From the NCBI GenBank assembly GCA_963785725.1, contig CAWAWS010000007.1:512001-576000 (forward strand): a stretch of 64,000 nucleotides of DNA, in the 5' to 3' direction. Shown here piece by piece: positions 1 through 64,000 of the stretch. Both the position numbers and the translations under genes were made by a program. The notes under the pieces were generated by a model. The model was not told where the DNA came from and did not search any database. It saw only the letters and a program-made list of their open reading frames with translations. Each line of letters starts with the position of its first letter. Within the stretch, counting starts at the first letter, position 1. Source of the stretch: an uncultured delta proteobacterium (lineage in GTDB: Bacteria > Myxococcota_A > Polyangia > Palsa-1104).

Positions 1-19
1 GTTCCGCGATCGCGACCTC

Positions 20-1015
20 ATGCGCGCCGCGCTGTTGCCGACGGCGGTCGTGGCGGCGTTCTGCGTGCTGGTCGCGATTGTGGCGCCGTCGTCGTACCGG
101 CCGGGCGCGATGGTGCGGCGGTTCTACCAGACGTTCGCGTTCTTGGCGCCGTTGCCGTCGCTGTTCCTGGCGAAATATTACGCGCGTATGGCGGTGCTGG
201 CGCGGCACAAGCTCGGCTTTTCGCAGGCGCTGCCTTGCTACGAGCCGCTCCGGCGCGCGGTTTGGCGCACCGTCGGGCAGACGCTGCTCGTCGCGGTCGG
301 GCTGATCCCGGTGACGATGGTGCTGATGCTGGTGCCGCTCGTTGGCCGGCTCGCCATCAACGCGTTGGGCGCGATGTGGGCGCTGCATTGGATCGTCGTC
401 GACGCCTTCGACTCGACGCGCACGTTGGCGCCGGGACAAACGTTGGCCGACCTGGACGCGCTGTCGCTGGCGGCGCCGCGCCCATGGTTCGTGCGGCTGC
501 TGGAAGCGGCGGCGGCGCGGTTGCCGTTCGGCGGCGGTCTTCTGCGTTGGTTCGCGGGCCGCTGCGATCGGCTGGCGCGGCCGTTCCGCGAGGAGATCGC
601 GCTGGTCGAGGCGCATCCGTCGCTGATGGTGGGTTTCGCGCTGTCGACGGCGGCGCTGCTGGCGACGCCGGTGCTGCAGCTGCTGTTTCGGCCGATCGTG
701 CTCATCGGGGCGGCCCACGTGAACGGTCGGCTGGAGCATCAGCCGCCGGCGTTGACCGATGGCGGGGCGGCGGATGGCGCGCACGGGACGGGCACGACGT
801 CCGGCGATACCGTCGCAGCCGCGTCGCAGCATGCCGTGGCTGTTGCGATGGGCACGGCGGCCGCACACGGCGCGACGGCAGCACACGGCGGCGCCGCGTC
901 GACGGGCGCAGCCGACACGACACGGCCGACCGCCGACGCAACGTCGGCGGCGGCAACCGCCGACGCGCCAGTCGCCGCAGCTGCGTCACCGAAAAGCACC
1001 GCCGACGACGCCTAG
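20..1015 (+). CDS. Membrane protein, EI24/CysZ-like, with Ala/Thr-rich C-terminal tail; may start upstream of the window
   Basis: Several hydrophobic segments, GC3-biased frame; family assignment is only a loose resemblance. Confidence 0.5.
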   Translation: MRAALLPTAVVAAFCVLVAIVAPSSYRPGAMVRRFYQTFAFLAPLPSLFLAKYYARMAVLARHKLGFSQALPCYEPLRRAVWRTVGQTLLVAVGLIPVTMVLMLVPLVGRLAINALGAMWALHWIVVDAFDSTRTLAPGQTLADLDALSLAAPRPWFVRLLEAAAARLPFGGGLLRWFAGRCDRLARPFREEIALVEAHPSLMVGFALSTAALLATPVLQLLFRPIVLIGAAHVNGRLEHQPPALTDGGAADGAHGTGTTSGDTVAAASQHAVAVAMGTAAAHGATAAHGGAASTGAADTTRPTADATSAAATADAPVAAAASPKSTADDA

Positions 1016-1700
1016 CAGCTGCCGCCATCGAAGTTGACCGTCGCCATTCGAAGATTCGCACTACGAAATCAGCGGCCGAAGCTTGGCGGCCTACGGTCTT
1101 ATATGGAACGTCGATAGCTGAAGGTCGCAGCCGACAATCTCACGACGTCGATCGACTGCTGAAGACCGGCGAATGTAGCTCGTCATGTGCGCGTGCCAGC
1201 GGTCGTTGTCAGCAGACGGTCGACAGCGTCGGCGATTGAACGTCGGCGGTCGGATATCGCGTCTTGCAGGCGGCAATCCAAGGTCGACAGCCAAAGATTG
1301 CGGCTGAACGCACGAGCGTCGACAGCCGACGATCGCGGCCGAAGCAACAGCGGAAAGTCGATAGTAAAGCTCGGCGACTTCGGCAGCTGAAGCGAGGTCC
1401 GGTGGTGGAAGGTCGGCACTTGAGCTTCGACAGCTGACCGCCGGCGGTTCTACCGTCGATAGTCGAAGGCGGGACCGAGCGCTAGCACCTCGGTTTTGAT
1501 CGCCAAGGTCGGCGGTCGGCGCGGAGATGGCCGCGGGTCGGCGGCTGAACGTGAGCCGTCCAGGTTCGACAGCCGAGCGTCGGCGGTTGAAGCTTGGGTG
1601 GCCGAACGTCGGACCCGAGGTCGATGCCGCGATGAGATCGGTCGGCGCTCGGCGGCGTCAGCGACTACAATTGGTGACGCAGGTGATTCATACTCGGCGT

Positions 1701-3734
1701 GTGAGACGGCTGGCTGGCTTCGGCTGCGCGCTGGCGCTGCTGGCGGCGGCGCCGTCGCCTGCGGCCGCGGACGAGCAGACGTGGGTGCACGTCGGCGACG
1801 CCGCGCGAATGACGTGCGGCACGGCCCCGGCCGGCTGGCAGCGCGCGGACTTCGACGACCGCGCGTGGGTCGAGCGGCCAATCGTCTTCGAGCGGCATGA
1901 CAACGCGGCCGCGGCGGCTGCTGTTCCAGGCGAGACGGCCGATGCGCGCGCGCCGGCTGCGGCCACCGACGCGCCGACGAGCGCAGCCGCTCCGTCGCGT
2001 GCGACAAAGCCGGCGCCGCGGACGGCCGGAGCCGGCGCGCCCTCGACCGCTTCACCGAGCGCGCTCGGCGGCGCCACCTCGTCGTCTGGCACGCGCACCG
2101 CCTCCGCGACCGACGACCTCAACCGCACGTCGACCGCCGCCGATGCAGGCGTCGCCAGCTGTGTCGGCGCCCGCTTCGTCCGCTGGCACTTCACGGCCGA
2201 TGCGCGCGCGCTCGCCGCTCTGCGCGCCCTCACGCTGCGCGTTCGTTACACCCACGGCTTCGCCGCCTACCTCGACGGCACGGAGATCGCCCGCCGTCGC
2301 CTCGACGCCACGGCCGGCCCCGACGGTCTCGCCAGCGACGTCCACGGCCTCGAGTTCGAGAGCTTCGCCCTCGCCGCGCGCGGTCTGCTTCACGCGGGTG
2401 AAAACGTCCTCGCCATCGAGGTCCATCCGCACACCGCCGGACGCGCGACGTCGCTCGAGGCCTCGCTCGGCGGCGACGAAGGCCCGCGCCTGATCCGCGG
2501 CCCTTATCTGCTCGGTGTGCGCGAAAACGAAGCGACGATCGTCGTCGACACCGACCTGCCCACGACCGTCGCGCTCGGCTGGGGATCGCGCGCCGACTAC
2601 GGCTCGACCGCCACCGATCCGCTCGGCGTCCACCACGTCATCAAGCTGACGAAGCTCAAGCCCGGCGCCGTCTACCACTACCGCGTCCGCGCTCGAATGC
2701 TCGAAAATGCGCAATTGCACAACGAAAATGCGCAAACGCAAAATGCCAATGTGCAATTGCACAATGAAGATGCCCAAACCACAAATTATAATGTGCGTTC
2801 GCACAATGAAAATGCGCAAACGCCAAATTATAATGTGCGATCGCACAATGAAGAGGCGAAGTCAGATAGTGTGAAGGAGTCTTCGGCGGCGGTGGTCGAC
2901 AGCGGCGACGTGGCGTTTCACACGCCGCCGGAATCGGGACGGCCGCTGCGCTTTGCCGTCTACGGCGACGTTCGGTCGGGGCACGACATTCACGCCGAGC
3001 TCAACCGCTCCCTCATCGAAGAGCAGCCGGATTTTGCCATCCTGACCGGCGATCTCGTCGATCGCGGCACCGACGAAGGGGAGTGGGAGAGCTTCTTCGA
3101 AGTGGCCGCGCCGCTGCTGCGTCAGGTCTGTATCTTCCCGGCGATTGGGAACCACGAGTATGCCAAGCAGGGCCATGGGCTCGCGGCGTTCATGCAATTT
3201 TTTCGCTGGCCCATCGCCGGCGCCGACGAGCCGTCTTGGTACAGCTACGACATCGCGGGCGCGCATTTCGTGGCACTGGACAGCGATCAGTACAAGTCGC
3301 CGCGGCAGCTCGGCTGGTTCGAGCACGACCTGAAGGAAGCGCGTCGCCGCCGCGTCCGCGCCATCTTCGTCTACGCGCACGAAGGGCCGGCGTCGTCGGG
3401 GCTGCACGGCGACAACCCGATCTGCGTGCGCGACTACGTGCCCATCATGCAGCGCTATCGGGTGTCGATGTTCTTCGGCGGCCACGATCACGACTACGAG
3501 CGCGGCCGCACCGGCACACTCGACTACGTCGTCACCGGCGGCGGCGGCGCCGAGCTGCGCGCGGCCAGATGCGGCGTGCCGGGAAAGCGTCCTTGTCCCG
3601 CGCGCTGCGCCATCTTCGTCAACGACCACAACTACGTCATGGTCGAGCTGCTCCCGTCGCTGTTCCGCGTCTGCCCCAAGCGCGTCGATGGCACCCCGAT
3701 CGAAGCGTGCATCCAATACCCGCTGCATCAATAA
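1701..3734 (+). CDS. Secreted purple-acid-phosphatase-like metallophosphoesterase with FN3-like domain
   Basis: Signal peptide after GTG 1701; motifs GDVR, TGDLV, GNHE, AHEG, GHDHDYER; start inferred. Confidence 0.8.
   Translation: MRRLAGFGCALALLAAAPSPAAADEQTWVHVGDAARMTCGTAPAGWQRADFDDRAWVERPIVFERHDNAAAAAAVPGETADARAPAAATDAPTSAAAPSRATKPAPRTAGAGAPSTASPSALGGATSSSGTRTASATDDLNRTSTAADAGVASCVGARFVRWHFTADARALAALRALTLRVRYTHGFAAYLDGTEIARRRLDATAGPDGLASDVHGLEFESFALAARGLLHAGENVLAIEVHPHTAGRATSLEASLGGDEGPRLIRGPYLLGVRENEATIVVDTDLPTTVALGWGSRADYGSTATDPLGVHHVIKLTKLKPGAVYHYRVRARMLENAQLHNENAQTQNANVQLHNEDAQTTNYNVRSHNENAQTPNYNVRSHNEEAKSDSVKESSAAVVDSGDVAFHTPPESGRPLRFAVYGDVRSGHDIHAELNRSLIEEQPDFAILTGDLVDRGTDEGEWESFFEVAAPLLRQVCIFPAIGNHEYAKQGHGLAAFMQFFRWPIAGADEPSWYSYDIAGAHFVALDSDQYKSPRQLGWFEHDLKEARRRRVRAIFVYAHEGPASSGLHGDNPICVRDYVPIMQRYRVSMFFGGHDHDYERGRTGTLDYVVTGGGGAELRAARCGVPGKRPCPARCAIFVNDHNYVMVELLPSLFRVCPKRVDGTPIEACIQYPLHQ
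2707..2848. repeat. 7 x 21-bp array of 16-bp palindrome, in frame inside the phosphoesterase
   Basis: Units start 2707, 2728, 2749, 2770, 2791, 2812, 2833, e.g. ATGTGCAATTGCACAA, ATGTGCGATCGCACAA. Confidence 0.9.
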
Positions 3735-3858
3735 GCGCGCGCCTAATTGTGCGTTTGCGTCATACCGGCCGCGGTGTCGCTCGCGGGCTCGTCATGCCGT
3801 GTCGTACGACTCTGTCGAGGTGAGGTGCCGTGACGATACCGGGTGACGCTGACGCGCG

Positions 3859-4530
3859 CTACGTCGTGCGCTTGATCGGCCGAGGGGCGTTCTTGCCCGT
3901 GCGCAGCGCGATGAACGCCGCTTCGTCTTTGCACAGCAGGTAAGGATTCGACGTGCGCTCCCAGCCAATCGTCGAGGTCGGCGTCTGCCCGTAATCGTGG
4001 CCCGGCCAGACGCGCGTCTCTTCCGGCAGTGACGCCAGTCGCTGCAGGCTGCGCCACATCGTCGGCGCGTCGCCGCCGGGAAAATCGGTGCGCCCACAAC
4101 CGCCGATGAACAGCGTGTCGCCGGTGAAGACGTTGCCGTCGACGAGATACGACGTTCCGGAGACGGTGTGGCCCGGCGTCGCCAGCGCCTCGATGCGCAG
4201 CGCACCGACGGCGATCGTCTCGCCGCCGCGCAACGGGGTCACCTGCGCCGAGGGCGCCGCCCGCGCCAGCGCCTCGGCCTCGCCCACGCCGACGTAGACC
4301 TTGGCGCCCGTCGCGCGCACGATCTCCTCGACGCCGTCGACGTGATCGTGATGCGTGTGCGTGACGAGGACGATCTCGATTCGCCAACCGCGCTTCGCCG
4401 CCTCTTTCAGCAGCCGATCGACCTCGAACGCCGGATCGACGACGGCGCACACACGCGCCTCGCTGTCTGCAATTAGCTCATTGAAATTACTCATCAAGCC
4501 GACTTCGGTCTGGAATATTTCGAGCGCCAT
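3859..4530 (-). CDS. MBL-fold hydrolase (glyoxalase II/persulfide dioxygenase-like)
   Basis: THTHHDH, TPGHT, FTGDTLF, GCGRTDFPGG, WPGHDY; AGGAG RBS before ATG 4530. Confidence 0.85.
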   Translation of the reverse strand: MALEIFQTEVGLMSNFNELIADSEARVCAVVDPAFEVDRLLKEAAKRGWRIEIVLVTHTHHDHVDGVEEIVRATGAKVYVGVGEAEALARAAPSAQVTPLRGGETIAVGALRIEALATPGHTVSGTSYLVDGNVFTGDTLFIGGCGRTDFPGGDAPTMWRSLQRLASLPEETRVWPGHDYGQTPTSTIGWERTSNPYLLCKDEAAFIALRTGKNAPRPIKRTT

Positions 4531-4763
4531 CTTGACTCCTCTCGCCTCGCCCTCACAACAGTAGGGTCGGGAAACGCCGCTGCACCGTACCCCCTGCGGC
4601 GCCTTGGCGGTCCGACACATTGGCTGGCTCGATCGCGCTGTACCCCCCTGCGGCGCGATCGCAGCCGGCCGTTTTTATTCGCGCGCGACCGCGTTCTCCC
4701 GTCGCCGTATGAACGCGGCTCGCTCGGCCGCGTCATGACCCGAAAGCTGGCCACCGCGCGCCA

Positions 4764-4826
4764 TTGTGCAACTGCGTAATAAACAGTAATTATGCAGTTG
4801 CGTAATATCGTGGTGCATTTGCGCAA
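4764..4826. repeat. Three 16-bp palindrome copies upstream of metF
   Basis: 4764 TTGTGCAACTGCGTAA, 4790 TTATGCAGTTGCGTAA, 4811 TGGTGCATTTGCGCAA. Confidence 0.8.
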
Positions 4827-4880
4827 TTACGTCGACGTGCGGCTGCGTCATCGCGCCGAGCATGGTAGCCTTTCGCGGCC

Positions 4881-5765
4881 ATGAAGATCGTCGATCGTTT
4901 ACGGCAAGGCGGCGCGCCTTGTTTCTCCTTCGAGTTCTTTCCGCCCAAGAGCGAGGAGGGCGTGGCGCAGCTCTTCACGACGCTGCGCGAGCTGCAGGAC
5001 CTGGCGCCGGCGTTCGTCTCCGTCACCTACGGCGCGGGCGGATCGACGCGGCAGATGACGGTCGACCTCGTGTCGGCGATCAAGCGCGAAACCGGCATCG
5101 AGGCGATGGCGCACCTGACTTGTGTCGGGCATGGCCGCGCCGAGCTGGCCGAGGTGCTCGAGCGGCTGCGCGTCGCCGGCGTCGACAACGTCCTCGCGCT
5201 GCGCGGCGATCCGCCCATCGATCAGCCGACGTTCGTGACGGCGCCGGATGGCTTCAGCCACGCCAACGAGCTCATCGAGTTCATTCGCAGTCGCGATCTC
5301 CCATTCAGCCTGGGCGCTGCTTGTTATCCCGAGTCGCATTTGGAATCGACCGCGCTCGAGGACGATCTCCTGCATACGCGGCGTAAAGTCGATGCCGGCG
5401 CCGAATTCCTCATTACGCAGCTGTTCTTCGATAACGCTTATTACTTCCATTTCGTCGAGCGTGCGCGCAAAGCGGGAATTCAATGCCCGATAGTTCCCGG
5501 GCTGATGCCGATAACGAATTTCGCGCAGATCGAGCGGATTACGCGCATGTGCGGCGCGACGGTGCCGATGCGACTGCGACTGGCGCTGGAGAAGCGCAAG
5601 AACGATCCCGAGGCGATTTTGCAGCTCGGCGTGGCGCACGCGACGTTGCAAGCGGCCGATCTGTTGGCCAATGGCGCGCCGGGCGTGCACTTCTACACGC
5701 TCAATCGCTCGCGCGCGTCACGCATGATCGTGACGGCGCTGCAGGTCCAGCGTTCGAGCGACTGA
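4881..5765 (+). CDS. metF: 5,10-methylenetetrahydrofolate reductase
   Basis: SFEFFPPK, SVTYGAGGS, HLTC, LALRGDPP, ITQLFFD, HFYTLN. Confidence 0.95.
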   Translation: MKIVDRLRQGGAPCFSFEFFPPKSEEGVAQLFTTLRELQDLAPAFVSVTYGAGGSTRQMTVDLVSAIKRETGIEAMAHLTCVGHGRAELAEVLERLRVAGVDNVLALRGDPPIDQPTFVTAPDGFSHANELIEFIRSRDLPFSLGAACYPESHLESTALEDDLLHTRRKVDAGAEFLITQLFFDNAYYFHFVERARKAGIQCPIVPGLMPITNFAQIERITRMCGATVPMRLRLALEKRKNDPEAILQLGVAHATLQAADLLANGAPGVHFYTLNRSRASRMIVTALQVQRSSD

Positions 5766-6175
5766 TGGCCAGCGAGTCGCGACTCGATATCGAATATTCG
5801 AGCGACTGAGAGCCGGCGAGGCGCGGCTCTCAGTCGAAATACGATCGCCGCCGCGAAAATCGCGAGCGAATTAGAGCTCAGGCCTGCGACGGCAGATGGC
5901 GCGCAGTCGGCTAGCTAGGTGGCGAGATCGATTCTGTGAACGGCTTTACGTCTAGGCGACAGACGAATGCCTCAGTAGATGAGCGTCGAAGGCGACTAAC
6001 GGGCTGAATCATCGACGAGCCGGGATGCGACGGTCGCGCTGTCGGCACAGCTTCGCCATCGACAGTCGCCAGTTGAATCGACTGTCGTCCCCCATTTCTA
6101 CCGGCCCAGCCGACTTTCCGGCGTCTCGCGCGCGACCTTCGTCGACGACGATGACGCCGATCGCGACGCGCTCGA

Positions 6176-6568
6176 TTACTGCGCTGTCGCCTGCGCCATC
6201 GGGAAGTCGGCGGCGCGCAGCGCTCGCGTGACCTCCTCACACGGCGTGCCCGCCGTCAGCGCGCTCTGCTGCTGCACGACCGTCGCCTGCAGTCGCTCCG
6301 ACTTCAGGTACGTGTCCTTCAGCAGCGCCGACGGCTCACCCTGAAACGCCGGCGCTTCACATTTCTGCGCGTACGTCGCGCGGAACTGGTCGAGCTGCGT
6401 CATCAGTGCGCCATCCTCCTTCCCCGAATGGATCGTGTACGCCACCACGCCGATTCCGATCGCCAGCGTTGCCACCACGATCGCCGCGTTGCGCCCCAAA
6501 TGAGACGCCGCGCCGATCTTCAGGTGGCCTCCCGTCACGTCGCCCAAATCCCCACTCGCCACACTCAT
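6176..6568 (-). CDS. Hypothetical single-TM protein
   Basis: One hydrophobic helix, plausible codon bias, GGAGGG-like RBS. Confidence 0.6.
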   Translation of the reverse strand: MSVASGDLGDVTGGHLKIGAASHLGRNAAIVVATLAIGIGVVAYTIHSGKEDGALMTQLDQFRATYAQKCEAPAFQGEPSALLKDTYLKSERLQATVVQQQSALTAGTPCEEVTRALRAADFPMAQATAQ

Positions 6569-6642
6569 CGTCGCCCTCCGTGGCGCCGCTCGGACGCCTC
6601 TACTTGGACCCTGCGCCCGACCCCAACCGCTGTCAAGCTCGG

Positions 6643-6892
6643 TTGTGCGACTGCATAATAAAAATGTGCAACCGCGTTATAAATTCACAGCTGCAGCGAA
6701 ACAGAGGCCTCGACGTGGCTTCCGCTCAATCGCGAACGAGGTTTCGGGCGGTCAACGTGCAAAAGCAAAATATCGCGCAGAGCGTCATCGGCGATCGCGG
6801 CCGCGACTTGGTCGCGGGCGGACGACGCGGCGGCGGTCGCCCCGGCGTCGCAAATTGTGCGATCGCACCATGTTTGCGGTGCATTTGCACAA
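6643..6892. repeat. Two pairs of 16-bp palindromes upstream of phaR-like gene
   Basis: 6643 and 6664 (21 bp apart); 6855 and 6877 (22 bp apart). Confidence 0.8.
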
Positions 6893-6923
6893 TATGTTAG
6901 CCTGCGTTCGATCGGAGGCCGGC

Positions 6924-7535
6924 GTGAGCAGCAAGGCGAGAGCGGCGAAGGGCAATAAAGGCGGCAGCGTCAAGTCGGCCGGCGCGCGCGCCGGTAAGCC
7001 GACCGCGACGGCCGAGGTCAAACGCAAGCGAGGGCGGCCGCCGCGGGCGCAGGCGGAGGCGACGCAGCAGGCGTTTCCCGGCGAGCGCATGATCCATCGC
7101 TACGGCAATCGTCGCTTTTACGATCTGGCGCAGTCGCGCGCGGTCACGATGGAGCAGATCGGCGACCTCGTCCGCGACAAGCAGAACGTGCGCATCCTCG
7201 ACGTCGAGCGCGGCAACGCCGACATCACGCGCCGGGTGATGCTGCAGATCTTGATGGAGTCGGGCGCGCAGCTGGACGCCGTTCCCGTCGAGTTTCTGCG
7301 CAAGCTCATCGTGCCGTTCGAGAAGCACACGGCCGGCTGGGTGCACAATTACCTGACGAAGGGGCTCGATTCGTTGGAGCGCGCCGAGCGGCAGGGCAAG
7401 GTGCCGGACAGCGACGGGCCGATGGCGAAGGGCGTCGTGGAGTACGTGCCGCAGGCCGACTACCGGCAGCAAATGGCCAAGGCCGACATCACGCGCAAGA
7501 TCGACGAGCTGCGCCGCAAGCTCGACGATATCTAG
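6924..7535 (+). CDS. PhaR/AniA-family (PHB accumulation regulator DNA-binding domain) protein with basic N-terminal tail and AT-hook
   Basis: IHRYGNRRFYD...VTMEQI...DITRRVMLQILME and VPVEFLRKLI match PhaR; KRKRGRPPR AT-hook; GGAGG RBS before GTG 6924. Confidence 0.8.
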   Translation: MSSKARAAKGNKGGSVKSAGARAGKPTATAEVKRKRGRPPRAQAEATQQAFPGERMIHRYGNRRFYDLAQSRAVTMEQIGDLVRDKQNVRILDVERGNADITRRVMLQILMESGAQLDAVPVEFLRKLIVPFEKHTAGWVHNYLTKGLDSLERAERQGKVPDSDGPMAKGVVEYVPQADYRQQMAKADITRKIDELRRKLDDI

Positions 7536-7687
7536 CCCGCGGCGCCTGTTTCGCCGCGTCGACGGCGCGGGCTCGTGGGCGGCGCTCGACTTGGAGTGAC
7601 CTCGCGTCGAGGCGCGCTACTTCACGCGAACGTGACCTACGGCGCACGGACCTGCGATCGGCGCGACCGAGAATCGCCGCGCGGCTG

Positions 7688-9871
7688 CTACTTCACGCGA
7701 AACGTGACTTGCAGCGCGCCGACATTGTCTGCCGCGTCCACCGCGCGCACCGCCAGCGAATGCGTGCCCGCGACGAGCCCGCTCGGCAGCTTCACGCTGA
7801 ACTCCTCGTTCGGATCGTCGAGAATCCCGTCCTTGGGCGCGAACGGCTGCCAATCGCCGCCGTCGACCGAGTACGCCAGATCCGAGATCGTCGAGAAGCT
7901 GTCGCGCGCACGCCCGCTCGCCCACGGATACGCCACCTTCAGATCGAGCAGCTCGGGCTTGCGGTTGTCGACGAGGAACGGCGTCGACGCCAGGCTATGC
8001 TCGAGCGCCTCCTCGCGCGGATTGGAGCGCTCGTCGGACGCCACCACCTTGACGACATAATTTCCGTCGGGAATCGACTCGGTGTTCCACTCGTAATCGG
8101 TGCGCGTCAAAGGCTCGGATCCGCCGAGCGGCTTCCAATTGCTCTCGCTCTCCTCGCGGAAATAGAGCCGATAGATGAGATCGTCGTCGTCGGGATTCTC
8201 GACGCGCCAGCGCAGCTTGACGACCGGCGACCGCGGCTTGGTCGCGCGCACGAACGCCGACGGTCGCCGCGCCTGCGTCTCCTCGCCGACGGTGAGCTCG
8301 GTGATGCGCGGCGGCTGATTCTTCGGCTGATAATAGGTCGTCAAATCGCGCAGCACCGTATGTGTCGCCGCGAAATTGACTCGCACCTGCAGATAGCGGC
8401 CATCCGGCGACGCGATATGGCCGACACCGCCGTCGCCCGTCTTCTCCATACGCAGCGGCGCCGTCCAGCCGCTCCACGTCTTGTCGGGATGCGACGTGTT
8501 GCCGGCGCGCGTCTCCAGCGTCAGCTGCCCGTGCCCGCTCCAGCGCACGTTGCCCCAGCGCGCCGGAAACTGCGCGTCGTAGACCTTGGTGACGTAATGC
8601 GAATCCTTGGGCGGATCGGCGCTGACACGATAAAGCGCGCCCGCGTCACCGGTTCCGATCAGCCCGTTTGGTGCACTTGCACCATGGTTTTGTGCAAACG
8701 CATCAAGCGACATCGTCAACACTTGGCGCTCCGGCAGATCGAGCGCCGTAATCACCGTGCGATCGGGGCGAATGAGGTAGACGCGGCCGTTGGAGCCGCT
8801 CGCCGCCCACACGTTGCCGTCGCTGTCGGCGAACACGGCGGTGAAGTAGCCGTCGGCGAGCGCGTGCAGCTGCTCGACGCGGCCGTCGGGATCGAGCCGG
8901 TAGATGGCGCCGCGGCCGCGGCGATCGCGGGTCAGCGACGCCGTCGTCGCCGGCGCGGCCGGTGTCGCCGGCAGCACCATCTTCGTGCCGTGCGGCGCGT
9001 CCGGTCCCGTCGAGACGGCGGGCGCGGTCGTTCCGGTGCGCTGGAACTCGTTGACGGCGACGTAGGTGACGTTGCCGCGGCGGGAGATGGCGCGCACCTC
9101 GTCGCCGTCGAAGTCGTGCAGCGCTTGCACCGTCGCGCCGTTCGCGGTGGGGACGATGCGATACAAGATGGCCTGATCGGCCGAGCCGGCGAGCAGCGCG
9201 CCGTCGTCGGCGCGCGCGAGCGACAGGAGGTGCTTCTCGCCGGTCTCGTAGACGAGCCGATCGCGGCGCCCGAACGACGGCCGATCGAGGTGCGACGCGT
9301 CGATGGCGAAGAGGCGCCCCGCCGGCCCGGTGGCGGCGTACAGCGTCTGCTTGGCTTCGTCGTAGGTCATCGCCCACACGTGCTCGGCGTCGAGCTTGGC
9401 CAGCTCCCGCGCCTTGCCGTCGCGGTCGATGAGATAGACGCGCCCGCCCGGCATCGTGCCCGCGAAGACGCTGCCGTTGGGGCCGACCGCCAGCGACGAG
9501 ACGAGGATCGCGTCTAGCTTGCACAGCCGCCGCAGCTTGCCCTTCTGATAGACGTAGACGACGCCCTGATCGCCGGTGCCGACGAAGACGGTGCCGTCCG
9601 CGCTGCTCGCCGTCGTGTACACGACCGACTCGTTGACCTCGATGCGCGTGGCGCTGAAGCCGCTCGTGGCCTCGCCCAGCGACGAGAGCAAGACGCCGGT
9701 CGATTCGCCTTCGTCGAAGTCTTTATAGCTGGTGATGCGCCAGGCGCGCGTGCCGCCGGCGAACGCAGCCTTTGTGGTGCAAATGCATAATAATGTGATG
9801 CAAACGCACAATAAGGCCGTCAGCTTGCGGAGAGATATTTTGCGATCGCACAACGAAGGCGCGGGCGTCAC
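7688..9871 (-). CDS. Secreted beta-propeller protein with C-terminal FN3/Ig-like domains
   Basis: Repeated xVGTG/AATG..G.(L/V)Y blades, signal peptide; ATGA overlap with upstream S55 gene. Confidence 0.7.
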   Translation of the reverse strand: MTPAPSLCDRKISLRKLTALLCVCITLLCICTTKAAFAGGTRAWRITSYKDFDEGESTGVLLSSLGEATSGFSATRIEVNESVVYTTASSADGTVFVGTGDQGVVYVYQKGKLRRLCKLDAILVSSLAVGPNGSVFAGTMPGGRVYLIDRDGKARELAKLDAEHVWAMTYDEAKQTLYAATGPAGRLFAIDASHLDRPSFGRRDRLVYETGEKHLLSLARADDGALLAGSADQAILYRIVPTANGATVQALHDFDGDEVRAISRRGNVTYVAVNEFQRTGTTAPAVSTGPDAPHGTKMVLPATPAAPATTASLTRDRRGRGAIYRLDPDGRVEQLHALADGYFTAVFADSDGNVWAASGSNGRVYLIRPDRTVITALDLPERQVLTMSLDAFAQNHGASAPNGLIGTGDAGALYRVSADPPKDSHYVTKVYDAQFPARWGNVRWSGHGQLTLETRAGNTSHPDKTWSGWTAPLRMEKTGDGGVGHIASPDGRYLQVRVNFAATHTVLRDLTTYYQPKNQPPRITELTVGEETQARRPSAFVRATKPRSPVVKLRWRVENPDDDDLIYRLYFREESESNWKPLGGSEPLTRTDYEWNTESIPDGNYVVKVVASDERSNPREEALEHSLASTPFLVDNRKPELLDLKVAYPWASGRARDSFSTISDLAYSVDGGDWQPFAPKDGILDDPNEEFSVKLPSGLVAGTHSLAVRAVDAADNVGALQVTFRVK
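8669..8705. repeat. Pair of 16-bp palindromes (21-bp period) inside CDS
   Basis: TGGTGCACTTGCACCA and TTGTGCAAACGCATCA; encode DAFAQNHGASAP. Confidence 0.8.
9775..9853. repeat. Three 16-bp palindromes in signal-peptide coding region
   Basis: 9775, 9796 (+21), 9838 (+42). Confidence 0.8.
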
Positions 9872-11964
9872 TGGCTCTGGTCGTCCTTGACGTGAACGGT
9901 GATCTCTTGTTTGCCCTGCATGACGCCGCGCATGGGCACGACGAAGCGGGCGGCGCGCTTGAACGTGTCGGCGCGACGCGTGGAGGCGCCCGGCCGCAGC
10001 GTATCGATGACGGAGCCGGGCAGATCGGGGATGACGCTGCCGCGGAGGGTGACGCCTTCGTCGGGCGTCTCCAGGCCGACGACGATGGAGTCGGCGGGGT
10101 AGCCTTTGCGCAAGTTGTCGATGAGGCCGCCCAAGCTCTCGGGCGGCGCGACGTCGGGGTGCGCGAGGCTGCCGGCGGTGACGACGACCTTGACCGACTG
10201 CCCGGCGAGCGCGCGCGGCACTTCGAGCGGGATGGCGCGGACGTATTCCTGGCCGGCGTAGGGGCGCAAGGTGACGTAGAGGTTGGGGCGCGAGCCGGGC
10301 ACGAGGTCGTCGGAGTTGAGCGCCACGCCGACGATCTCCGAGACCTCCGCCTTGTAGTCGACGTCGACGTCGATGTCGATGCGGTCGAGGTTGGCGGGCG
10401 CGAACGGGTTGAAGAGGATGTCGCCGATCGCCTTCAAGCCCGACGCCGACGCCAGCGTGCGCGTCGAGACGCCGTCGGGCGAGTAGACGTGATCGATGAG
10501 CACGAGCGGTTTGTAGCCGCGCACGGCCAGGTTCGAGCGCACCGTGATGGTGGCGTCGGCGACGTCGCTGGCCGCGTTCTGCGCGGCGTTGGCGACGACG
10601 GTCGAGGCCAGCATCGGCGTCAGGAAGCGGTGGCGCACCACCTCGAAGTGGAAGTCCTGCTCGGCGCGACCGGGCCCGCCGACTTTGACGTGCACGGGGA
10701 TCATGTCGGCGCGCTGCGACGTGTCGCCGATGATGCCGGCCTGGCGATCTTGCACCAGCGAGCCGATCTCGTTCAGCGGCGACGCCATCTTGAACGACGA
10801 CGACAGCGCCGACATGAACGTGTGAATCTCGGCGGTGGCGATCGGCAGATAAATCTCGCCGACGTTGAACATCGGATGGCCGAAGGCGAGCACTTTGTCG
10901 CCTTCGACGGCGGTGACGGTGCCGGTGCCGGCGGCGCTGACGTCGCCGCGGATGAGCTGCACGGCGATGGATCCGCCGTTCTCGAACGCTTTCGGCCCGC
11001 TGCCGTCGCCGCTGCCGGAGCCGCCGGCCTGCAGCGGCACCATATGGAACGGCTCGAAGACGCGCGTCAGCTCGGCGAACGCGGCGGCGCCGACGCCGGC
11101 CAGCGACAGCGGCACCGACGCGCGCACCAGGCGCGGCTCGGCGCCTTCGGGCAGCGCCGGCAGCGGCAGGCGCGCCAACAGCGGCGAGCGATCGTTCACC
11201 GGATCGCGGCCGTCGCCGATGGCCTCCGCCAAGCTGCGCCGCGCCGACGCCGTAAATTGTGCATTCGCGTCATTACGTTGTGCGAATGCACCATCACGTT
11301 GTGCGATTGCATCATTATGTTGTGCGTTTGCACCAACTTCGCCACCGCGACGACGATATTGCGGATCATTGGCCGCTTCGGCGACGGGCGTGCTCGACCG
11401 GCCGCGCAGCGGGCGCTTCAGGTCCGCCATCATCGTCTCGATGGGCGTGACGCCGGCGATGGGATCCTTCGCGAAGTGCCAGCCATAGCTGAGCGCGCCG
11501 GCCAGGCGGCCTTCGAAGTAGATGGGCGAGCCCGACATGCCGGCGACGATGCCCGAGTGCAACAGGCGCGGATCGTCGGACTGCACGAGGATGATGTCCT
11601 GCTTGGGCAGGAAGTTGTGCAGCACGCTGATGACAGTGACGTCGAAGCGCTCGGGCTTCGTGCCTTTGAACACCGTCAGGCCGTAGCCTTTCATGCCGGC
11701 GCGGACTTCGGATAACGGCATGTAGTTGCCGTGGCGGACGGCGGCAGGCGTGACGATGGGCGCGTTGCCGCGCGCCGGCAGCGACCCGGGAGCGGCGGTC
11801 GTCGGCGACGTCGTGGGCGTGATGGTCATCGGAGCGCCGGTCGTCGCCGAAGCCGGGGCGACCGCGCTGCTCGTGTTCGGTGCGGCACCGGCGACGGAGG
11901 CGATCAGAGCCGCGGCTGCGACCGACGAGACAGGTAGCAGGCGAGCGGTCAGACGCAGGAACAT
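9868..11964 (-). CDS. SpoIVB-type peptidase S55 domain protein
   Basis: GMKGYGLTVFKG, GIVAGMSGSP, GTGTVT, AFGHPM; start inferred. Confidence 0.85.
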   Translation of the reverse strand: MFLRLTARLLPVSSVAAAALIASVAGAAPNTSSAVAPASATTGAPMTITPTTSPTTAAPGSLPARGNAPIVTPAAVRHGNYMPLSEVRAGMKGYGLTVFKGTKPERFDVTVISVLHNFLPKQDIILVQSDDPRLLHSGIVAGMSGSPIYFEGRLAGALSYGWHFAKDPIAGVTPIETMMADLKRPLRGRSSTPVAEAANDPQYRRRGGEVGANAQHNDAIAQRDGAFAQRNDANAQFTASARRSLAEAIGDGRDPVNDRSPLLARLPLPALPEGAEPRLVRASVPLSLAGVGAAAFAELTRVFEPFHMVPLQAGGSGSGDGSGPKAFENGGSIAVQLIRGDVSAAGTGTVTAVEGDKVLAFGHPMFNVGEIYLPIATAEIHTFMSALSSSFKMASPLNEIGSLVQDRQAGIIGDTSQRADMIPVHVKVGGPGRAEQDFHFEVVRHRFLTPMLASTVVANAAQNAASDVADATITVRSNLAVRGYKPLVLIDHVYSPDGVSTRTLASASGLKAIGDILFNPFAPANLDRIDIDVDVDYKAEVSEIVGVALNSDDLVPGSRPNLYVTLRPYAGQEYVRAIPLEVPRALAGQSVKVVVTAGSLAHPDVAPPESLGGLIDNLRKGYPADSIVVGLETPDEGVTLRGSVIPDLPGSVIDTLRPGASTRRADTFKRAARFVVPMRGVMQGKQEITVHVKDDQSQ
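11257..11335. repeat. 4 x 21-bp palindrome array in frame inside S55 peptidase
   Basis: 11257, 11278, 11299, 11320; encodes GANAQHNDAIAQRDGAFAQRNDANAQ. Confidence 0.9.
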
Positions 11965-12174
11965 CCCATCGAGTGTACGGGGCGTCGAACGGAGGGTCAA
12001 ACCCGGATTTGCCGACGGTGAGCGTGCGCTCGGCCACGTTTCGGGCAGACGTCTCGTCGCTGAGCCGGCAGGCGACCGGCGCGGTGGGCGCCCCGTTCAC
12101 ACCCTCCGCGACGCGCGTCGTCATGCGTCATCCGCGACGGAGACCGTTGAAATTGCAGCGCCCGATGAAGCTTG

Positions 12175-12236
12175 TTGTGCATTTGCATAATAAATGATGC
12201 GAGCGCACAATTCACTGCTGATGTGCGTTCGCATCA
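12175..12236. repeat. Three intergenic 16-bp palindromes
   Basis: 12175 TTGTGCATTTGCATAA, 12195 TGATGCGAGCGCACAA, 12221 ATGTGCGTTCGCATCA. Confidence 0.8.
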
Positions 12237-12471
12237 CGAATCCGGTGGCTCGGTGGAGGTCGCCTCAGGCGCGGACGGTAGGCGGCCTGAGAAAAAGCGC
12301 GCGCGCGAGAATATTGGACAGTGGTTCCCGTTATTTGAGTGTGCGGTTGGACAACTGAGGGGTCGCGCCGACATCAGGAGAACGTGGGAATTCGGTCACT
12401 TGTGATGGCGTCGACACGGTAGGGCTCCGTAGCGATTGACGGCGCGCGCCGTGCGGGGATACCCTTCGCGC

Positions 12472-12912
12472 ATGAAGTCTTTGTGGTGCGCCGGCATCAT
12501 GTTTTGTTGTGCAGTTGCGTCATCAGGCTGTGGCGGAAGCTCGGCGACGTCGTCCACCAAGGACGTCATCGGCAGCTACATGGTCATGATCACGAACACC
12601 GACGTCAATCGCACCGACTCCGACGTCATGACGGTAGCGCCGGGCAGCGGCGGCGACATCTTGCTGACGTTCGTCGCCGGCATCACGACCGATATTTCCG
12701 GCCCGAACCCGGACGGGTTGCGCGGGACGATCAAAGCGACCGAAGTGACGGTGGCGTCGCAGCCGGCGCACGTCGATCACTCGACGGGCAACCTCGACGG
12801 GACGATCAGCGGAACGGGCACGTTCAAGACTGACGGCGTCGACCTGAAGATGATGTTCGAGCCGGCCGGCGGCACGGCGATGTCGTTCGAGATCACCGGC
12901 ACCCACCTGTAA
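12472..12912 (+). CDS. Putative lipoprotein
   Basis: Signal peptide ending SSG-C followed by GGSS linker and beta-rich domain. Confidence 0.7.
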   Translation: MKSLWCAGIMFCCAVASSGCGGSSATSSTKDVIGSYMVMITNTDVNRTDSDVMTVAPGSGGDILLTFVAGITTDISGPNPDGLRGTIKATEVTVASQPAHVDHSTGNLDGTISGTGTFKTDGVDLKMMFEPAGGTAMSFEITGTHL

Positions 12913-13038
12913 TCGTCCCGCGCGCCGCCGCGACGGCGGACGGCTTCATTCGCAGAATTACCGCTTTTTAGTCCCCCCAAAAAACGCTCCTCTCGCTCGA
13001 TCATCGCGGCTCGTCGAGCGATCGATAAGGCGACACTC

Positions 13039-13189
13039 AGCGATGGCGCTTGGCGGTTGCCGCGCGGTCAAGCGATCGGATCGAGCAGGCGAGCCTTAGC
13101 GATGGCGCTTGGTGGTTTCCGCGAGGTCGTGCGATCGGAGCGATCAGCCGAGCCTTAGCGATGGCGCTTGGTGATTTCCGCGAGGTCGT
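13039..13189. repeat. About 2.6 copies of a 59-bp tandem repeat
   Basis: AGCGATGGCGCTTGG starts at 13039, 13098, 13157. Confidence 0.85.
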
Positions 13190-13269
13190 AAGCATTTCGG
13201 CGCAGTTGTTCGCCGAGGCCGGCCGCAGACATTGTCGCTCGCGCGGCGCGGCCAGCAGTCGCGGTCGGG

Positions 13270-14064
13270 TTACGGCACGAGGACGGTGCCGACGCTGCCG
13301 GGCTCTCCGACGGCGCGCGCGACGTCGCGCGAGACGATGTAGATGGCGCGCGCGCCGGCTTCCAACGCCGCGAACGACTCCTCCAGCTTCGGGATCATTC
13401 CGCCCGACACCGTGCCGTCGGCGATGGCGCGCTTGCCGTCGGCGACGGTCAGCCGCGGGATGCGCGACGCCGGGTCCTGAATGTCGCGCAAGACGCCCGG
13501 CGCGCCGGTGACGAGCACGAGCGCGTCCGCCCGCAGCGCGCCGGCGAGCTGGTTGGCGACGATGTCGGCGTTGATGTTGTAGACCGCGCCGTCGCTGCCG
13601 TGGCCGAGGCAGGCCACGACCGGCACGTAGCCATCGTCGAGAACGCGCGCCAGCAGCGCCAGATCGAAGTCGTCGACATCGCCGACGTGACCGAAGTCGA
13701 TCGGATCGGGCCCGCAGCCGGAAACGACCCGTGGCGGCCTCTTGTGCGCTCGCACAATATCGTGGAGCCCCACCGGCTTCAGCCCCGCGGCACGCAGCTG
13801 CGTGCACAGGTCGACGTTCACCTGGCCGGCGATGACCATCTTCATGACGTCGAGCGTGGCGGCGTCGGTGATGCGGCGGCCGCCGACGATGCGCGACTCG
13901 ATGCCCAGCCTCTTCGACAGCGCCGTCGCTTGCGGGCCGCCGCCGTGGCTGACGACGACGCGGCGGCCGCCGTCGACGAGCGTGCGCAGGTCGCGCGCCA
14001 GCGGCGCCATCTCCGCGCCGCCGACGACCTCGCCGCCGAGTTTGACGACGATCGTTTCACTCAT
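13270..14064 (-). CDS. argB: Acetylglutamate kinase
   Basis: VVKLGG, SHGGGPQ, GRRITD, NINAD, GGMIPK. Confidence 0.92.
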   Translation of the reverse strand: MSETIVVKLGGEVVGGAEMAPLARDLRTLVDGGRRVVVSHGGGPQATALSKRLGIESRIVGGRRITDAATLDVMKMVIAGQVNVDLCTQLRAAGLKPVGLHDIVRAHKRPPRVVSGCGPDPIDFGHVGDVDDFDLALLARVLDDGYVPVVACLGHGSDGAVYNINADIVANQLAGALRADALVLVTGAPGVLRDIQDPASRIPRLTVADGKRAIADGTVSGGMIPKLEESFAALEAGARAIYIVSRDVARAVGEPGSVGTVLVP

Positions 14065-14087
14065 GGCTCATCCCATCGTGGAGGTCA

Positions 14088-14145
14088 TGGTGCAGTTGCA
14101 TAATTATATGGTGCAAATGCGTAATTGCATGATGCAAATGCACAA
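14088..14145. repeat. 3 x 21-bp palindrome array between argC and argB
   Basis: 14088, 14109, 14130; abuts the argC stop codon. Confidence 0.9.
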
Positions 14146-15210
14146 TTACGGCCACGAGCCGGGATCTTCGAGCGTCAGCTTCTCGTCGAGGCCGAGCATG
14201 ATGTTCATGCTCTGGATGGCCTGGCCGGCGCCGCCCTTGATGAGGTTGTCGAGGACCGAGAAACAGCTGACGAGCCGCTTGCCAGTGACCGGATCGGGCG
14301 TGTCGGAGACGGCGAAGCCGACCTCCACGAAGTTCGAGCCGGAGACGGCGGCGACCTCGGGCAGCCGCTTTTTCGGCACGCGCACGAACGGCTCGCCGCG
14401 GTAGGTCTCGGCGAACGCCGAGGCGATGGCGTCCTTGGTCGCCTTGCCGTCGACGTGGGCGAAGCAGGTGGCGAAGATGCCGCGCGGCAGCGGCGCCGAG
14501 ATCGGCACGAAGCGCAGGAGCAGGTTGCGCGCGCCCGCCGACGCCAGCGTCTCGGTGATCTCGGGGATGTGCTGGTGCTCGAGCGGCTTGTAGGTGCGCA
14601 GGTTGACCGCGCGCGTCGGATGGTGCGTCGTCGCCGTCGGCACGACGCCCGCGCCCGACGAGCCGGTGATGCCGACGACTTCGACGCCGCCTTCGAGCAG
14701 CCCGGCCTTGGCCAGCGGCAAGAGGCCGAGCTCGATGGTCGTCGCGAAACAGCCGGGCGAAGCGACGTATTTTGCCGTCTTGATGCGCTCGCGGTTGAGC
14801 TCGGGCAGTCCGTAGACGAAGGTGCCGTCGAGGAGGTGCGCCGACGGATGCGCCTGCCCGTAATATTTCTGGTAGGCGGCGGCGTCGCGCAGGCGGAAAT
14901 CGCCCGACAGATCGACGATGCGCGCGCCCGTCTTCATGATGTCGGGGACTTTGTGCGCGCTCACTTTGTGGGGCAGCCCGAGGAGCACGATATCCATCCC
15001 GCGCGCGGCCTCTTCGGGCGGCAGCTCTTCGAACTTCAGCTCGCTCAGCCCTTCGAGGTTGGGATGCGCGTCGGCGAGCGGCTCACCGACGAAGTCGACG
15101 GACGCGACGCGCTCGAGGCTCACTTGCGGGTGCAAGAGGAGGCGGCGGATCAGCTCGTTGCCGCCGTAGCCGGATCCGCCGATGATGGCGGCCTTGAATC
15201 GCTTGGTCAT
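14146..15210 (-). CDS. argC: N-acetyl-gamma-glutamyl-phosphate reductase
   Basis: GGSGYGG, DLSGDFR, YGLPEL, SPGCF, HQHIPEI, DNLIKGGAGQA. Confidence 0.95.
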   Translation of the reverse strand: MTKRFKAAIIGGSGYGGNELIRRLLLHPQVSLERVASVDFVGEPLADAHPNLEGLSELKFEELPPEEAARGMDIVLLGLPHKVSAHKVPDIMKTGARIVDLSGDFRLRDAAAYQKYYGQAHPSAHLLDGTFVYGLPELNRERIKTAKYVASPGCFATTIELGLLPLAKAGLLEGGVEVVGITGSSGAGVVPTATTHHPTRAVNLRTYKPLEHQHIPEITETLASAGARNLLLRFVPISAPLPRGIFATCFAHVDGKATKDAIASAFAETYRGEPFVRVPKKRLPEVAAVSGSNFVEVGFAVSDTPDPVTGKRLVSCFSVLDNLIKGGAGQAIQSMNIMLGLDEKLTLEDPGSWP

Positions 15211-15263
15211 GCGGAAGATCTAGCGGGATCGGCTCGCGATGTCCATCGACCGGCCGGATTCTA

Positions 15264-15352
15264 TGGTGCAAATGCATCATGACGCGGGCGCGGCTCCGTG
15301 GCGTCGCTGGAGATATTGTGCATATGCGCATTATTGTTGTGCATATGCATCA
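15264..15352. repeat. Three intergenic 16-bp palindromes upstream of argC
   Basis: 15264, 15316, 15337 (+21). Confidence 0.8.
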
Positions 15353-15592
15353 TGACGGTGTCGACAGCGGAGTGGGAGTTGGCGACGCCGGGCGGGCGCG
15401 CGGTGCGCGTCGACTATCGTCGGTGGCTCGCGCAACGTTCGCATTGTTTACCGTCGAGCCAGCCGGCGCGGATGTGTCGCGCCGATCGTCGAGGCTATTT
15501 GCAGAGCGACTGATAAAGGGCCGCTCTGCAGGAATGAACCGATTGACGTCACTGTATTCGCGCTGAGAGCCATGCCTTCGAGGAGGCGCGGC

Positions 15593-17134
15593 ATGGCAAA
15601 GACGAACGGCAGCGGCGGTCAGCGCAAGCCGAACATCGTGTTCATCATGGGCGACGACATCGGGTGGTTCAACGTCGGCGCCTACCATCGCGGCATGATG
15701 GCCGGGCGAACGCCGAATATCGACAAGCTGGCCGCCCAAGGCGTGATCTTCACGGACTATTACGCCGAAGCGAGCTGCACCGCCGGGCGCGCCAACTTCG
15801 TCACCGGGCAGCTGCCCATCCGCACCGGGCTGACCACGGTCGGCCAGGCCGGCGCCAAGCTCGGCATGCCGGCGGATGCGCCCACCATCGCCACTGCGCT
15901 CAAAGAGCTGGGCTACGCCACCGGCCAGTTCGGCAAGAACCACTTCGGCGACCTCAACGAGTACCTTCCCACCGTCCACGGCTTCGACGAGTTCTGGGGC
16001 TACCTTTATCACTTGGACGCGATGGAGGACCCAGAGCATCCGAACTACCCGGCCGCGCTCAAGGACAAGATCGGCCCGCGCAACCTGCTTCATTGCTGGG
16101 CCACCGATCGCGACGACGGGACGATCGATCCGCGCTGGGGCAAGGTGGGCAAGCAGCGCATCGAGGACGCCGGCGAGCTCTACTCGAAGCGGATGGAGAC
16201 GGTCGACGACGAGATCCTCGCGCACATGTTCCAATTCATCGACGAGGCCCACGGCGCGGGCAAGCCCTTCTTCTGCTACCACAACCCGACGCGCATGCAC
16301 GTCGTCACGCACCTCGCCGACAAGTACCAGAAGATGCGTAATTCCGAGAATGGCTGGAGCATTTACGAAGCCGGCATGGCGCAGCTCGATGACCTGGTCG
16401 GCGCGGTGATGCAGAAGCTCGACGACTTGGGCGTCGCCGACAACACCATCCTCGTGTTCACCACTGACAACGGCGCCGAGAACTTCACCTGGCCCGATGG
16501 CGGGCAGACGCCCTTTGCCGGCGCCAAGGGCACCGTGCTCGAAGGCGGCTTCCGCGTGCCCTGCGTGGCGCGCTGGCCGGGTCACATTCCTGCGGGCAAG
16601 GTCGAGAACGGGATCATCTCCGGGCTCGACTGGTTCCCCACCATCGTCGCGGCGGCGGGCAACCCCAACATCGTCGAAGAGCTGAAGCAGGAGCGTGAGC
16701 TCAACGGCCGGCGCTACAAAGTGCACCTCGACGGCTACGACCAGCGCGAGTTCCTGGCCGGCAAGAAGCCGTCCGCGCGCCACGAAATCTACTACTTCGC
16801 CGAGGCGACGCTCGGGGCGATTCGGATCAATGACTACAAGTATCGCTTCATCGATCAGCCGACCGGCTGGATGGGCGGCACGGTGAAGGTCGATTGGCCG
16901 CTCCTGGTCAACCTGCGCCTCGACCCGTTCGAGCGCACGGGCATGGGGCAATCGATCGAGCAGGCCGAGTGGTTCAAGTTCGAGTTCTGGCGGTTCGTCT
17001 TCGTGCAGGACGTCGTGGCCAGGTTCGCCGAGAGCTTCATCCAATTTCCGCCGTCGCAGAAACCGAGCACGTTCAACCTCGACGCCATCAAGGAACAGGT
17101 CCAGCGCGCCCAGCATTCGCACGCTGGGGCGTGA
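15593..17134 (+). CDS. Arylsulfatase (formylglycine-dependent)
   Basis: KPNIVFIMGDD, SCTAGRA (CxxxR), GKNH, TDNG; AGGAGG RBS. Confidence 0.92.
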   Translation: MAKTNGSGGQRKPNIVFIMGDDIGWFNVGAYHRGMMAGRTPNIDKLAAQGVIFTDYYAEASCTAGRANFVTGQLPIRTGLTTVGQAGAKLGMPADAPTIATALKELGYATGQFGKNHFGDLNEYLPTVHGFDEFWGYLYHLDAMEDPEHPNYPAALKDKIGPRNLLHCWATDRDDGTIDPRWGKVGKQRIEDAGELYSKRMETVDDEILAHMFQFIDEAHGAGKPFFCYHNPTRMHVVTHLADKYQKMRNSENGWSIYEAGMAQLDDLVGAVMQKLDDLGVADNTILVFTTDNGAENFTWPDGGQTPFAGAKGTVLEGGFRVPCVARWPGHIPAGKVENGIISGLDWFPTIVAAAGNPNIVEELKQERELNGRRYKVHLDGYDQREFLAGKKPSARHEIYYFAEATLGAIRINDYKYRFIDQPTGWMGGTVKVDWPLLVNLRLDPFERTGMGQSIEQAEWFKFEFWRFVFVQDVVARFAESFIQFPPSQKPSTFNLDAIKEQVQRAQHSHAGA

Positions 17135-17363
17135 TCAGCCCGCCGCGCCTTCCGTGTCCGTTCGACGAGACGCTCGCTTCTACGCCAGGGTACGATCAAA
17201 GCCTTCGCAGACATCATTCGATCAGATCGTCGGGAGATTCTGCGGCGCGTAGTCGCGGCTGCGGCGCACCGTCGGCACGTCGCGACAGACCGGCGACGCA
17301 GTGCGGTTGCGAACCCGCAGCGATCGCGTCGCCAGCTCGGCCCGCATGCAGTAAAGTCGCGCC

Positions 17364-17942
17364 ATGCGAATCTGCGTCTTCTGCGGCGCCAACGCCGGCC
17401 GCTCGCCCGCTTACGCCGCCGCCGCCCGCGACCTCGGCGCGCTCCTCGCCAGCCGCGGCATCGGCCTCGTCTACGGCGGCGGCAACGTCGGCCTCATGGG
17501 CATCGTCGCCGACGCCGCGCTCGCCGGCGGCGGCGAAGTCATCGGCGTCATTCCGGGCGCGCTCGTCGAGCGCGAGCTGGCGCATCGCGGTCTCACCGAG
17601 CTGCGCATCACGCCCTCGATGCACGAACGCAAGCAGCTCATGCACGACCTCTCCGACGCCTTCATCGCGCTGCCCGGCGGCTTCGGCACGCTCGACGAGC
17701 TCTTCGAAACGCTGACCTGGGCCCAGCTCGGCGTACACGACAAACCGATGGGCCTGCTCGACGTCGAAGGCTTCTGGCAACCGCTCGTGCGCTTCATCGA
17801 AGTGCAGGTCGCCGCCGAGCTCGTCCGCCCGCAGTACGCCGCGATGCTGCTGCACGCCAATTCCGCGGTCGACCTACTGACAGCGTTCGAATCCTATCGC
17901 CCGCCGACGCTCACGAAATGGGCCACCCGCGACCAAACGTGA
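17364..17942 (+). CDS. LOG-family nucleotide phosphoribohydrolase
   Basis: LVYGGG, MHERK, PGGFGTLDE. Confidence 0.92.
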   Translation: MRICVFCGANAGRSPAYAAAARDLGALLASRGIGLVYGGGNVGLMGIVADAALAGGGEVIGVIPGALVERELAHRGLTELRITPSMHERKQLMHDLSDAFIALPGGFGTLDELFETLTWAQLGVHDKPMGLLDVEGFWQPLVRFIEVQVAAELVRPQYAAMLLHANSAVDLLTAFESYRPPTLTKWATRDQT

Positions 17943-18168
17943 TGGTGCATCTGCACAATCGAATGTGCGGCTCTAAAATCGCACCTGCAGAATTGGTCTT
18001 GGCAGCGGTATCGAATCTATTGTTTCGACGAGTCCGTTCGACCAGACGCGTCTTGCCGAACGGACTCGCTACTTCACGAGCGCCACTGCGCCTTCATCGG
18101 GCTCCGAGCTCGAATCGCTCCGGCAGCGAGTGACCTGCCGGGGCGCCGCGTCGTGCCGGGACGGCCTT

Positions 18169-19210
18169 TCAGGCGTGCGCCACAGCGCCGTGCTTCTCCG
18201 TCCCGGCTTTCCCGGCCTCGCTAGCCGCCCGATACCACGCCACCACATCCCGCGCGGTCTCGTCGAACGGCCGGAACCGAACGTCGAGCTCGCGCTCCGC
18301 CCGCGCCGAGGTTGCGCGGGCGGGGTTGTTCATCGACTTCAGCGCCATCCGAGTCATCAACGCCGGCCGGCCGGAGATGCGTGACCATGCTTCGCTCGCG
18401 CAGGCGAACGCGAATGCGAGGGAATACGGTAGGTCGCATCCGCGGCCCGGGGATCCCGCTCACTCGTTCGAGCGCCGACAGCATCTCGGCGATCGACATC
18501 GTCGGCCCCGCGATCAGAAAACGCGCGCCGTGCTTCGCGCGTTCGGCGGCGCGAATCATTCCCTTCGCGACGTCGCGCGCGTCGACCACGTTCGCCCCGC
18601 CCGGCGGGATCGCGGGCACTTTGCGGGCGAGAAAGTCCTGCGCGAGCTGCCCCGAGCCGGTCGGAGCCGCGTCGCCCGGGCCCCACATCCAGCCGGGAAG
18701 AATCTCGATGATCGCCATCCCTCTCTTCGGCGCGAACGCATGGATTTGCGCGTCGCCGTCCACCTTGCTCCGGAAGTACAGATTCTCTCGCGCGATCGGA
18801 GGGGCCTGCGTGTCCTCGTCCCCGGGCGAGCCGTCGGGCTTCGAGCCGATCGTTCCACTCGAGCTCGTGTGCACGAACGTGCGAACGCCCACATCATCCG
18901 CGAGCGCCATGAGCGCCAGAGTGCCGCGGACGTTCACCGCCGCGAGCGCCTCGGCGTGGTCGCCCGGCTGGTAATACTCGCGGAAGTACGCCGCGGTGTG
19001 GAACACCGCGTCGCACCCGCCGAGAGCCGGCGCGAAGGCTTCCGGGCTCCGCATGTCTCCGACGAGCCACGTAGCCCCCGTACCGTCGAGCAGGCGGCGC
19101 GCCTTGGCGTCCGACCGCACGAGCCCGACGACCTCGTGTCCCTCGGCCCGAAGCGCGCGCACGAGATTATTTCCGAGCAGCCCGGTCGCTCCAGTCACGA
19201 ATGCTTTCAT
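18169..19210 (-). CDS. NAD-dependent epimerase/dehydratase (dihydroflavonol reductase-like), frameshift near 18430
   Basis: TGATGLLG, FHTAA, YFRSK, DARDVA; C-terminus SARAERELDVRFRP in another frame. Confidence 0.8.
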
Positions 19211-19269
19211 ACGGGTTAATATGTGACGGATCCTTCGGGTTTCCATTCGCATTCCAAGCGAGAGGACCT

Positions 19270-19932
19270 ATGCATTCGTTTCAGCCGAGAAAGAAGCCGA
19301 TCCAGGAGCGCTCGAAGGCCACGGTCGAGGCCATTCTGGAGGGGACGATTCGGGTCTTGCTCGACGAGGGGTTCGAGACGCTGACCACGACGCGCGTGGC
19401 GAAGGTCGCCGGAGTGGGCGTCGGGACGCTCTACCAGTACTTCCCGGCGAAGGAGTCGCTCCTGTTCGCCCTCCTCGAGCGCGAAATGACGACGCTCGAG
19501 ACGGAGCTGCTCGGGACGCTCGTGGCGACGGAGAGCCAATCGCTCGAAGCGCGCATTACCGCGACGATCGACGCTCTCGTGCGCCACAAGAAGGCGCACG
19601 CCGAGCTCAGCGTGGTGCTGCAGGCCCACATGCCGCGCTTCAATGGGATCCGGGTCGTCCGCGCGACAGTGCGCCGGATCGTCTCCGCCTTCGCCGTCGT
19701 GATCCGTCCGAGCTTGGCAGCGCGGATGGACGACGCAGAAGTGCAGCTCGTCGCGATGATGATCGCAACCGCAGTCCAGGGGGCGATCGACGGCGCCCTC
19801 AATCTCTCCGCGGCGACCCTCCGGCGCCCAGCGTTTCGGGACGCGCTCGTTCACCTCGTCCTCGGCTATCTCCGCGAGTCGGGGGCGAAGCTTCCGCCCC
19901 GGCTCCGCACGCGCGTCCGTCTCCGGTCGTGA
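19270..19932 (+). CDS. TetR-family regulator divergent from epimerase
   Basis: PRKKPIQERS, TTTRVAKVAGVGVGTLYQYFPAKE. Confidence 0.9.
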   Translation: MHSFQPRKKPIQERSKATVEAILEGTIRVLLDEGFETLTTTRVAKVAGVGVGTLYQYFPAKESLLFALLEREMTTLETELLGTLVATESQSLEARITATIDALVRHKKAHAELSVVLQAHMPRFNGIRVVRATVRRIVSAFAVVIRPSLAARMDDAEVQLVAMMIATAVQGAIDGALNLSAATLRRPAFRDALVHLVLGYLRESGAKLPPRLRTRVRLRS

Positions 19933-20248
19933 AAGCGACCGACCGACGTGACCATGCCCGTCCTTGAACGTTGTAGCCGTCGACAAGACGCGTAAGTTGG
20001 GTTTCCGGCCAAGGTCGGTGGAACTCCGGCGCTGACGCTCGGCAAGACGCGCGTCGTCGAACGGATTCGTTTCGACGGCTTGGAAGGGCAGAGCAAACAG
20101 CGACTGCGGGCATGACGCATCGGATCAATGTCACTCTGACCCACTTTGCGTCCGATGGACCGCTGGCGACGATGACGATCGATAACGGTGAACCAAGGCT
20201 CAGTCGATATCGTTACGACGCCTGGATTTACCTACGTACTGCGCTCGC

Positions 20249-20701
20249 TCAGATGAAGCGGCTGAGCCAGAGATCGACCGCCTCTTTCGGCATTGCGCCC
20301 ACTTGCTGGTCGACCTCGAGCGGACCGCGAAACAGCTTCAACGCCGGTATCGACTGAATTCGATATCGTCCCGCGATCTTCTGGTTCTCGTCGACGTTTA
20401 CTTTGACGATCTTGAGCTTGCCGCCCCGTTCGCGCGCCACCGCTTCCAACACCGGCCCCACCGCGCGACACGGTCCGCACCACGGCGCCCAAAAATCGAC
20501 GAGCACCGGAATCGGCGACTGCTCGACGACATCGCGCCAAGTCGCGTCGGTGCCGACGACGGGAGCGCGCGGAAAAACCTTCTGTTTACAGCGGCCACAC
20601 GTCGGATCGTCGAGCCGCCGCACAAATGGAAAGCGATTGAGTGACCCGCATTGAGCACACGCAACCTGCACTTTGTCTTCGTTGTTAGTCGCTGTTTCCA
20701 C
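20249..20701 (-). CDS. trxC: Thioredoxin 2 with N-terminal zinc finger
   Basis: CAQC and CGRC, then VDFWAPWCGPC; start inferred. Confidence 0.85.
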   Translation of the reverse strand: METATNNEDKVQVACAQCGSLNRFPFVRRLDDPTCGRCKQKVFPRAPVVGTDATWRDVVEQSPIPVLVDFWAPWCGPCRAVGPVLEAVARERGGKLKIVKVNVDENQKIAGRYRIQSIPALKLFRGPLEVDQQVGAMPKEAVDLWLSRFI

Positions 20702-20777
20702 GGCGCTAAAATAAGTCTTCACGCGCGCTTCGCAAGAGCCCGTTGCCGACGCCAGGGCGCGGGCGTATTGTTGAATC

Positions 20778-21407
20778 ATGCCGTACCGTGGCGAGACCGA
20801 GCCGCGGATCGCTTGTACCGCGCACAATTCGGCGGAGGCGGCGTCGAGCTGCACTCGCTGTCATGTGGCTCTCTGCGATCCTTGCACGCTGTACTTCTCG
20901 GCGGATCCTTACTGTCGCCGCTGTGTGGCCGGAGCACGGCGCGCATGGGTGGCACGAATCGCCGGTGGCGTCACAGCCGTCTTATTGACGCTGGCCATCG
21001 GCTCGGGCGTGATGCTGGCGGCGATTCCGTCGCATTCGCGCATCGCGGCAAATCCGGTGACGCTCGTGAGCCGGCCGTATCCCGAGAATTGCGCGCCCGC
21101 CGATCGTTGGCTCGCGGCCGCTAAGCGTGATGTGACCTTCAGTCGCTATCACACGGCGCTGAATCATTTGTCGTTGTCGCAGCGCGATTGCGAGCCTAGC
21201 CCGCAGCGCGATGAGTTGTACGCGCTCGCTTACGATGGCGCGGGCGATCGGCTGTCGGCGATCGCGGCCGCGTCGCGATGGGTCGATTCCAGCCACGGCG
21301 GTCGCGACGCGTGTACGCTGTTCGCGACGCTGCTGGAGGTCAACGCCGGCGGCGCGAACGCCGGGCAGGACGCGCGCTGCTTGGACGCGCTCAGCGTCCA
21401 ACCGTAA
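20778..21407 (+). CDS. Hypothetical: B-box-like Cys/His domain, TM helix, TPR-like region
   Basis: CTAH..CTRC..LCDPC..YCRRC then hydrophobic helix. Confidence 0.6.
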   Translation: MPYRGETEPRIACTAHNSAEAASSCTRCHVALCDPCTLYFSADPYCRRCVAGARRAWVARIAGGVTAVLLTLAIGSGVMLAAIPSHSRIAANPVTLVSRPYPENCAPADRWLAAAKRDVTFSRYHTALNHLSLSQRDCEPSPQRDELYALAYDGAGDRLSAIAAASRWVDSSHGGRDACTLFATLLEVNAGGANAGQDARCLDALSVQP

Positions 21408-21706
21408 GCGCGCCGCGGCGTTCGCGCGCAGTAGTTCCTTAAGGGCTTCAATCACCCGCAATCACCTTCATTGAATGGCGCAGTGTTTAGCGGTCTCGAT
21501 GCGCGCGGCCGCAAATCCGCTACGCCATTCGTCGCCATATCCTCAACAGATAATCGGCGACAGACTTAAGGTCTGGCGAATTTATGCGGCTTATTGCCAC
21601 GAGCGCGCCGCGACGTCGGGCCCGACACGACCGTCGCGCCTGCTCGGCGCGTCGCCGCGAACGGCACGAGCCGAGGCGCGCCTGCTTCGTTGCGGCCTGA
21701 CGATGG

Positions 21707-22642
21707 CTACGCGACGAAGGCCGCGTCCGAGGCCGACTGCGGAATTGCCAGCGCTTCGTCGTAGCCCGGCGTGACCACTCGCGCCGACGGCGCGTGCAGG
21801 CGCGCCTCGGCGACGAATCCGTCGAGATCGATCCCCGGCAAGAGGTGCACACCGCCCTCGAGCGGCGCGAAGAACGCGTCATGATGCGTTGGCACAATTA
21901 ACTGCGGGCGCAGCGCGCCGCACAGTCGCGCCAAGTAGTCGCGCGTCGCGCGCCGGCCGGCCAGACCGACGAGCAGCACGTCGGCGCGGGCGCCCGCGAG
22001 CGCGGCATCGATGAGGTCCGCGGAGCCGTTGTGATAGAGGCGCAGGCCGTTCGCTTCGACGAGGATGCCATAGGCGCCGCCCATGCGATAGCGCCACGCC
22101 GGCGCCGGCAGCGACGGCGGCGTGGTCACCTCGCCCGGAAACGGCACGCGATGCAGCACGACGCGACCGTGAAGGCTGGGCACGAAGCGCACGGTCGCCG
22201 CGCCAATCGCGAGGCTGCCGCCGTCGCCGCCGATCTCCCGCAGCTGCATCGCCGGCACGCCGGCGGCGCGCGCGAAGGCGCAGCTGCTGCGGCTGCCGAC
22301 GAAGAGCGCGCCCGTGGCCAGCGCGATCGCCGGCGCGTCGAGCAGGTGATCGAAGTGGCTGTGGCCGCACAGCACGGCGTCGACGCGAGGCGGCAGGTGC
22401 GCGCGAATCGCCGTCGCGTCCGGCTGCAGCGGCCGCAGCAGCTGCATCGCCGACGGCCGCGTCAGAAACGGGTCGATGAGCAGCGTCGTGCCGCCCACCT
22501 CGATGACATGGCCGGCCGTCCCCAACCAGCGCACGCGCATCGCCTCGTCGCCGCTGGCGCGCGTCGTCGGACGAAGCTCCGCGCGCGGCTTCCAACGCGG
22601 GAAGAGCCGGCGATAAAGCCAGCCGTTATGGTGCGATCGCAT
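21707..22642 (-). CDS. MBL-fold metallo-hydrolase (UlaG/UPF0173-like)
   Basis: WLGTAG, LIDPF, GHSHFDH, IVPTHHD. Confidence 0.85.
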   Translation of the reverse strand: MRSHHNGWLYRRLFPRWKPRAELRPTTRASGDEAMRVRWLGTAGHVIEVGGTTLLIDPFLTRPSAMQLLRPLQPDATAIRAHLPPRVDAVLCGHSHFDHLLDAPAIALATGALFVGSRSSCAFARAAGVPAMQLREIGGDGGSLAIGAATVRFVPSLHGRVVLHRVPFPGEVTTPPSLPAPAWRYRMGGAYGILVEANGLRLYHNGSADLIDAALAGARADVLLVGLAGRRATRDYLARLCGALRPQLIVPTHHDAFFAPLEGGVHLLPGIDLDGFVAEARLHAPSARVVTPGYDEALAIPQSASDAAFVA

Positions 22643-22723
22643 TAGACGCCCATGCTAACGCAACCGAACCCGAGCATCGCCACCTCCTGACGCAGACGCA
22701 CGACGCGCTCGTGAAGAGCGTCA

Positions 22724-22781
22724 TTTTGCAATTGCACCACGTATTTGTGCGTTTGCATAATGGTGTGGTGCGAATGCACAA
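22724..22781. repeat. 3 x 21-bp intergenic palindrome array
   Basis: 22724, 22745, 22766; another copy at 22629 spans the MBL gene start. Confidence 0.9.
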
Positions 22782-22836
22782 TAAGATTGGGGAAGCTGGC
22801 GGCCCGCCTAACGGTGGCACCGCGAGATCGAACGCG

Positions 22837-23499
22837 TTAGAAGCGGAAGCCGATCGTGGCGAGCAGGTCGAGGTCGACGGCGTCGAACTTCGGCGTCAGC
22901 AGCACCAGGTTGGCCTCGGTGATCGACAGATCGTGCGACGGTGCGATCGGGAAGCCGGCATAGAGGCCGACCATGATGTGGCGGTGGATGTTGAAGTTGA
23001 CGCCGAAGCCGGGCTCGAAGGTGAACGCCGTCGAGCTGCGCGTCGTGCTGGCGGTGAAGCCGGCGGCGCTGCCGCTGTATTCGGCGGTGATGTAGTCGAC
23101 GCCGAGCGCCAAGCGCACGTAGAACGAGCCGATGCCGAAGGGCACGATGAAGCGGCCGCCGGCCAGCGCGCGGATGCGGTTGGCTTTGACGTCGATGTGG
23201 TTGTCGGCGTAGGTGCCGTCGTCGCTGTTGACGGGGATGTAGTCGAACTGCAGCTCGGGCGCGATGCCCAAATTGTGCGCGAGGTAGATGATGACGCCGG
23301 CGCGCAGCGAGAGCTTGAACGACGCATCGGCGAACTTGTTGTAGTTGCTGTCGGCGATCGGAATGGCGACGCCGCTGGCGAACTCGAGCATGAAGGCCGT
23401 GCGCGGCGGCGCTTCGTAGGCCTGCGTTGTGCGAGCGCACAATAAAGCGGAAGTGGCGAAGATCAAGGCGAGCAACGTCTTGTTCAGTCTCATCGTCAT
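22837..23499 (-). CDS. Outer-membrane beta-barrel protein
   Basis: Signal peptide, alternating beta-strands, terminal Phe (IGFRF). Confidence 0.75.
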   Translation of the reverse strand: MTMRLNKTLLALIFATSALLCARTTQAYEAPPRTAFMLEFASGVAIPIADSNYNKFADASFKLSLRAGVIIYLAHNLGIAPELQFDYIPVNSDDGTYADNHIDVKANRIRALAGGRFIVPFGIGSFYVRLALGVDYITAEYSGSAAGFTASTTRSSTAFTFEPGFGVNFNIHRHIMVGLYAGFPIAPSHDLSITEANLVLLTPKFDAVDLDLLATIGFRF

Positions 23500-23731
23500 G
23501 AGGGCCCCATTGGGTCGATTCGTTACGTGGATGGTTTACTTGGGGACAGCGGCGAACGGCTTTTACCGACGACCTCGGCGGTCGCCAAACCGTAGACCAC
23601 CTCGGTGTAGCCGTCGGCGAGCTCGACTGCGCGGGCGGCGCCGTTGGCCGAAAGCTCGATGCGCGGCATGGCGCACGAATCATGGGCACGCCGGCCGCGG
23701 AATTACAAGCTCCGGGACGGTAACTTCGTCG

Positions 23732-23768
23732 TAGTGCAACTGCACAATGACGTGATGCGTTTGCATCA
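23732..23768. repeat. Pair of 16-bp palindromes (21-bp period)
   Basis: TAGTGCAACTGCACAA and TGATGCGTTTGCATCA. Confidence 0.8.
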
Positions 23769-24042
23769 TTTTCGCGCGCAAACGCGAGCCGCTCAGCGCG
23801 TGCGCGGCCGGCTCGCGCGCGCCGCCGGTGGCACGACGCCGATTCGGTGTGCGACGCCGGCTCGTCTCACTGCAATTCGTGGCCGAGGCAAGCTCGCCGA
23901 GACATACAGCATTCGCGAATCAATGTTGATCAACCCGTCGAACGAAGCTGCGCTGGCCGGATGGAGGATCATCGGCATTTGCGTGCGTGCAGTGAACGCG
24001 AGTCGATGCGCGGTGATTCGTCGTGCCTGACGTCGGGCGCGG

Positions 24043-25242
24043 CTAAGTGCCGGGCGCGTAAATCGCGATCTCGCTGTTGCCGGCGCCCGTGAAGGCGCCG
24101 TCGGCGTCGACGACGCGCAGCCGCAAGAGCTCGGCGACGATCGAGAGCGGTATGATCTGATACTGGGTCGCGGCCACCGTCGTGACCGGCGTCCACGTCA
24201 TCAGGTCATTCGAGCTTTCGATCGCGATCTTCTGCGTCGCCCCCGATATCGTCACGTCATAGAGAACCAGCATCGCCATGGGATGCTGGAAGCCGATATC
24301 GATCGCGATCCAATTGTTCTGCGTCGGCGGCGTGCAAGTTTGCCCCGTCGGACAGGCCGGCGCCGCGACCGGCACGAACTTGGTGCCCATATTCCCGTCG
24401 GTGAGCGGACAGGGGCGGGCAATCAGCGCCGGCCCGGTCGCCGTCTGCACATAACAATCGCCGGTACGCGAAAGCGGATTCAAGAAGCGACTGGCATAAG
24501 CCTGCTGCGACGAATACCAGGTGATGCCGAAGGTCGTGCCGGCGCTATTGTCCGTCCGTTGCGCGGTCGCCGACCAGCTGCCGGCGAAATCCTGCGTCGC
24601 GTGGCGATCGACGACGACGTTCGCCGCCGCCTGCGCGTCCTGCAGCCACACCAGATTGCCGAGCGTGTCGCGAATGGTGACGCGATAATCGTCGGCCGCG
24701 GCGCCGCCGATCGTCGACTGCAACGGCGGCCACGTAAAGTGCGGGTCGCCGCTCGCGTCGTCTTCGCTGCCCAACGCCGTCCATTGGCGCAGCGCTGGAA
24801 TCTCTAAATTGGGCGTCTGCACAATGAAGTCGGCGGCCACGGCGCAGTCGCCGACCGCCGGCGCCGGCTGCGCGGCACAGCTGGCGAACATCGTGAACGT
24901 GAGCGCCTCGTCGGTCGATCCTTGCGTGTCCGAGCCCTTGAGCGCGAAGTGATAGCTGCCGTCGCTGGCGGTGGTCGATTGTGCGAACGCGCTGCAGATG
25001 TCGAGCTGGCCGCCGAGGCAGGCCAAGCCGAGGCTGCCGATGGCCTCGAAGATCTGGCCCAGCGCCTCCAGCGGATCGGGATGGCGAATCAGCTTCGCCG
25101 TGACCGGCGGCGACGGCGCCCCGTTTTGCGTTTGCACAACTCCCGTGATGGTGACGCTCGAGCTTGGCTCCAGCTTGCTGTGCGGCCCGAAGCAGCCGGC
25201 GGCGAGCGTCAGTCCCAGCGTAGCCAGGTGGCTGCTGCGCAT
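24043..25242 (-). CDS. Lipoprotein with C-terminal discoidin-like beta-sandwich
   Basis: LAAG-C lipobox; WIAIDIG...IESSNDLMTWT; GGAGG RBS. Confidence 0.7.
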   Translation of the reverse strand: MRSSHLATLGLTLAAGCFGPHSKLEPSSSVTITGVVQTQNGAPSPPVTAKLIRHPDPLEALGQIFEAIGSLGLACLGGQLDICSAFAQSTTASDGSYHFALKGSDTQGSTDEALTFTMFASCAAQPAPAVGDCAVAADFIVQTPNLEIPALRQWTALGSEDDASGDPHFTWPPLQSTIGGAAADDYRVTIRDTLGNLVWLQDAQAAANVVVDRHATQDFAGSWSATAQRTDNSAGTTFGITWYSSQQAYASRFLNPLSRTGDCYVQTATGPALIARPCPLTDGNMGTKFVPVAAPACPTGQTCTPPTQNNWIAIDIGFQHPMAMLVLYDVTISGATQKIAIESSNDLMTWTPVTTVAATQYQIIPLSIVAELLRLRVVDADGAFTGAGNSEIAIYAPGT

Positions 25243-25421
25243 ATGAACCTCCCGCCATAGAATATCATCACCGAGAAGATTGCGGCGCTCCGCCCTGTCG
25301 AGCGCGAATGGCGAGCTGTGCGGCTGAGTCAAAGGTCGCGGCGTCGGCGAAAATGTGCGCGCGCCCGGACTCGCAACGGCCGGGCTTACTTGCATTGCCA
25401 ATCGACGTTACAGTCACGTCA

Positions 25422-25892
25422 ATGGAGAGCGACACCGACCTCACCAAGTTCGATCGCGAATGGCCCGAATTTCTCAGAGAAGTGGGGACCGCGCTGCCCG
25501 GCGTCCAGCTTCTCTTCGGCTTTTTGCTGACCGCACCCTTTAGCGCCAACTTTCCGAAGCTCACGAACGATCTCAAGCACGTCTATTTCATCTGCTTCCT
25601 TTGCACGTCTGCGGCCTGCGCATTCCTCATCGCGCCCAGCGTCTACCATCGCCTGCATTGGCGGCGCGACGTCCGCGACAAAGAGCAGATGATCCGCACG
25701 TGCAATCGACTCGTCATCGCCGGCATCGGCATGCTCGCGGTCGCCATGACCACGGCGATCTACGTCATCGCGTCGGTCATGTCGAGCCACTCGGTCACGC
25801 TGTTGGCGACGGGAATCGCCGGCCTGACGTTCACCGGCCTGTGGTTCGCGCTGCCCTTGCTGCGCCGTCAAAGCGATCTCAAGCAGTCGTGA
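25422..25892 (+). CDS. DUF6328-like membrane protein
   Basis: LREVGTALPGVQLLFGFLL..PF, LIAPSVYHR. Confidence 0.75.
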   Translation: MESDTDLTKFDREWPEFLREVGTALPGVQLLFGFLLTAPFSANFPKLTNDLKHVYFICFLCTSAACAFLIAPSVYHRLHWRRDVRDKEQMIRTCNRLVIAGIGMLAVAMTTAIYVIASVMSSHSVTLLATGIAGLTFTGLWFALPLLRRQSDLKQS

Positions 25893-25962
25893 TGCATCCG
25901 CACATTTAGGTCGACCGATTGCCGTGGTGCGAATGCACAATTAATGTTGTGCATTTGCATCA
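25890..25962. repeat. Three 16-bp palindromes starting at a stop codon
   Basis: 25890, 25925, 25947. Confidence 0.75.
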
Positions 25963-26099
25963 GGAATTGCTTCGCCATGGCGCGGACCGCGCGCCGTCGC
26001 GTCCTGCGAGCCACGCGCGCTCGCGACTGCAGGCGCGCGGCTTCGGCGGTCGCCGTGGCGATGACGTCGCCGGAATCGCGCGCCGCCGCGTGCTGCGAG

Positions 26100-27625
26100 T
26101 TAGGCGCGCACGCGCGACTGCACGCGCGCCGCTTCGGCGGCGGCCGTGGCGATGACCTCGCCGTAGTCGAGCCCCGTCGCCTCCGTCAGCCGGCCGCCGC
26201 GTACGAGGACGCGGCCGTCGACGAGCACGTCGCGCACGTCGCGGCTCTGGCACGCGTAGACCAGCGTCGAGACGGCATCGAACGACGGCGTCGCGTGCGC
26301 GCTGCGCGGGTCGACGACGATGATGTCCGCCCGCCGCCCGACCTCCAGCGCGCCGATCTCGTCCTCGAGGCCGAGCGCCGCCGCGCCGCCGCGCGTCGCC
26401 AGCTCCAACACCGTCGCCGCCGGCATCGCGGTCGCACCCGCGCGCGGCTTGTGCAGCAGCGCCGCCAGCCGCAGCTCGAGGAAGCCGTCGAGATTGTTGT
26501 TGCAAGGCGCGCCGTCGGCTCCGAGCGCGACGTGAATCCCCTGCGCCAGCATCTCGGGAATCGGCGCGATGCCGCTGGCCAGCTTCAAGTTCGACGACGG
26601 GCAGTGCACGACGTGCGTGCCCGCCGTCGCCGAGCAGCGCGCGCTCGGCGTCGGTCGCGTGGACGCAGTGCGCGAGCACCGCGCGCGGCCCGGCCAGCCC
26701 CAGCGACTCGAGGTAGGCGATGTTGTCGTCGCCGCGCTCGGCTCGCACGACGGCGATCTCGGCCTGCTGCTCCGACGCGTGCGTGTGCAGTCGCGCGCCG
26801 GCCGCGCACGCGCGCCGCGACCTCGCGCAGCAGCGCCTCGGTGCACGACAGGACGAAGCGCGGCGCGTACGCCCAGCGCAGCCGTCCGTCGGCCGCGCCG
26901 TGCCAGCGCTCGCGCAGGGCGTCGCTCTCGTCGAGCGAGCTGCGCGTCGTCTCGCGCAGTCGCGCCGGCACGCCGTCGCCGACGTCCATCATCGCCTTGC
27001 CGATCGTCGCGCGCAGCCCGGTCCCAGCGACGGCGTCACACAGCGCGTCGGTCTCGTGCACGGTGGCCATGTCGAGGATCGCCGTCGTGCCGCCGAGCAG
27101 CAGCTCGGCGCAGGCCAGCCGCGCCGCCGCGCGCATCGCCCGCTCGTCGAGCGCCGCTTCGTACGGCCACACGCGCTGCCGCAGCCACTCGAGCAGCGGC
27201 AGATCGTCGGCATGCCCGCGGCACAGCGTCTGGCACAGGTGCGTATGCGCCTGCACCAGCCCCGGCAAAACGATACAGCCGCGCGCGTCTATATATTGTG
27301 CGTCCGCATCACGATCCGTCGCCGCCCCGGCACCCGATTGTGCGTTTGCACCATGGTATTGTGCGTTTGCACCACCCGACGCGCGTTCCGCCCGGCTGAT
27401 TGTGCGTTTGCACCATGGTATTGTGCGTTTGCACCATCGCTCGGCGTCCGCGGCGGGCGATTGTGCATTTGCACCATGGCGTTGTGCAGTTGCATCATGG
27501 GCTGACGCGGCGGCGGGCTCGATGGAGACGATGCGGCCGTCTTCGATGACGACGTCGCCGACCATGACGCGGCGGGCGGCATCCATCGTGACGATGGTGC
27601 CGCCGGCAACGATCACGCGGCTCAT
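26100..27625 (-). CDS. Amidohydrolase, MtaD/5'-deoxyadenosine deaminase-like; frameshifts near 26800 and 26620
   Basis: LPGLVQAHTH, YAPRF, HTHASE, LAHCVH, HCPSSNLKLASG, LGADG spread over three frames. Confidence 0.85.
27296..27497. repeat. Seven 16-bp palindromes in frame inside amidohydrolase
   Basis: 27296, 27338, 27359, 27400, 27421, 27461, 27482; mostly TTGTGCGTTTGCACCA. Confidence 0.92.
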
Positions 27626-28017
27626 GTCAGGTCGTTCTGGCGGAACGCGTGCGGCAAGAGCGCGCCGAGCGTCGTATCGCTGCGTTCGCCGGCGTCATTG
27701 ACGAGCGCGACGGGCAGATCGTCGTCGCCGAACTCGGCCAGCACCTGGCGACACATGCCGCACGGCGCCGCCGGCGGTGACGATGCCGTGATGACGGCGA
27801 CGGCGGCCAGGCGCGTCTCGCCCGCGGCGACGGCGGCGGCGATGGCGCTGCGCTCGGCGCACAAGGCGAGGCCGTAGGACGCGTTCTCGACGTTGGCGCC
27901 GACGAAGACGCGACCGCTGGCGGTGCGAACGGCGGCGCCGACTTTATAGCGCGAGTAGGGTGCGTGGGCGTTTTCGCGGACGCGACGGGCCGCTTCGATG
28001 AGCTCGTTCATAGGCAT
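27622..28017 (-). CDS. cdd: Cytidine deaminase
   Basis: APYSRYKVGAA, NVENASYG, CAERSAI, PCGMCRQ. Confidence 0.95.
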   Translation of the reverse strand: MPMNELIEAARRVRENAHAPYSRYKVGAAVRTASGRVFVGANVENASYGLALCAERSAIAAAVAAGETRLAAVAVITASSPPAAPCGMCRQVLAEFGDDDLPVALVNDAGERSDTTLGALLPHAFRQNDLT

Positions 28018-28194
28018 CGTTCGCGACGCGAAGTCGCGGCAGTAAGAGAGTATGCGCGGCGTTCCGTGGCAGCAAAAGCGTGTGCGCGGCGCTTCCCGGC
28101 GGCAAACGCCCGACCGAACGCCTCGACTACGCCCGGCCTGCGCGCGGAATGAGCGGCCGCGTCGGCTGCGGTCGCGCCCGCCGTGCGCGCCGAC

Positions 28195-28395
28195 GCCGTG
28201 GTCATTCCGCCCGTCGTTGGCGCCAACTCCACCGCCGCCGTCGCCGTGGTCATTCGGCGCGCCGTTGGCGCCAACGCCGCCGCCGTCGCCGCGGTGATTC
28301 CGCCCGCCGTTGGCGCCGACTCCGACGCCGCCGACTCCGCGGTGATTCTGCCCGCCGTTCGCGTCGCCGCCGCCGCGGTCATTCCGCCAGCCGCT
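28195..28395. repeat. Degenerate tandem repeat (units about 36-51 bp) derived from the punA 3' end
   Basis: GYGGT(C/G)ATTC core five times; last copy holds the punA stop. Confidence 0.7.
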
Positions 28396-29227
28396 CGAGA
28401 ATGCGGCCCAGCAGCGCCATGAACTGCCCGCGCACGCGCGTCGCCGTCTCGGTCACCTCGGCATGCGACAGCTTGTGCGGCGTGATCCCCGCCGCCGCGT
28501 TCGTGCAGCACGACAGCCCGAGCACGCGCGCCCCCATGTGCGCCGCCACGATGACTTCCGGCACCGTCGACATGCCGGCCAAATCCGCGCCCAGCGTCCG
28601 CAGCATGCGCACTTCGGCCGGCGTCTCGTACTGCGGTCCCGGCAGCCCGGCGTACACGCCTTCGCGCAGCGTCACGCCGATGTCGCGCCCGGCCGCCGCC
28701 GCCAACGTGCGCAGCGCCGGATCGTAGGCGGTCGTCATGTCGGGAAAGCGCGGCCCCAGCCGCTCGTCGTTGGGCCCGCGCAGCGGCGATCCGCCCATCA
28801 GGTTCAAATGATCGCGAATGATGACGATCTCGCCCGCCGACAGCGTCACGTCGACACCACCGGCCGCATTCGTGATGACGAGCGTCGTACAGCCGGCGCC
28901 GATGAGCACGCGCGCCGGGAACGCCACGCGCGCCAGATCATGCCCTTCGTACGAATGAATCCGCCCTTGCAGCGCCAACACCTCGACGCCGTGACGGCCA
29001 TAGACGACGTTTCCGGCGTGCCCGACGATCGTCGATGGCGGAAAGCCCGGCAGCCGCCCGAACGGCACGACCACCCGGTCGGCCAGGGTATCCGCGAACG
29101 CGCCCAAGCCCGAGCCGAGGATGAGCCCGACCGTCGGCCGCGCCTCCGCCGGCAGCGCCGCGCGCAAGGCCGCGATCGCCGCCGCCAGCTCGCTCGACGC
29201 GGCCTCCGTCGCACCGTCATGGCTCAT
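28379..29227 (-). CDS. punA: Purine-nucleoside phosphorylase (trimeric type)
   Basis: ILGSGLG, GHAG, QGRIHSYEG, TNAAGG, GPQYETPAE, GMSTVPE. Confidence 0.92.
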   Translation of the reverse strand: MSHDGATEAASSELAAAIAALRAALPAEARPTVGLILGSGLGAFADTLADRVVVPFGRLPGFPPSTIVGHAGNVVYGRHGVEVLALQGRIHSYEGHDLARVAFPARVLIGAGCTTLVITNAAGGVDVTLSAGEIVIIRDHLNLMGGSPLRGPNDERLGPRFPDMTTAYDPALRTLAAAAGRDIGVTLREGVYAGLPGPQYETPAEVRMLRTLGADLAGMSTVPEVIVAAHMGARVLGLSCCTNAAAGITPHKLSHAEVTETATRVRGQFMALLGRILERLAE

Positions 29228-29297
29228 CGGACGACCTCGACGACGAGCGGCGAGGGCGGCGTCGGCATCGGCGACAGCTTCGCTGCGGCCCGTGGGC

Positions 29298-30589
<1,292 letters not shown>

Positions 30590-30593
<4 letters not shown>

Positions 30594-31762
30594 GTGACGG
30601 CGTCCAAGAAGCTGAGCCCGCGCGAGCGCGGCTTTAGGCCAAAGCCGTCGGCGAGCGTCTGCGCGATGTCGTAAAAGCCGTTGCGGACGCCGAGATCGTG
30701 ACCGGCGGCGCGCGCGCTCATCGCGAGCAGCGGCACGAACTCGCGCGTGTGATCGGTCCCGCGATAGGTCGGATCGTTGCCGTGATCGGCGGTGATGAGC
30801 ACGAGATCGCGCGGTCCCAACTGCCGCTGCAGCTTCGGCAAGAAGGCGTCGAACTCCTGCAGCGCGCGATAGTAGCCTTCGGGATCGCGGCGATGGCCGT
30901 AGAGCATGTCGAAGTCGACGAGGTTGGTGAACACGAGGCCGCGCTCGATGCGACCGAGCGCCTCGATGGTGCGCGTACAGCCGTCGGCGTTGCCTTCGGT
31001 GTGCACGTTCTCGGTCACGCCTTGGCCGGCGAAGATGTCCCAGATTTTGCCGACGCCGATGACGGGCAAGCTCGCGTCGGCGATGGCGTCGAGCACGGTC
31101 GGCGCCGGCGGCGGCATCGAGAAGTCGCGGCGATTGTAGGTGCGCTTGAACTTGCCCGGCTCGCCCACGAACGGCCGCGCGATCACGCGCGCCACCGGCA
31201 ATTCGTCGCACAATTTACGCGCGATCTCGCTGATGCTCATCAGCTCGGCGACGGGAATGACCTCCTCGTGCGCCGCGATCTGAAACACGCTGTCGGCCGA
31301 CGTATAGATGATCGGCTTGCCCGTCTTCATGTGCTCGGCGCCGAGCTCGTCGAGGATCTCGGTGCCCGAGGCCGTCTTGTTCCCGAGCGTGCCGCGCCCG
31401 ATCTGCTGCTCGAAGCGGCGCATGAAGTCGGCCGGAAAGCCATGCGGATAGGTCGGGAACGCCGTGTCGACCTGCAGGCCGCTCATCTCCCAATGGCCCG
31501 TCGTCGTGTCTTTGCCGGCCGACGCTTCGCGCATCTTGCCGAACGCGCCGCGCGGCGCCGCGACGGGCGGCACGCCCAAGATCGTCGTCAGATGGCCGAG
31601 CCCCAGCCCTTGCAAATGCGGCAAGGTCAAGCCGCCGACGCGCACGCTCATGTTGCCGAGCGTGTTGGCGCCGTCGTCGCCGTAGCTCTTGGCATCGGGC
31701 GCCGCGCCGCAGCCGCACGAGTCGAGGACCATCAAGACGACGCGATCGAAAGTATGACGCAC
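30590..31762 (-). CDS. deoB: Phosphopentomutase
   Basis: VLDS.G.G, GKDTTTGHWE, YTSADSVFQIAAHE, GHRRD, TADHGNDP. Confidence 0.95.
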
Positions 31763-31764
31763 GA

Positions 31765-32703
31765 CTAATACCCCTTGCTCGGCTGCTTGCCGCTCTCGGC
31801 GGCGACCTTCGCGTTCACGATCGCCACCGACGCCGACGCGCCGATGCGATTGGCGCCGGCGGCGCGCATCTTCTCGGCGTCTTCGTGCGTGCGCACGCCG
31901 CCCGACGCCTTGACGCCCATCTCGTCGCCGACGAGCTTGCGCATGAGCGCGATGTCCTCGACCGTCGCGCCGCCCGGCCCGAAGCCCGTCGACGTCTTCA
32001 CGAAATGCGCGCCCGCTATTTTCGACAGCGTAATGCCGATGATCTTCTCTTCTTGGTTGAGCGCGCCCGTCTCCAAGATCACTTTGACCTTCGCCGGCCG
32101 CGCCGCCTGCACGACCTTGCGGATGTCATCCTCGACGAGCCCGTAATCGCGCGACTTCAAGGCGCCGATGTTGATGACCATGTCGATCTCGTGCGCGCCG
32201 GCGCGGACGGCCTCGCGCGCCTCGAACGCCTTGGCCGTCGGCGTCATCGCGCCCAGCGGAAAGCCGACGACGGCGCAGACCATGACGCCCGAGCCGTCCA
32301 AGTAAGCGCTGGCGCGACCGACCTGCGACGAGTTGACGCAGACCGAGGCGAAGCAATATTTGCGCGCTTCGTCGCACAGCTTCTTGACGTCGGCGGCGGT
32401 GGCGTCGGCCTTGAGCAGCGTATGATCGATCATGCGCGCCAAGGCGACGTCGACGTTGCCGGTGTCGACGCCGGCGCCGACGCGGCAGGCGCCCTGGTTG
32501 GCCAGCGCGTGCACGCTCTCGGGCCGGCGCGCCGCGCACATGCCGCAGCCTTCGCAGGCTTCGTGCGAAGGCGCGTCGGTGCACGGCGTATCGCGCAGCT
32601 CGTCGCGCGGAAGCATGCGTAATGATTCCGAACGCGCGCCGCCAGCGAGCCTGGCTTTGACGCGCTCGGTGATGAGCCCTACGAGGCGATCGATGTCGTC
32701 CAT
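31765..32703 (-). CDS. deoC: Deoxyribose-phosphate aldolase with about 85-aa N-terminal extension
   Basis: [48 protein letters not shown]. Confidence 0.95.
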
Positions 32704-32786
32704 GGTGCGACCCTCATGACTAACTTAACGACGGCTGCAAATCCAGCGTTGAACGAATTTCGTGGCAGAATCCACATAGCTTACGA

Positions 32787-33434
32787 ATGAGCACCGGCAA
32801 GCTGCAGGCGATTATCCACGCGGAAGGCGCGCCGGACCTGGTCCAACGCTGCCAGCGCGGCGACAAGGACGCGCTCGGCGAGCTCTATCGCCAATATCGC
32901 TCCGAAGTCGCGCGCAACCTCCATCGCATGCTCGGCCCCGGCAAGAGCGAGATGGAAGACGTCTTGCAGGAAGTCTTCATCGAGGTCTTCCGCTCGATCG
33001 GCCGTTTTCGCGGCGACGCCAAGATCACGACCTGGCTCTATCGCGTCTGCGTCAACGTCGCCTTGCAGCGGCTGCGGAAGCGCAAACGGCGCGCCGAAGT
33101 GTCGCAAGAAGACGTCGTCGAGGTCGTGCTCGGCGACGGCGGCGAGACGCCGGAGCGCGCGCTCGACGCCCGCCGCCGTCTGCACGCCGTCTATCGCATC
33201 CTCGACGAGCTGTCGCCCAAGAAGCGGATCGTATTCATCCTCCATGAGATCGAAGGTCGTGAGCCCAAAGAGATCGCGGGCATCGTCGGTGCGCCGGTGT
33301 TGACGGTGCGGACGCGCTTGCACTACGCGCGCAAGGAGTTCTACGCGCTGGCGGCGCTCGACGCGCGGCTCGACGGTCAAGTGCAGCTGCCGCAGACAGC
33401 GGATTCCACGCCGACGTCGGAGGACGCGTCGTGA
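32787..33434 (+). CDS. ECF sigma-70 factor
   Basis: EDVLQEVF, TWLYRVCVN, LHEIEG..PKEIAGIVGAPVLTVRTRL. Confidence 0.92.
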   Translation: MSTGKLQAIIHAEGAPDLVQRCQRGDKDALGELYRQYRSEVARNLHRMLGPGKSEMEDVLQEVFIEVFRSIGRFRGDAKITTWLYRVCVNVALQRLRKRKRRAEVSQEDVVEVVLGDGGETPERALDARRRLHAVYRILDELSPKKRIVFILHEIEGREPKEIAGIVGAPVLTVRTRLHYARKEFYALAALDARLDGQVQLPQTADSTPTSEDAS

Positions 33435-34930
33435 GCGCGCAGACGCGACGTTGCGTGCGTCCCGATCGGCTGGCGCAGTCGCCGCGGCGACCGCTCGGCA
33501 GCGACGAGCAGCGCCATGTCGACGGCTGCGCGGCCTGTACGCAGGCGCTCGGCCGCGTGCGTGCGGCGCAGTCGATGCTGCAGCTCGCCGCCGCGAGCTT
33601 GCCGCCCGATCCGTCGGCGGCGGCGCTGGTGCGCGCCGAGGCGAGCATTCGCTGGGCGCGCATCGCGCCCGAGCCGCGAGTGCGTTCGCGCTTCGTTTAC
33701 GGCTTGGCGCTGTCGGCCGTCGGTGCCGCGGCGTTGGCGTTCATGACGCGCGATGTGACGAAAGCGCCGCAGCATGCGCCCATTCGCATCGCGCACAATC
33801 TGCAGGTGCCGCCGCTGACGACGTCGCCGCTGCAGGCGCTGGTGACGCTCATCGGCGGCGACGTCAAGCTGCGGCGCGCGGGCGCGGCCGGTCCGCTCGG
33901 CATCGAGGCCAACCTCGGCGCCGGCGATCATTTGGCGACGTCGGCGAGCGCGCGCGTCGCGGCGCAGTGGTCGGAAGGCTCGGGCTTCCTCTTGTTCGCC
34001 GATTCCGAGCTGGCGTTGACGCGGCTCGAGGCGCGGACGCAGCGGCTGTTCCTCGATCGCGGCAAGATCGCCGTTCGCGTCGGGCCGCACGATCAGGCGG
34101 GTCTGCCGCTGGCCGCGCGCTCGGCGGCGGCGTCGACGGGCGAGTCGCTGCAGGTGATCACGCCCGATCACATCATCAGCGTGCACGGCACCTGGTTCAG
34201 CGTGGCGTCGGCGCAGCATGTCACGACCGTCGAAGTGCTCGAAGGCACCGTCGAGGTCACCGAGCGTGACGGCTCGTCGTCGACGCTGCTGACGGCCCCG
34301 ACGCGCGCCGTCTTCGGCCGCGGCCGCGCGACGACGGCGGCGATGACGACGCACGAAGCGGCGCGCCTGCGCACGGCGTCCGAAATGAACCTCATGGCCT
34401 GGAGCGGCCTGCAAGCGGTGCGCACGGCCTCGGGCGCGCTGCACGTCGACTCGCAGCCGGCGGCGACGCTCGCCGTCGACGGCGTGGAGGAGGGCGCGAC
34501 GCCGCTGACCGTCCGTCGTCCGCTCGGCCGCCACTACATCGAGTTGTCGCGGGCCGACTTCGCGTCGCTGCATCAGTGGGTCGCCATCGGCCCCGAGACG
34601 GGCGAGCTCAAGCTGGCGCTGGTTCATGCGGCTGCGTCGTCGGCGTCGGACAGCGTGCCCGTCGAGATCGAGTCGATGGTGCGCCGCCGCGCCACGCAAA
34701 TTCGCGCCTGTTACGAGCGCCGGCTGAAGCGCGATCCCTCGCTCGCCGGCACCGTCTCCTTGCGCCTGCGCGTCGGCGACGCCGGCCAGGTCTCGCGCGT
34801 CACCGTCGACGAATCGACGCTGCCCGACCCGCTCGTCGCCGAATGCCTACGCCGCGAAGCCGCCGGCTGGAGCTTCAGCGTCGGCCGCAACGCCACCGTC
34901 GTCTACCCCTTCGTCTTCCGCGCCCAATAG
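33431..34930 (+). CDS. Anti-sigma-like protein: zinc-finger-like N-terminus, TM, FecR, PEGA, AgmX/PglI-like C-terminal domain
   Basis: HVDGCAAC, VHGTWFSV, VEVLEGTVEV, VDSQPAATLAVDG...GATPL, IRACYE...VVYPFVF. Confidence 0.75.
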   Translation: MSAQTRRCVRPDRLAQSPRRPLGSDEQRHVDGCAACTQALGRVRAAQSMLQLAAASLPPDPSAAALVRAEASIRWARIAPEPRVRSRFVYGLALSAVGAAALAFMTRDVTKAPQHAPIRIAHNLQVPPLTTSPLQALVTLIGGDVKLRRAGAAGPLGIEANLGAGDHLATSASARVAAQWSEGSGFLLFADSELALTRLEARTQRLFLDRGKIAVRVGPHDQAGLPLAARSAAASTGESLQVITPDHIISVHGTWFSVASAQHVTTVEVLEGTVEVTERDGSSSTLLTAPTRAVFGRGRATTAAMTTHEAARLRTASEMNLMAWSGLQAVRTASGALHVDSQPAATLAVDGVEEGATPLTVRRPLGRHYIELSRADFASLHQWVAIGPETGELKLALVHAAASSASDSVPVEIESMVRRRATQIRACYERRLKRDPSLAGTVSLRLRVGDAGQVSRVTVDESTLPDPLVAECLRREAAGWSFSVGRNATVVYPFVFRAQ

Positions 34931-35111
34931 TCGCCGCCCGAATCTTCGAGGCGCGAACGCGTACCGTCTTCGAACCGAGCTCGCGCTCGACTATGCTGCG
35001 TTCATGGGGCCGCTCGAGCAGCCGTGCAATCGCTGCGAGGCGAGCGAGGCGTGGCTGTTGCGTCCGGTGCAGAAGATGCGTACGCCCAGTGTCGCCTTCC
35101 AGGTCGGCGCG

Positions 35112-36542
35112 TCAGTCGCCCGAGTCGCGCCCTTCGGCCAAATTCTCGAACCGCGTGTACATATTCAAGAACGCCAGCCGCACGTGCCCCGTCGGCCCGT
35201 TACGCTGCTTGCCGATGATGATCTCGGCCACGCCTTTGTCCTCTTCCTTGCACTCGTCTTTCGAATACACCTCATCGCGATAGATGAACGCGATGACGTC
35301 GGCGTCCTGCTCGATGGCGCCCGACTCGCGCAAGTCCGACAGCATCGGCCGCTTGTCCGCGCGCGACTCGAGCGAACGATTGAGCTGCGACAGCGCGATC
35401 ACCGGCACGCGCAGCTCTTTCGCCAGCGCCTTCAAGCCGCGGCTGATCTCGCTGATCTCGCGCTGACGATTGTCATCCTTCGTCGCGCGCCCTTGCACCA
35501 GCTGCAAATAGTCGATGACGATGCAGCCCATCTGCTCGGCGCCGCCGTAAAACATGTTCTGATCCGAGCGCCAGCGTCGCGCTTTGGCGCGAATTTCGAG
35601 CAGCGTCGGCGAGCCCGAGTCGTCGATCAAGATCGGCGCCTCGGCCAACTTGCCGGCGGCCGTGGTGATGCGGATCCAATCCTTCGTCTCCAAGAAGCCG
35701 CCGCGCAGCTTCATCGAGTCGACGCGCGCCTCCGAGCACAACAGACGCTCGCACAGCGATTCCTTCGACATTTCCAGCGAGAACACCAGCGCCGGGAACG
35801 GATGGCGCTCTTTGCCGTCCTCGGTCTTCACCTTCGTCATGGCCGCGTTCAACACCATGTTCATGACGAACGACGTCTTACCCATCGACGGACGCGCCGC
35901 GATGATCACGAGATCGCCCGGCTGCATGCCCGCCGTCATCGTGTCGAGCTTGTGATAGCCCGTCGGCACGCCGGTGACGGCCTGCTTGCGCTCGTAACGC
36001 CGCTCGAGCGCCTTGATCGTCGTATACAAGATCGTCTTGATGGGCTCGAACGACTGCTTCTGCGAGCGCGAGGCGATGGCGAAGATCTCGCGCTCGGCCG
36101 CGTCGATGTACTCGTCGACGTCGCCGTATTCACCGTAGCCGCGCGCCGAAATTTCGCGGCAGGCCTCGACCAGCCGTCGCGCCGTCGCTTTGCCGCGAAT
36201 GATGCGCGCGTGATAGCCGATGTTCTCCGCCGTCACCACCTTCGACATCAGCTCGGTCAAGAAGTCGGCGCCGTTGAACGCGCGCAGCTTCTCGAACGTC
36301 TCGAGCGCGCGCATCTGCTCGGCCACCGTCAGCGAATCGATCGGCTTCGACGCCGCGTCGAGCTCGATCATGGCCTCGTAGATCGCGCGTAAGGCCGGAT
36401 GATAGAAGTCGTCGGCGACGAGAAACTCGGCGACGTCGTTGAACTTGCGCGGATGGACGAGGATGCCGCCGATCACCGACTCTTCGGCCTCCTGGCTGTG
36501 CGGCGGCGTCGGGCGCGAGTCGTGTCCAGCGGTGAACTGCAT
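35112..36542 (-). CDS. dnaB: Replicative DNA helicase
   Basis: AARPSMGKT, FSLEMS, IDYLQL, LSQLNR, LRESGAIEQDAD, KQRNGP. Confidence 0.97.
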   Translation of the reverse strand: MQFTAGHDSRPTPPHSQEAEESVIGGILVHPRKFNDVAEFLVADDFYHPALRAIYEAMIELDAASKPIDSLTVAEQMRALETFEKLRAFNGADFLTELMSKVVTAENIGYHARIIRGKATARRLVEACREISARGYGEYGDVDEYIDAAEREIFAIASRSQKQSFEPIKTILYTTIKALERRYERKQAVTGVPTGYHKLDTMTAGMQPGDLVIIAARPSMGKTSFVMNMVLNAAMTKVKTEDGKERHPFPALVFSLEMSKESLCERLLCSEARVDSMKLRGGFLETKDWIRITTAAGKLAEAPILIDDSGSPTLLEIRAKARRWRSDQNMFYGGAEQMGCIVIDYLQLVQGRATKDDNRQREISEISRGLKALAKELRVPVIALSQLNRSLESRADKRPMLSDLRESGAIEQDADVIAFIYRDEVYSKDECKEEDKGVAEIIIGKQRNGPTGHVRLAFLNMYTRFENLAEGRDSGD

Positions 36543-36552
36543 TGCGCGGCGA

Positions 36553-36568
36553 AGTATAGGCTTATACT
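36553..36568. promoter_or_regulatory. Back-to-back -10 boxes (TATACT on each strand) between divergent dnaB and rhodanese
   Basis: AGTATAggctTATACT; 6 and 10 nt from the two ATGs. Confidence 0.55.
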
Positions 36569-36574
36569 ACTGCG

Positions 36575-36961
36575 ATGAAAATCGTGATCGCCGCGCTGTT
36601 GCTAATGATGTCGCCGCTCGTCGCGCGCGCCGACGAGCCGACGTTCAAGTCCCTCACACCGCAGGAGGTGAACGCGAAGCTGAAGCAGAAGAACTTCTAC
36701 GTCTTCGACAACAACGCTGCCGAAGTCTACAAGGACGCGCATTTGCCGGGCGCGAAGTGGCTCAACCCGATGGACTACGACGCCAAGGCGCTGCCCGCCG
36801 ACAAACACGCCACGCTCGTCTTCTATTGTCACAACGAGCATTGACACGCTTGTCATGAGGGCGCCGGGCGCGCCCTGAAGCTCGGTTACACCAACGTGTT
36901 CGTCATGCCCGCCGGAATCGTCGGCTGGCAAAAAGCCGGCCTTCCCGTCGAGAAGGGCTGA
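36575..36961 (+). CDS. Secreted rhodanese-domain protein, probable selenoprotein (UGA 36842-36844)
   Basis: Same frame continues after TGA: FYCHNEH-U-HACHEGAGRALKLGYTNVFVMPAGIVGWQKAGLPVEKG, completing the rhodanese C-terminus. Confidence 0.8.
36848..36881 (+). promoter_or_regulatory. Putative bacterial SECIS hairpin
   Basis: AGGGCGC-CGGGC-GCGCCCT stem-loop, loop about 20 nt after UGA, extended by GCT/AGC pairing. Confidence 0.6.
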
Positions 36962-36969
36962 CGAAAATA

Positions 36970-37003
36970 AAACGCCGCGGCAGATCGCTCTGCCGCGGCG
37001 TTT
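36970..37003. terminator. Intrinsic terminator between convergent rhodanese and rplI
   Basis: AAACGCCGCGGCAGA-TCGC-TCTGCCGCGGCGTTT with flanking A/T runs. Confidence 0.8.
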
Positions 37004-37025
37004 CGCATTTCACGAGTGCTTAGTC

Positions 37026-37487
37026 TTACGCCTGCTTGGGAACGACGACGACCTTGATCTTGCCGGTGACATTGCTGCCCAGCTTGATCTCGAGCGTGTG
37101 GTACCCGATCGTCTTGATCGGCTCCGCGATGTGAATCTTGCGGTGATCGACGACGACGCCCTTTTCCTTCAGCGCCGCTTCGATGTCGCGCGAGGTGACC
37201 GAGCCGAACAGCTTGTCGCCTTCGCCCGCCTGACGCTCGATCGAGACTTCGATCGACGCGAGCTTGTCGGCGACCGACTGCGCGTCCTTCGCCGCCGCCG
37301 CCGTCTTGGCCGCGATCAGCTTCTTCTGGTGCTCGATTTCCTTGACGTTGCTGGCCGTGGCGACGACCGCCTTGCCCTGCGGGATCAGGAAATTGCGGCC
37401 GAAACCCGGGCGCACTTTCACGAGATCGCCGGCCGAGCCGAGGTTGTGCACGTCCTCTTTGAGAACGACCTGAATCATAGTGGGCAT
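37026..37487 (-). CDS. rplI: 50S ribosomal protein L9
   Basis: LGSAGDLVKVRPGFGRNFLIP, KLFGSVT. Confidence 0.96.
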   Translation of the reverse strand: MPTMIQVVLKEDVHNLGSAGDLVKVRPGFGRNFLIPQGKAVVATASNVKEIEHQKKLIAAKTAAAAKDAQSVADKLASIEVSIERQAGEGDKLFGSVTSRDIEAALKEKGVVVDHRKIHIAEPIKTIGYHTLEIKLGSNVTGKIKVVVVPKQA

Positions 37488-37490
37488 GGT

Positions 37491-37799
37491 TTACTTCCCC
37501 GTCACGGTGAACGGCATCAACGCGATCATGCGAGCGCGCTTGATGGCCGTGCCGACTTTGCGCTGATGGGTCGCGCAGTTGCCGCTGATACGACGCGGAA
37601 TGATCTTGCCGCGATCGGTGATGAAGTACTTCAGCGTCTGCGGATCCTTGTAGTCGATGGCGACGTTCTTGTCGGCGCAGAAGCGGCACACCTTGCGGCG
37701 CGCGAAGCCACGCTTGCGCGCGTCTTTGCCCTTCTTGTCCTTGTCGCCGCGACCACCACGACCGCCGCGCCCCTCGCTCGAATCAGTCTCGGGCATCAT
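37491..37799 (-). CDS. rpsR: 30S ribosomal protein S18 (Zn-binding type)
   Basis: [25 protein letters not shown]. Confidence 0.96.
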
Positions 37800-37802
37800 G
37801 GC

Positions 37803-38315
37803 TTATTCTTTCCCCTTGATCGGCAGGTCATTGTCCAGCGACGGCAGGAAGTCGTCGTCCAGATCCGGGATGTCGTCCTCGTCGAAGCGCGGCAGCTGCG
37901 CCGCGCCGGTCGCCAGCTCTTCCTCGTCGGGCACCGTCGACGCGGCCTTGTTGAACGTCTCGTCGTCGATCGCCGCCGGCTTGGCGTTCGGATCGACGTT
38001 CTCGTCAACCTTGACCGTGTAGTAACGGATGACCGAGTCGAGCATGCGCAGGTTGCGCTCGATCTCCTCGACCACGCCCGTCGAGCCCAGGTACTGCCAG
38101 TAAAGGTAGATACCCTTGAGCTGCTTCTTGACTTCGTAGGCGAGCTTGCGCTTGCCCCAGTTGTCCAGCTTGATGACGCGGCCACCGAGCTGCTCGATCA
38201 CGCCTTTGACGCGCGTGTTGACCAGCGTGATGCCGTCCTGGTTCGTGTCCGGACGCAGGATGAAGATCGTCTCGAACTCTCGCTGCGTTCCCGGCTCGTC
38301 TCTCATCGATAACAT
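37803..38315 (-). CDS. rpsF: 30S ribosomal protein S6 with acidic tail
   Basis: REFETIFILRP, WGKRKLAYEVKK. Confidence 0.95.
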   Translation of the reverse strand: MLSMRDEPGTQREFETIFILRPDTNQDGITLVNTRVKGVIEQLGGRVIKLDNWGKRKLAYEVKKQLKGIYLYWQYLGSTGVVEEIERNLRMLDSVIRYYTVKVDENVDPNAKPAAIDDETFNKAASTVPDEEELATGAAQLPRFDEDDIPDLDDDFLPSLDNDLPIKGKE

Positions 38316-38370
38316 GCTTCGTTCTCCCTCTTGGGTTTGCCCCCGAACGACAATCGTCGGGAACGAGGTG

Positions 38371-38928
38371 CTACTTTTTGTCGGTATTCACTGCGTTCAT
38401 CGCCGCGGTCGCGCCCTTGTTCATGATCAGCTCGACCGCATCTGCCGCTCCACCGACGAGGAACGGCAGCTCCGCTTGCTCCGACTTCGAAAATCCACCG
38501 AGCACGTGCCCGGTCACTCGCTCTTTTCCACCGACCGGCTTGCCCACTCCGCAACGAACTCGGATGAAGGTGTCGCCGCCGTTGGCAATGATCGATCGCA
38601 GCCCGTTATGCCCGCCGTGTCCGCCCGCTACTTTGACGCGCAGCTTGCCGAAGTCGAGGTCGAGCTCGTCATGCACCACGATCGTGCGCGGCGGCTCAAT
38701 CTTGTAGAACTGCTGGGCCCGCTGCACGGCCTGACCCGACACGTTCATGTACTCCTGCGGCTTCAACACGACCAGCCCTTCTTGCTGCGTAACCTCCGCT
38801 CCGAACTTGTCGCGCCAACCCGGCAGCTTCCACCGCCGGGCCAGCTCGTCGACGACCATGAAACCGATGTTGTGCCGCGTGTGCTCGTACTCGCGTCCCG
38901 GATTGCCTAAACCGACGATCAAGAACAC
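38371..38928 (-). CDS. pth: Peptidyl-tRNA hydrolase
   Basis: LIVGLGNPG, TRHNIGF, KPQEYMNVSG, HDELDL, GGHNGLRS. Confidence 0.96.
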   Translation of the reverse strand: MFLIVGLGNPGREYEHTRHNIGFMVVDELARRWKLPGWRDKFGAEVTQQEGLVVLKPQEYMNVSGQAVQRAQQFYKIEPPRTIVVHDELDLDFGKLRVKVAGGHGGHNGLRSIIANGGDTFIRVRCGVGKPVGGKERVTGHVLGGFSKSEQAELPFLVGGAADAVELIMNKGATAAMNAVNTDKK

Positions 38929-38961
38929 GAGCCGAGCACCTTGGGCAGCAACAACCGAAAA

Positions 38962-39686
38962 TTACTTCTTGGCGTCCTTGGCCGGAGCCGCCGCCTTCTT
39001 GTCGCCGCCGGCTGCCGCCTTGTCGCCTTCTTTGCCAGCCGCCGCCGGAGCCGCCGCAGCGCCTTCCGCCGGAGCCGCCTTCCGCGCCCGCCGCCGGAGT
39101 GACTTCCTTCTCGGCCTTCGGAGCGGTGACGGCGCAGATCGTCGAGCCGCCGTCGGCCAACGCGCGCACGCCTTCGCCGAGCTTGAGATCGCTGACGTGG
39201 AGCGCCTCGTTCATGCCCAGCGCCGTGACGTCGACCTCGAGCTTGGTCGGGATCTTGTCCGGCGTGCAGGCGATCGCGAGCGTACGAATGACCTGGTGCA
39301 TGATGCCGCCGAGCTTGACGCCCTCGGACTTGCCGATGAGAACGACCGGCACCGTCGCATGGACCGGCTTGTTCAGGTCGACGCGGATGAAGTCGGCGTG
39401 CGTGACGTTGCCGCGGATCGCGTCCTTCTGATACTCGCGCACCATGACCGTCAGCTCGCTCGACGCGCCCGTCGGGGCGCCGGCGACCGTCAACGTCAAT
39501 ACGGTGTTGGTCTTCTTGACCGGATCGAGCGACTTCAAGAGCAGCAGCGGATCGAGCGACAACGGCATGGGCTCGCCGCCGCCGCCGTAGACAGATCGCC
39601 GGGATCTTGCCAGCCGTGCGCAGACGGCGCACGACCGTTTTGCCCGTATCACCGCGATATTCGACGTTCAGCTTTCCGACTTCCAT
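38962..39686 (-). CDS. rplY: 50S ribosomal protein L25/Ctc; frameshifts near 39595 and 39083
   Basis: RRLRTAGKIPA..YG, HADFIRV, GVKLGGI, HVSDL; between prs and pth. Confidence 0.9.
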
Positions 39687-39699
39687 ATGACTGATCCTT

Positions 39700-40648
<949 letters not shown>

Positions 40649-40673
40649 GCTTCGTCGTCCCTTGTTTCTCTCG

Positions 40674-40745
40674 TTGGGGCGGTAGGATTCGAACCTACGA
40701 ATGCGGGGACCAAAACCCCGTGACTTACCGCTTGTCGACGCCCCA
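40674..40745 (-). tRNA. tRNA-Gln(UUG), CCA not encoded
   Basis: TGGGGCG/CGCCCCA acceptor stem, CGGGG-ttTTGgt-CCCCG anticodon arm, GGTTCGAATCC T-arm; usual position upstream of prs. Confidence 0.95.
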
Positions 40746-40868
40746 GGGAAATTCCCGGATTGCCTTTAAAAAACCCCAAAAACCTAAAGAGAGCGGACGA
40801 TCTAGCAGACGGATGGGCCGTTTGTCAAGGCGCGGGACCATTGCGTGAAATGCGTGTATGCTAGAGGG

Positions 40869-43800
40869 GTGAAGCGGTGCCCGGCCTGCGCGGCCGCCTG
40901 CTGGGACAGCCATCGCCACTGCCCTGCCTGCGGCGGAGATCTCAGCAACCTCGTTGCCGAGGAGGGTGATCCGTACATCGGCACGACCCTCGCGGCCAAG
41001 TACCATTTGACGGAGCTCATCGGCGTCGGTGCCATGGGTCGCGTCTATCGCGCCGAGCACCTGTCGCTCGATGCGCAGTGCGCCGTCAAGCTGCTGAATC
41101 CCGATGTCGCGGGCGATTCGTCCACGCTGCGCCGCTTCCAGACCGAAGCACGCGCCGCGTCACGATTGCGCCATCCGAATACGATTCAGGTGCTCGACTT
41201 CGGACAGTCGGACACCGGCCTGCTGTTTTTGGTCATGGAGCTCTTGCGCGGGCGAAATCTGGCGCAGGTCATCGCCGACGAGACGCCGCTGTCACCGTCG
41301 CGGCTGGTCGAGCTGCTCGGTCAGGCGCTGTCGGCGCTCGACGAAGCGCACGCGGCCGGCGTCGTGCACCGCGACTTCAAGCCCGAAAACATCTTCGTCG
41401 AGACGCTGCGCACCGGCAAAGAGCACGTCAAAGTCCTCGACTTCGGCATCGCCAAGCTGCGCGGCGAGAACGACAGCAACCTGACCTCGCGCGGCGCCGT
41501 CTGCGGCACGCCCGACTACATGAGCCCCGAGCAGATCCGCGGCGAAGAGCTCGATGCGCGCAGTGACGTGTACGCCGCCGGCGTCGTGCTCTACGAGACG
41601 ATGACCGGCACGCGACCGTTCGCCAGCGACGGGCCGCTCATCGACACCTTGATGTCGCATCTGAATCTGACGCCGCAGCCGCCGACGTTGCGCCGGCCCG
41701 ACTTGACGATCCCGAAAGCGATCGAAGCGGTGTGCTTGAAGGCGATGGAGAAGTCGCGCGAGCAGCGCTATCGCTCGGCGGCGGAGATGAAGTCGGCGCT
41801 CGAGCACGCCGTGCGCGGGATGGGCGAGCGCTGCAAGCAGTGCGGCACGGCGCTGCCGGGCACGGCGCGCTTTTGCCCGGAGTGCGGCGCAGTCTTGCGC
41901 GCCAGCGGGTCGTACGAGCTGACGCGCGCGGCGGCGGCGGTGGCGGCGCCGAATGTCGACGCGCAGAAGCTGGTCTTGCCGCTGCCGATGGTCGGGCGCG
42001 ACGACGTGCTGGCGCGCCTCGAAGGCTTGGCTGCCGAAGCCTTGTTGCTCGTCGGTGAGCCGGGCGTGGGCAAGACGGCGGTCGTCGAGCAGTGGGTCAA
42101 GCGCGAGGAGGGCCGCTTTCGCCGCGTGGCCGTCGCCGGCGCCGATCCGTCGGGCGCGCGCACGCCGTGGTATCCGATTCGGCGCGCGCTGGCGCAGCTG
42201 CTCGGCCTGTCGGAGCGGCCGGCGCGCGAGGATCTGGAGAAGGCGACGCGCGATCACCACGAAGATCGCGCGGGCTTGGCCGAGCTGTTCGGCTTCGGCG
42301 GCGCCGCGTCCAAGCTGTCGCACGATGTTCGTCGCCGCGAGTCGATCGCCGCGGCGCTCGGGACATTGCGGCGGACGTCGGGCGCGCTCATCTTCGAGGA
42401 CGCCGATCGCTACGATTCGCCGTCGCTGGGTGTGCTCGCCGAGCTGGTGTCGCTGCCGGGAACGGCGACGGTGCTGGTGACGGCGACGCGGGCCGAGGCG
42501 CTGGAAGCCGAGGTCGAGGTCGTGCGGCTGCCGCCGCTCGATTCGTTGGCGCTGAACGAGCTGGCGTTGCCGCCCGGCGTCGCCGAGCGCTCGGGCGGCA
42601 TTCCGCTCTTCGTCGTCGAGGAGCTGCGCGACGCGGCCGTCGGTGTGCCGCCCGATGACGTGAGCGCGCGCGCGGCCAAGTTGCCCGACACGGCGCGCAC
42701 CTTGCTCGAGGTCGCCGTCGTCGCCGGTGGTGACGTGCCGACTGCGGTGCTGGCGCACGCGGCCGGCCTCGGCGACGTCGGGCGGGCGCTGGCCGAGCTG
42801 TCGCTGCACGGCTTCATTCGCGCCACGCAGCAGCGGCTGGAATTGCCGTCGCCGACGTTGCGGCAGCAGCTCTACGATGCCATCGACCACGAGCGGCGCT
42901 GCAAGCTGCACGCGACGCTGGCTTCGCTGTTGGAGACGCGCGGCGCCGAGCCGGTCGTCGTCGCTCATCACGCCTATCGCGCGGGCGAGACGTCGCGTGT
43001 GGCGCTGCTCGAGCGCGCCGGCGACGCTGCGCGCCAAGGGTTCGACGACGACGCCGCCGTTCGCTGGTACCGCGCGGCGCTCGAGCGCGGCCGGCAGGCG
43101 CTCGCCGAAGGCGCCGGCGACGAGCGGACGCAGATTCGCCTGGCGCTCAAGCTGGCGCTGGTTCTGCGCTATCAGGGCGAGGTCGTGGCCTCCGAGAGCG
43201 TCTTGCGCGAGGCGCTGGAATTGGCGCAAGCGCGCGGCGATCGTTGGGCCGAAGTGCAAGCACTACGCGGACTTGCGTGGCTGGCACGGCAGTGGGAGAA
43301 CCTCGAGACGGCGCGCGACCACCTGACGCTGGCGCTGCAAGCGTCGCTCGGCGGCGGCGACGCGGGCACGCTGGCCGAGCTCTACCTCGAGCTCGCGGAG
43401 GTGCTGGTGCGCTCGGGCGACGTCGAAGGCGCCGAGCGTGAGCTGTGGGAGGGCCTGATGCTGGTGACCGCCGGCGATGGTCCCGAGGCCGATCGCGGTC
43501 CCGAGGTCATGTGGCGCCTCCTGTTGGCGCTGGCCGAGGTCGCGCGCCGCGGCCGGGACAGCGACGCCGCGCGCTCGTTCGCGATGCACGCCTTGCGGCA
43601 CGCCGAGCGCGTCGACCATCCCGTCGGGCGCGCGAAGACGCACACGTTCTTGGCCGAGCTGCTCGACGCGACGGCCAAGCCGGCGCAGGCGGTCGACCAT
43701 CGACGCAAGGCGATCGAAGAGCTGCGTCGCGTCGGCGATCGGCGGCAGACGGCCGAGCTGCTCATCGCGCTGGCCGATCCGCGCGGCGGCAACAGCGTCG

Positions 43801-43901
43801 ACGTGCGCGCCTGGCTGACGGAAGCCGACGCCTTGTCGGTGCAAGTGGGCTGGAACGAAGGCGTCGCCCGCTCGCGTGCGGCGCTTGCGCAGCTGCGATG
43901 A
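40869..43901 (+). CDS. Ser/Thr protein kinase with zinc ribbons, AAA/P-loop domain and TPR-like C-terminus
   Basis: IGVGAMGRVY, AVK, HRDFKPEN, DFG, GTPDYMSPEQ; CPAC/CPEC ribbons; GEPGVGKT. Confidence 0.9.
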   Translation: MKRCPACAAACWDSHRHCPACGGDLSNLVAEEGDPYIGTTLAAKYHLTELIGVGAMGRVYRAEHLSLDAQCAVKLLNPDVAGDSSTLRRFQTEARAASRLRHPNTIQVLDFGQSDTGLLFLVMELLRGRNLAQVIADETPLSPSRLVELLGQALSALDEAHAAGVVHRDFKPENIFVETLRTGKEHVKVLDFGIAKLRGENDSNLTSRGAVCGTPDYMSPEQIRGEELDARSDVYAAGVVLYETMTGTRPFASDGPLIDTLMSHLNLTPQPPTLRRPDLTIPKAIEAVCLKAMEKSREQRYRSAAEMKSALEHAVRGMGERCKQCGTALPGTARFCPECGAVLRASGSYELTRAAAAVAAPNVDAQKLVLPLPMVGRDDVLARLEGLAAEALLLVGEPGVGKTAVVEQWVKREEGRFRRVAVAGADPSGARTPWYPIRRALAQLLGLSERPAREDLEKATRDHHEDRAGLAELFGFGGAASKLSHDVRRRESIAAALGTLRRTSGALIFEDADRYDSPSLGVLAELVSLPGTATVLVTATRAEALEAEVEVVRLPPLDSLALNELALPPGVAERSGGIPLFVVEELRDAAVGVPPDDVSARAAKLPDTARTLLEVAVVAGGDVPTAVLAHAAGLGDVGRALAELSLHGFIRATQQRLELPSPTLRQQLYDAIDHERRCKLHATLASLLETRGAEPVVVAHHAYRAGETSRVALLERAGDAARQGFDDDAAVRWYRAALERGRQALAEGAGDERTQIRLALKLALVLRYQGEVVASESVLREALELAQARGDRWAEVQALRGLAWLARQWENLETARDHLTLALQASLGGGDAGTLAELYLELAEVLVRSGDVEGAERELWEGLMLVTAGDGPEADRGPEVMWRLLLALAEVARRGRDSDAARSFAMHALRHAERVDHPVGRAKTHTFLAELLDATAKPAQAVDHRRKAIEELRRVGDRRQTAELLIALADPRGGNSVDVRAWLTEADALSVQVGWNEGVARSRAALAQLR

Positions 43902-44066
43902 AGTGCGCAACTTCGAGGCGCGGCTAACGTTTACGATGGAATGACTTCAACGTCGGACCAGCCAGTGACCGAGGAGCGCCGGCGCCGGTTGGGCCCGCGG
44001 TAAGGCCTGCTCCTTGAAGGCGAAAGGTCAGGCGCTTAGGCTGCTTGGAAGGAGATCGATCACGTC

Positions 44067-45917
<1,851 letters not shown>

Positions 45918-45927
45918 TCCGCGTTCG

Positions 45928-46413
45928 ATGACCAAGCTGACGCACTTCGATGACGCCGGCGTCGCCCGCATGGTCGACGTCGGCGCCAAGGCCGAGACCG
46001 AGCGCGTGGCCGTGGCCGCGGGCGCGGTCGAGATGGAGCCGGCGACGTTGGCGGCGATTCGCGCCGGCTCGATCGCCAAAGGCGACGTGCTCGGCATCGC
46101 GCGCATGGCGGCGATCGCGGGCCTAAAGCGCACGGCGGAGCTGATTCCGCTGTGCCATCCGGTGCGCGTGACGGCGGTCGACGTCGCGCTCACGCCGTTC
46201 GATGACGGCGGGCGGCCGCGCGTCGAGATTCGCGCGACGGTGCGCGCGTTCGATCGCACCGGCGTCGAGATGGAGGCGCTGACGGCGGTGACGCTGGCGG
46301 GCCTGACGATCTACGACATGTGCAAGGCGATCGATCGTGGCATGCGGCTCGGCGACGTGCGCCTCCTGGAAAAGCACGGCGGTAAATCGGGCGACTGGAC
46401 GCGGGAAACCTGA
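45928..46413 (+). CDS. moaC: Cyclic pyranopterin monophosphate synthase
   Basis: [41 protein letters not shown]. Confidence 0.96.
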
Positions 46414-46442
46414 TCTACACTTCCGCGCGAGGAGCCCATCCC

Positions 46443-48183
46443 ATGCAAGCTGCGCAGAGCGTCGACGTTTCCGCGAAGATTCCGCAGTCCACGGCGCGCC
46501 CGGAGCTCGACGCGACGTTGAACAAGCTGCGCGCCGCCGCGACCGGCTGGGCGCGCGCGCCGATCGCCGATCGCATCGCGCTCGCGAAGAAGATGCTCGA
46601 CGGCTACGTGGCCATCGCCGAAGCCAGCGTGCTCGCCGGCTGCCACGCCAAGGGCATCGATCCGAATTCGCCGCTGGCGTCGGAGGAGTGGTTCGCCGGG
46701 CCGGGCATCGTCGTGCGCAATTTGCGGCTGTTGATCGAGACGCTGCAGCGGCTGGAAGCGGGGCGGCCGTCGCTCGATCCGGCGCGCGTGCGCACGCGGC
46801 CCGATGGTCGCGTCGTCGTCGAGGCGTTTCCGGCGAGCGGCATCGACAAAGTGCTGTTCGCGGGCTTCACGGCGGAGATTTGGATTCAGCCGGGCATCAC
46901 GGCGCCGCAGGTCGTCGATCGCGCGGCCAAGCTGTACAAGACGCCGATCGCAGAGCGCGAAGGCAAAGTCTCGCTGGTGCTCGGCGCCGGCAACGTCGCG
47001 GCCATTCCGCCGACCGACGCCATCCACAAGATGTTCGTCGAGGGCAAGGTCTGCCTCGTCAAGATGAACCCGGTCAACGCGCACGTCGGGCCGTTCATCG
47101 AGAAGGCGTTCGCCGCCGCCGTCGAGCGCGGCCTCATCGCCGTGTGCTACGGCGGCGCCGACGTCGGCAGCTACTTGGTCGAGCATCCCAACGTCGACGA
47201 GATCCACATCACCGGCTCGGACAAGACGCACGACTTGATGGTCTGGGGACCGCCCGGCGCCGAGCGCGACGCCCGCAAAGCGCGCAAAGAGCCGCTGCTG
47301 AAGAAAGAGATCACGAGCGAGCTCGGCAACGTCTCGCCGGTGATCGTCGTGCCCGGGCCTTACAGCGACGCGGAGCTCAAATTTCAGGGCGAGAGCATCA
47401 CGGCCGCCATCGCCAACAACGCGTCGTTCAACTGCAACTCGGCCAAGCTCATGATCTCGGCCGACGGCTGGGACGGGCGCGACAAGCTCAAGCGCTCGAT
47501 CGCCGACGCGCTGGCGCAGACGCCGGTGCGCAAAGCCTACTATCCGGGCGCCGAGCAGCGCTGGAACGAGCTCGTCGGCTCGCACGCGACGGTCAAGCGC
47601 ATCGGCGACACGACGCCGGGCACGCTGCAGTGGGCGATGATCGAAGACATCGACTCCAGCGGCGACGACAAAGTGTTCTCGATGGAGCCGTGGTGCTCGG
47701 TCATCAGCGAGACGACGCTGGGCGGAAGCGATCCGATCGCGTTCCTCGACAGCGCCGTCGAGTTCGTGAACGGCAAAGTGTGGGGCACCTTGTCGGCGAC
47801 GATCATCGTGCATCCGAAGACGCTGCAAGATCCGGCGTTCGCGGCGGCGCTCGATCGCGCGGTGCAGAAGCTGCGCTACGGCACGGTCAGCATCAACCAC
47901 TGGCCGGCGCTCGGCTTCGCGCTGGGGCACGACGCCGTGGGGCGGCCATCCGTCGTCGACGCTGGAGGACATTCAGAGCGGCGTCGGCTTCGTGCACAAC
48001 ACGTACATGCTCGAGGACATCGAGAAGTGCGTCATTCGCGGGCCGCTCGTCGTCAATCCGAAGCCGAGCTGGTTCGCCAATCACAAGACCGCGGGCGAGA
48101 TCGGACGGCGGCTGGTGAAGATGGAAGCGGCGCCGTCGCTGTTGAAGCTGCCCGGCCTCGTGTTCAACGCGCTGCGCGGCTGA
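46443..48183 (+). CDS. Aldehyde dehydrogenase family protein; frameshift near 47928
   Basis: LGAGN, KMNPVN, HITGS, SELGNVSP, FNC, LRYG; C-terminus in adjacent frame. Confidence 0.85.
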
Positions 48184-48315
48184 TCACAGCGCGTCCGCTC
48201 GCCGCCTCGTCAATTCTCGACTGAATTCCAAGAGCTGCGATAGCGCGCCGATCGGCCGTTGCGCCGCTCGCGACGCGATGCAACGCTGGTCGCCGTCATG
48301 TGGTCGAAGCATCGA

Positions 48316-48498
48316 ATGCGACATTGCGGATTGATCGTGGGAGCGCTGGCGCTGGCCGGCTGCTTGGGGCCGACGCACTTCAAGTCGCGCACGGGCCGCG
48401 TCTTGGAGACGGTGACGGCGGTCGGCGCGGCGGCGGCGGGCGAGGCGGCGTCGCGCTCGCGCAACGACCTGCAGCCGATGCCGCCGCTGGTTCCCTGA
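48316..48498 (+). CDS. Small putative lipoprotein
   Basis: LALAG-C lipobox. Confidence 0.45.
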   Translation: MRHCGLIVGALALAGCLGPTHFKSRTGRVLETVTAVGAAAAGEAASRSRNDLQPMPPLVP

Positions 48499-48834
48499 TT
48501 ACGGCGTCTTCGTGATCGGCAGCTTGGCTTCGTTCCAGGCGATCATGCCGCCGGTCAAGACGCGCACGGCGAAGCCTTGGCCGGCCCAAAACGTCGCCGC
48601 TTGGCCGGCGCGCATGCCGCTGCGGCAGATCGAGATGATCTCGCGCGTCTCGCCCTTCAATTTACCGACGTTTGCCTGCACCGTGCCGAGCGGCATCAGC
48701 TCGGCGCCGTCGATGTGGCCGAGGTCGGACACCCACTCGTTGGGCTCGCGCACGTCGATGAGGCGCGGCGGCGAGTCGCTGTCGATGAGCTGCTTGAGGT
48801 CGGTCGCGGTGATGGGCGGCAGCGGTTGGCTCAT
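48499..48834 (-). CDS. Rhodanese-domain protein
   Basis: LIDVREPNEW, GHIDGA, CRSGMRA, LTGGMIAW. Confidence 0.9.
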   Translation of the reverse strand: MSQPLPPITATDLKQLIDSDSPPRLIDVREPNEWVSDLGHIDGAELMPLGTVQANVGKLKGETREIISICRSGMRAGQAATFWAGQGFAVRVLTGGMIAWNEAKLPITKTP

Positions 48835-48915
48835 GCCGAATTTCTAGCACAGCAGGCGCGCGCGCGACATCGGCGGCGTGCGTGAAAGCCGCGTCGCCGT
48901 AAGCATGGGCGCGCG

Positions 48916-49422
48916 TCAGCGGCGGAGGCGTTGCCAGCCGCGCGGCGGGCGCGTCGTGCCGGCGCGGACGCGGGCGATGACGTCGTCGAGCTCGCGCACG
49001 AAGTCGGCCGGCGCTTCGTCGGGCGCGAAGCCTTCGACGCTGAAGCCGCGGCCGCTGCAATCGATGACGGCCAGGCGCGGCACGCTGACGTTGGCGCGGT
49101 GGAAGAAGCGGGCGTAGAGCGGTTTACCGTCGGTGAGGAGCGGCATCGTCAGCTTGCGCGCGGCGAAGAGCCGGCGCGCGTCGGCCGCGCCCGCGCCGTC
49201 TTCGACGCTGATGGCGACGACGCGCGTGGCTCGTCCGTCGACGTGCGCCGCCAACGCCGCCAGCGACGGCAGCTCGGCGACACAAGGCGGACACCAGGTG
49301 GCCCAAAAGGAGACGACGGTGACGTCGCCTTGCAGCGCGGCGAACGCGACGTCAGGCTCGCCGGCGCGCGCGGCTGCCGTCAGCGACAGCAGCGCGAGCG
49401 CGGCGAGCGCCAGGCGGGACAT
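48916..49422 (-). CDS. TlpA-like exported thiol-disulfide oxidoreductase
   Basis: Signal peptide, FWATWCPPCVAELP. Confidence 0.85.
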   Translation of the reverse strand: MSRLALAALALLSLTAAARAGEPDVAFAALQGDVTVVSFWATWCPPCVAELPSLAALAAHVDGRATRVVAISVEDGAGAADARRLFAARKLTMPLLTDGKPLYARFFHRANVSVPRLAVIDCSGRGFSVEGFAPDEAPADFVRELDDVIARVRAGTTRPPRGWQRLRR

Positions 49423-50741
49423 CAGACCTCGAGGATGAGCCGCTCGGGGTTTTCGAGGCGCTCTTTGACGCCGACGAGGAACTGCACCGCCTCGCGACCG
49501 TCGACGACGCGATGATCGTACGACAAGGCGACGTACATCATCGGGCGCAGCTCGATCGCGTCACCGACCGCCATCGGCCGCTTGGTGATGTTGTGCATGC
49601 CCAAGATGCCGGTCTGCGGCATGTTCAACAGCGGCGTCGACATCATCGAGCCGTAGATGCCGCCGTTGGAGATCGAGAACGTGCCGCCCGACAGGTCCTC
49701 GAGCGTGAGCGTGTTGTCCTTCGCTTTGCCGGCGAGGCGCGCGATCTCTTTCTCGATGCCGGCCAAGCTCGAGCTGATCGACGCTGCGGATGACGGGCAC
49801 GACGAGGCCCTTGCCGCCACCGACGGCGATGCCGAAGTCGTAGTGCTTCTTGTAGATGATGTCGTCGCCGCGCACCTCGGCGTTGACGCCGGGATAGAGC
49901 TTGAGCGACTCGACGCAGGCGCTGAACGAAGAAGCGACATGAAGCCGAGCTTGATGCCGTGGCGCTTGACGAAGTCGTCCTGATACTTCGCGCGCAGCGA
50001 CATGATGTTCGTCATGTCCACTTCGTTGAACGTCGTCAGAATCGCCGCCGTGTGCTGCGCTTCGACGAGCCGTTGCGCGATGCGCTTGCGCAGCGGCGAC
50101 ATGGCGACGGCCTCTTCGTGCTCACCGACGGTCGGCGGCGGCTGCGGCCCGCGCGACTGCTGCGTGGCGACTCCTGGCGGCGCCGCGTACGACGTCGGCG
50201 CTTCGTAGCTGGCGCCCTCGCGGATCGCCTTGCGGACCGACGGTGGCAGCGTCTTCGAGTGCGGCACCGTCGCGGCCGGCTCCTGACCGGCCGTCTCCAC
50301 CGCCGGCACCGTGGCCGAGCGCGGCGCGGGCGCCATCTGCTCGACCGGACCGCCGACGACCTTCGGGCCTTCGGCGGCCGTCACGGCCACGGCCTTGGCC
50401 GGCTGACCGAGCGCCGCCGGTTGCGCGAGCGTCGCCGCCGCGGCGAGCTCGCCGGCGGCCGGCTTCTTGGCTTCGCCATTGGCCGGCGGCGCGACTTGCG
50501 CAGCGGCGCCGGTGGCGATGATGCCGATGATCTCGCCGATCTTCACCGTATCGCCAACGGCGAACCGCTGCTCGGAGAGCACGCCGGCCGCGGGCGCCGG
50601 CAGCGCCACCGAGACCTTGTCGGTCTCGAGGTCGACCACCGGCTCGTCGACTGCGATGGGCTCGCCCACCTTCTTGAGCCACTTGCCAATCACCGCCTCG
50701 GAGATCGATTCTCCGAGCTTGGGAATCACCAGATCAGCCAT
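49422..50741 (-). CDS. sucB: 2-oxoglutarate dehydrogenase E2; frameshifts near 49930 and 49770
   Basis: LETDKV lipoyl site, [24 protein letters not shown]. Confidence 0.93.
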
Positions 50742-50749
50742 GCTTCCTC

Positions 50750-53625
50750 TTACCCTAATTGGTCGACGGGCGCGAACGCCTGATTGACGATGCGCTGCTG
50801 TTCGAGGAGATGCGCCTTGTGCGAGCCCGTCGCCGGGCTGGCCGATTCGGCGCGCGCCACGACATGCACGCTGCGATGCCCGGCCACTTCCAGCAGCCGA
50901 ACGTAGATGAAGTGGTGCGCGCCCATGTTGAGCGGCTCCTCTTGGACCCACACGACCTCTTCCGCCTGCGCGTAGGTGTCGAGCGCGCCGGCCAAGTCGC
51001 GGGCCGAGATGGGATAGAGCTGCTCGATGCGCATGATGGCCGTCGTGTCGTCGCTGCGGCGCGTCCGCTCCTCGGCCAGCTCGTAGTAGATCTTGCCGGT
51101 GCAGAGGATGACGCGCTTGACGCGATCGCGATGCGGCGGCGTCGGATCGTCGAGGATGCGCTGGAACTGGCCGTCGGACAGCTCCTTCAGATCCGAGCGC
51201 GCCGCCGGCAAGCGCAACAGCGACTTGGGCGTCATGACGACGAGCGGCTTGCGCAGCTTGCGCACGACCTGACGGCGCAGCAAGTGGAAGAACTGCGCCG
51301 GCGTCGTCGGAATGACGACCTGCATGTTGTCCTCGGCGCACAGCTCCAAGAAGCGCTCGAAGCGCGCGCGACGAGTGCTCCGGCCCTTGGCCTTCGAAGC
51401 CGTGCGGCAGTAAGAGCACCAAGCCGGACAAGCGGTTCCACTTGTCCTCCGCCGACGAGATGTATTGATCGATGACCATCTGCGCGCCGTTCACGAAGTC
51501 GCCGAACTGCGCTTCCCAGGCCACGAGCGCGTCGGGATAGTCGAGCGAGTAGCCGAACTCGAAGCCGAGCACGGCCGCCTCCGACAGCGGCGAATCGTAG
51601 ATGCGCAGCGGCGCCTGATCGGGCCGAGATGTGCTCGAGCGGCATGTACTCTTGCGCCGTCTTCTGATCGACGAGGCAGGCGTGGCGATGGCTGAACGTG
51701 CCGCGCCGCGAGTCCTGACCCGACAGCCGCACCATGTGGCCTTCGTCGACGAGCGAGCCGAACGCCAGATGCTCGGCCATGCCCCAATCGAGCGGCGTCT
51801 CGCCGCGACCCATCTGCGCGCGCGTCGTCATCAGCTTGGCGACGACGCGATGCGGATTGAAGTCGCTCGGGCAGCGTCGTGATGCGCTCCGAGATGCGCT
51901 GCAGATCGGCGCGCGCGAACCGAGGTCTTCACCTCCGGCGTCGCCGTGTCGGGACCGCCGCGATAGCCTTCCCAGTAGCCGGTGCCGAACGCCGGCCGCG
52001 GGCGCACCGAGCGCTTCGACTGGAACGCCTCGTTCAGCTTCTGGTGCTCGCGGCCGACGATCGCGTCCGCTTCCGCAGGCGTAATCAGCGCGCGCTCGAC
52101 CAGCTCCTTGGCGTACAGCGTACGCACCGTCGGATGCTGCTCGATCTTCTGGTACATGAGCGGCTGCGTGAAGCTCGGCTCGTCGGCCTCGTTGTGGCCG
52201 TACTTGCGGTAGCAGTACATGTCGATGACGACGTCGGAGTGGAACTGCTTGCGATAGTCCATCGCCAGCCGCACCACTTGCGCCACCGCCTCGGGATGGT
52301 CGCCGTTGACGTGGAAGATCGGCACTTGGATGCCCTTGGCCACGTCGGTGCAGTAAGGCGTCGAGCGCGACTCCGTCGGCGACGTCGTAAAGCCGATCTG
52401 GTTGTTGACGATGATGTGCACCGTGCCGCCGGTGCGATAGCCGCGCAGCGACGTGAGGTTCAAACACTCGGCGACGAGGCCTTGGCCGGCGAACGCCGCG
52501 TCGCCATGCACGAGGACGCCGAGCACGCGCTCGCGCACCTCGTCACCGCGACGGCGCTGCTTGGCGCGCACGCGACCGTGCACGATGGGATCGACCGCCT
52601 CGAGATGGCGTCGGGTTGAACGCCAGCGACAGGTGCAGCTCGTGGCCGGCGCGCGTCACGCGGTCGGCGGAGTAGCCGAGGTGATACTTCACGTCGCCGC
52701 CGCCGAACATGGACTCGGGATCGATGTCCTCGAACTCGGCGAAGAGGTCGCTCGGCGACTTGCCCATGACGTTGACGAGCACGTTCAGGCGGCCGCGGTG
52801 CGACATGCCGAAGACGATCTCGTCGACGCCATGCAAGCCCGAGCGCTCGACGATCAGCTCCAACATCGGAATCAGCGACTCGCCGCCTTCCAGGCTGAAG
52901 CGCTTGGTGCCGACGTACTTGGTGTGGATGAAGTTCTCCAGCACCTCGGCCGCGGCGACCTTCTCCAGGATGTAGAGCTGCGTGTTGCGATCGATCGGCG
53001 GCGCGTTGAGCACCGGCTCCATCCGCTCTTGCAGCCAGGCGCGCTTCATGACGTCGGAGATGTGGTTCATCTCGACGCCGATGTTCTCGCAGTACGTCGC
53101 GCGCAGCCGCTTCATCAGCTCGCGCAGCGTCACGGCGCCGGTGCCGTAGAAGCCGCCCGACGGCATGACGACGTCGAGATCGGCGTCGGAGAAGCCGTAG
53201 GCGCGCGGATCGAGCTCGGGCTGCGGCTCGTGCTGCAGCTGCTCGAGCGGATCGAGCTTGGCGACCATGTGGCCGCGGGCGCGGTGCGCGTTGACGAGGC
53301 CGAACGTGCGACCGAAGCGCGCTTCCGACGGCCCGAGGCCCATCGTCGTTTCCGGCGCCGTGAACGGCAAGATCGTCTTGAGCGCTTGCTGCTCGTGCGC
53401 TTGACGGGCGACTTGGCCGTTGCCGTTGCCGTTCGCGTGATGGCCGTTGCCGTTCTGCGGCGACGACGTGGTCACGGTGAGGCCAAATGACCCCAGCTCG
53501 GCGGCGCCGCTTTCGAAGAGCGCACGCCAAGAAGGATCGACGGAGGCGGGGTTGGCTTGATAGCGCGCCCACAGTTCGTCGACGAAGGGGAGGTTGTTCG
53601 CGAGGCTCAGTAGGTCAGTAGACAT
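50750..53625 (-). CDS. sucA: 2-oxoglutarate dehydrogenase E1; several frameshifts
   Basis: [51 protein letters not shown]. Confidence 0.95.
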
Positions 53626-53653
53626 GACGAGTGATCATACATATAAAGCGTTC

Positions 53654-55050
53654 ATGGCCAACGTGCGCATCGAACGAGACACTTTCGGCAACATCGAGGT
53701 CCCGGCGGACCGCCTCTGGGGTGCACAGACCCAACGCTCGTTACAAAACTTCAAGATCTCGGGTGAGCGGATGCCGTCGCAGCTCATTCGTGCGCTCGCT
53801 CTCGTAAAGCGAGCCGCGGCTCAGGTCAATATGGATCTTGGAGTTTTGACGAAGGAGAAGGCGGGCGCCATCATCGCCGCGGCCGACGAGGTCATCGCCG
53901 GCAAGCACGACGCCGAGTTCCCGCTGGTCGTTTGGCAGACGGGATCGGGCACGCAAACCAACATGAACATGAACGAAGTGCTCGCCAACCGCGGCTCCGA
54001 GATCCTCGGCGGCGAGCGCGGGGAAGCGCGCAAGCTGCATCCCAACGACGACGTCAACAAAGGGCAGTCGTCGAACGACGTCTTCCCGACGGCGATGCAC
54101 GTCGCCGCGGTGACGGTGCTGCAGCGCGATCTGGTGCCGTCGGTGGGCAAGCTGCGCGAGACGCTGGCCAAGAAGTCGGCCGACTACGCGCACGTCGTCA
54201 AGATCGGCCGCACGCACCTGCAGGACGCGACGCCGCTGACGCTGGGCCAGGAGATCGGCGGCTGGGTGGCGCAGCTCGATCACGCCGTCGCGCACGTCGA
54301 GGTGACGCTGCCGCACTTGTCCGAGCTGGCGCTCGGCGGCACCGCCGTCGGCACCGGCCTCAACGCGCATCCCGAGTTCGCGACGCGTGTCGCCGCCGAG
54401 CTGGCCAAGCTCACCGGCCTTCCCTTCATCACCGCGCCCAACAAGTTCGAGGCGCTCGCCGGCCACGACGCCCTCGTCTTCGCCCACGGCGCGCTCAAGA
54501 CGCTGGCGGCGTCGCTGAACAAGATCGCCAACGACGTGCGCTGGCTGGCGTCCGGTCCGCGCTCGGGCTTGGGCGAGATCAGCATCCCCGAGAACGAGCC
54601 GGGCTCCTCGATCATGCCGGGCAAGGTCAACCCGACGCAGTGCGAGGCCATGACCATGATGTGCGCGCAGGTGCTCGGCAACGACGTCGCGATCAACATC
54701 GGCGGCGCCTCGGGCAACTTCGAGCTCAACGTCTTCAAGCCGCTCATCATCCACAACTTCCTGCAGTCGGTGCGCCTGCTTGTCGGACGGCTGCGTCAGC
54801 TTCAACGACAACTGCGCCGTCGGCATCGAGGCCGGACGAGAAGCGCATCGGCGAGCTGATGGCGGCGTCGCTCATGCTCGTCACCGCGCTCAACCCGCAC
54901 ATCGGCTACGACAAGGCCGCCAAGATCGCCAAGAAGGCGCACAAAGAGGGCACGAGTCTGCGTGAAGCGGCCATCGCCAGCGGTCACGTCACCGGCGAAA
55001 ACTTCGACGCCTGGGTGAAGCCGGAAGACATGGTCGGCCACAAGAAGTAA
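53654..55050 (+). CDS. fumC: Class II fumarate hydratase; frameshifts near 54781 and 54830
   Basis: [48 protein letters not shown]. Confidence 0.95.
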
Positions 55051-55051
55051 C

Positions 55052-55148
55052 ACTGAAGCAGTCACTTCAGTATCAGACGCTGAAGCAGCTCCTTCAGTAT
55101 CGCGCGCGGATCGCCGCTGAAGTCGCGCTGTTGCCGCGGCTTCAGCGG
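55052..55148. repeat. Three CTGAAG...CTTCAG hairpins after fumC, terminator/REP-like
   Basis: CTGAAGCAGTCACTTCAGTATC, CTGAAGCAGCTCCTTCAGTATC, CCGCTGAAG...CTTCAGCGG. Confidence 0.6.
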
Positions 55149-55657
55149 GCGACGGTGATGGTGACGGGGAGCGTGGTCGCGCCCGCGCTGGCGCGCGCGG
55201 CCACGCGAACGACCGCGTACGGCACGAGGTCGTCGGCGGGATCGACGGCCACCCAGGCGACGCCGGGGCCGCGCGAGCCGGCCAATTCCTGCCAGTGGCC
55301 GGGGACGTAGGTGTGGCCGATCCAGTGCTGCGTCACGAAGCCGTAGACGGTGAGGTCGACGGCGGCGTCGTGGCCGTCGGCGGGCGCGGCTTGCACGCGG
55401 AAGGCGGCGCCGTGGACGTTGACGATCTCGGCCACCCAGCGCTCGTCGCGCACGCCGCCGCAGGGCTTGCCGTAGCCGCCGTCGCGCGCGCCGATGGCGA
55501 CGGCGTCGCCGGCCGCCGGCAGCCAGAGCGTGTCGTCGGCGCTCGGCACGCACAAAGCGGGCGTCGGGCGCGGCTCGGCCGGCGGCACGTCGCCGGCGTC
55601 GGCAGGGCTGGCGCAGGCGGCGAGGGCGGCGAACATGACGGCGGTGAGGCGGCGCAT
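55142..55657 (-). CDS. Hypothetical lipoprotein
   Basis: MRRLTAVMFAALAA-C lipobox. Confidence 0.6.
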   Translation of the reverse strand: MRRLTAVMFAALAACASPADAGDVPPAEPRPTPALCVPSADDTLWLPAAGDAVAIGARDGGYGKPCGGVRDERWVAEIVNVHGAAFRVQAAPADGHDAAVDLTVYGFVTQHWIGHTYVPGHWQELAGSRGPGVAWVAVDPADDLVPYAVVRVAARASAGATTLPVTITVAR

Positions 55658-55812
55658 CTTCGAGGTCTCCTGCCGACCAGACGCACCGCACGCGCGATAT
55701 TCCTGCGCGCGCTGTCGATTTTGTGGCTGCGAGAGAAACAGACGTGCGCGGAGGCACACGCGATAGGGCGGAAACTGTAGTTGCGGCGGCTACTTGGCGG
55801 GAGGCTGCGGTG

Positions 55813-56121
55813 CTACTTCGTTTCGGCGGGCGGCGCGGCGACGGCGGGCGACGCGTCGACCGGGAACGGTCCGTACAGGCCGCCCGGACGATTGGTGCTC
55901 TTGCCGAACTCGACCCAGAACTCCGAGCCGTCGGGCGCGATGTGCAGCCACGTCTTGTGGCCGAAGCTGGCCGAGCGAATGCGCGGGCTGACGTCGATCT
56001 TCTCGGCGTTCTTCGGCGGCTTCTTCGTCGCCACGTGCTGATCGGTGTCGGTCAGCTTCTGGTACGACGCCTTGGCCGCGGCGAGCTGCGCTTCGGAGAG
56101 CGATGCGATCATCACGATCAT
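55813..56121 (-). CDS. Hypothetical protein
   Basis: TGATG coupling to ettA, strong GC3 bias. Confidence 0.55.
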   Translation of the reverse strand: MIVMIASLSEAQLAAAKASYQKLTDTDQHVATKKPPKNAEKIDVSPRIRSASFGHKTWLHIAPDGSEFWVEFGKSTNRPGGLYGPFPVDASPAVAAPPAETK

Positions 56122-57792
56122 CAGTGCACCAGCTTTTTGTATTTGATGCGGTGAGGTTGATCGGCCGCGGCGCCCAAGCGACGCTTGCGGTCGGCTTCGT
56201 ACGCCTGGTAGTTGCCCTCGAACCAGACGACCTGCGCGTCGCCTTCGAACGCCAGGATGTGCGTCGCCACGCGATCGAGGAACCAGCGATCGTGGCTGAT
56301 GACGACCGCGCAGCCGGCGAACTGATAGAGCGCCTCTTCGACGGCGCGCAGCGTGTCGACGTCGAGATCGTTGGTCGGCTCGTCGAGCAGGAGCAGGTTG
56401 CCGGCGGTCTTGAGCGTCATCGCCAGGTGCAAGCGGTTGCGCTCGCCGCCCGACAGCTCTTTGCCCAGCTTCTGCTGATCGGAGCCGCGGAAGCCGAACC
56501 ACGACGTGTAGGCGCGCGAGCTGATCTTCTGCTTGCCGAACTCGAGGAAGTCGGCGCCGAGCGAGATCTGGCTCCACACGCTCTTGTCGGGCGCGATCGC
56601 CTCGCGCGACTGATCGACGTAGGCCAGTTTCACCGTCGAGCCGACCTTGAGCTCGCCGCCGTCCGGCTTCTCTTGGCCGGTGATCATGCGGAACAGCGTC
56701 GTCTTGCCGGCGCCGTTGGGGCCGATGACGCCGACGATTCCGCCGCGCGGCAAGCGGAAGTCGAGGTTGTCGATGAGCACGTTCTCGCCGAACGCCTTCT
56801 TCAGATGGTCGGCGATGACGACGTCGTCACCGAGGCGCGGACCGATCGGGATCTGAATCTCGATCTCGTCCTGCTTGTGCTCGCCCTCTTGCGACAGCAG
56901 CTCTTCGTAGCGCTGGATGCGCGCCTTGGACTTTGCTTGGCGCGCTTTGGGCGACGCCTGCACCCACTCGAGCTCGCGCGCCAGCTGCCGCTGCCGCGAC
57001 GACTCCTGCTTCTCTTCGTCGGCCAGGCGCTTGCCCTTCTGCTCGAGCCACGACGAGTAGTTGCCCTTCCACGGGATGCCGGCGCCGCGATCGAGCTCGA
57101 GGATCCAGCCGGCGACGTTGTCGAGGAAGTAGCGATCGTGCGTGATGGCGACGACGGTGCCGGGGAAATCGGTGAGGAACTTCTCGAGCCAGGCGACCGA
57201 TTCGGCGTCGAGATGGTTGGTCGGCTCGTCGAGCAGCAGCATGTCGGGCTTCGACAAGCAGCAGCTGGCAGAGCGCGACGCGGCGCTTTTCACCGCCGGA
57301 CAGCTTGGTCACGTCCGCGTCGGGCGGCGGCAGACGCAAGGCGTCCATCGCGATCTCGAGCGTGCGATCGAGCTCCCAGGCGCCGGCGGCGTCGATGGCG
57401 TCCTGCAGCTTGCCTTGCTCGGCCATGAGCTTGTCCATGTCGGCGTCGGGATCGGCGAACTTGTTGCTCACCTCCTCGAAGCGACGCAGCAGCTCCTTGG
57501 TCTCTTTGACGGCCAGCTCGACGTTTCCCTTCACGTCGAGCGTCGGATCGAGCACCGGCTCTTGCGGCAGATAGCCGATCTTGATGCCTTCGGCCGGGTA
57601 GGCCTCGCCGATGAACTCCTTGTCGACGCCGGCCATGATGCGCAGAAGCGTCGACTTACCGGCGCCGTTGCCGCCGATGACGCCGATCTTCGCGCCCGGA
57701 TAGAACGAGAGGTAGATGCCCTTCAGGATCTCCCGCTTCGGTGGGACGATCTTGCGGAGCTCTTTCATCGTGAAGATGTATTGCTGCGCCAT
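56121..57792 (-). CDS. ettA: ABC-F energy-dependent translational throttle; frameshift near 57255
   Basis: [42 protein letters not shown], second ABC domain. Confidence 0.93.
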
Positions 57793-57811
57793 GGGCGCGA
57801 TTTCTAGCACA

Positions 57812-58786
57812 TCACGGGCAGGTCGTCGCCACCGAGCGTGACTGCCAGGTGTCCTCGTTCGTCAGGTACCACCAATCGCCGAGGAAGCAGCCGCTCGCCG
57901 TCTCGCCGCCGAACATGAACGCGAGCGAGCCCGTGATCGTGAACGCGGCGCCGGTGCGCGGCGTCGGCGGCGTGCCGGCCGGCGCCAAGCGCGTCGTCGT
58001 GGCGACGGTGCCGAGCGCGTCGACGTTGTCGATGGAGTAGACCGATGCGTTCGACAGCGCCAACAGCCGCATGGCCTGCGGATCCCAGCCGATGCCGTCG
58101 ACGAAGCTGCCCGACTGATCGCCCTTCAACGTCACCATGGCGCCGGTCGCGCGGTTGATGGAGTAGCTGTCCATCTCCACGCCGTTCCAGGTGAAGATTT
58201 GGTCGCGCGTGGGATCGGTGGCGGCGGCGCTGCCGGTGGCGGCGGTGAAGTCGATGGGATCGGCCCAGGTGCCTTGGTCGCTGTCGGCGAACTGCAGCGG
58301 CTGCGCGAAGACGCCGCCGACGATGAGCTGATCGTCGTCCGAATCGTAGATGGCCCACGGCTGCTGCGTCGCGCTCGGCGCGTTACCGGCCGTCAGCAGC
58401 TGCGTCCATGTAAGGTTGTTGATATCGAGCGCCCAGGTCTCGCTCGTGGGACCGCCGACGTAGAGGATGCGGCTGCGCTTGGTGTCGAGCGCGGCGGCGT
58501 AGCGGGACCAGCCGCCGGGCGAATTTCCCGTCGGGGCCAGCTTCAACCAGCCGCTGCAGGCGCCGAAGCTGTAGCGCCACAATTCGTCGCTGTTGATGCT
58601 GCCGCCCGCCAAGTTCGTGCCCGTTTGCCCGCCGTAGAGGTAGATCTCGTTGTAGCTGGGTGCCAAGACAGCCGTGGCGAAGGCGCGCGGCGACGGGCCG
58701 GTCGTCGGGCACAGCTCGCTGCCTTTGACGCCGCAACCTGCAATCACGAAGCAAAACGAAATAAGCCAAGAACGCATGCGGCGCAC
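57812..58786 (-). CDS. Kelch-repeat lipoprotein
   Basis: VIAG-C lipobox; YLYGG, LYVGG, FMFGG kelch-like motifs. Confidence 0.7.
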   Translation of the reverse strand: MRRMRSWLISFCFVIAGCGVKGSELCPTTGPSPRAFATAVLAPSYNEIYLYGGQTGTNLAGGSINSDELWRYSFGACSGWLKLAPTGNSPGGWSRYAAALDTKRSRILYVGGPTSETWALDINNLTWTQLLTAGNAPSATQQPWAIYDSDDDQLIVGGVFAQPLQFADSDQGTWADPIDFTAATGSAAATDPTRDQIFTWNGVEMDSYSINRATGAMVTLKGDQSGSFVDGIGWDPQAMRLLALSNASVYSIDNVDALGTVATTTRLAPAGTPPTPRTGAAFTITGSLAFMFGGETASGCFLGDWWYLTNEDTWQSRSVATTCP

Positions 58787-58852
58787 TATGGATCAATCGG
58801 TCGCCGTTTGTCGTGAGGGTCGCTACAGCTGCGGTTCCCGTCTGCGTTTCGG

Positions 58853-59302
58853 CTACATCCTGGCGCCGATGCCGGCGCCCATTCCGCCGCCTTCGAACAG
58901 CGCTGGGCCGACGTGGACGCGGTGATCGAAGAGGACGCGGGCGCGGCCGGGCAAGTGCGCGGCGGCGACGACGACGGTGCTGAAGAGGGCGATGCCGTCG
59001 GCGACGCCGCCGGTCGAGCCCGGCGTCGGGCCATACAGCCGCAAGAGATCGCGATCGCGCAGGTAATCGAGCGTGTAGCTGTGGTTGAAGCTGATCATGT
59101 CGCGCATGACGAGCTGCTCGTGCGCTTCGAAATACGAGACTTGGCGCGCCGGCCGCGGCGTGACGCCACCGCAGCGCAGCTCGGCGCCGCTCTCGTCGGC
59201 GCAGGGATCGGCGGTGAGGCGCAGCGGACCGCGCGGAATCGGCTCCGCGTGCACCGCGCCCGCGGCCAACAACAAGAACGCCATAGCTTGTATTCGCAAC
59301 AC
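58853..59302 (-). CDS. Hypothetical secreted protein
   Basis: Signal-peptide-like start, GC3 bias. Confidence 0.5.
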   Translation of the reverse strand: MLRIQAMAFLLLAAGAVHAEPIPRGPLRLTADPCADESGAELRCGGVTPRPARQVSYFEAHEQLVMRDMISFNHSYTLDYLRDRDLLRLYGPTPGSTGGVADGIALFSTVVVAAAHLPGRARVLFDHRVHVGPALFEGGGMGAGIGARM

Positions 59303-59658
59303 GAAGCCTGCATTTGCAAGCGTGAGACCGCTGCCTCCTCGAGTCGCGTCAATGCGCTGCGGCCACGTTTCCTAACGATTATTCGGCGCCGATTCGATAT
59401 CGCCTGCGTGCACCGGTTTCGCGCTGGGATAAATGTTTTCTCCGCGATCGGGAACTGCGGTCACCTCCCGTCCGAATCGCGAGAAATCAGGCGAAACCTG
59501 CAGCCGCGGTGGCGTCGCCGCGCGCTGAATCGCCGCCGCGACACATGACGCCGAATATCAGAAACATCATTGATATCGCGCGTCATGAAATCGATTCTTG
59601 GTCGCTAAATGGGGCTTGGCGCGACGGCTGCAGGATCCCTTGGCGACTGGAGGTGACC

Positions 59659-59916
59659 ATGAAGGTCCGTAACGTCTTGCTCGGCTTCATTGTGTGCGGC
59701 GCGGGTGCCTGCGCATCGTCGGTGGAGCTGGAGAATCAGTCGCGTGTGCATTCGCTGCGCGCCGACGCGGCGGCTCAGGGTCGCGATTACGCGGTCGCGG
59801 CGCGCGAGAAGGAGGAAGCGCAAGAGCTCCACGAAAAGGCCATGAAAAAGGCCTACAAAGAGGGGCGCACCGACGTTGTCGTCCCGGCTGACGTGAGCGC
59901 GCCGCCGACTCCGTAA
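59659..59916 (+). CDS. Small lipoprotein
   Basis: GGAGG RBS, signal peptide ending GA-C, helical body. Confidence 0.65.
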   Translation: MKVRNVLLGFIVCGAGACASSVELENQSRVHSLRADAAAQGRDYAVAAREKEEAQELHEKAMKKAYKEGRTDVVVPADVSAPPTP

Positions 59917-60000
59917 CGCGTTGCGCGAAGGCGCGCGGGCGCTGTCGTGCGCGGCCCGCGCGCCTTGACAGCGCGGCAAACCGTGGCCATCCATGCTGCG

Positions 60001-60297
60001 ATGTCGGCGGCGCGTCGGTGGCACGTCCTCGTTCGGCTGGCGCTCGCCTGCCCGGCGCTCGTGCTCGTCGGCGCAGCCAGAGCGTCGGCGGCCTACGCGG
60101 CGAGCGCCAAGCCGGCGGCGGCCGCGACCGAGACCGGCCGCGCGCTCGCGCGCCGCGCGGCGCCGCGACTATCGGCCCGATCGTTCGCGAACGTCACGCG
60201 CGACGCCACGCTGCATGCGCGTGCACCCCGCACGTCGGCGCGTCGCAGCGCGCCGGTCGCGCCGCTCTATCTGTTTCATTGCGCCTTACTGATTTGA
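60001..60297 (+). CDS. Hypothetical small protein
   Basis: Signal-like N-terminus, ends PLYLFHCALLI. Confidence 0.4.
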   Translation: MSAARRWHVLVRLALACPALVLVGAARASAAYAASAKPAAAATETGRALARRAAPRLSARSFANVTRDATLHARAPRTSARRSAPVAPLYLFHCALLI

Positions 60298-60356
60298 TTA
60301 TTCCTTCTCCGCGGATTCGAGAGCTTTCGAATATTTCTCCGACCGGAGGACGGGAT

Positions 60357-60590
60357 ATGTCCATTTGGAATTCGATCGTGCGTTATATCGATCCGCTGGT
60401 GCCGCGCCGCTCGCGAATGCGCCGGCGGCAGCCCACTTCAGCGACGGACGCTGCGGCCGACGATGTCGTGCACGGGTCGTCGTGGCAAGCGGAGCGGCCG
60501 CTCGTGTGCCGCGTCTGCGGATATCGCAGCGGGCCCGAGCATAAATATTGTCTGCGCTGCCTCACCGAAACGATGGAGCGCGCGCCGTGA
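60357..60590 (+). CDS. Small zinc-ribbon protein
   Basis: GGAGG RBS; CRVC...YCLRC. Confidence 0.6.
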   Translation: MSIWNSIVRYIDPLVPRRSRMRRRQPTSATDAAADDVVHGSSWQAERPLVCRVCGYRSGPEHKYCLRCLTETMERAP

Positions 60591-60648
60591 ATGGGCGACG
60601 ATATCGTTAATTCGATATTCGCCGCCGTCGAATGAACGCGATTCGCAA

Positions 60649-60846
60649 TCAGTCGACGATGCGTTTACCGCGGCGCATGCGCTGCAACGTGCGTCGATGA
60701 ATCCCCAACACCACCGCCGCCTCCGACAGATTCCCTTCGCACAGAAACAGCACCATATCGATATGGTTGCGAATGACGTTCTTGAGTTGGAGGTCACCGA
60801 ACCCGCGATGCTCGGGCGACTTACGACGCTTGGCGCGCTTCTTCAA
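60649..60846 (-). CDS. Stand-alone Fis-type helix-turn-helix protein
   Basis: HIDMVLFLCEGNLSEAAVVLGIHRRTLQR; AGGAG RBS before TTG. Confidence 0.75.
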   Translation of the reverse strand: MKKRAKRRKSPEHRGFGDLQLKNVIRNHIDMVLFLCEGNLSEAAVVLGIHRRTLQRMRRGKRIVD

Positions 60847-60983
60847 AGATCTGCTCCTCTTTAGATCATACTGTCGTTCGTCGCCGGCGGATCGACTGCT
60901 GAGACAATCTGTCGCAGCGGCCCGGCTCGGTCATAAGCGCCGCCGCGGCGATTGCACCGGTTGTCACGCGACAAAGACAACGA

Positions 60984-61622
60984 TCAGCGCATCTCGCCGA
61001 GCACGTGGCGCAGCTTGCCGAGGATGAGGTCGATGGCGATGTGGTTGTCGCCGCCTTCGGGCACGATCAAGTCGGCCCAGCGCTTCGAGGGCTCGACGAA
61101 CTGCAGATGCATCGGCCGCACGGTCGCGTAATACTGCTCGCGCACCTGCTGAAACGTGCGCCCGCGCTGCTCGAGATCGCGGCGAATGCGGCGAAAGACG
61201 CGCAAGTCGGCGTCGGTGTCGACGAAGATCTTGACGTCGAGCAGCTTGCGCACGCGCTCCTCGACGAAGACCAAGATGCCTTCGACGATCACGATGCGCG
61301 TCGGCTCGACCCGGCGCGGCTCCGGCAGGCGCGAGTGCGTCTTGAAGTCGTAGTTGGGCACGTCGACGGCGCGGCCTTCGCGCAGCGCCATCAAGTGCTC
61401 GACCATCAAGTCGTTGTCGAGCGAGTCGGGATGGTCGTAATTGAGGTGCGTGCGCTGGTCGAAGGTGAGGTCCGAGCGATCGCGATAATAGCTGTCGTGA
61501 TCGACGACGCCGACCGATTGCGCCGGCAGACCTTGCGCGATTTTGCGGGCGACAGTCGACTTTCCCGACCCAGTGCCACCGGCGATACCAATGAGAAGCG
61601 GCCGTTCCAAGCGGCGTGACAT
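60984..61622 (-). CDS. udk: Uridine kinase
   Basis: IGIAGGTGSGKST, DSYY, NYDHP, IVEGIL, FVEPSKRWAD. Confidence 0.95.
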   Translation of the reverse strand: MSRRLERPLLIGIAGGTGSGKSTVARKIAQGLPAQSVGVVDHDSYYRDRSDLTFDQRTHLNYDHPDSLDNDLMVEHLMALREGRAVDVPNYDFKTHSRLPEPRRVEPTRIVIVEGILVFVEERVRKLLDVKIFVDTDADLRVFRRIRRDLEQRGRTFQQVREQYYATVRPMHLQFVEPSKRWADLIVPEGGDNHIAIDLILGKLRHVLGEMR

Positions 61623-61715
61623 TAACAAATCGACGACGAATGGGAAGCGAAGATGCAGCGTTTTAGCGGCGAATTGCGCGCTGAAAACGGGAATTCCGGG
61701 CGTCGTGCGCGCGGA

Positions 61716-62216
61716 CTACGGCCGCAGCCGCGCCGGCGCGCCGTCGGCGATGGTCGACGGCCGGGCCGGTGGAACGCGGCCGTAATGCAGGTGGCTGGCG
61801 ACGCGCTGGTAGAACATGCGAATGTGCTCGCGGCCGTTGTGCCCGAGCGCGTCCGACACCGCGGGCGCCAAGTCGACGATGCCGCGCCAGTCGCCGGGCT
61901 CGTCCTTGTGAATCTTCATGCCCCATTCGCCCGTCGGCATGATGGCGCCGAACGGCCCGCGGTCGAGCACCTCGCACAGCGCGAACTGGCCGGTGCGCGG
62001 GTTCTCCAAGATGAGCGGCGTGCCGCACGGCAGCGTCCGATGCGCGCACACCAGCTGTCCCGGCTGAATCTTCTGATGCGTGCACGACAGGTGCTTGCCG
62101 GCCAAGAGATCGCCCGGGTCACCGAAGCGCGTCGCCAAGCCGCGATCGTAGCGCAGCGTCGTCAGCCCGAAGAGCGCCGTCACGAGCACGTGAATGGCCG
62201 TGATCAGCAGCGTCAT
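61716..62216 (-). CDS. RlpA-like double-psi beta-barrel protein
   Basis: CAHRTLPCGT, VLDRGPF, IVDLAPAV; ATGA overlap. Confidence 0.75.
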   Translation of the reverse strand: MTLLITAIHVLVTALFGLTTLRYDRGLATRFGDPGDLLAGKHLSCTHQKIQPGQLVCAHRTLPCGTPLILENPRTGQFALCEVLDRGPFGAIMPTGEWGMKIHKDEPGDWRGIVDLAPAVSDALGHNGREHIRMFYQRVASHLHYGRVPPARPSTIADGAPARLRP

Positions 62217-63136
62217 GACGCCACCTGCGCCGGCTTCTCGGCGAGCGCGGCGCGCAACGCCGCGATGCTCGCCGGGGTCGTGCCGCAACAGCCGCCCACC
62301 GCCGAGGCGCCGGCGTCGACGAGCGCGGCCGCGTGGCGCGCGAACGTCTCGTTGGACTCGGTCGAGCGGCCGGTGGCGCACTTGTCCGACATCTTCGCCT
62401 GCGGCTTGGCCCACACCGGCAGCGTGAAGCGCTCGCGCAGCGCGACGACCGCCTGCAGCATGCGCTCGGCTTCGATCGCGCAGTTCACTCCGACGGCGTC
62501 GGGCGTCACATCTTCTAGGGCGCGCACCATCTTTGCCATCGGCACGCCGTGCGGAGTTTCGAGCCCACTAATTCCCGGCATCAGCGCCATCGACGCGATT
62601 ACCGGTAGTTGCGGCGCGCCCAAACGTACGCCTTCGATCGCCGTGCGCAGCTCGGCCGGATGGAACTGCGTCTCCAGGTGAATCGCGACCACGCCCGCCG
62701 CGCACAAAGCCGCCGCCGCTTCGGCGTAGGCGTCGCGCAGCCAGCCGAGATCGGCGTTGGGGCCGAGCGGCAACGTCTCGCCGGTCGGACCCAAGCTGCC
62801 CACGATCTCGCACTTCGGCGCCGCTTGTTGCGCCAAGCGCACGGCCTCGATGCACAGCTCGGACACGCGATCCGCCAAACCGAAGCGCGCCAGCCGCGGA
62901 CGCGTCGCGCCGAACGTGTTCGTCTGAATGACCTCGGCGCCGGCCGCCGCGTAGGCCGCATGGATCGCGCGCACGTCATCGGGATGCGACAAGGTCCACG
63001 ACTCGGGCGACTCCTCGCGCACGCGCAAACCTCTGGCGATGAGCTCGGTGCCGAGCCCTCCATCCAGCAGCAGCGGTCGTGGTCGGTCCAGTCGCATTCG
63101 GGTAGATCGCATAGCCCGCTCGTGCGTTTTGATCAA
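62213..63136 (-). CDS. Homocysteine S-methyltransferase family protein
   Basis: LLDGGLGTEL, QTNTFG, GSLGPTG, GVNC, GGCCGTTP; start uncertain. Confidence 0.88.
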   Translation of the reverse strand: MIKTHERAMRSTRMRLDRPRPLLLDGGLGTELIARGLRVREESPESWTLSHPDDVRAIHAAYAAAGAEVIQTNTFGATRPRLARFGLADRVSELCIEAVRLAQQAAPKCEIVGSLGPTGETLPLGPNADLGWLRDAYAEAAAALCAAGVVAIHLETQFHPAELRTAIEGVRLGAPQLPVIASMALMPGISGLETPHGVPMAKMVRALEDVTPDAVGVNCAIEAERMLQAVVALRERFTLPVWAKPQAKMSDKCATGRSTESNETFARHAAALVDAGASAVGGCCGTTPASIAALRAALAEKPAQVAS

Positions 63137-63177
63137 GCGTGCCCATCTACATCAATAATCACGATGAGTTACAAAAA

Positions 63178-64000
63178 ATGGTCGCACGCGCGACACTTGC
63201 CGGCGGGGCTGCGGCGGTGGCCGCGCTGTTTCTGCCGGCGACCCTGGCGACGCTGCTGACGGCGCTGATCGTCACCTGCGCCGTCGCGCCGCCGCGTGAT
63301 TGGGCGGGCGCGGTGCCGGCGCTGATGTGGGCGATCGTCGCCGCGGCCGGCGCCGAAATGGGCGGGCGATTGGGCGTCGGCGTGACGGCGGTTGCCGTCG
63401 CTGCGGGGCTTTCACGCGGGGTCGCTGGCGCGGCGCGTTGGACTTCGCTCGCCACCGGAACGGTAGGCGCGCTCACCGCCGCGATGGTGGTGAACGCGCT
63501 GAAGGCGACCGACGCCTTCGCGAGCGTGCCCGACGGTCTGCGTGCGCTCGGCGAAGGCGCCGTCGGCGGCCTCATCGTCGGCGTGTCGGGAATCGGCCGA
63601 CTGCTCGCGCGAGCACGCGAGCCGCAGCTCGACGCGCTGGCGCAGCTGGCGGCGCTCGGCGATCAGTCGGAGCTCGGCCAGCTGCTCGGTCGCGCGGCGC
63701 GGGCCCATCGTGACGCGTTGGCGGCGATGGGCGACGAGGCGCCGGCGGCGCGCGCGGCGGCCGACGATCTCGTGCACAAGATGACGCGCTTCGGCCGCCG
63801 TTGGCGCGACCTCGAGCTGGAAGCGGCGCGCTCACGACCCGACGAGCTGGGCGCGCGCCTCCTTTTAATGGGCCGCAAGCTGGAGACGACGACCGACCCG
63901 CTGGCGCGGCTCGAGCTCGGTCGCGCGCAAGAGGCGATCACGGCGCAGCTCGGCTATCTCGACGAAATCCGTCACGGTCGCGAGCGGGCGATGGCGCGGC
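63178..64000 (+). CDS. Hypothetical membrane protein, 3' truncated by window
   Basis: Open frame MVARATLAGG... with several hydrophobic helices then a helical domain running off the end. Confidence 0.55.
   Translation, partial: MVARATLAGGAAAVAALFLPATLATLLTALIVTCAVAPPRDWAGAVPALMWAIVAAAGAEMGGRLGVGVTAVAVAAGLSRGVAGAARWTSLATGTVGALTAAMVVNALKATDAFASVPDGLRALGEGAVGGLIVGVSGIGRLLARAREPQLDALAQLAALGDQSELGQLLGRAARAHRDALAAMGDEAPAARAAADDLVHKMTRFGRRWRDLELEAARSRPDELGARLLLMGRKLETTTDPLARLELGRAQEAITAQLGYLDEIRHGRERAMAR

Follow-up and report, generated by a model that had tools for sequence, protein, structure and literature searches.

PhaR (AniA) boxes of Bradyrhizobium, Sinorhizobium, Rhodobacter, Paracoccus and Cupriavidus share a TGC..GCA core with AT-rich arms. 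The footprinted boxes are TGCRNYGCASMA (PMC6201568), and another published box reads WNWD2NYGCRNYGCRNH2WNW, also with AT-rich arms (PMC12542648). Autorepression is a known trait of PhaR (PMC7204398), and PhaR homologues are tetramers (PMC10888616). These systems feature promoter doublets, a site at the regulator's own promoter and a PHB_acc_N protein encoded next to PHA synthase genes, and their boxes have a three-base centre and occur once or twice per promoter in a scattered regulon. The locus described here, from an uncultured myxobacterial host, resembles them in core, arms, doublets, own-promoter site and protein family. However, its box has a four-base centre, is present in 40-75 phased copies spread over 25-45 kb within unrelated genes, and is kept where the locus lacks synthase genes.

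Palindromes around a phaR-like gene

The window (the whole 64-kb stretch of DNA that was analysed) contains 52 matches to the 16-bp palindrome TKRTGCRNNYGCAYMA at one mismatch or fewer, every one within 2749..27497; 100 dinucleotide shuffles yielded a mean of 0.59 and a maximum of 3. A weight matrix built from 42 window sites recovers 55 sites at a threshold of ≥12 bits, a count that is circular in that the training sites are included, unlike the contrast with the whole genome given below. The 55 coordinates coincide with those of the initial annotation, which had proposed about 55 copies, and its remark that no full copy lies in 27.5-64 kb agrees with the matrix scan, where nothing exceeds 7.6 bits from 27,600 to the window end. 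The matrix core is TGC-R..Y-GCA, with AT-rich arms. In the domain, 71 matches have a four-base centre and 3 a three-base centre. The four-base centre is unlike all published PhaR boxes compared, so we class the box as a PhaR-box variant rather than as the described box.

By position, 29 of the 55 sites lie within coding sequence, 24 are intergenic and 2 run across gene ends, as expected from the earlier claim that the copies ignore gene boundaries. The features are as follows (+, plus strand; the others carry no strand).

2707..2848: five strong and two degenerate boxes within a metallophosphoesterase gene, marking the left limit of the window domain (previously counted as seven copies at 2707-2833)
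3747..3762: lone box between convergent gene ends (gene context, comparison with relatives)
4764..4826: three boxes upstream of metF (protein annotation, pattern match)
6643..6770: extra boxes upstream of phaR-2 at 6643, 6664 (weak) and 6755 (weight matrix, neighbourhood comparison)
6855..6900, +: box doublet, 22 bp apart, then a TATG(C/T)T -10-like hexamer; candidate phaR-2 autorepression site
6924..7535, +: phaR-like gene encoding PhaR-2, with a PHB_acc_N domain (Pfam PF07879, E 7e-17); start codon uncertain
7536..7687: junction without the second phaC and the phasin-like ORFs of relatives (locus comparison)
8669..8705: doublet within a beta-propeller gene (comparison with relatives)
9775..9853: three boxes in the same beta-propeller gene, where it encodes the N-terminal, signal-peptide-like part; G001, G003 and G004 are also boxed here
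11257..11335: four boxes in 21-bp steps, an in-frame insertion in a SpoIVB-like gene; rare codons
12175..12236: triplet in a divergent promoter region (gene context, comparison with relatives)
12484..12522: doublet at a lipoprotein gene start, conserved in G003 and G004
13742..13757: lone box deep within argB, retained in G003 and G004 and decayed in G002
14088..14145: triplet forming an insertion between argC and argB, which adjoin without a spacer in relatives; longer version in soil run X1
15264..15352: three boxes upstream of argC (weight matrix, gene context)
17943..17958: box at the LOG stop codon; the relatives' box is ~140 bp upstream within the gene (turnover)
Within 21882..25962: boxes at 21882, 22629, 22724-22781 (three), 23427, 23732/23753, 24809, 25124 and 25890-25962 (three), in coding, signal-peptide-like, intergenic and convergent-end positions
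27296..27497: seven-box array inserted into an amidohydrolase gene, in its 5' part; right domain edge

The PhaR-family gene at the centre of the domain (6924-7535), and the near-identical boxes known for its family, had been overlooked in the initial annotation.

PhaR-2 carries an AT-hook-like RGRP stretch ahead of its PHB_acc_N DNA-binding domain and ends in a C-terminal helix in the structure model. It matches the full length of TIGR01848 at 69.8 bits (cut-off 109.45), its orthologues reach 76 and 101 bits, and all four PhaR-like proteins tested fall under the cut-off; no match to a solved PhaR structure was obtained. In all ten phaR-2 upstream regions inspected, a box stands directly before a conserved -10-like hexamer, and the same layout recurs in five of nine metagenome phaR-2 loci. 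The -10 and -35 elements at this promoter were assigned from sequence alone.

The box across relatives

The box lies at the promoter of phaR itself, tracks the PhaR-2 clade across genomes and is densest at phaR. The ten phaR-2 loci from genomes all have the box, with 104 sites over 139 kb; 22 loci of the two other PhaR paralogue clades in the tree have just 2 over 356 kb, and 70 more distant loci have 25 over 985 kb. The pattern holds out of sample: nine of nine metagenomic phaR-2 loci (seven independent) contain 53 sites in 31 kb, and 71 controls contain 13 sites in 555 kb. Eleven of 301 genomes of the class have at least 11 exact matches; nine of these carry phaR-2 and the other two are about half complete. 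The only domain gene with a best match in all ten loci is phaR-2, although the loci were selected by this gene and its sharing is thus partly by construction. In unbiased pattern lists the densest contig is the phaR-2 contig in G003 (16/42), G004 and G013 (7/11), but not clearly so in G010 (2/16), and G021 has six matches on another contig versus four on the phaR-2 contig. All six contiguous loci have their highest density no more than 5 kb from phaR-2, and it fades by 10-30 kb, a second domain in the genome of the window (G000) excepted. Taken together, these patterns suggest that the palindrome is very probably the operator bound by the PhaR-family repressor PhaR-2 (gene at 6924-7535).

In relatives, PHA synthases flank phaR-2 (phaC-phaR-phaC); a synthase lies next to it in nine of their ten loci, with a fragment in G013, and boxes occur at the starts of phaC and phasin-like genes. 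In G000, the gap at 6643..6770 takes the place of phaC-fadD-fabG and five further genes of relatives. The junction at 7536..7687 is spanned by an independent soil contig (X1 record 3), and gene order is identical in the sister lineage L167/L168. The latter is 46% identical; both it and G000 are on long branches and have an intact phaR-2 with boxes and no pha cluster at the locus; the boxes thus persist where the locus is without PHA synthase genes.

This arrangement bears on the proposal that PhaR-2, gripping DNA by one end and polyester by the other, ties nascent PHA granules to the locus for co-segregation, as a sequence-specific version of PhaM and PhaF. The relatives' domain is centred on phaC-phaR-phaC, and at the three loci checked neither synthase has lost its GYCMGG catalytic box. 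PhaR binds both DNA and granules (PMC10888616, PMC12542648), and PhaM and PhaF segregate granules via the nucleoid (PMC9049629). However, DNA binding by a homologue, B. diazoefficiens PhaR, is nearly abolished by PHB in vitro (PMC6201568), which points to competition between polymer and DNA. The arrays are longest in G000, yet no PHA synthase orthologue was found in its assembly (88% complete). A further argument against granule tethering is an unrelated FadR-type GntR box with the same pattern in the same genera and in this genome: an autoregulatory 21-bp doublet multiplied over domains of 15-35 kb inside unrelated genes. It differs in the box, the protein family, the number of domains (four versus two) and in having no granule link, and three of its four domains are without the gene for their regulator. 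The shared pattern points to a habit at the level of the regulator rather than one specific to granules, and we regard granule tethering as improbable.

Spacing, turnover and chromosome position

The boxes form doublets and triplets at whole-turn spacing, sit in coding sequence at a codon cost and turn over in place. Of 46 neighbour distances up to 110 bp in the window, 27 equal 21 bp exactly and five equal 42 bp, which bears out the predominance of these two spacings noted earlier. That the spacing is a multiple of three does not hold as a rule in relatives, where 78 of 82 neighbour pairs lie at 21-23, 31-33 or 42-44 bp, that is, at whole helical turns; none of the 82 is at 25-30 or 34-41 bp, and R for a 10.5-bp period is 0.87. 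Arrays are evenly spaced to a significant degree in four of six motif-B sets (not G000, P = 0.33, nor G004, P = 0.30) and in none of the four GntR-box domains.

Eighteen of the 29 coding boxes are improbable under the codon usage of the genome (P < 0.05). Across relatives, boxes are gained, lost and shifted in place by substitution, and there too they occur inside genes. In the 8669..8705 doublet, one box is common to G001 and G004, and the other is new, made by substitutions and a 9-bp insertion. The 2707..2848 array is a 42-bp tandem expansion that makes up most of a 64-aa in-frame insertion, and its copy number differs in run X1. Contigs from other soil runs (~95% alike) read through three of the arrays (4764-4811, 12175-12221 and 14088-14130) and have different array lengths there; the arrays are therefore no assembly artefact.

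Might most copies be neutral passengers, generated by slippage or by mutations arising locally where a protein sits tightly on the DNA, with only a few promoter boxes of an ordinary PhaR regulon mattering? Plain tandem expansion accounts for the arrays at 2707 and 27296, which differ from one soil population to another. In relatives, 105 of 142 sites lie between genes or no more than 60 bp from a gene end, and satellite boxes that reappear in other genera, at an exopolysaccharide-type cluster and close to mfd, resemble real targets. However, adjacent 21-mers are scarcely more similar than random box pairs (0.68 versus 0.64), so recent duplication does not explain most doublets, and spacings of 31-33 and 42-44 bp cannot arise by copying one unit. 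In addition, coding boxes were made by several substitutions to rare codons and kept across species, and the genes around the boxes, the targets of such a regulon, have no function in common. We consider spill-over of this kind improbable.

The confinement to one 25-kb domain holds within the window but not for the genome, which has a second domain of 20 sites at C7:453.7-481.9 kb, 30-58 kb before the window and separated from the first by 33 kb without boxes; it contains no gene for the regulator. The two domains hold 75 of 137 genome-wide matrix matches and the other 8.8 Mb holds 62, so the motif is not spread evenly. The suggestion of a nearby origin was not supported: dnaA is on C19, with three canonical parS sites 9 kb away, C6 carries parAB, and C26 has a dif-like site. 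Canonical parS, searched as a consensus pattern, matched beside dnaA and once on C16, nowhere else. The window domain is at least 396 kb from both ends of C7, and neither dnaA nor the dif-like site is nearer than that, in a draft assembly with weak skew and C7 unplaced.

Sites clustered in one region, in helical phase and without regard to genes, do recall origin-anchoring loci of the ParB, RacA, MatP or Noc type. With parS elsewhere, a single ParB gene in the genome (on C6), no ParB or Noc gene among 103 proteins over the region, and a box that co-varies with phaR-2 instead, a place in the parS class is largely refuted, and one in the ram, matS or NBS class is very unlikely. A mobile or RNA-hairpin repeat is largely refuted too, since the 103 proteins include no transposase and the boxes arise by substitution. 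A REP/MITE-type element was likewise rejected: there is no fixed element or flank, perfect arm complementarity is rarer than in shuffles (0.08 versus 0.21 for G000, and likewise rarer in its genus), and the sole Rfam match is a tRNA at 40674. What stands of the original interpretation is a regional, gene-ignoring array on one helical face, read by a protein, rather than a promoter-only regulon.

A possible reservoir for a self-repressing regulator, and its parallels

A structural or anchoring role, acting through PhaR, is a less likely rival. Under such a reading, PhaR-2 would have been recruited to shape the chromosome, its carpet folding or positioning a defined segment, with gene control secondary. 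In G000 and in L167/L168, phaR-2 and boxes are intact without a pha cluster here, and the G000 arrays are the longest, at the cost of in-frame insertions of up to 64 aa. Boxes lie where convergent genes end and far inside other genes, turnover is compensatory, and the right domain edge is the same gene in G000, G002 and G003, with 0 sites in the next 20 kb in the latter two. A loose pattern for the AT-hook-like stretch matches all 11 PhaR-2 proteins, and also 7 of the 11 from another paralogue clade. However, neighbourhoods differ between genera and the domain moves with the gene (G008, G010, G013, G017, G021) rather than occupying a fixed chromosome position, it shows no link to ori, parS or dif, and it is nearly absent from two phaR-2 genomes (G006 and G008, five exact matches each), so the carpet is not required for PhaR-2 to work. 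We judge architecture as the primary role unlikely.

We favour, at a probability of roughly 0.55 and from sequence comparison, a PhaR operator with a carpet of auxiliary operators that holds a multimeric repressor on one region. PhaR-2 would bind the 16-bp box, its oligomers would occupy phased pairs cooperatively on one DNA face, and they could bridge arrays 1-2 kb apart. The resulting reservoir or looped domain, a function to which we give about an even chance, would retain a scarce, self-repressing regulator close to its targets. It may sharpen or buffer a switch that, in the ancestral setting, would have released PhaR onto nascent PHA granules. As expected of auxiliary operators, the sites are concentrated around phaR-2 and helically phased; as a counterpoint, the presumed main targets, phaC and phasin, are missing at the locus in G000 and L167/L168. 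If this reading is true, the PhaR-box carpet is an unusual bacterial means of keeping a regulator on one stretch of chromosome.

More tentatively, and with some doubt, ordinary metabolic repressors (PhaR and, separately, FadR-type GntR) might build their own folded or tethered domains via operator carpets, with boxes every 1-2 kb, in helical phase, through coding sequence and over 15-45 kb. The PhaR of the G000 branch would then have outlived its PHA genes and be purely architectural, a nucleoid organiser evolving out of a transcription factor, caught midway.

Lac-type systems have two to six sites within a few kb, and deo and lambda CI likewise use auxiliary operators and looping. The carpet resembles lac in offering extra sites, phased or clustered, for one factor near its target. 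Eukaryotic DNA antennas or homotypic clusters are proposed to raise local supply and strengthen repression (PMC6987225). Those are degenerate sites in non-coding DNA, whereas here full-strength boxes cover tens of kb of bacterial coding sequence. PhaM of Cupriavidus and PhaF of Pseudomonas combine granule and DNA contact with a tie to the PHA locus, as PhaR-2 might. However, PhaF is described as a non-specific DNA binder with no sequence relation to PhaR, and PhaM as attaching through histone-like lysine motifs; here there is a specific box, with no synthase found in G000.

Repressor-family proteins have become chromosome landmark readers in SlmA/SBS, SlmA being of the TetR family, and in RefZ/RBM (10.1101/459685), and M. 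xanthus has 22 parS sites near the origin (PMC3899335). SBS, RBM, parS, ram, matS and NBS are, like our box, short gene-independent palindromes confined to chromosome regions. Unlike them, the box domain shows no tie to ori or ter in this draft assembly; its candidate binder belongs to a metabolic-regulator family, canonical parS and ParAB exist separately, and the domain is far denser and smaller and travels with its gene.

Extent and anatomy of the carpet

The 16-bp palindrome T(T/G)(G/A)TGC-R-N-N-Y-GCA(C/T)(A/C)A (the box) occurs 52 times at ≤ 1 mismatch in the 64-kb window, all within 2749-27497, compared with 0.59 matches for the same pattern after shuffling. A weight matrix trained on 42 window sites locates 55, which coincide in number and position with the ~ 55 palindromes in a 25-kb domain reported by the initial annotation. 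Its claim that full copies are absent from 27.5-64 kb also stands, as no matrix score past 27.6 kb exceeds 7.6 bits. Confinement to a single domain holds inside the window and fails beyond it, where a second block lies at 453.7-481.9 kb of the same contig, C7. In the genome-wide scan that the annotation had proposed, run on the assembly of the window genome, G000 (8.9 Mb, 47 contigs, 88% complete), the two C7 blocks contain 75 of 137 matrix matches, and the other 8.8 Mb contains 62.

The boxes were said to disregard gene boundaries, and they do: of 55, 29 lie in coding regions, 24 fall between genes and 2 overlap the end of a gene. The genes under the window block are functionally unrelated: metallophosphoesterase, metF, argB, argC, SpoIVB-like protease, LOG, thioredoxin, lipoproteins and amidohydrolase. 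Those under the second block (loci L002, L003) are mfd, SurA-like foldases, a BagA/BagB-like ArsA ATPase pair and a lipase-like gene. This second block has 20 PhaR-type boxes in G000 and just 2-4 in relatives; it expanded around two to four sites that are also present near mfd in relatives. Several arrays are spanned by contigs of other soil runs, with differing array lengths.

Phasing is directly visible. In relatives, 78 of 82 neighbor distances fall into three classes, 21-23, 31-33 and 42-44 bp, giving R = 0.87 for a 10.5-bp period; in G000 R = 0.80 (43 distances). Array spacing is more even than random in four of six sets, G000 and G004 being the others. Adjacent 21-mers are barely more similar than random box pairs (0.68 vs 0.64), so few of the doublets can be recent copies of one another. 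Recent duplication does account for the arrays at 2707 and 27296, which are inserted in frame (64 aa in the metallophosphoesterase); outside them, boxes originate by substitution. Sites also turn over: among 32 alignable sites of relatives G002-G004, G000 has a site close by for 20 and none for 12, with loss at one position and gain 20-140 bp away. One amidohydrolase gene common to G000, G002 and G003 forms the right edge of the carpet.

Both the amidohydrolase gene (window 25960-27625) and mfd (C7:465.6-469.2 kb) change reading frame partway, likely through assembly indels. The sulfatase, epimerase and TetR genes at 15593-19932 carry no boxes and have no best-hit partner in the relatives' syntenic loci; they are likely recent arrivals that the carpet has yet to reach.

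The suggestion of an origin-proximal, parS-like locus was not borne out. Consensus patterns for parS and dif give three canonical parS at C19:123.7 kb, near dnaA (C19:114 kb), and a single dif-like site at C26:217,118; the only ParB is at C6:333 kb. All of these are on contigs other than C7, whose ends lie at least 453 and at least 396 kb from the two blocks. On C7, neither GC skew nor third-position skew was strong enough to place the contig. A parS-type element, of the kind described in PMC3899335, or a mobile element is a very remote prospect. In G000, dnaA and parS lie apart from parAB, an arrangement that departs from the customary one at origins. A reading of the box as an RNA or cruciform stem was rejected: its arms pair perfectly in 8% of 75 G000 sites vs 21% after shuffling, and in 15% vs 28% across the genus (two other groups lack the deficit), and an Rfam search of the window returned one tRNA only. 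ArgR, NtrC, Rex, CRP and NrdR boxes, weighed in view of argBC and the 21-bp periodicity, appear to differ from the box in half-site geometry.

PhaR-2 as the probable binder

A PHB_acc_N protein, PhaR-2, is encoded at window 6924-7535, and box density is maximal ≤ 5 kb from its gene in all six contiguous loci, fading by 10-30 kb save for the second block of G000. Published PhaR boxes include TGCRNYGCASMA (PMC6201568) and WNWD2NYGCRNYGCRNH2WNW with AT-rich arms (PMC12542648), and a PhaR tetramer binds a GCN3GC core (PMC10888616). The window box differs from the printed boxes by one central base (71 four-base vs 3 three-base centers among matches in the domain) and would be a new form of PhaR operator.

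PHB_acc_N proteins of 31 related genomes form three clades, the one of interest supported at only 85/75. Around this PhaR-2 clade lie 104 boxes in 139 kb, with 2-27 at each of its 10 loci, compared with 2 boxes in 356 kb at 22 loci from the two remaining clades (a count that took in 11 of 28 PhaR-1 loci) and 25 in 985 kb at 70 more distant GTDB loci, after leaving out L073-L082, which duplicate examined loci. An out-of-sample metagenome scan repeats the linkage, with 2-16 boxes at all nine PhaR-2 loci (7 independent; 53 in 31 kb) and 13 in 555 kb of controls (n = 71). Exact matches number 11-74 in 11 of the class's 301 genomes and no more than 10 in the other 290, as in the reversed control; phaR-2 is present in nine of the 11, and the remaining two are 51-53% complete.

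In all ten phaR-2 upstream regions compared, T(A/C)TG(C/T)TAG directly follows a box, and in four the box exactly fills a 17-bp gap behind TAGATT. These motifs may represent a -35/-10 pair; in other bacteria, PhaR is known to repress its own gene (PMC7204398). Against the assignment count the low numbers in G006 and G008, which encode phaR-2 and have 5 exact matches each, and the more scattered sites of G021 and G010. On comparative grounds, PhaR-2 is very probably the protein that binds the box.

Other candidates were rejected. The universal PhaR-1 (C7:384 kb) and the third paralogue clade account for the 22 box-poor loci. The TetR gene (19270-19932) has a best hit in none of ten phaR-2 loci of relatives, and 17958-21882 lacks boxes. 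PhaR-1 (C7:384,157-384,714; L047:9657-10214) is highly conserved and occurs in 28 of 31 genomes, including ones without synthase; no box was identified for it. An AlphaFold model of PhaR-2 (9 sequences) has a mean pLDDT of 64.9, with domain 50-110 at 87-92. Its best fold match was uninformative (Z 5.0, rmsd 2.7, 73 aligned), and a PDB sequence search gave no match under E 0.04.

Persistence of the boxes after loss of the pha cluster from the locus

In relatives, phaR-2 lies in a PHA cluster ordered phasin-like ORF, phaC, phaR, phaC, acyl-CoA ligase, reductase, hydrolase and outer-membrane protein.

The pha cluster in relatives
L014:7857-18580 (also L013, L017-L019): phaR between two divergent class-III-like synthases; also an acyl-CoA ligase, a reductase and an alginate-export-like outer-membrane protein

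Both synthases score as class-III-like (249-268 bits, under the cut-off) and retain GYCMGG; PhaE had no match in the 11 cluster proteins scanned. In the window's genus, the cluster sits exactly between the genes that flank the window phaR-2. G000 kept phaR-2 and lacks the rest, and no PHA synthase orthologue was found in the 88% complete assembly. Metagenome contigs L167/L168, from one population, have the same reduced order, on which the upstream deletion junction in G000 rests, and keep a box doublet upstream of phaR-2. The tree places them with G000, on long branches (95/93 support), and PhaR-2 is 46% identical. Cluster loss is therefore old, and phaR-2 and its boxes have survived it. Other genera carry the cluster among different neighbors, and boxes accompany it. 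The series of loci begins with two to six boxes each in G006, G008 and G010, passes through a carpet around the PHA cluster (G001, G003, G004, G012) and ends in a carpet without it (G000).

A tether to PHA granules, in the manner of PhaM/PhaF (PMC9049629), appears improbable: PHB blocks DNA binding by a PhaR homologue (PMC6201568), and no synthase was found in the G000 assembly. The literature searched gave no confirmation that PhaR can bind DNA and polymer at once.

A parallel system and the role of the carpets

A second palindrome, (A/T)TGGTT-N-AACCA(A/T), has 225 near-matches across the G000 genome. Four domains of 15-35 kb contain 176 of them, with 38 spacings of 21 bp.

GntR-box domains (loci L047, L153, L156, L157)
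C7:356.6-389.5 kb
C7:421-435.7 kb
C33:40.5-64 kb
C39:297.5-315.9 kb

Two domains overlie unrelated genes, e.g., thyA, folA and glycosyltransferases. The promoter of a FadR-type gntR (C7:367,773-368,570) carries a doublet, kept in G002 and G010, that reads as autoregulatory from its placement. Expansion occurs in genera g1, g4 and g9, those of the PhaR-type carpet. An unbiased search for locally enriched palindromes and 8-mers gave no third family; a candidate on C3:470-476 kb proved to be a 306-bp protein repeat, the cysteine-rich 102-aa unit of a 2,183-aa protein (C3:470,514-477,065).

We suggest, at a probability of roughly 0.55, that the carpet is a field of auxiliary operators for PhaR-2. 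Oligomers, a state taken from homologues, would bind cooperatively to boxes in phase and link one array to another, creating a local reservoir or looped domain whose ancestral use may have been tuning the PhaR/PHA switch. Neutral spill-over of boxes from a PhaR regulon is a rather unlikely source; 18 of the 29 coding boxes are improbable given G000 codon usage, which shows a codon cost. Satellite boxes at an asparagine-synthetase/glycosyltransferase cluster (C4:42,533-42,569) and C36:25,927 (L068, L069) are common to G012 and likely true regulon targets. G021 has boxes at gene junctions within a type II secretion-like operon distant from phaR-2 (L050:2776-7723). Co-option of PhaR-2 for chromosome architecture, for which SlmA and RefZ offer precedent (10.1101/459685), is possible and on the unlikely side.

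Carpet carriers are all uncultured genomes. The accepted picture of bacterial repressors is one of a single operator or a few per promoter, and dense, phased, coding-embedded site clusters over tens of kilobases are associated with chromosome organisers and eukaryotic factors. The literature searched, mostly open-access, gave no report of a phased, coding-embedded regional carpet or of a myxobacterial PhaR box. The analysis also yields a pha cluster with two synthases, and the box is probably a PhaR box from myxobacteria. With two unrelated repressors carrying carpets in the same genera, it becomes testable how a metabolic regulator becomes a chromosome landmark and whether bacteria use antenna-like site clusters. 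A PhaR-2 reservoir or looped domain would be akin to the antenna model of eukaryotes (PMC6987225).

Follow-up and report, generated by a model that had tools for sequence, protein, structure and literature searches.

Why does a regulator gene of the PhaR family lie amid dozens of copies of one palindrome, in a genome in which no PHA synthase was found? We analysed a window, the whole stretch of 64,000 nucleotides, on contig C7 of an uncultured delta proteobacterium (G000; 8.9 Mb, 88% complete); positions without a contig name are those of the window. The regulator gene is located at 6924..7535 on the + strand (203 aa, GTG start) and is an orphan of a PHA cluster. A regulator paired with its operator is a known kind of switch, and the unusual part here is the spread of the sites.

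The strict pattern T[TG][AG]TGC-N4-GCA[CT][AC]A has 60 copies in the 8.9-Mb genome, as against 6 with an N3 spacer and 1 with an N5 spacer; the TGC-N4-GCA pattern is therefore not a product of chance. Forty-two of the 60 copies fall in C7 453-540 kb. A matrix trained on this field detected 53 sites at 2707-27497 and 18 more in a second field 30-58 kb upstream of the window, and 56 of the 64 top-scoring sites belong to these two fields inside 86 kb. Around the regulator gene there are 51 matrix sites in 26 kb, compared with 0.1 per 26 kb elsewhere, a density contrast that is circular for this genome owing to the training of the matrix, but not for its relatives.

The first-pass annotation had assigned the encoded protein a PhaR-type DNA-binding domain, and a profile search agreed: PF07879 matched residues 56-113 (7089..7262, + strand; model pLDDT about 90) with an E-value of 7e-17 and 61.7 bits against a cut-off of 25. 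TIGR01848 matched residues 55-154 with 69.8 bits, under its cut-off of 109.45, and covered model positions 1-100 of 107. On sequence grounds, we regard the regulator as working like a PhaR but as falling outside the TIGR01848 equivalog; its operator is shifted and its PHA partner is missing. The Lys/Ala-rich tail and AT-hook reported earlier were also recovered: KRKRGRPPR (7020..7046, + strand; residues 33-41) follows a Lys/Ala/Gly-rich tail, and its G37-R38-P39 is invariant in 17/17 aligned sequences. The GRP hook occurs in 11/11 orthologues but also in 6/20 other PhaR homologues that are free of the motif, and the AT-hook is thus not special to this regulator-motif system. At the S-R-Y-V-T position, the 11/11 orthologues have Ala or Cys, here Ala73, and 20/20 other PhaRs have Tyr; this change is a possible cause of the operator centre being one base longer.

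Residues 102-151 (7227..7376, + strand) form a predicted homodimer interface that overlaps the PHB-accumulation segment of PhaR; the segment gave no separate Pfam match, and its region was aligned inside the TIGR01848 match. The homodimer model scored 0.72 (best of 3 controls, 0.00), with a contact agreement of at least 61% and a pLDDT of at least 72; the mark for this score was attained by 20/30 solved pairs and 1/23 single chains. The model thus supports the prediction that the regulator dimerises. A C-terminal helix (7464..7529, + strand; residues 181-202) with a conserved I-x-E-L-R-R-x-L pattern is a possible contact for higher-order oligomers. The regulator gave no match under E 0.02 to PDB sequences, a search in which no solved PhaR DNA-binding domain was found, and its model gave none at E 0.001 in Foldseek. 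Structural kin proposed by VIA-align (best Z 5.9 for the C-terminal helices and 5.0 for the N-terminal domain against a MutS mismatch domain) were rejected as not meaningful.

The gene's own predicted promoter carries a pair of putative operators. Four palindromes had been noted upstream of the regulator; four TGC-N4-GCA cores do lie in 6570-6930 (6646, 6758, 6858 and 6880), but just three are strong (24.7, 28.7 and 21.9 bits), the fourth scoring a weak 5.9 bits. The pair at 6855..6892 consists of 16-mers at 6855 and 6877, 22 bp apart, which flank the -35 of a predicted promoter at 6874..6918 on the + strand (-35 TTGCGG, 6874-6879; extended -10 TAGCCT, 6898-6903; RBS GGAGG, 6914-6918). This promoter was deduced from conservation in an alignment of 8 promoters and was not reported by a sigma-70 scan. 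In 6/8 of the aligned promoters, a pair of sites 22-23 bp apart flanks a conserved TTGCG-18-TAGCCT element; in the other 2/8, from orphan relatives, the proximal site is lost and a replacement site lies upstream, in phase. Relatives also show sites at the start of the phasin-like gene. At the upstream scar of a lost operon (6643..6679) there is a strong site at 6643, followed after 21 bp by a weak partner; G003 and G004 share it. The regulator likely represses its own promoter.

The motif of Rhodobacter sphaeroides PhaR has the form CTGC-N3-4-GCAG, which the first-pass annotation had given as the PhaR operator of alphaproteobacteria. Comparisons with published systems refer to the available excerpts of the papers cited, and in the PhaR literature searched, as far as its text was available, this form was not found; the best-documented core is TGC-N3-GCA, one base shorter. 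The half-site of the palindrome here fits that core, but the enriched spacer is N4. In Bradyrhizobium diazoefficiens, the footprinted PhaR sites are TGCGACGCACAA and TGCGTCGCACAA, with the consensus TGCRNYGCASMA, and they flank the -35 of phaP1 (PMC6201568); these sites share the YGCACAA half-site with the palindrome here. Phasin promoters of Sinorhizobium meliloti have two copies of the PhaR motif around -35, with AT-rich arms, and EPS genes are PhaR targets in that species (PMC12542648). In both B. diazoefficiens and P. denitrificans, PhaR occurs mostly as a tetramer (PMC10888616). The present regulator thus resembles rhizobial PhaR/AniA, as far as these three papers could be consulted, in PF07879 and the segment following it, the YGCACAA-type half-site, AT-rich arms, two sites flanking -35, ancestral linkage to phaC and a phasin-like gene, and candidate EPS targets. 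It differs in the 4-bp centre (3 bp in the rhizobia), the N-terminal AT-hook motif, the Tyr-to-Ala/Cys change, the TIGR01848 score under the cut-off, the failure to find a PHA synthase, and about 50 sites in 25 kb, many inside unrelated genes.

Orthologues of the regulator were present in 11/61 genomes searched (at least 77 bits). Co-location of gene and motif across genomes, a check proposed with the first reading, was found: a matrix match of at least 11 bits lay within 1.5 kb of the gene at 11/11 orthologue loci, this genome included and G006 with a weak match (11.7), and at 0/20 other PhaR loci. Ten orthologue loci had 100 matches in 141 kb, and 70 other PhaR loci had 12 in 985 kb. Among metagenome loci, sites were found at 13/14, the miss being a distant homologue at 33% identity. 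The 12 matches at other PhaR loci include a pair immediately upstream of the gene of one PhaR homologue outside the clade (L077:9776-9873). Because the orthologue loci are kin, the co-occurrence counts are not independent. Support independent of kinship comes from the half-site, which equals the footprinted sites of B. diazoefficiens, and from the layout of the pair around -35, as in S. meliloti. Co-location, half-site identity and the conserved pair around the predicted -35 together uphold the earlier proposal, and the PhaR-family regulator is very probably the cognate binder of the palindrome. The predicted dimer likely binds WT[TG][GA]TGC-RNNY-GCA[CT][AC]AW.

We consider it very unlikely that another DNA-binding protein reads the palindrome and that PhaR is a neighbour or one of its targets. 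Such a protein would suit the N4 spacer, as opposed to the published N3, and the sharing of gene and motif among kin, where co-occurrence is not independent. It would also suit G002 and G007, which are motif-rich and in which no orthologue was seen; however, both are about half complete and the expected place of the gene is beyond a contig end. Further, the regulator is the sole annotated DNA-binding gene of the conserved cluster, and the sites accompany it in differing gene neighbourhoods and stayed with it through two independent losses of the cluster (G000 lineage and G013). A TetR gene in the window (19270-19932) has no site within 1.3 kb. The genome holds two PF07879 genes, and the second PhaR paralogue (C7 384 kb) was rejected as binder: it has no site within 1.5 kb and occurs in motif-free genomes.

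Two class III-like phaC genes, whose G-x-C-x-G-G boxes are intact, enclose the antiparallel regulator gene in G001, G003, G004, G006, G008, G010, G017 and G021, where it is also behind a weakly phasin-like gene. As far as the contigs reach, the upstream side continues with genes for FadD, a FabG/PhaB-like reductase, a lipoprotein, a hydrolase, a TIGR04551 barrel and a second lipoprotein, in this order; in G012, only the upstream phaC is seen. Both PhaC proteins of G004 have an intact G-x-C-x-G-G box, Asp and His, and matched TIGR01836 with E-values of 6e-74 and 8e-80, below the cut-off. In the PHA cluster at L053:8706-12339, with its two class III-like phaC genes, the place of PhaE holds only a 71-aa ORF, for which there was no family match.

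In the present genome, the flanks are syntenic with those of the relatives and all ten PHA-cluster genes are gone. By synteny and tblastn, the lost phaC2-fadD-fabG-lipoprotein-hydrolase-barrel-lipoprotein operon (about 8.4 kb in G004) had its place at 6569..6854, and the lost phasin-like, 71-aa ORF and phaC1 genes had theirs at 7536..7687, a junction covered by a contig of run X1 that spans 7184-7738. The window had been said to contain no pha genes, and tblastn with the relatives' cluster proteins indeed matched only the regulator there (5701-7800). A search of the whole genome (88% complete) for phaC, likewise suggested, found no synthase: PF07167 gave 0 matches and TIGR01836 gave 0 at 1e-15. 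The best tblastn candidate (C2 256-257 kb, 24-26%) was rejected as a membrane-anchored alpha/beta hydrolase. A phasin orthologue was not found by tblastn, there was one sub-threshold PF05597 match, and PF03007 (wax-ester/fat synthase, for an alternative granule) gave 0 matches, as it did in control genomes. A PHA synthase is present in 7/14 other genomes of the family and in G017/G021. As synteny shows, the regulator was evidently left behind after deletion of the PHA cluster on both its sides.

The same orphan layout was seen on both sides of the gene in the near-identical metagenome loci L177/L178 and on the downstream side in L171. The orphan regulators form one clade (100/99) with long branches. 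Their DNA-binding domains are 60-66% identical to each other, compared with 75-90% for neighbouring genes; among PHA-positive genus-level relatives, the domains are 78-97% identical. Loss of the cluster is therefore old, and the regulator and its promoter sites have outlived it, an example of a PhaR kept long after PHA loss. In G013, the cluster was lost in a separate event, and 11 pattern matches remain.

The field extends on both sides of the regulator. At its lower-numbered end, four sites with a 42-bp period (2707..2848) lie in an in-frame insertion in a phosphoesterase linker that is absent from the G004, G010 and G012 orthologues. Sites at 3747..4826 follow, one in a convergent gap (3747) and three upstream of metF (4764, 4790 and 4811). 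Beyond the regulator, a beta-propeller gene has two sites in a loop insertion (8669..8705), found only in this genus and L178, and three over its N-terminal leader (9775..9853). Four sites with a 21-bp period (11257..11335) occupy an in-frame insertion in an S55 peptidase gene, absent from 7/7 aligned relatives, and five intergenic or leader sites lie at 12175..12522. A single site inside argB (13742..13757) was made by codon changes; arrays of three sites each lie at the argC-argB junction and upstream of argC (14088..15352). Fourteen further sites, singles and arrays of 2-4, occur at 17943..25962, and the distal edge is a seven-site array of near-identical duplicated units (27296..27497). 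The genome has 31 site clusters in total, 3 in convergent gaps and several mid-gene. Gene starts come from codon-based calling and are approximate, so that some leader sites are classed as intergenic. Sites overlap start codons or leaders at 9775-9853 and 14088-14145 and at many gene starts of relatives, where they yield N-termini such as MMQLHN and hydrophobic LCICTT stretches.

Adjacent sites 20-50 bp apart at the loci of ten genomes keep to a few distances: 126 of 131 spacings were 20-23, 31-34 or 41-44 bp (39% expected), which correspond to 2, 3 or 4 helical turns. Many of these are not multiples of 3, and a codon-frame origin of the 21-bp period was ruled out, since spacings of 22, 23, 31, 32 and 34 bp are common.

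Comparison with relatives indicates how the field arose. The phosphoesterase-metF-orf-propeller-S55-argB-argC block is conserved in the family, and it holds 32 sites in this window (2707-15352). The relatives in a five-genome comparison place the PHA cluster outside the block, and there it has no sites in G005, G008 and G013, 1 weak site in G012, and 3 in G010, all upstream of argC. This comparison shows that sites have, to judge from the aligned blocks, spread into flanking genes only where the PHA cluster adjoins them. The locus thus offers a dated natural experiment on the spread of binding sites, with housekeeping genes free of sites unless the regulator's cluster landed beside them. The argB site is one such case. 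It reads GAT ATT GTG C.. GCG CAC AA. in G000, G003 and G004, with rare codons (ATT 12%, CGA 3%), and encodes DIVRAHK or DIVHAHK, compared with DVVRAVR, DVVEAAR, DAVRAVR, GVVTAVR and GAIRATK in outgroups (n=5); it was built by substitutions that include amino-acid changes, and G002 has a partial form. In the propeller loop, a site-coding insertion was gained in this genus, and the in-frame S55 and phosphoesterase arrays occur only in G000. Site clusters with orthologous DNA are common to G004 (19/29), G003 (14/27) and G002 (8/12); the 10/29 absent from G004 are mostly larger arrays. In a related soil strain (run X1, single contigs), three arrays differ in copy number.

Sites also occur away from the block. 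G012 has 15 in a purine-catabolism cluster beyond argC, so that part of the field may be a real regulon cluster. This xanthine dehydrogenase/amidohydrolase cluster is site-rich in relatives (L038 and L035 of G004; L152 and L154 of G012) and largely missing from G000, where sites remain (17000-27500). Conserved satellite sites are found in an exopolysaccharide-type cluster (asparagine synthase, glycosyltransferases) in G000, G002 and G012 and inside or near mfd in G000, G003, G004 and G012; those upstream of a FabH-like gene, an MFS transporter and an efflux operon were seen in relatives only. In G017/G021, sites are dispersed over many contigs. The second TGC field of this genome (C7 453-482 kb; L131, L132) has its 18 sites among mfd and genes for BagA/BagB-like ATPases, a biotin carrier, a SurA-like protein and a type III/flagellar ATPase; the mfd sites are conserved in G003, G004 and G012, and the larger arrays are G000-only.

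What might the field do? Tetrameric repressors use auxiliary operators, as at lac O2/O3 and lambda OL-OR. We give an even chance to the reading that the orphan PhaR represses itself and that the approximately 50 phased copies are auxiliary operators which hold oligomeric repressor near the locus; taking PhaR as the binder, the auxiliary function of the field becomes slightly the better bet. Dimers would bind one palindrome and tetramers pairs of palindromes 2, 3 or 4 helical turns apart. The field would grow locally, through point changes and tandem duplication of 21-, 42- or 62-bp units, because a new site near a bound cluster would be occupied cooperatively and thus kept by selection. It would buffer free repressor and tighten repression, ancestrally as part of a PHA-titration switch; the present role may be autoregulation plus a small residual regulon, with exopolysaccharide genes as candidates. 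As with lac and lambda, extra phased sites lie near a regulated promoter, some in coding sequence; unlike in those systems, with their two or three sites, there are dozens over tens of kilobases.

Several observations sit awkwardly with auxiliary operators. Clusters in convergent gaps and mid-gene are not needed for promoter repression, and the field outlived the PHA genes and seems to have grown since, although no ligand is known that a titration switch could then respond to. The published consensus has a central spacer of 3 bp and the palindrome here one of 4 bp, the fast evolution of the orphan proteins could mean relaxed function, and the purine-catabolism sites of G012 may mark a real regulon cluster rather than spread. 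Further, G006, G008 and G010 keep the PHA cluster with 5, 5 and 16 pattern matches, and the field is therefore not needed for PhaR control. The first-pass annotation had named the gene without the motif cluster as a refuting case, and such a case occurs: G006, G008 and G013 carry the gene with 5-11 pattern matches genome-wide, so that the protein does not by its nature bring a wide field with it.

That the field persisted and gained arrays once PHA synthesis was lost would suit an alternative that we consider unlikely, in which PhaR has turned into a site-specific chromosome organiser and the field is a loop anchor or compact domain with secondary transcriptional effects. Tetramers would form bridges inside the field and across 30 kb to the second one (C7 453-482 kb). 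The sites in convergent gaps, linkers, loops and leaders, and the confinement of most top-scoring sites to two fields, are consistent with such an anchor, as are the separate adjoining fields of a second motif, which do not overlap within 5 kb. Precedents, within the available excerpts, come from Rok, whose sites form clusters in Bacillus subtilis (PMC11841835), and from GalR, with long-range contacts and sites at genes that it does not regulate (PMC5110547); both likewise involve a repressor, dense or non-regulatory sites and proposed DNA bridging. Here, the protein is unrelated, the palindrome is long, and the field is anchored on the regulator's own locus. However, the field tracks the insertion point of the PHA cluster rather than a fixed chromosomal landmark, and the sites are scattered across many contigs in G017/G021. 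Nor is it near oriC: dnaA and parS are on another contig here, and in G002 dnaA is at 650 kb on another contig.

It is less probable still that the field is a by-product of local duplication or conversion of operator DNA, with the promoter pair alone functional and the extra copies tolerated. The arrays are plain tandem duplications, the soil strain differs in copy number at three of them (single contigs), a GntR-type box is also most amplified here (121 versus 11-31 in genus-mates), and other tandem palindrome arrays exist in the genome. Against this, the argB site needed several point changes, amino-acid changes among them, and its rare codons are kept in three genomes; clusters are common to G004 (19/29), G003 (14/27) and G002 (8/12); and spacings of 22-23 and 31-34 bp retain the helical phase.

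With no PHA synthase found and the cluster deleted on both sides of the gene, the tethering of PHA granules to the nucleoid, raised by the first-pass annotation, is unlikely in this genome; its two other suggestions, a titration sink and an architectural protein, may still hold. We judge it highly improbable that the field is a granule centromere at which PhaR, bound to DNA and PHA, ties storage granules to one chromosomal locus for partition. PhaR binds both DNA and granules, the field is centred on synthase genes in PHA-positive genus-mates, and PhaM of Cupriavidus necator and PhaF of Pseudomonas putida tie granules to the nucleoid (PMC7204398, PMC9049629). From the excerpts available, those granule-related proteins share a Lys/Ala-rich DNA-binding tail with the regulator, but their DNA binding is not sequence-specific and they are not homologous to PhaR. 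Neither PhaC (PF07167, TIGR01836, tblastn) nor a phasin orthologue was found here; in published models PHA pulls PhaR off DNA, and the GntR-type fields need no granule. Such a role may still hold for G001, G003 and G004. A parS-type centromere or origin was rejected: parS-like matches lie on C19, C16 and C3, with one 2-mismatch match at C7 189 kb, dnaA is on C19, and motif and protein are unrelated. A convincing dif was not found, and the skew was too weak to place the terminus.

A second motif also forms fields in this genome. In an unbiased palindrome scan, TGGTT-N-AACCA, a GntR/FadR-type box, ranked first, with 129/137 copies in four fields (C7 358-389 kb, C7 421-435 kb, C33 40-70 kb and C39 300-320 kb), two of which sit shortly upstream on C7 and one of which contains a GntR-like gene. 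Thirty of 40 close spacings were 21 bp, and no TGC site lay within 5 kb of any box. The box is amplified in the same genera (121 in this genome, and 21, 31, 18, 11, 5, 5 and 31), compared with at most 3 copies in the other 53 genomes. Because this GntR-type box has comparable fields here, operator fields are a trait of the lineage and not specific to PhaR. That PhaR and the GntR-type regulator build non-overlapping bridged domains, splitting the chromosome into territories defined by transcription factors, is a doubtful extension of the anchoring alternative.

Such fields allow a test of whether selection in bacteria favours dense local operator fields, and whether for buffering, cooperative repression or chromosome folding. 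From the same locus comes a PhaR subfamily whose operator spacing is shifted and which a single residue marks, a useful addition given that the search of PDB sequences yielded no solved PhaR DNA-binding domain. In the literature searched, with most subscription journals beyond reach, we found no description of PhaR in Myxococcota or of such operator fields.

Other arrays were noted in the genome. The second PhaR paralogue (L001:1138-1749; C7 384.2-384.7 kb), which is class-wide and without a TGC-N4-GCA site, lies in a GntR-box field here and in G003, G004 and G012. GTGATA...TATCAC forms tandem arrays at C33:208300-208445 (6 copies at 26 bp) and at C39:656272-664140 (5 copies at about 90 bp and 2 beside a TetR-like gene), which may represent further operator amplification. 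Other apparent palindrome clusters (C3, C17 and C15) proved to be protein repeats. Eight CAAC-N3-GTTG palindromes in 20 kb (C26 151-172 kb) form a possible third small field.
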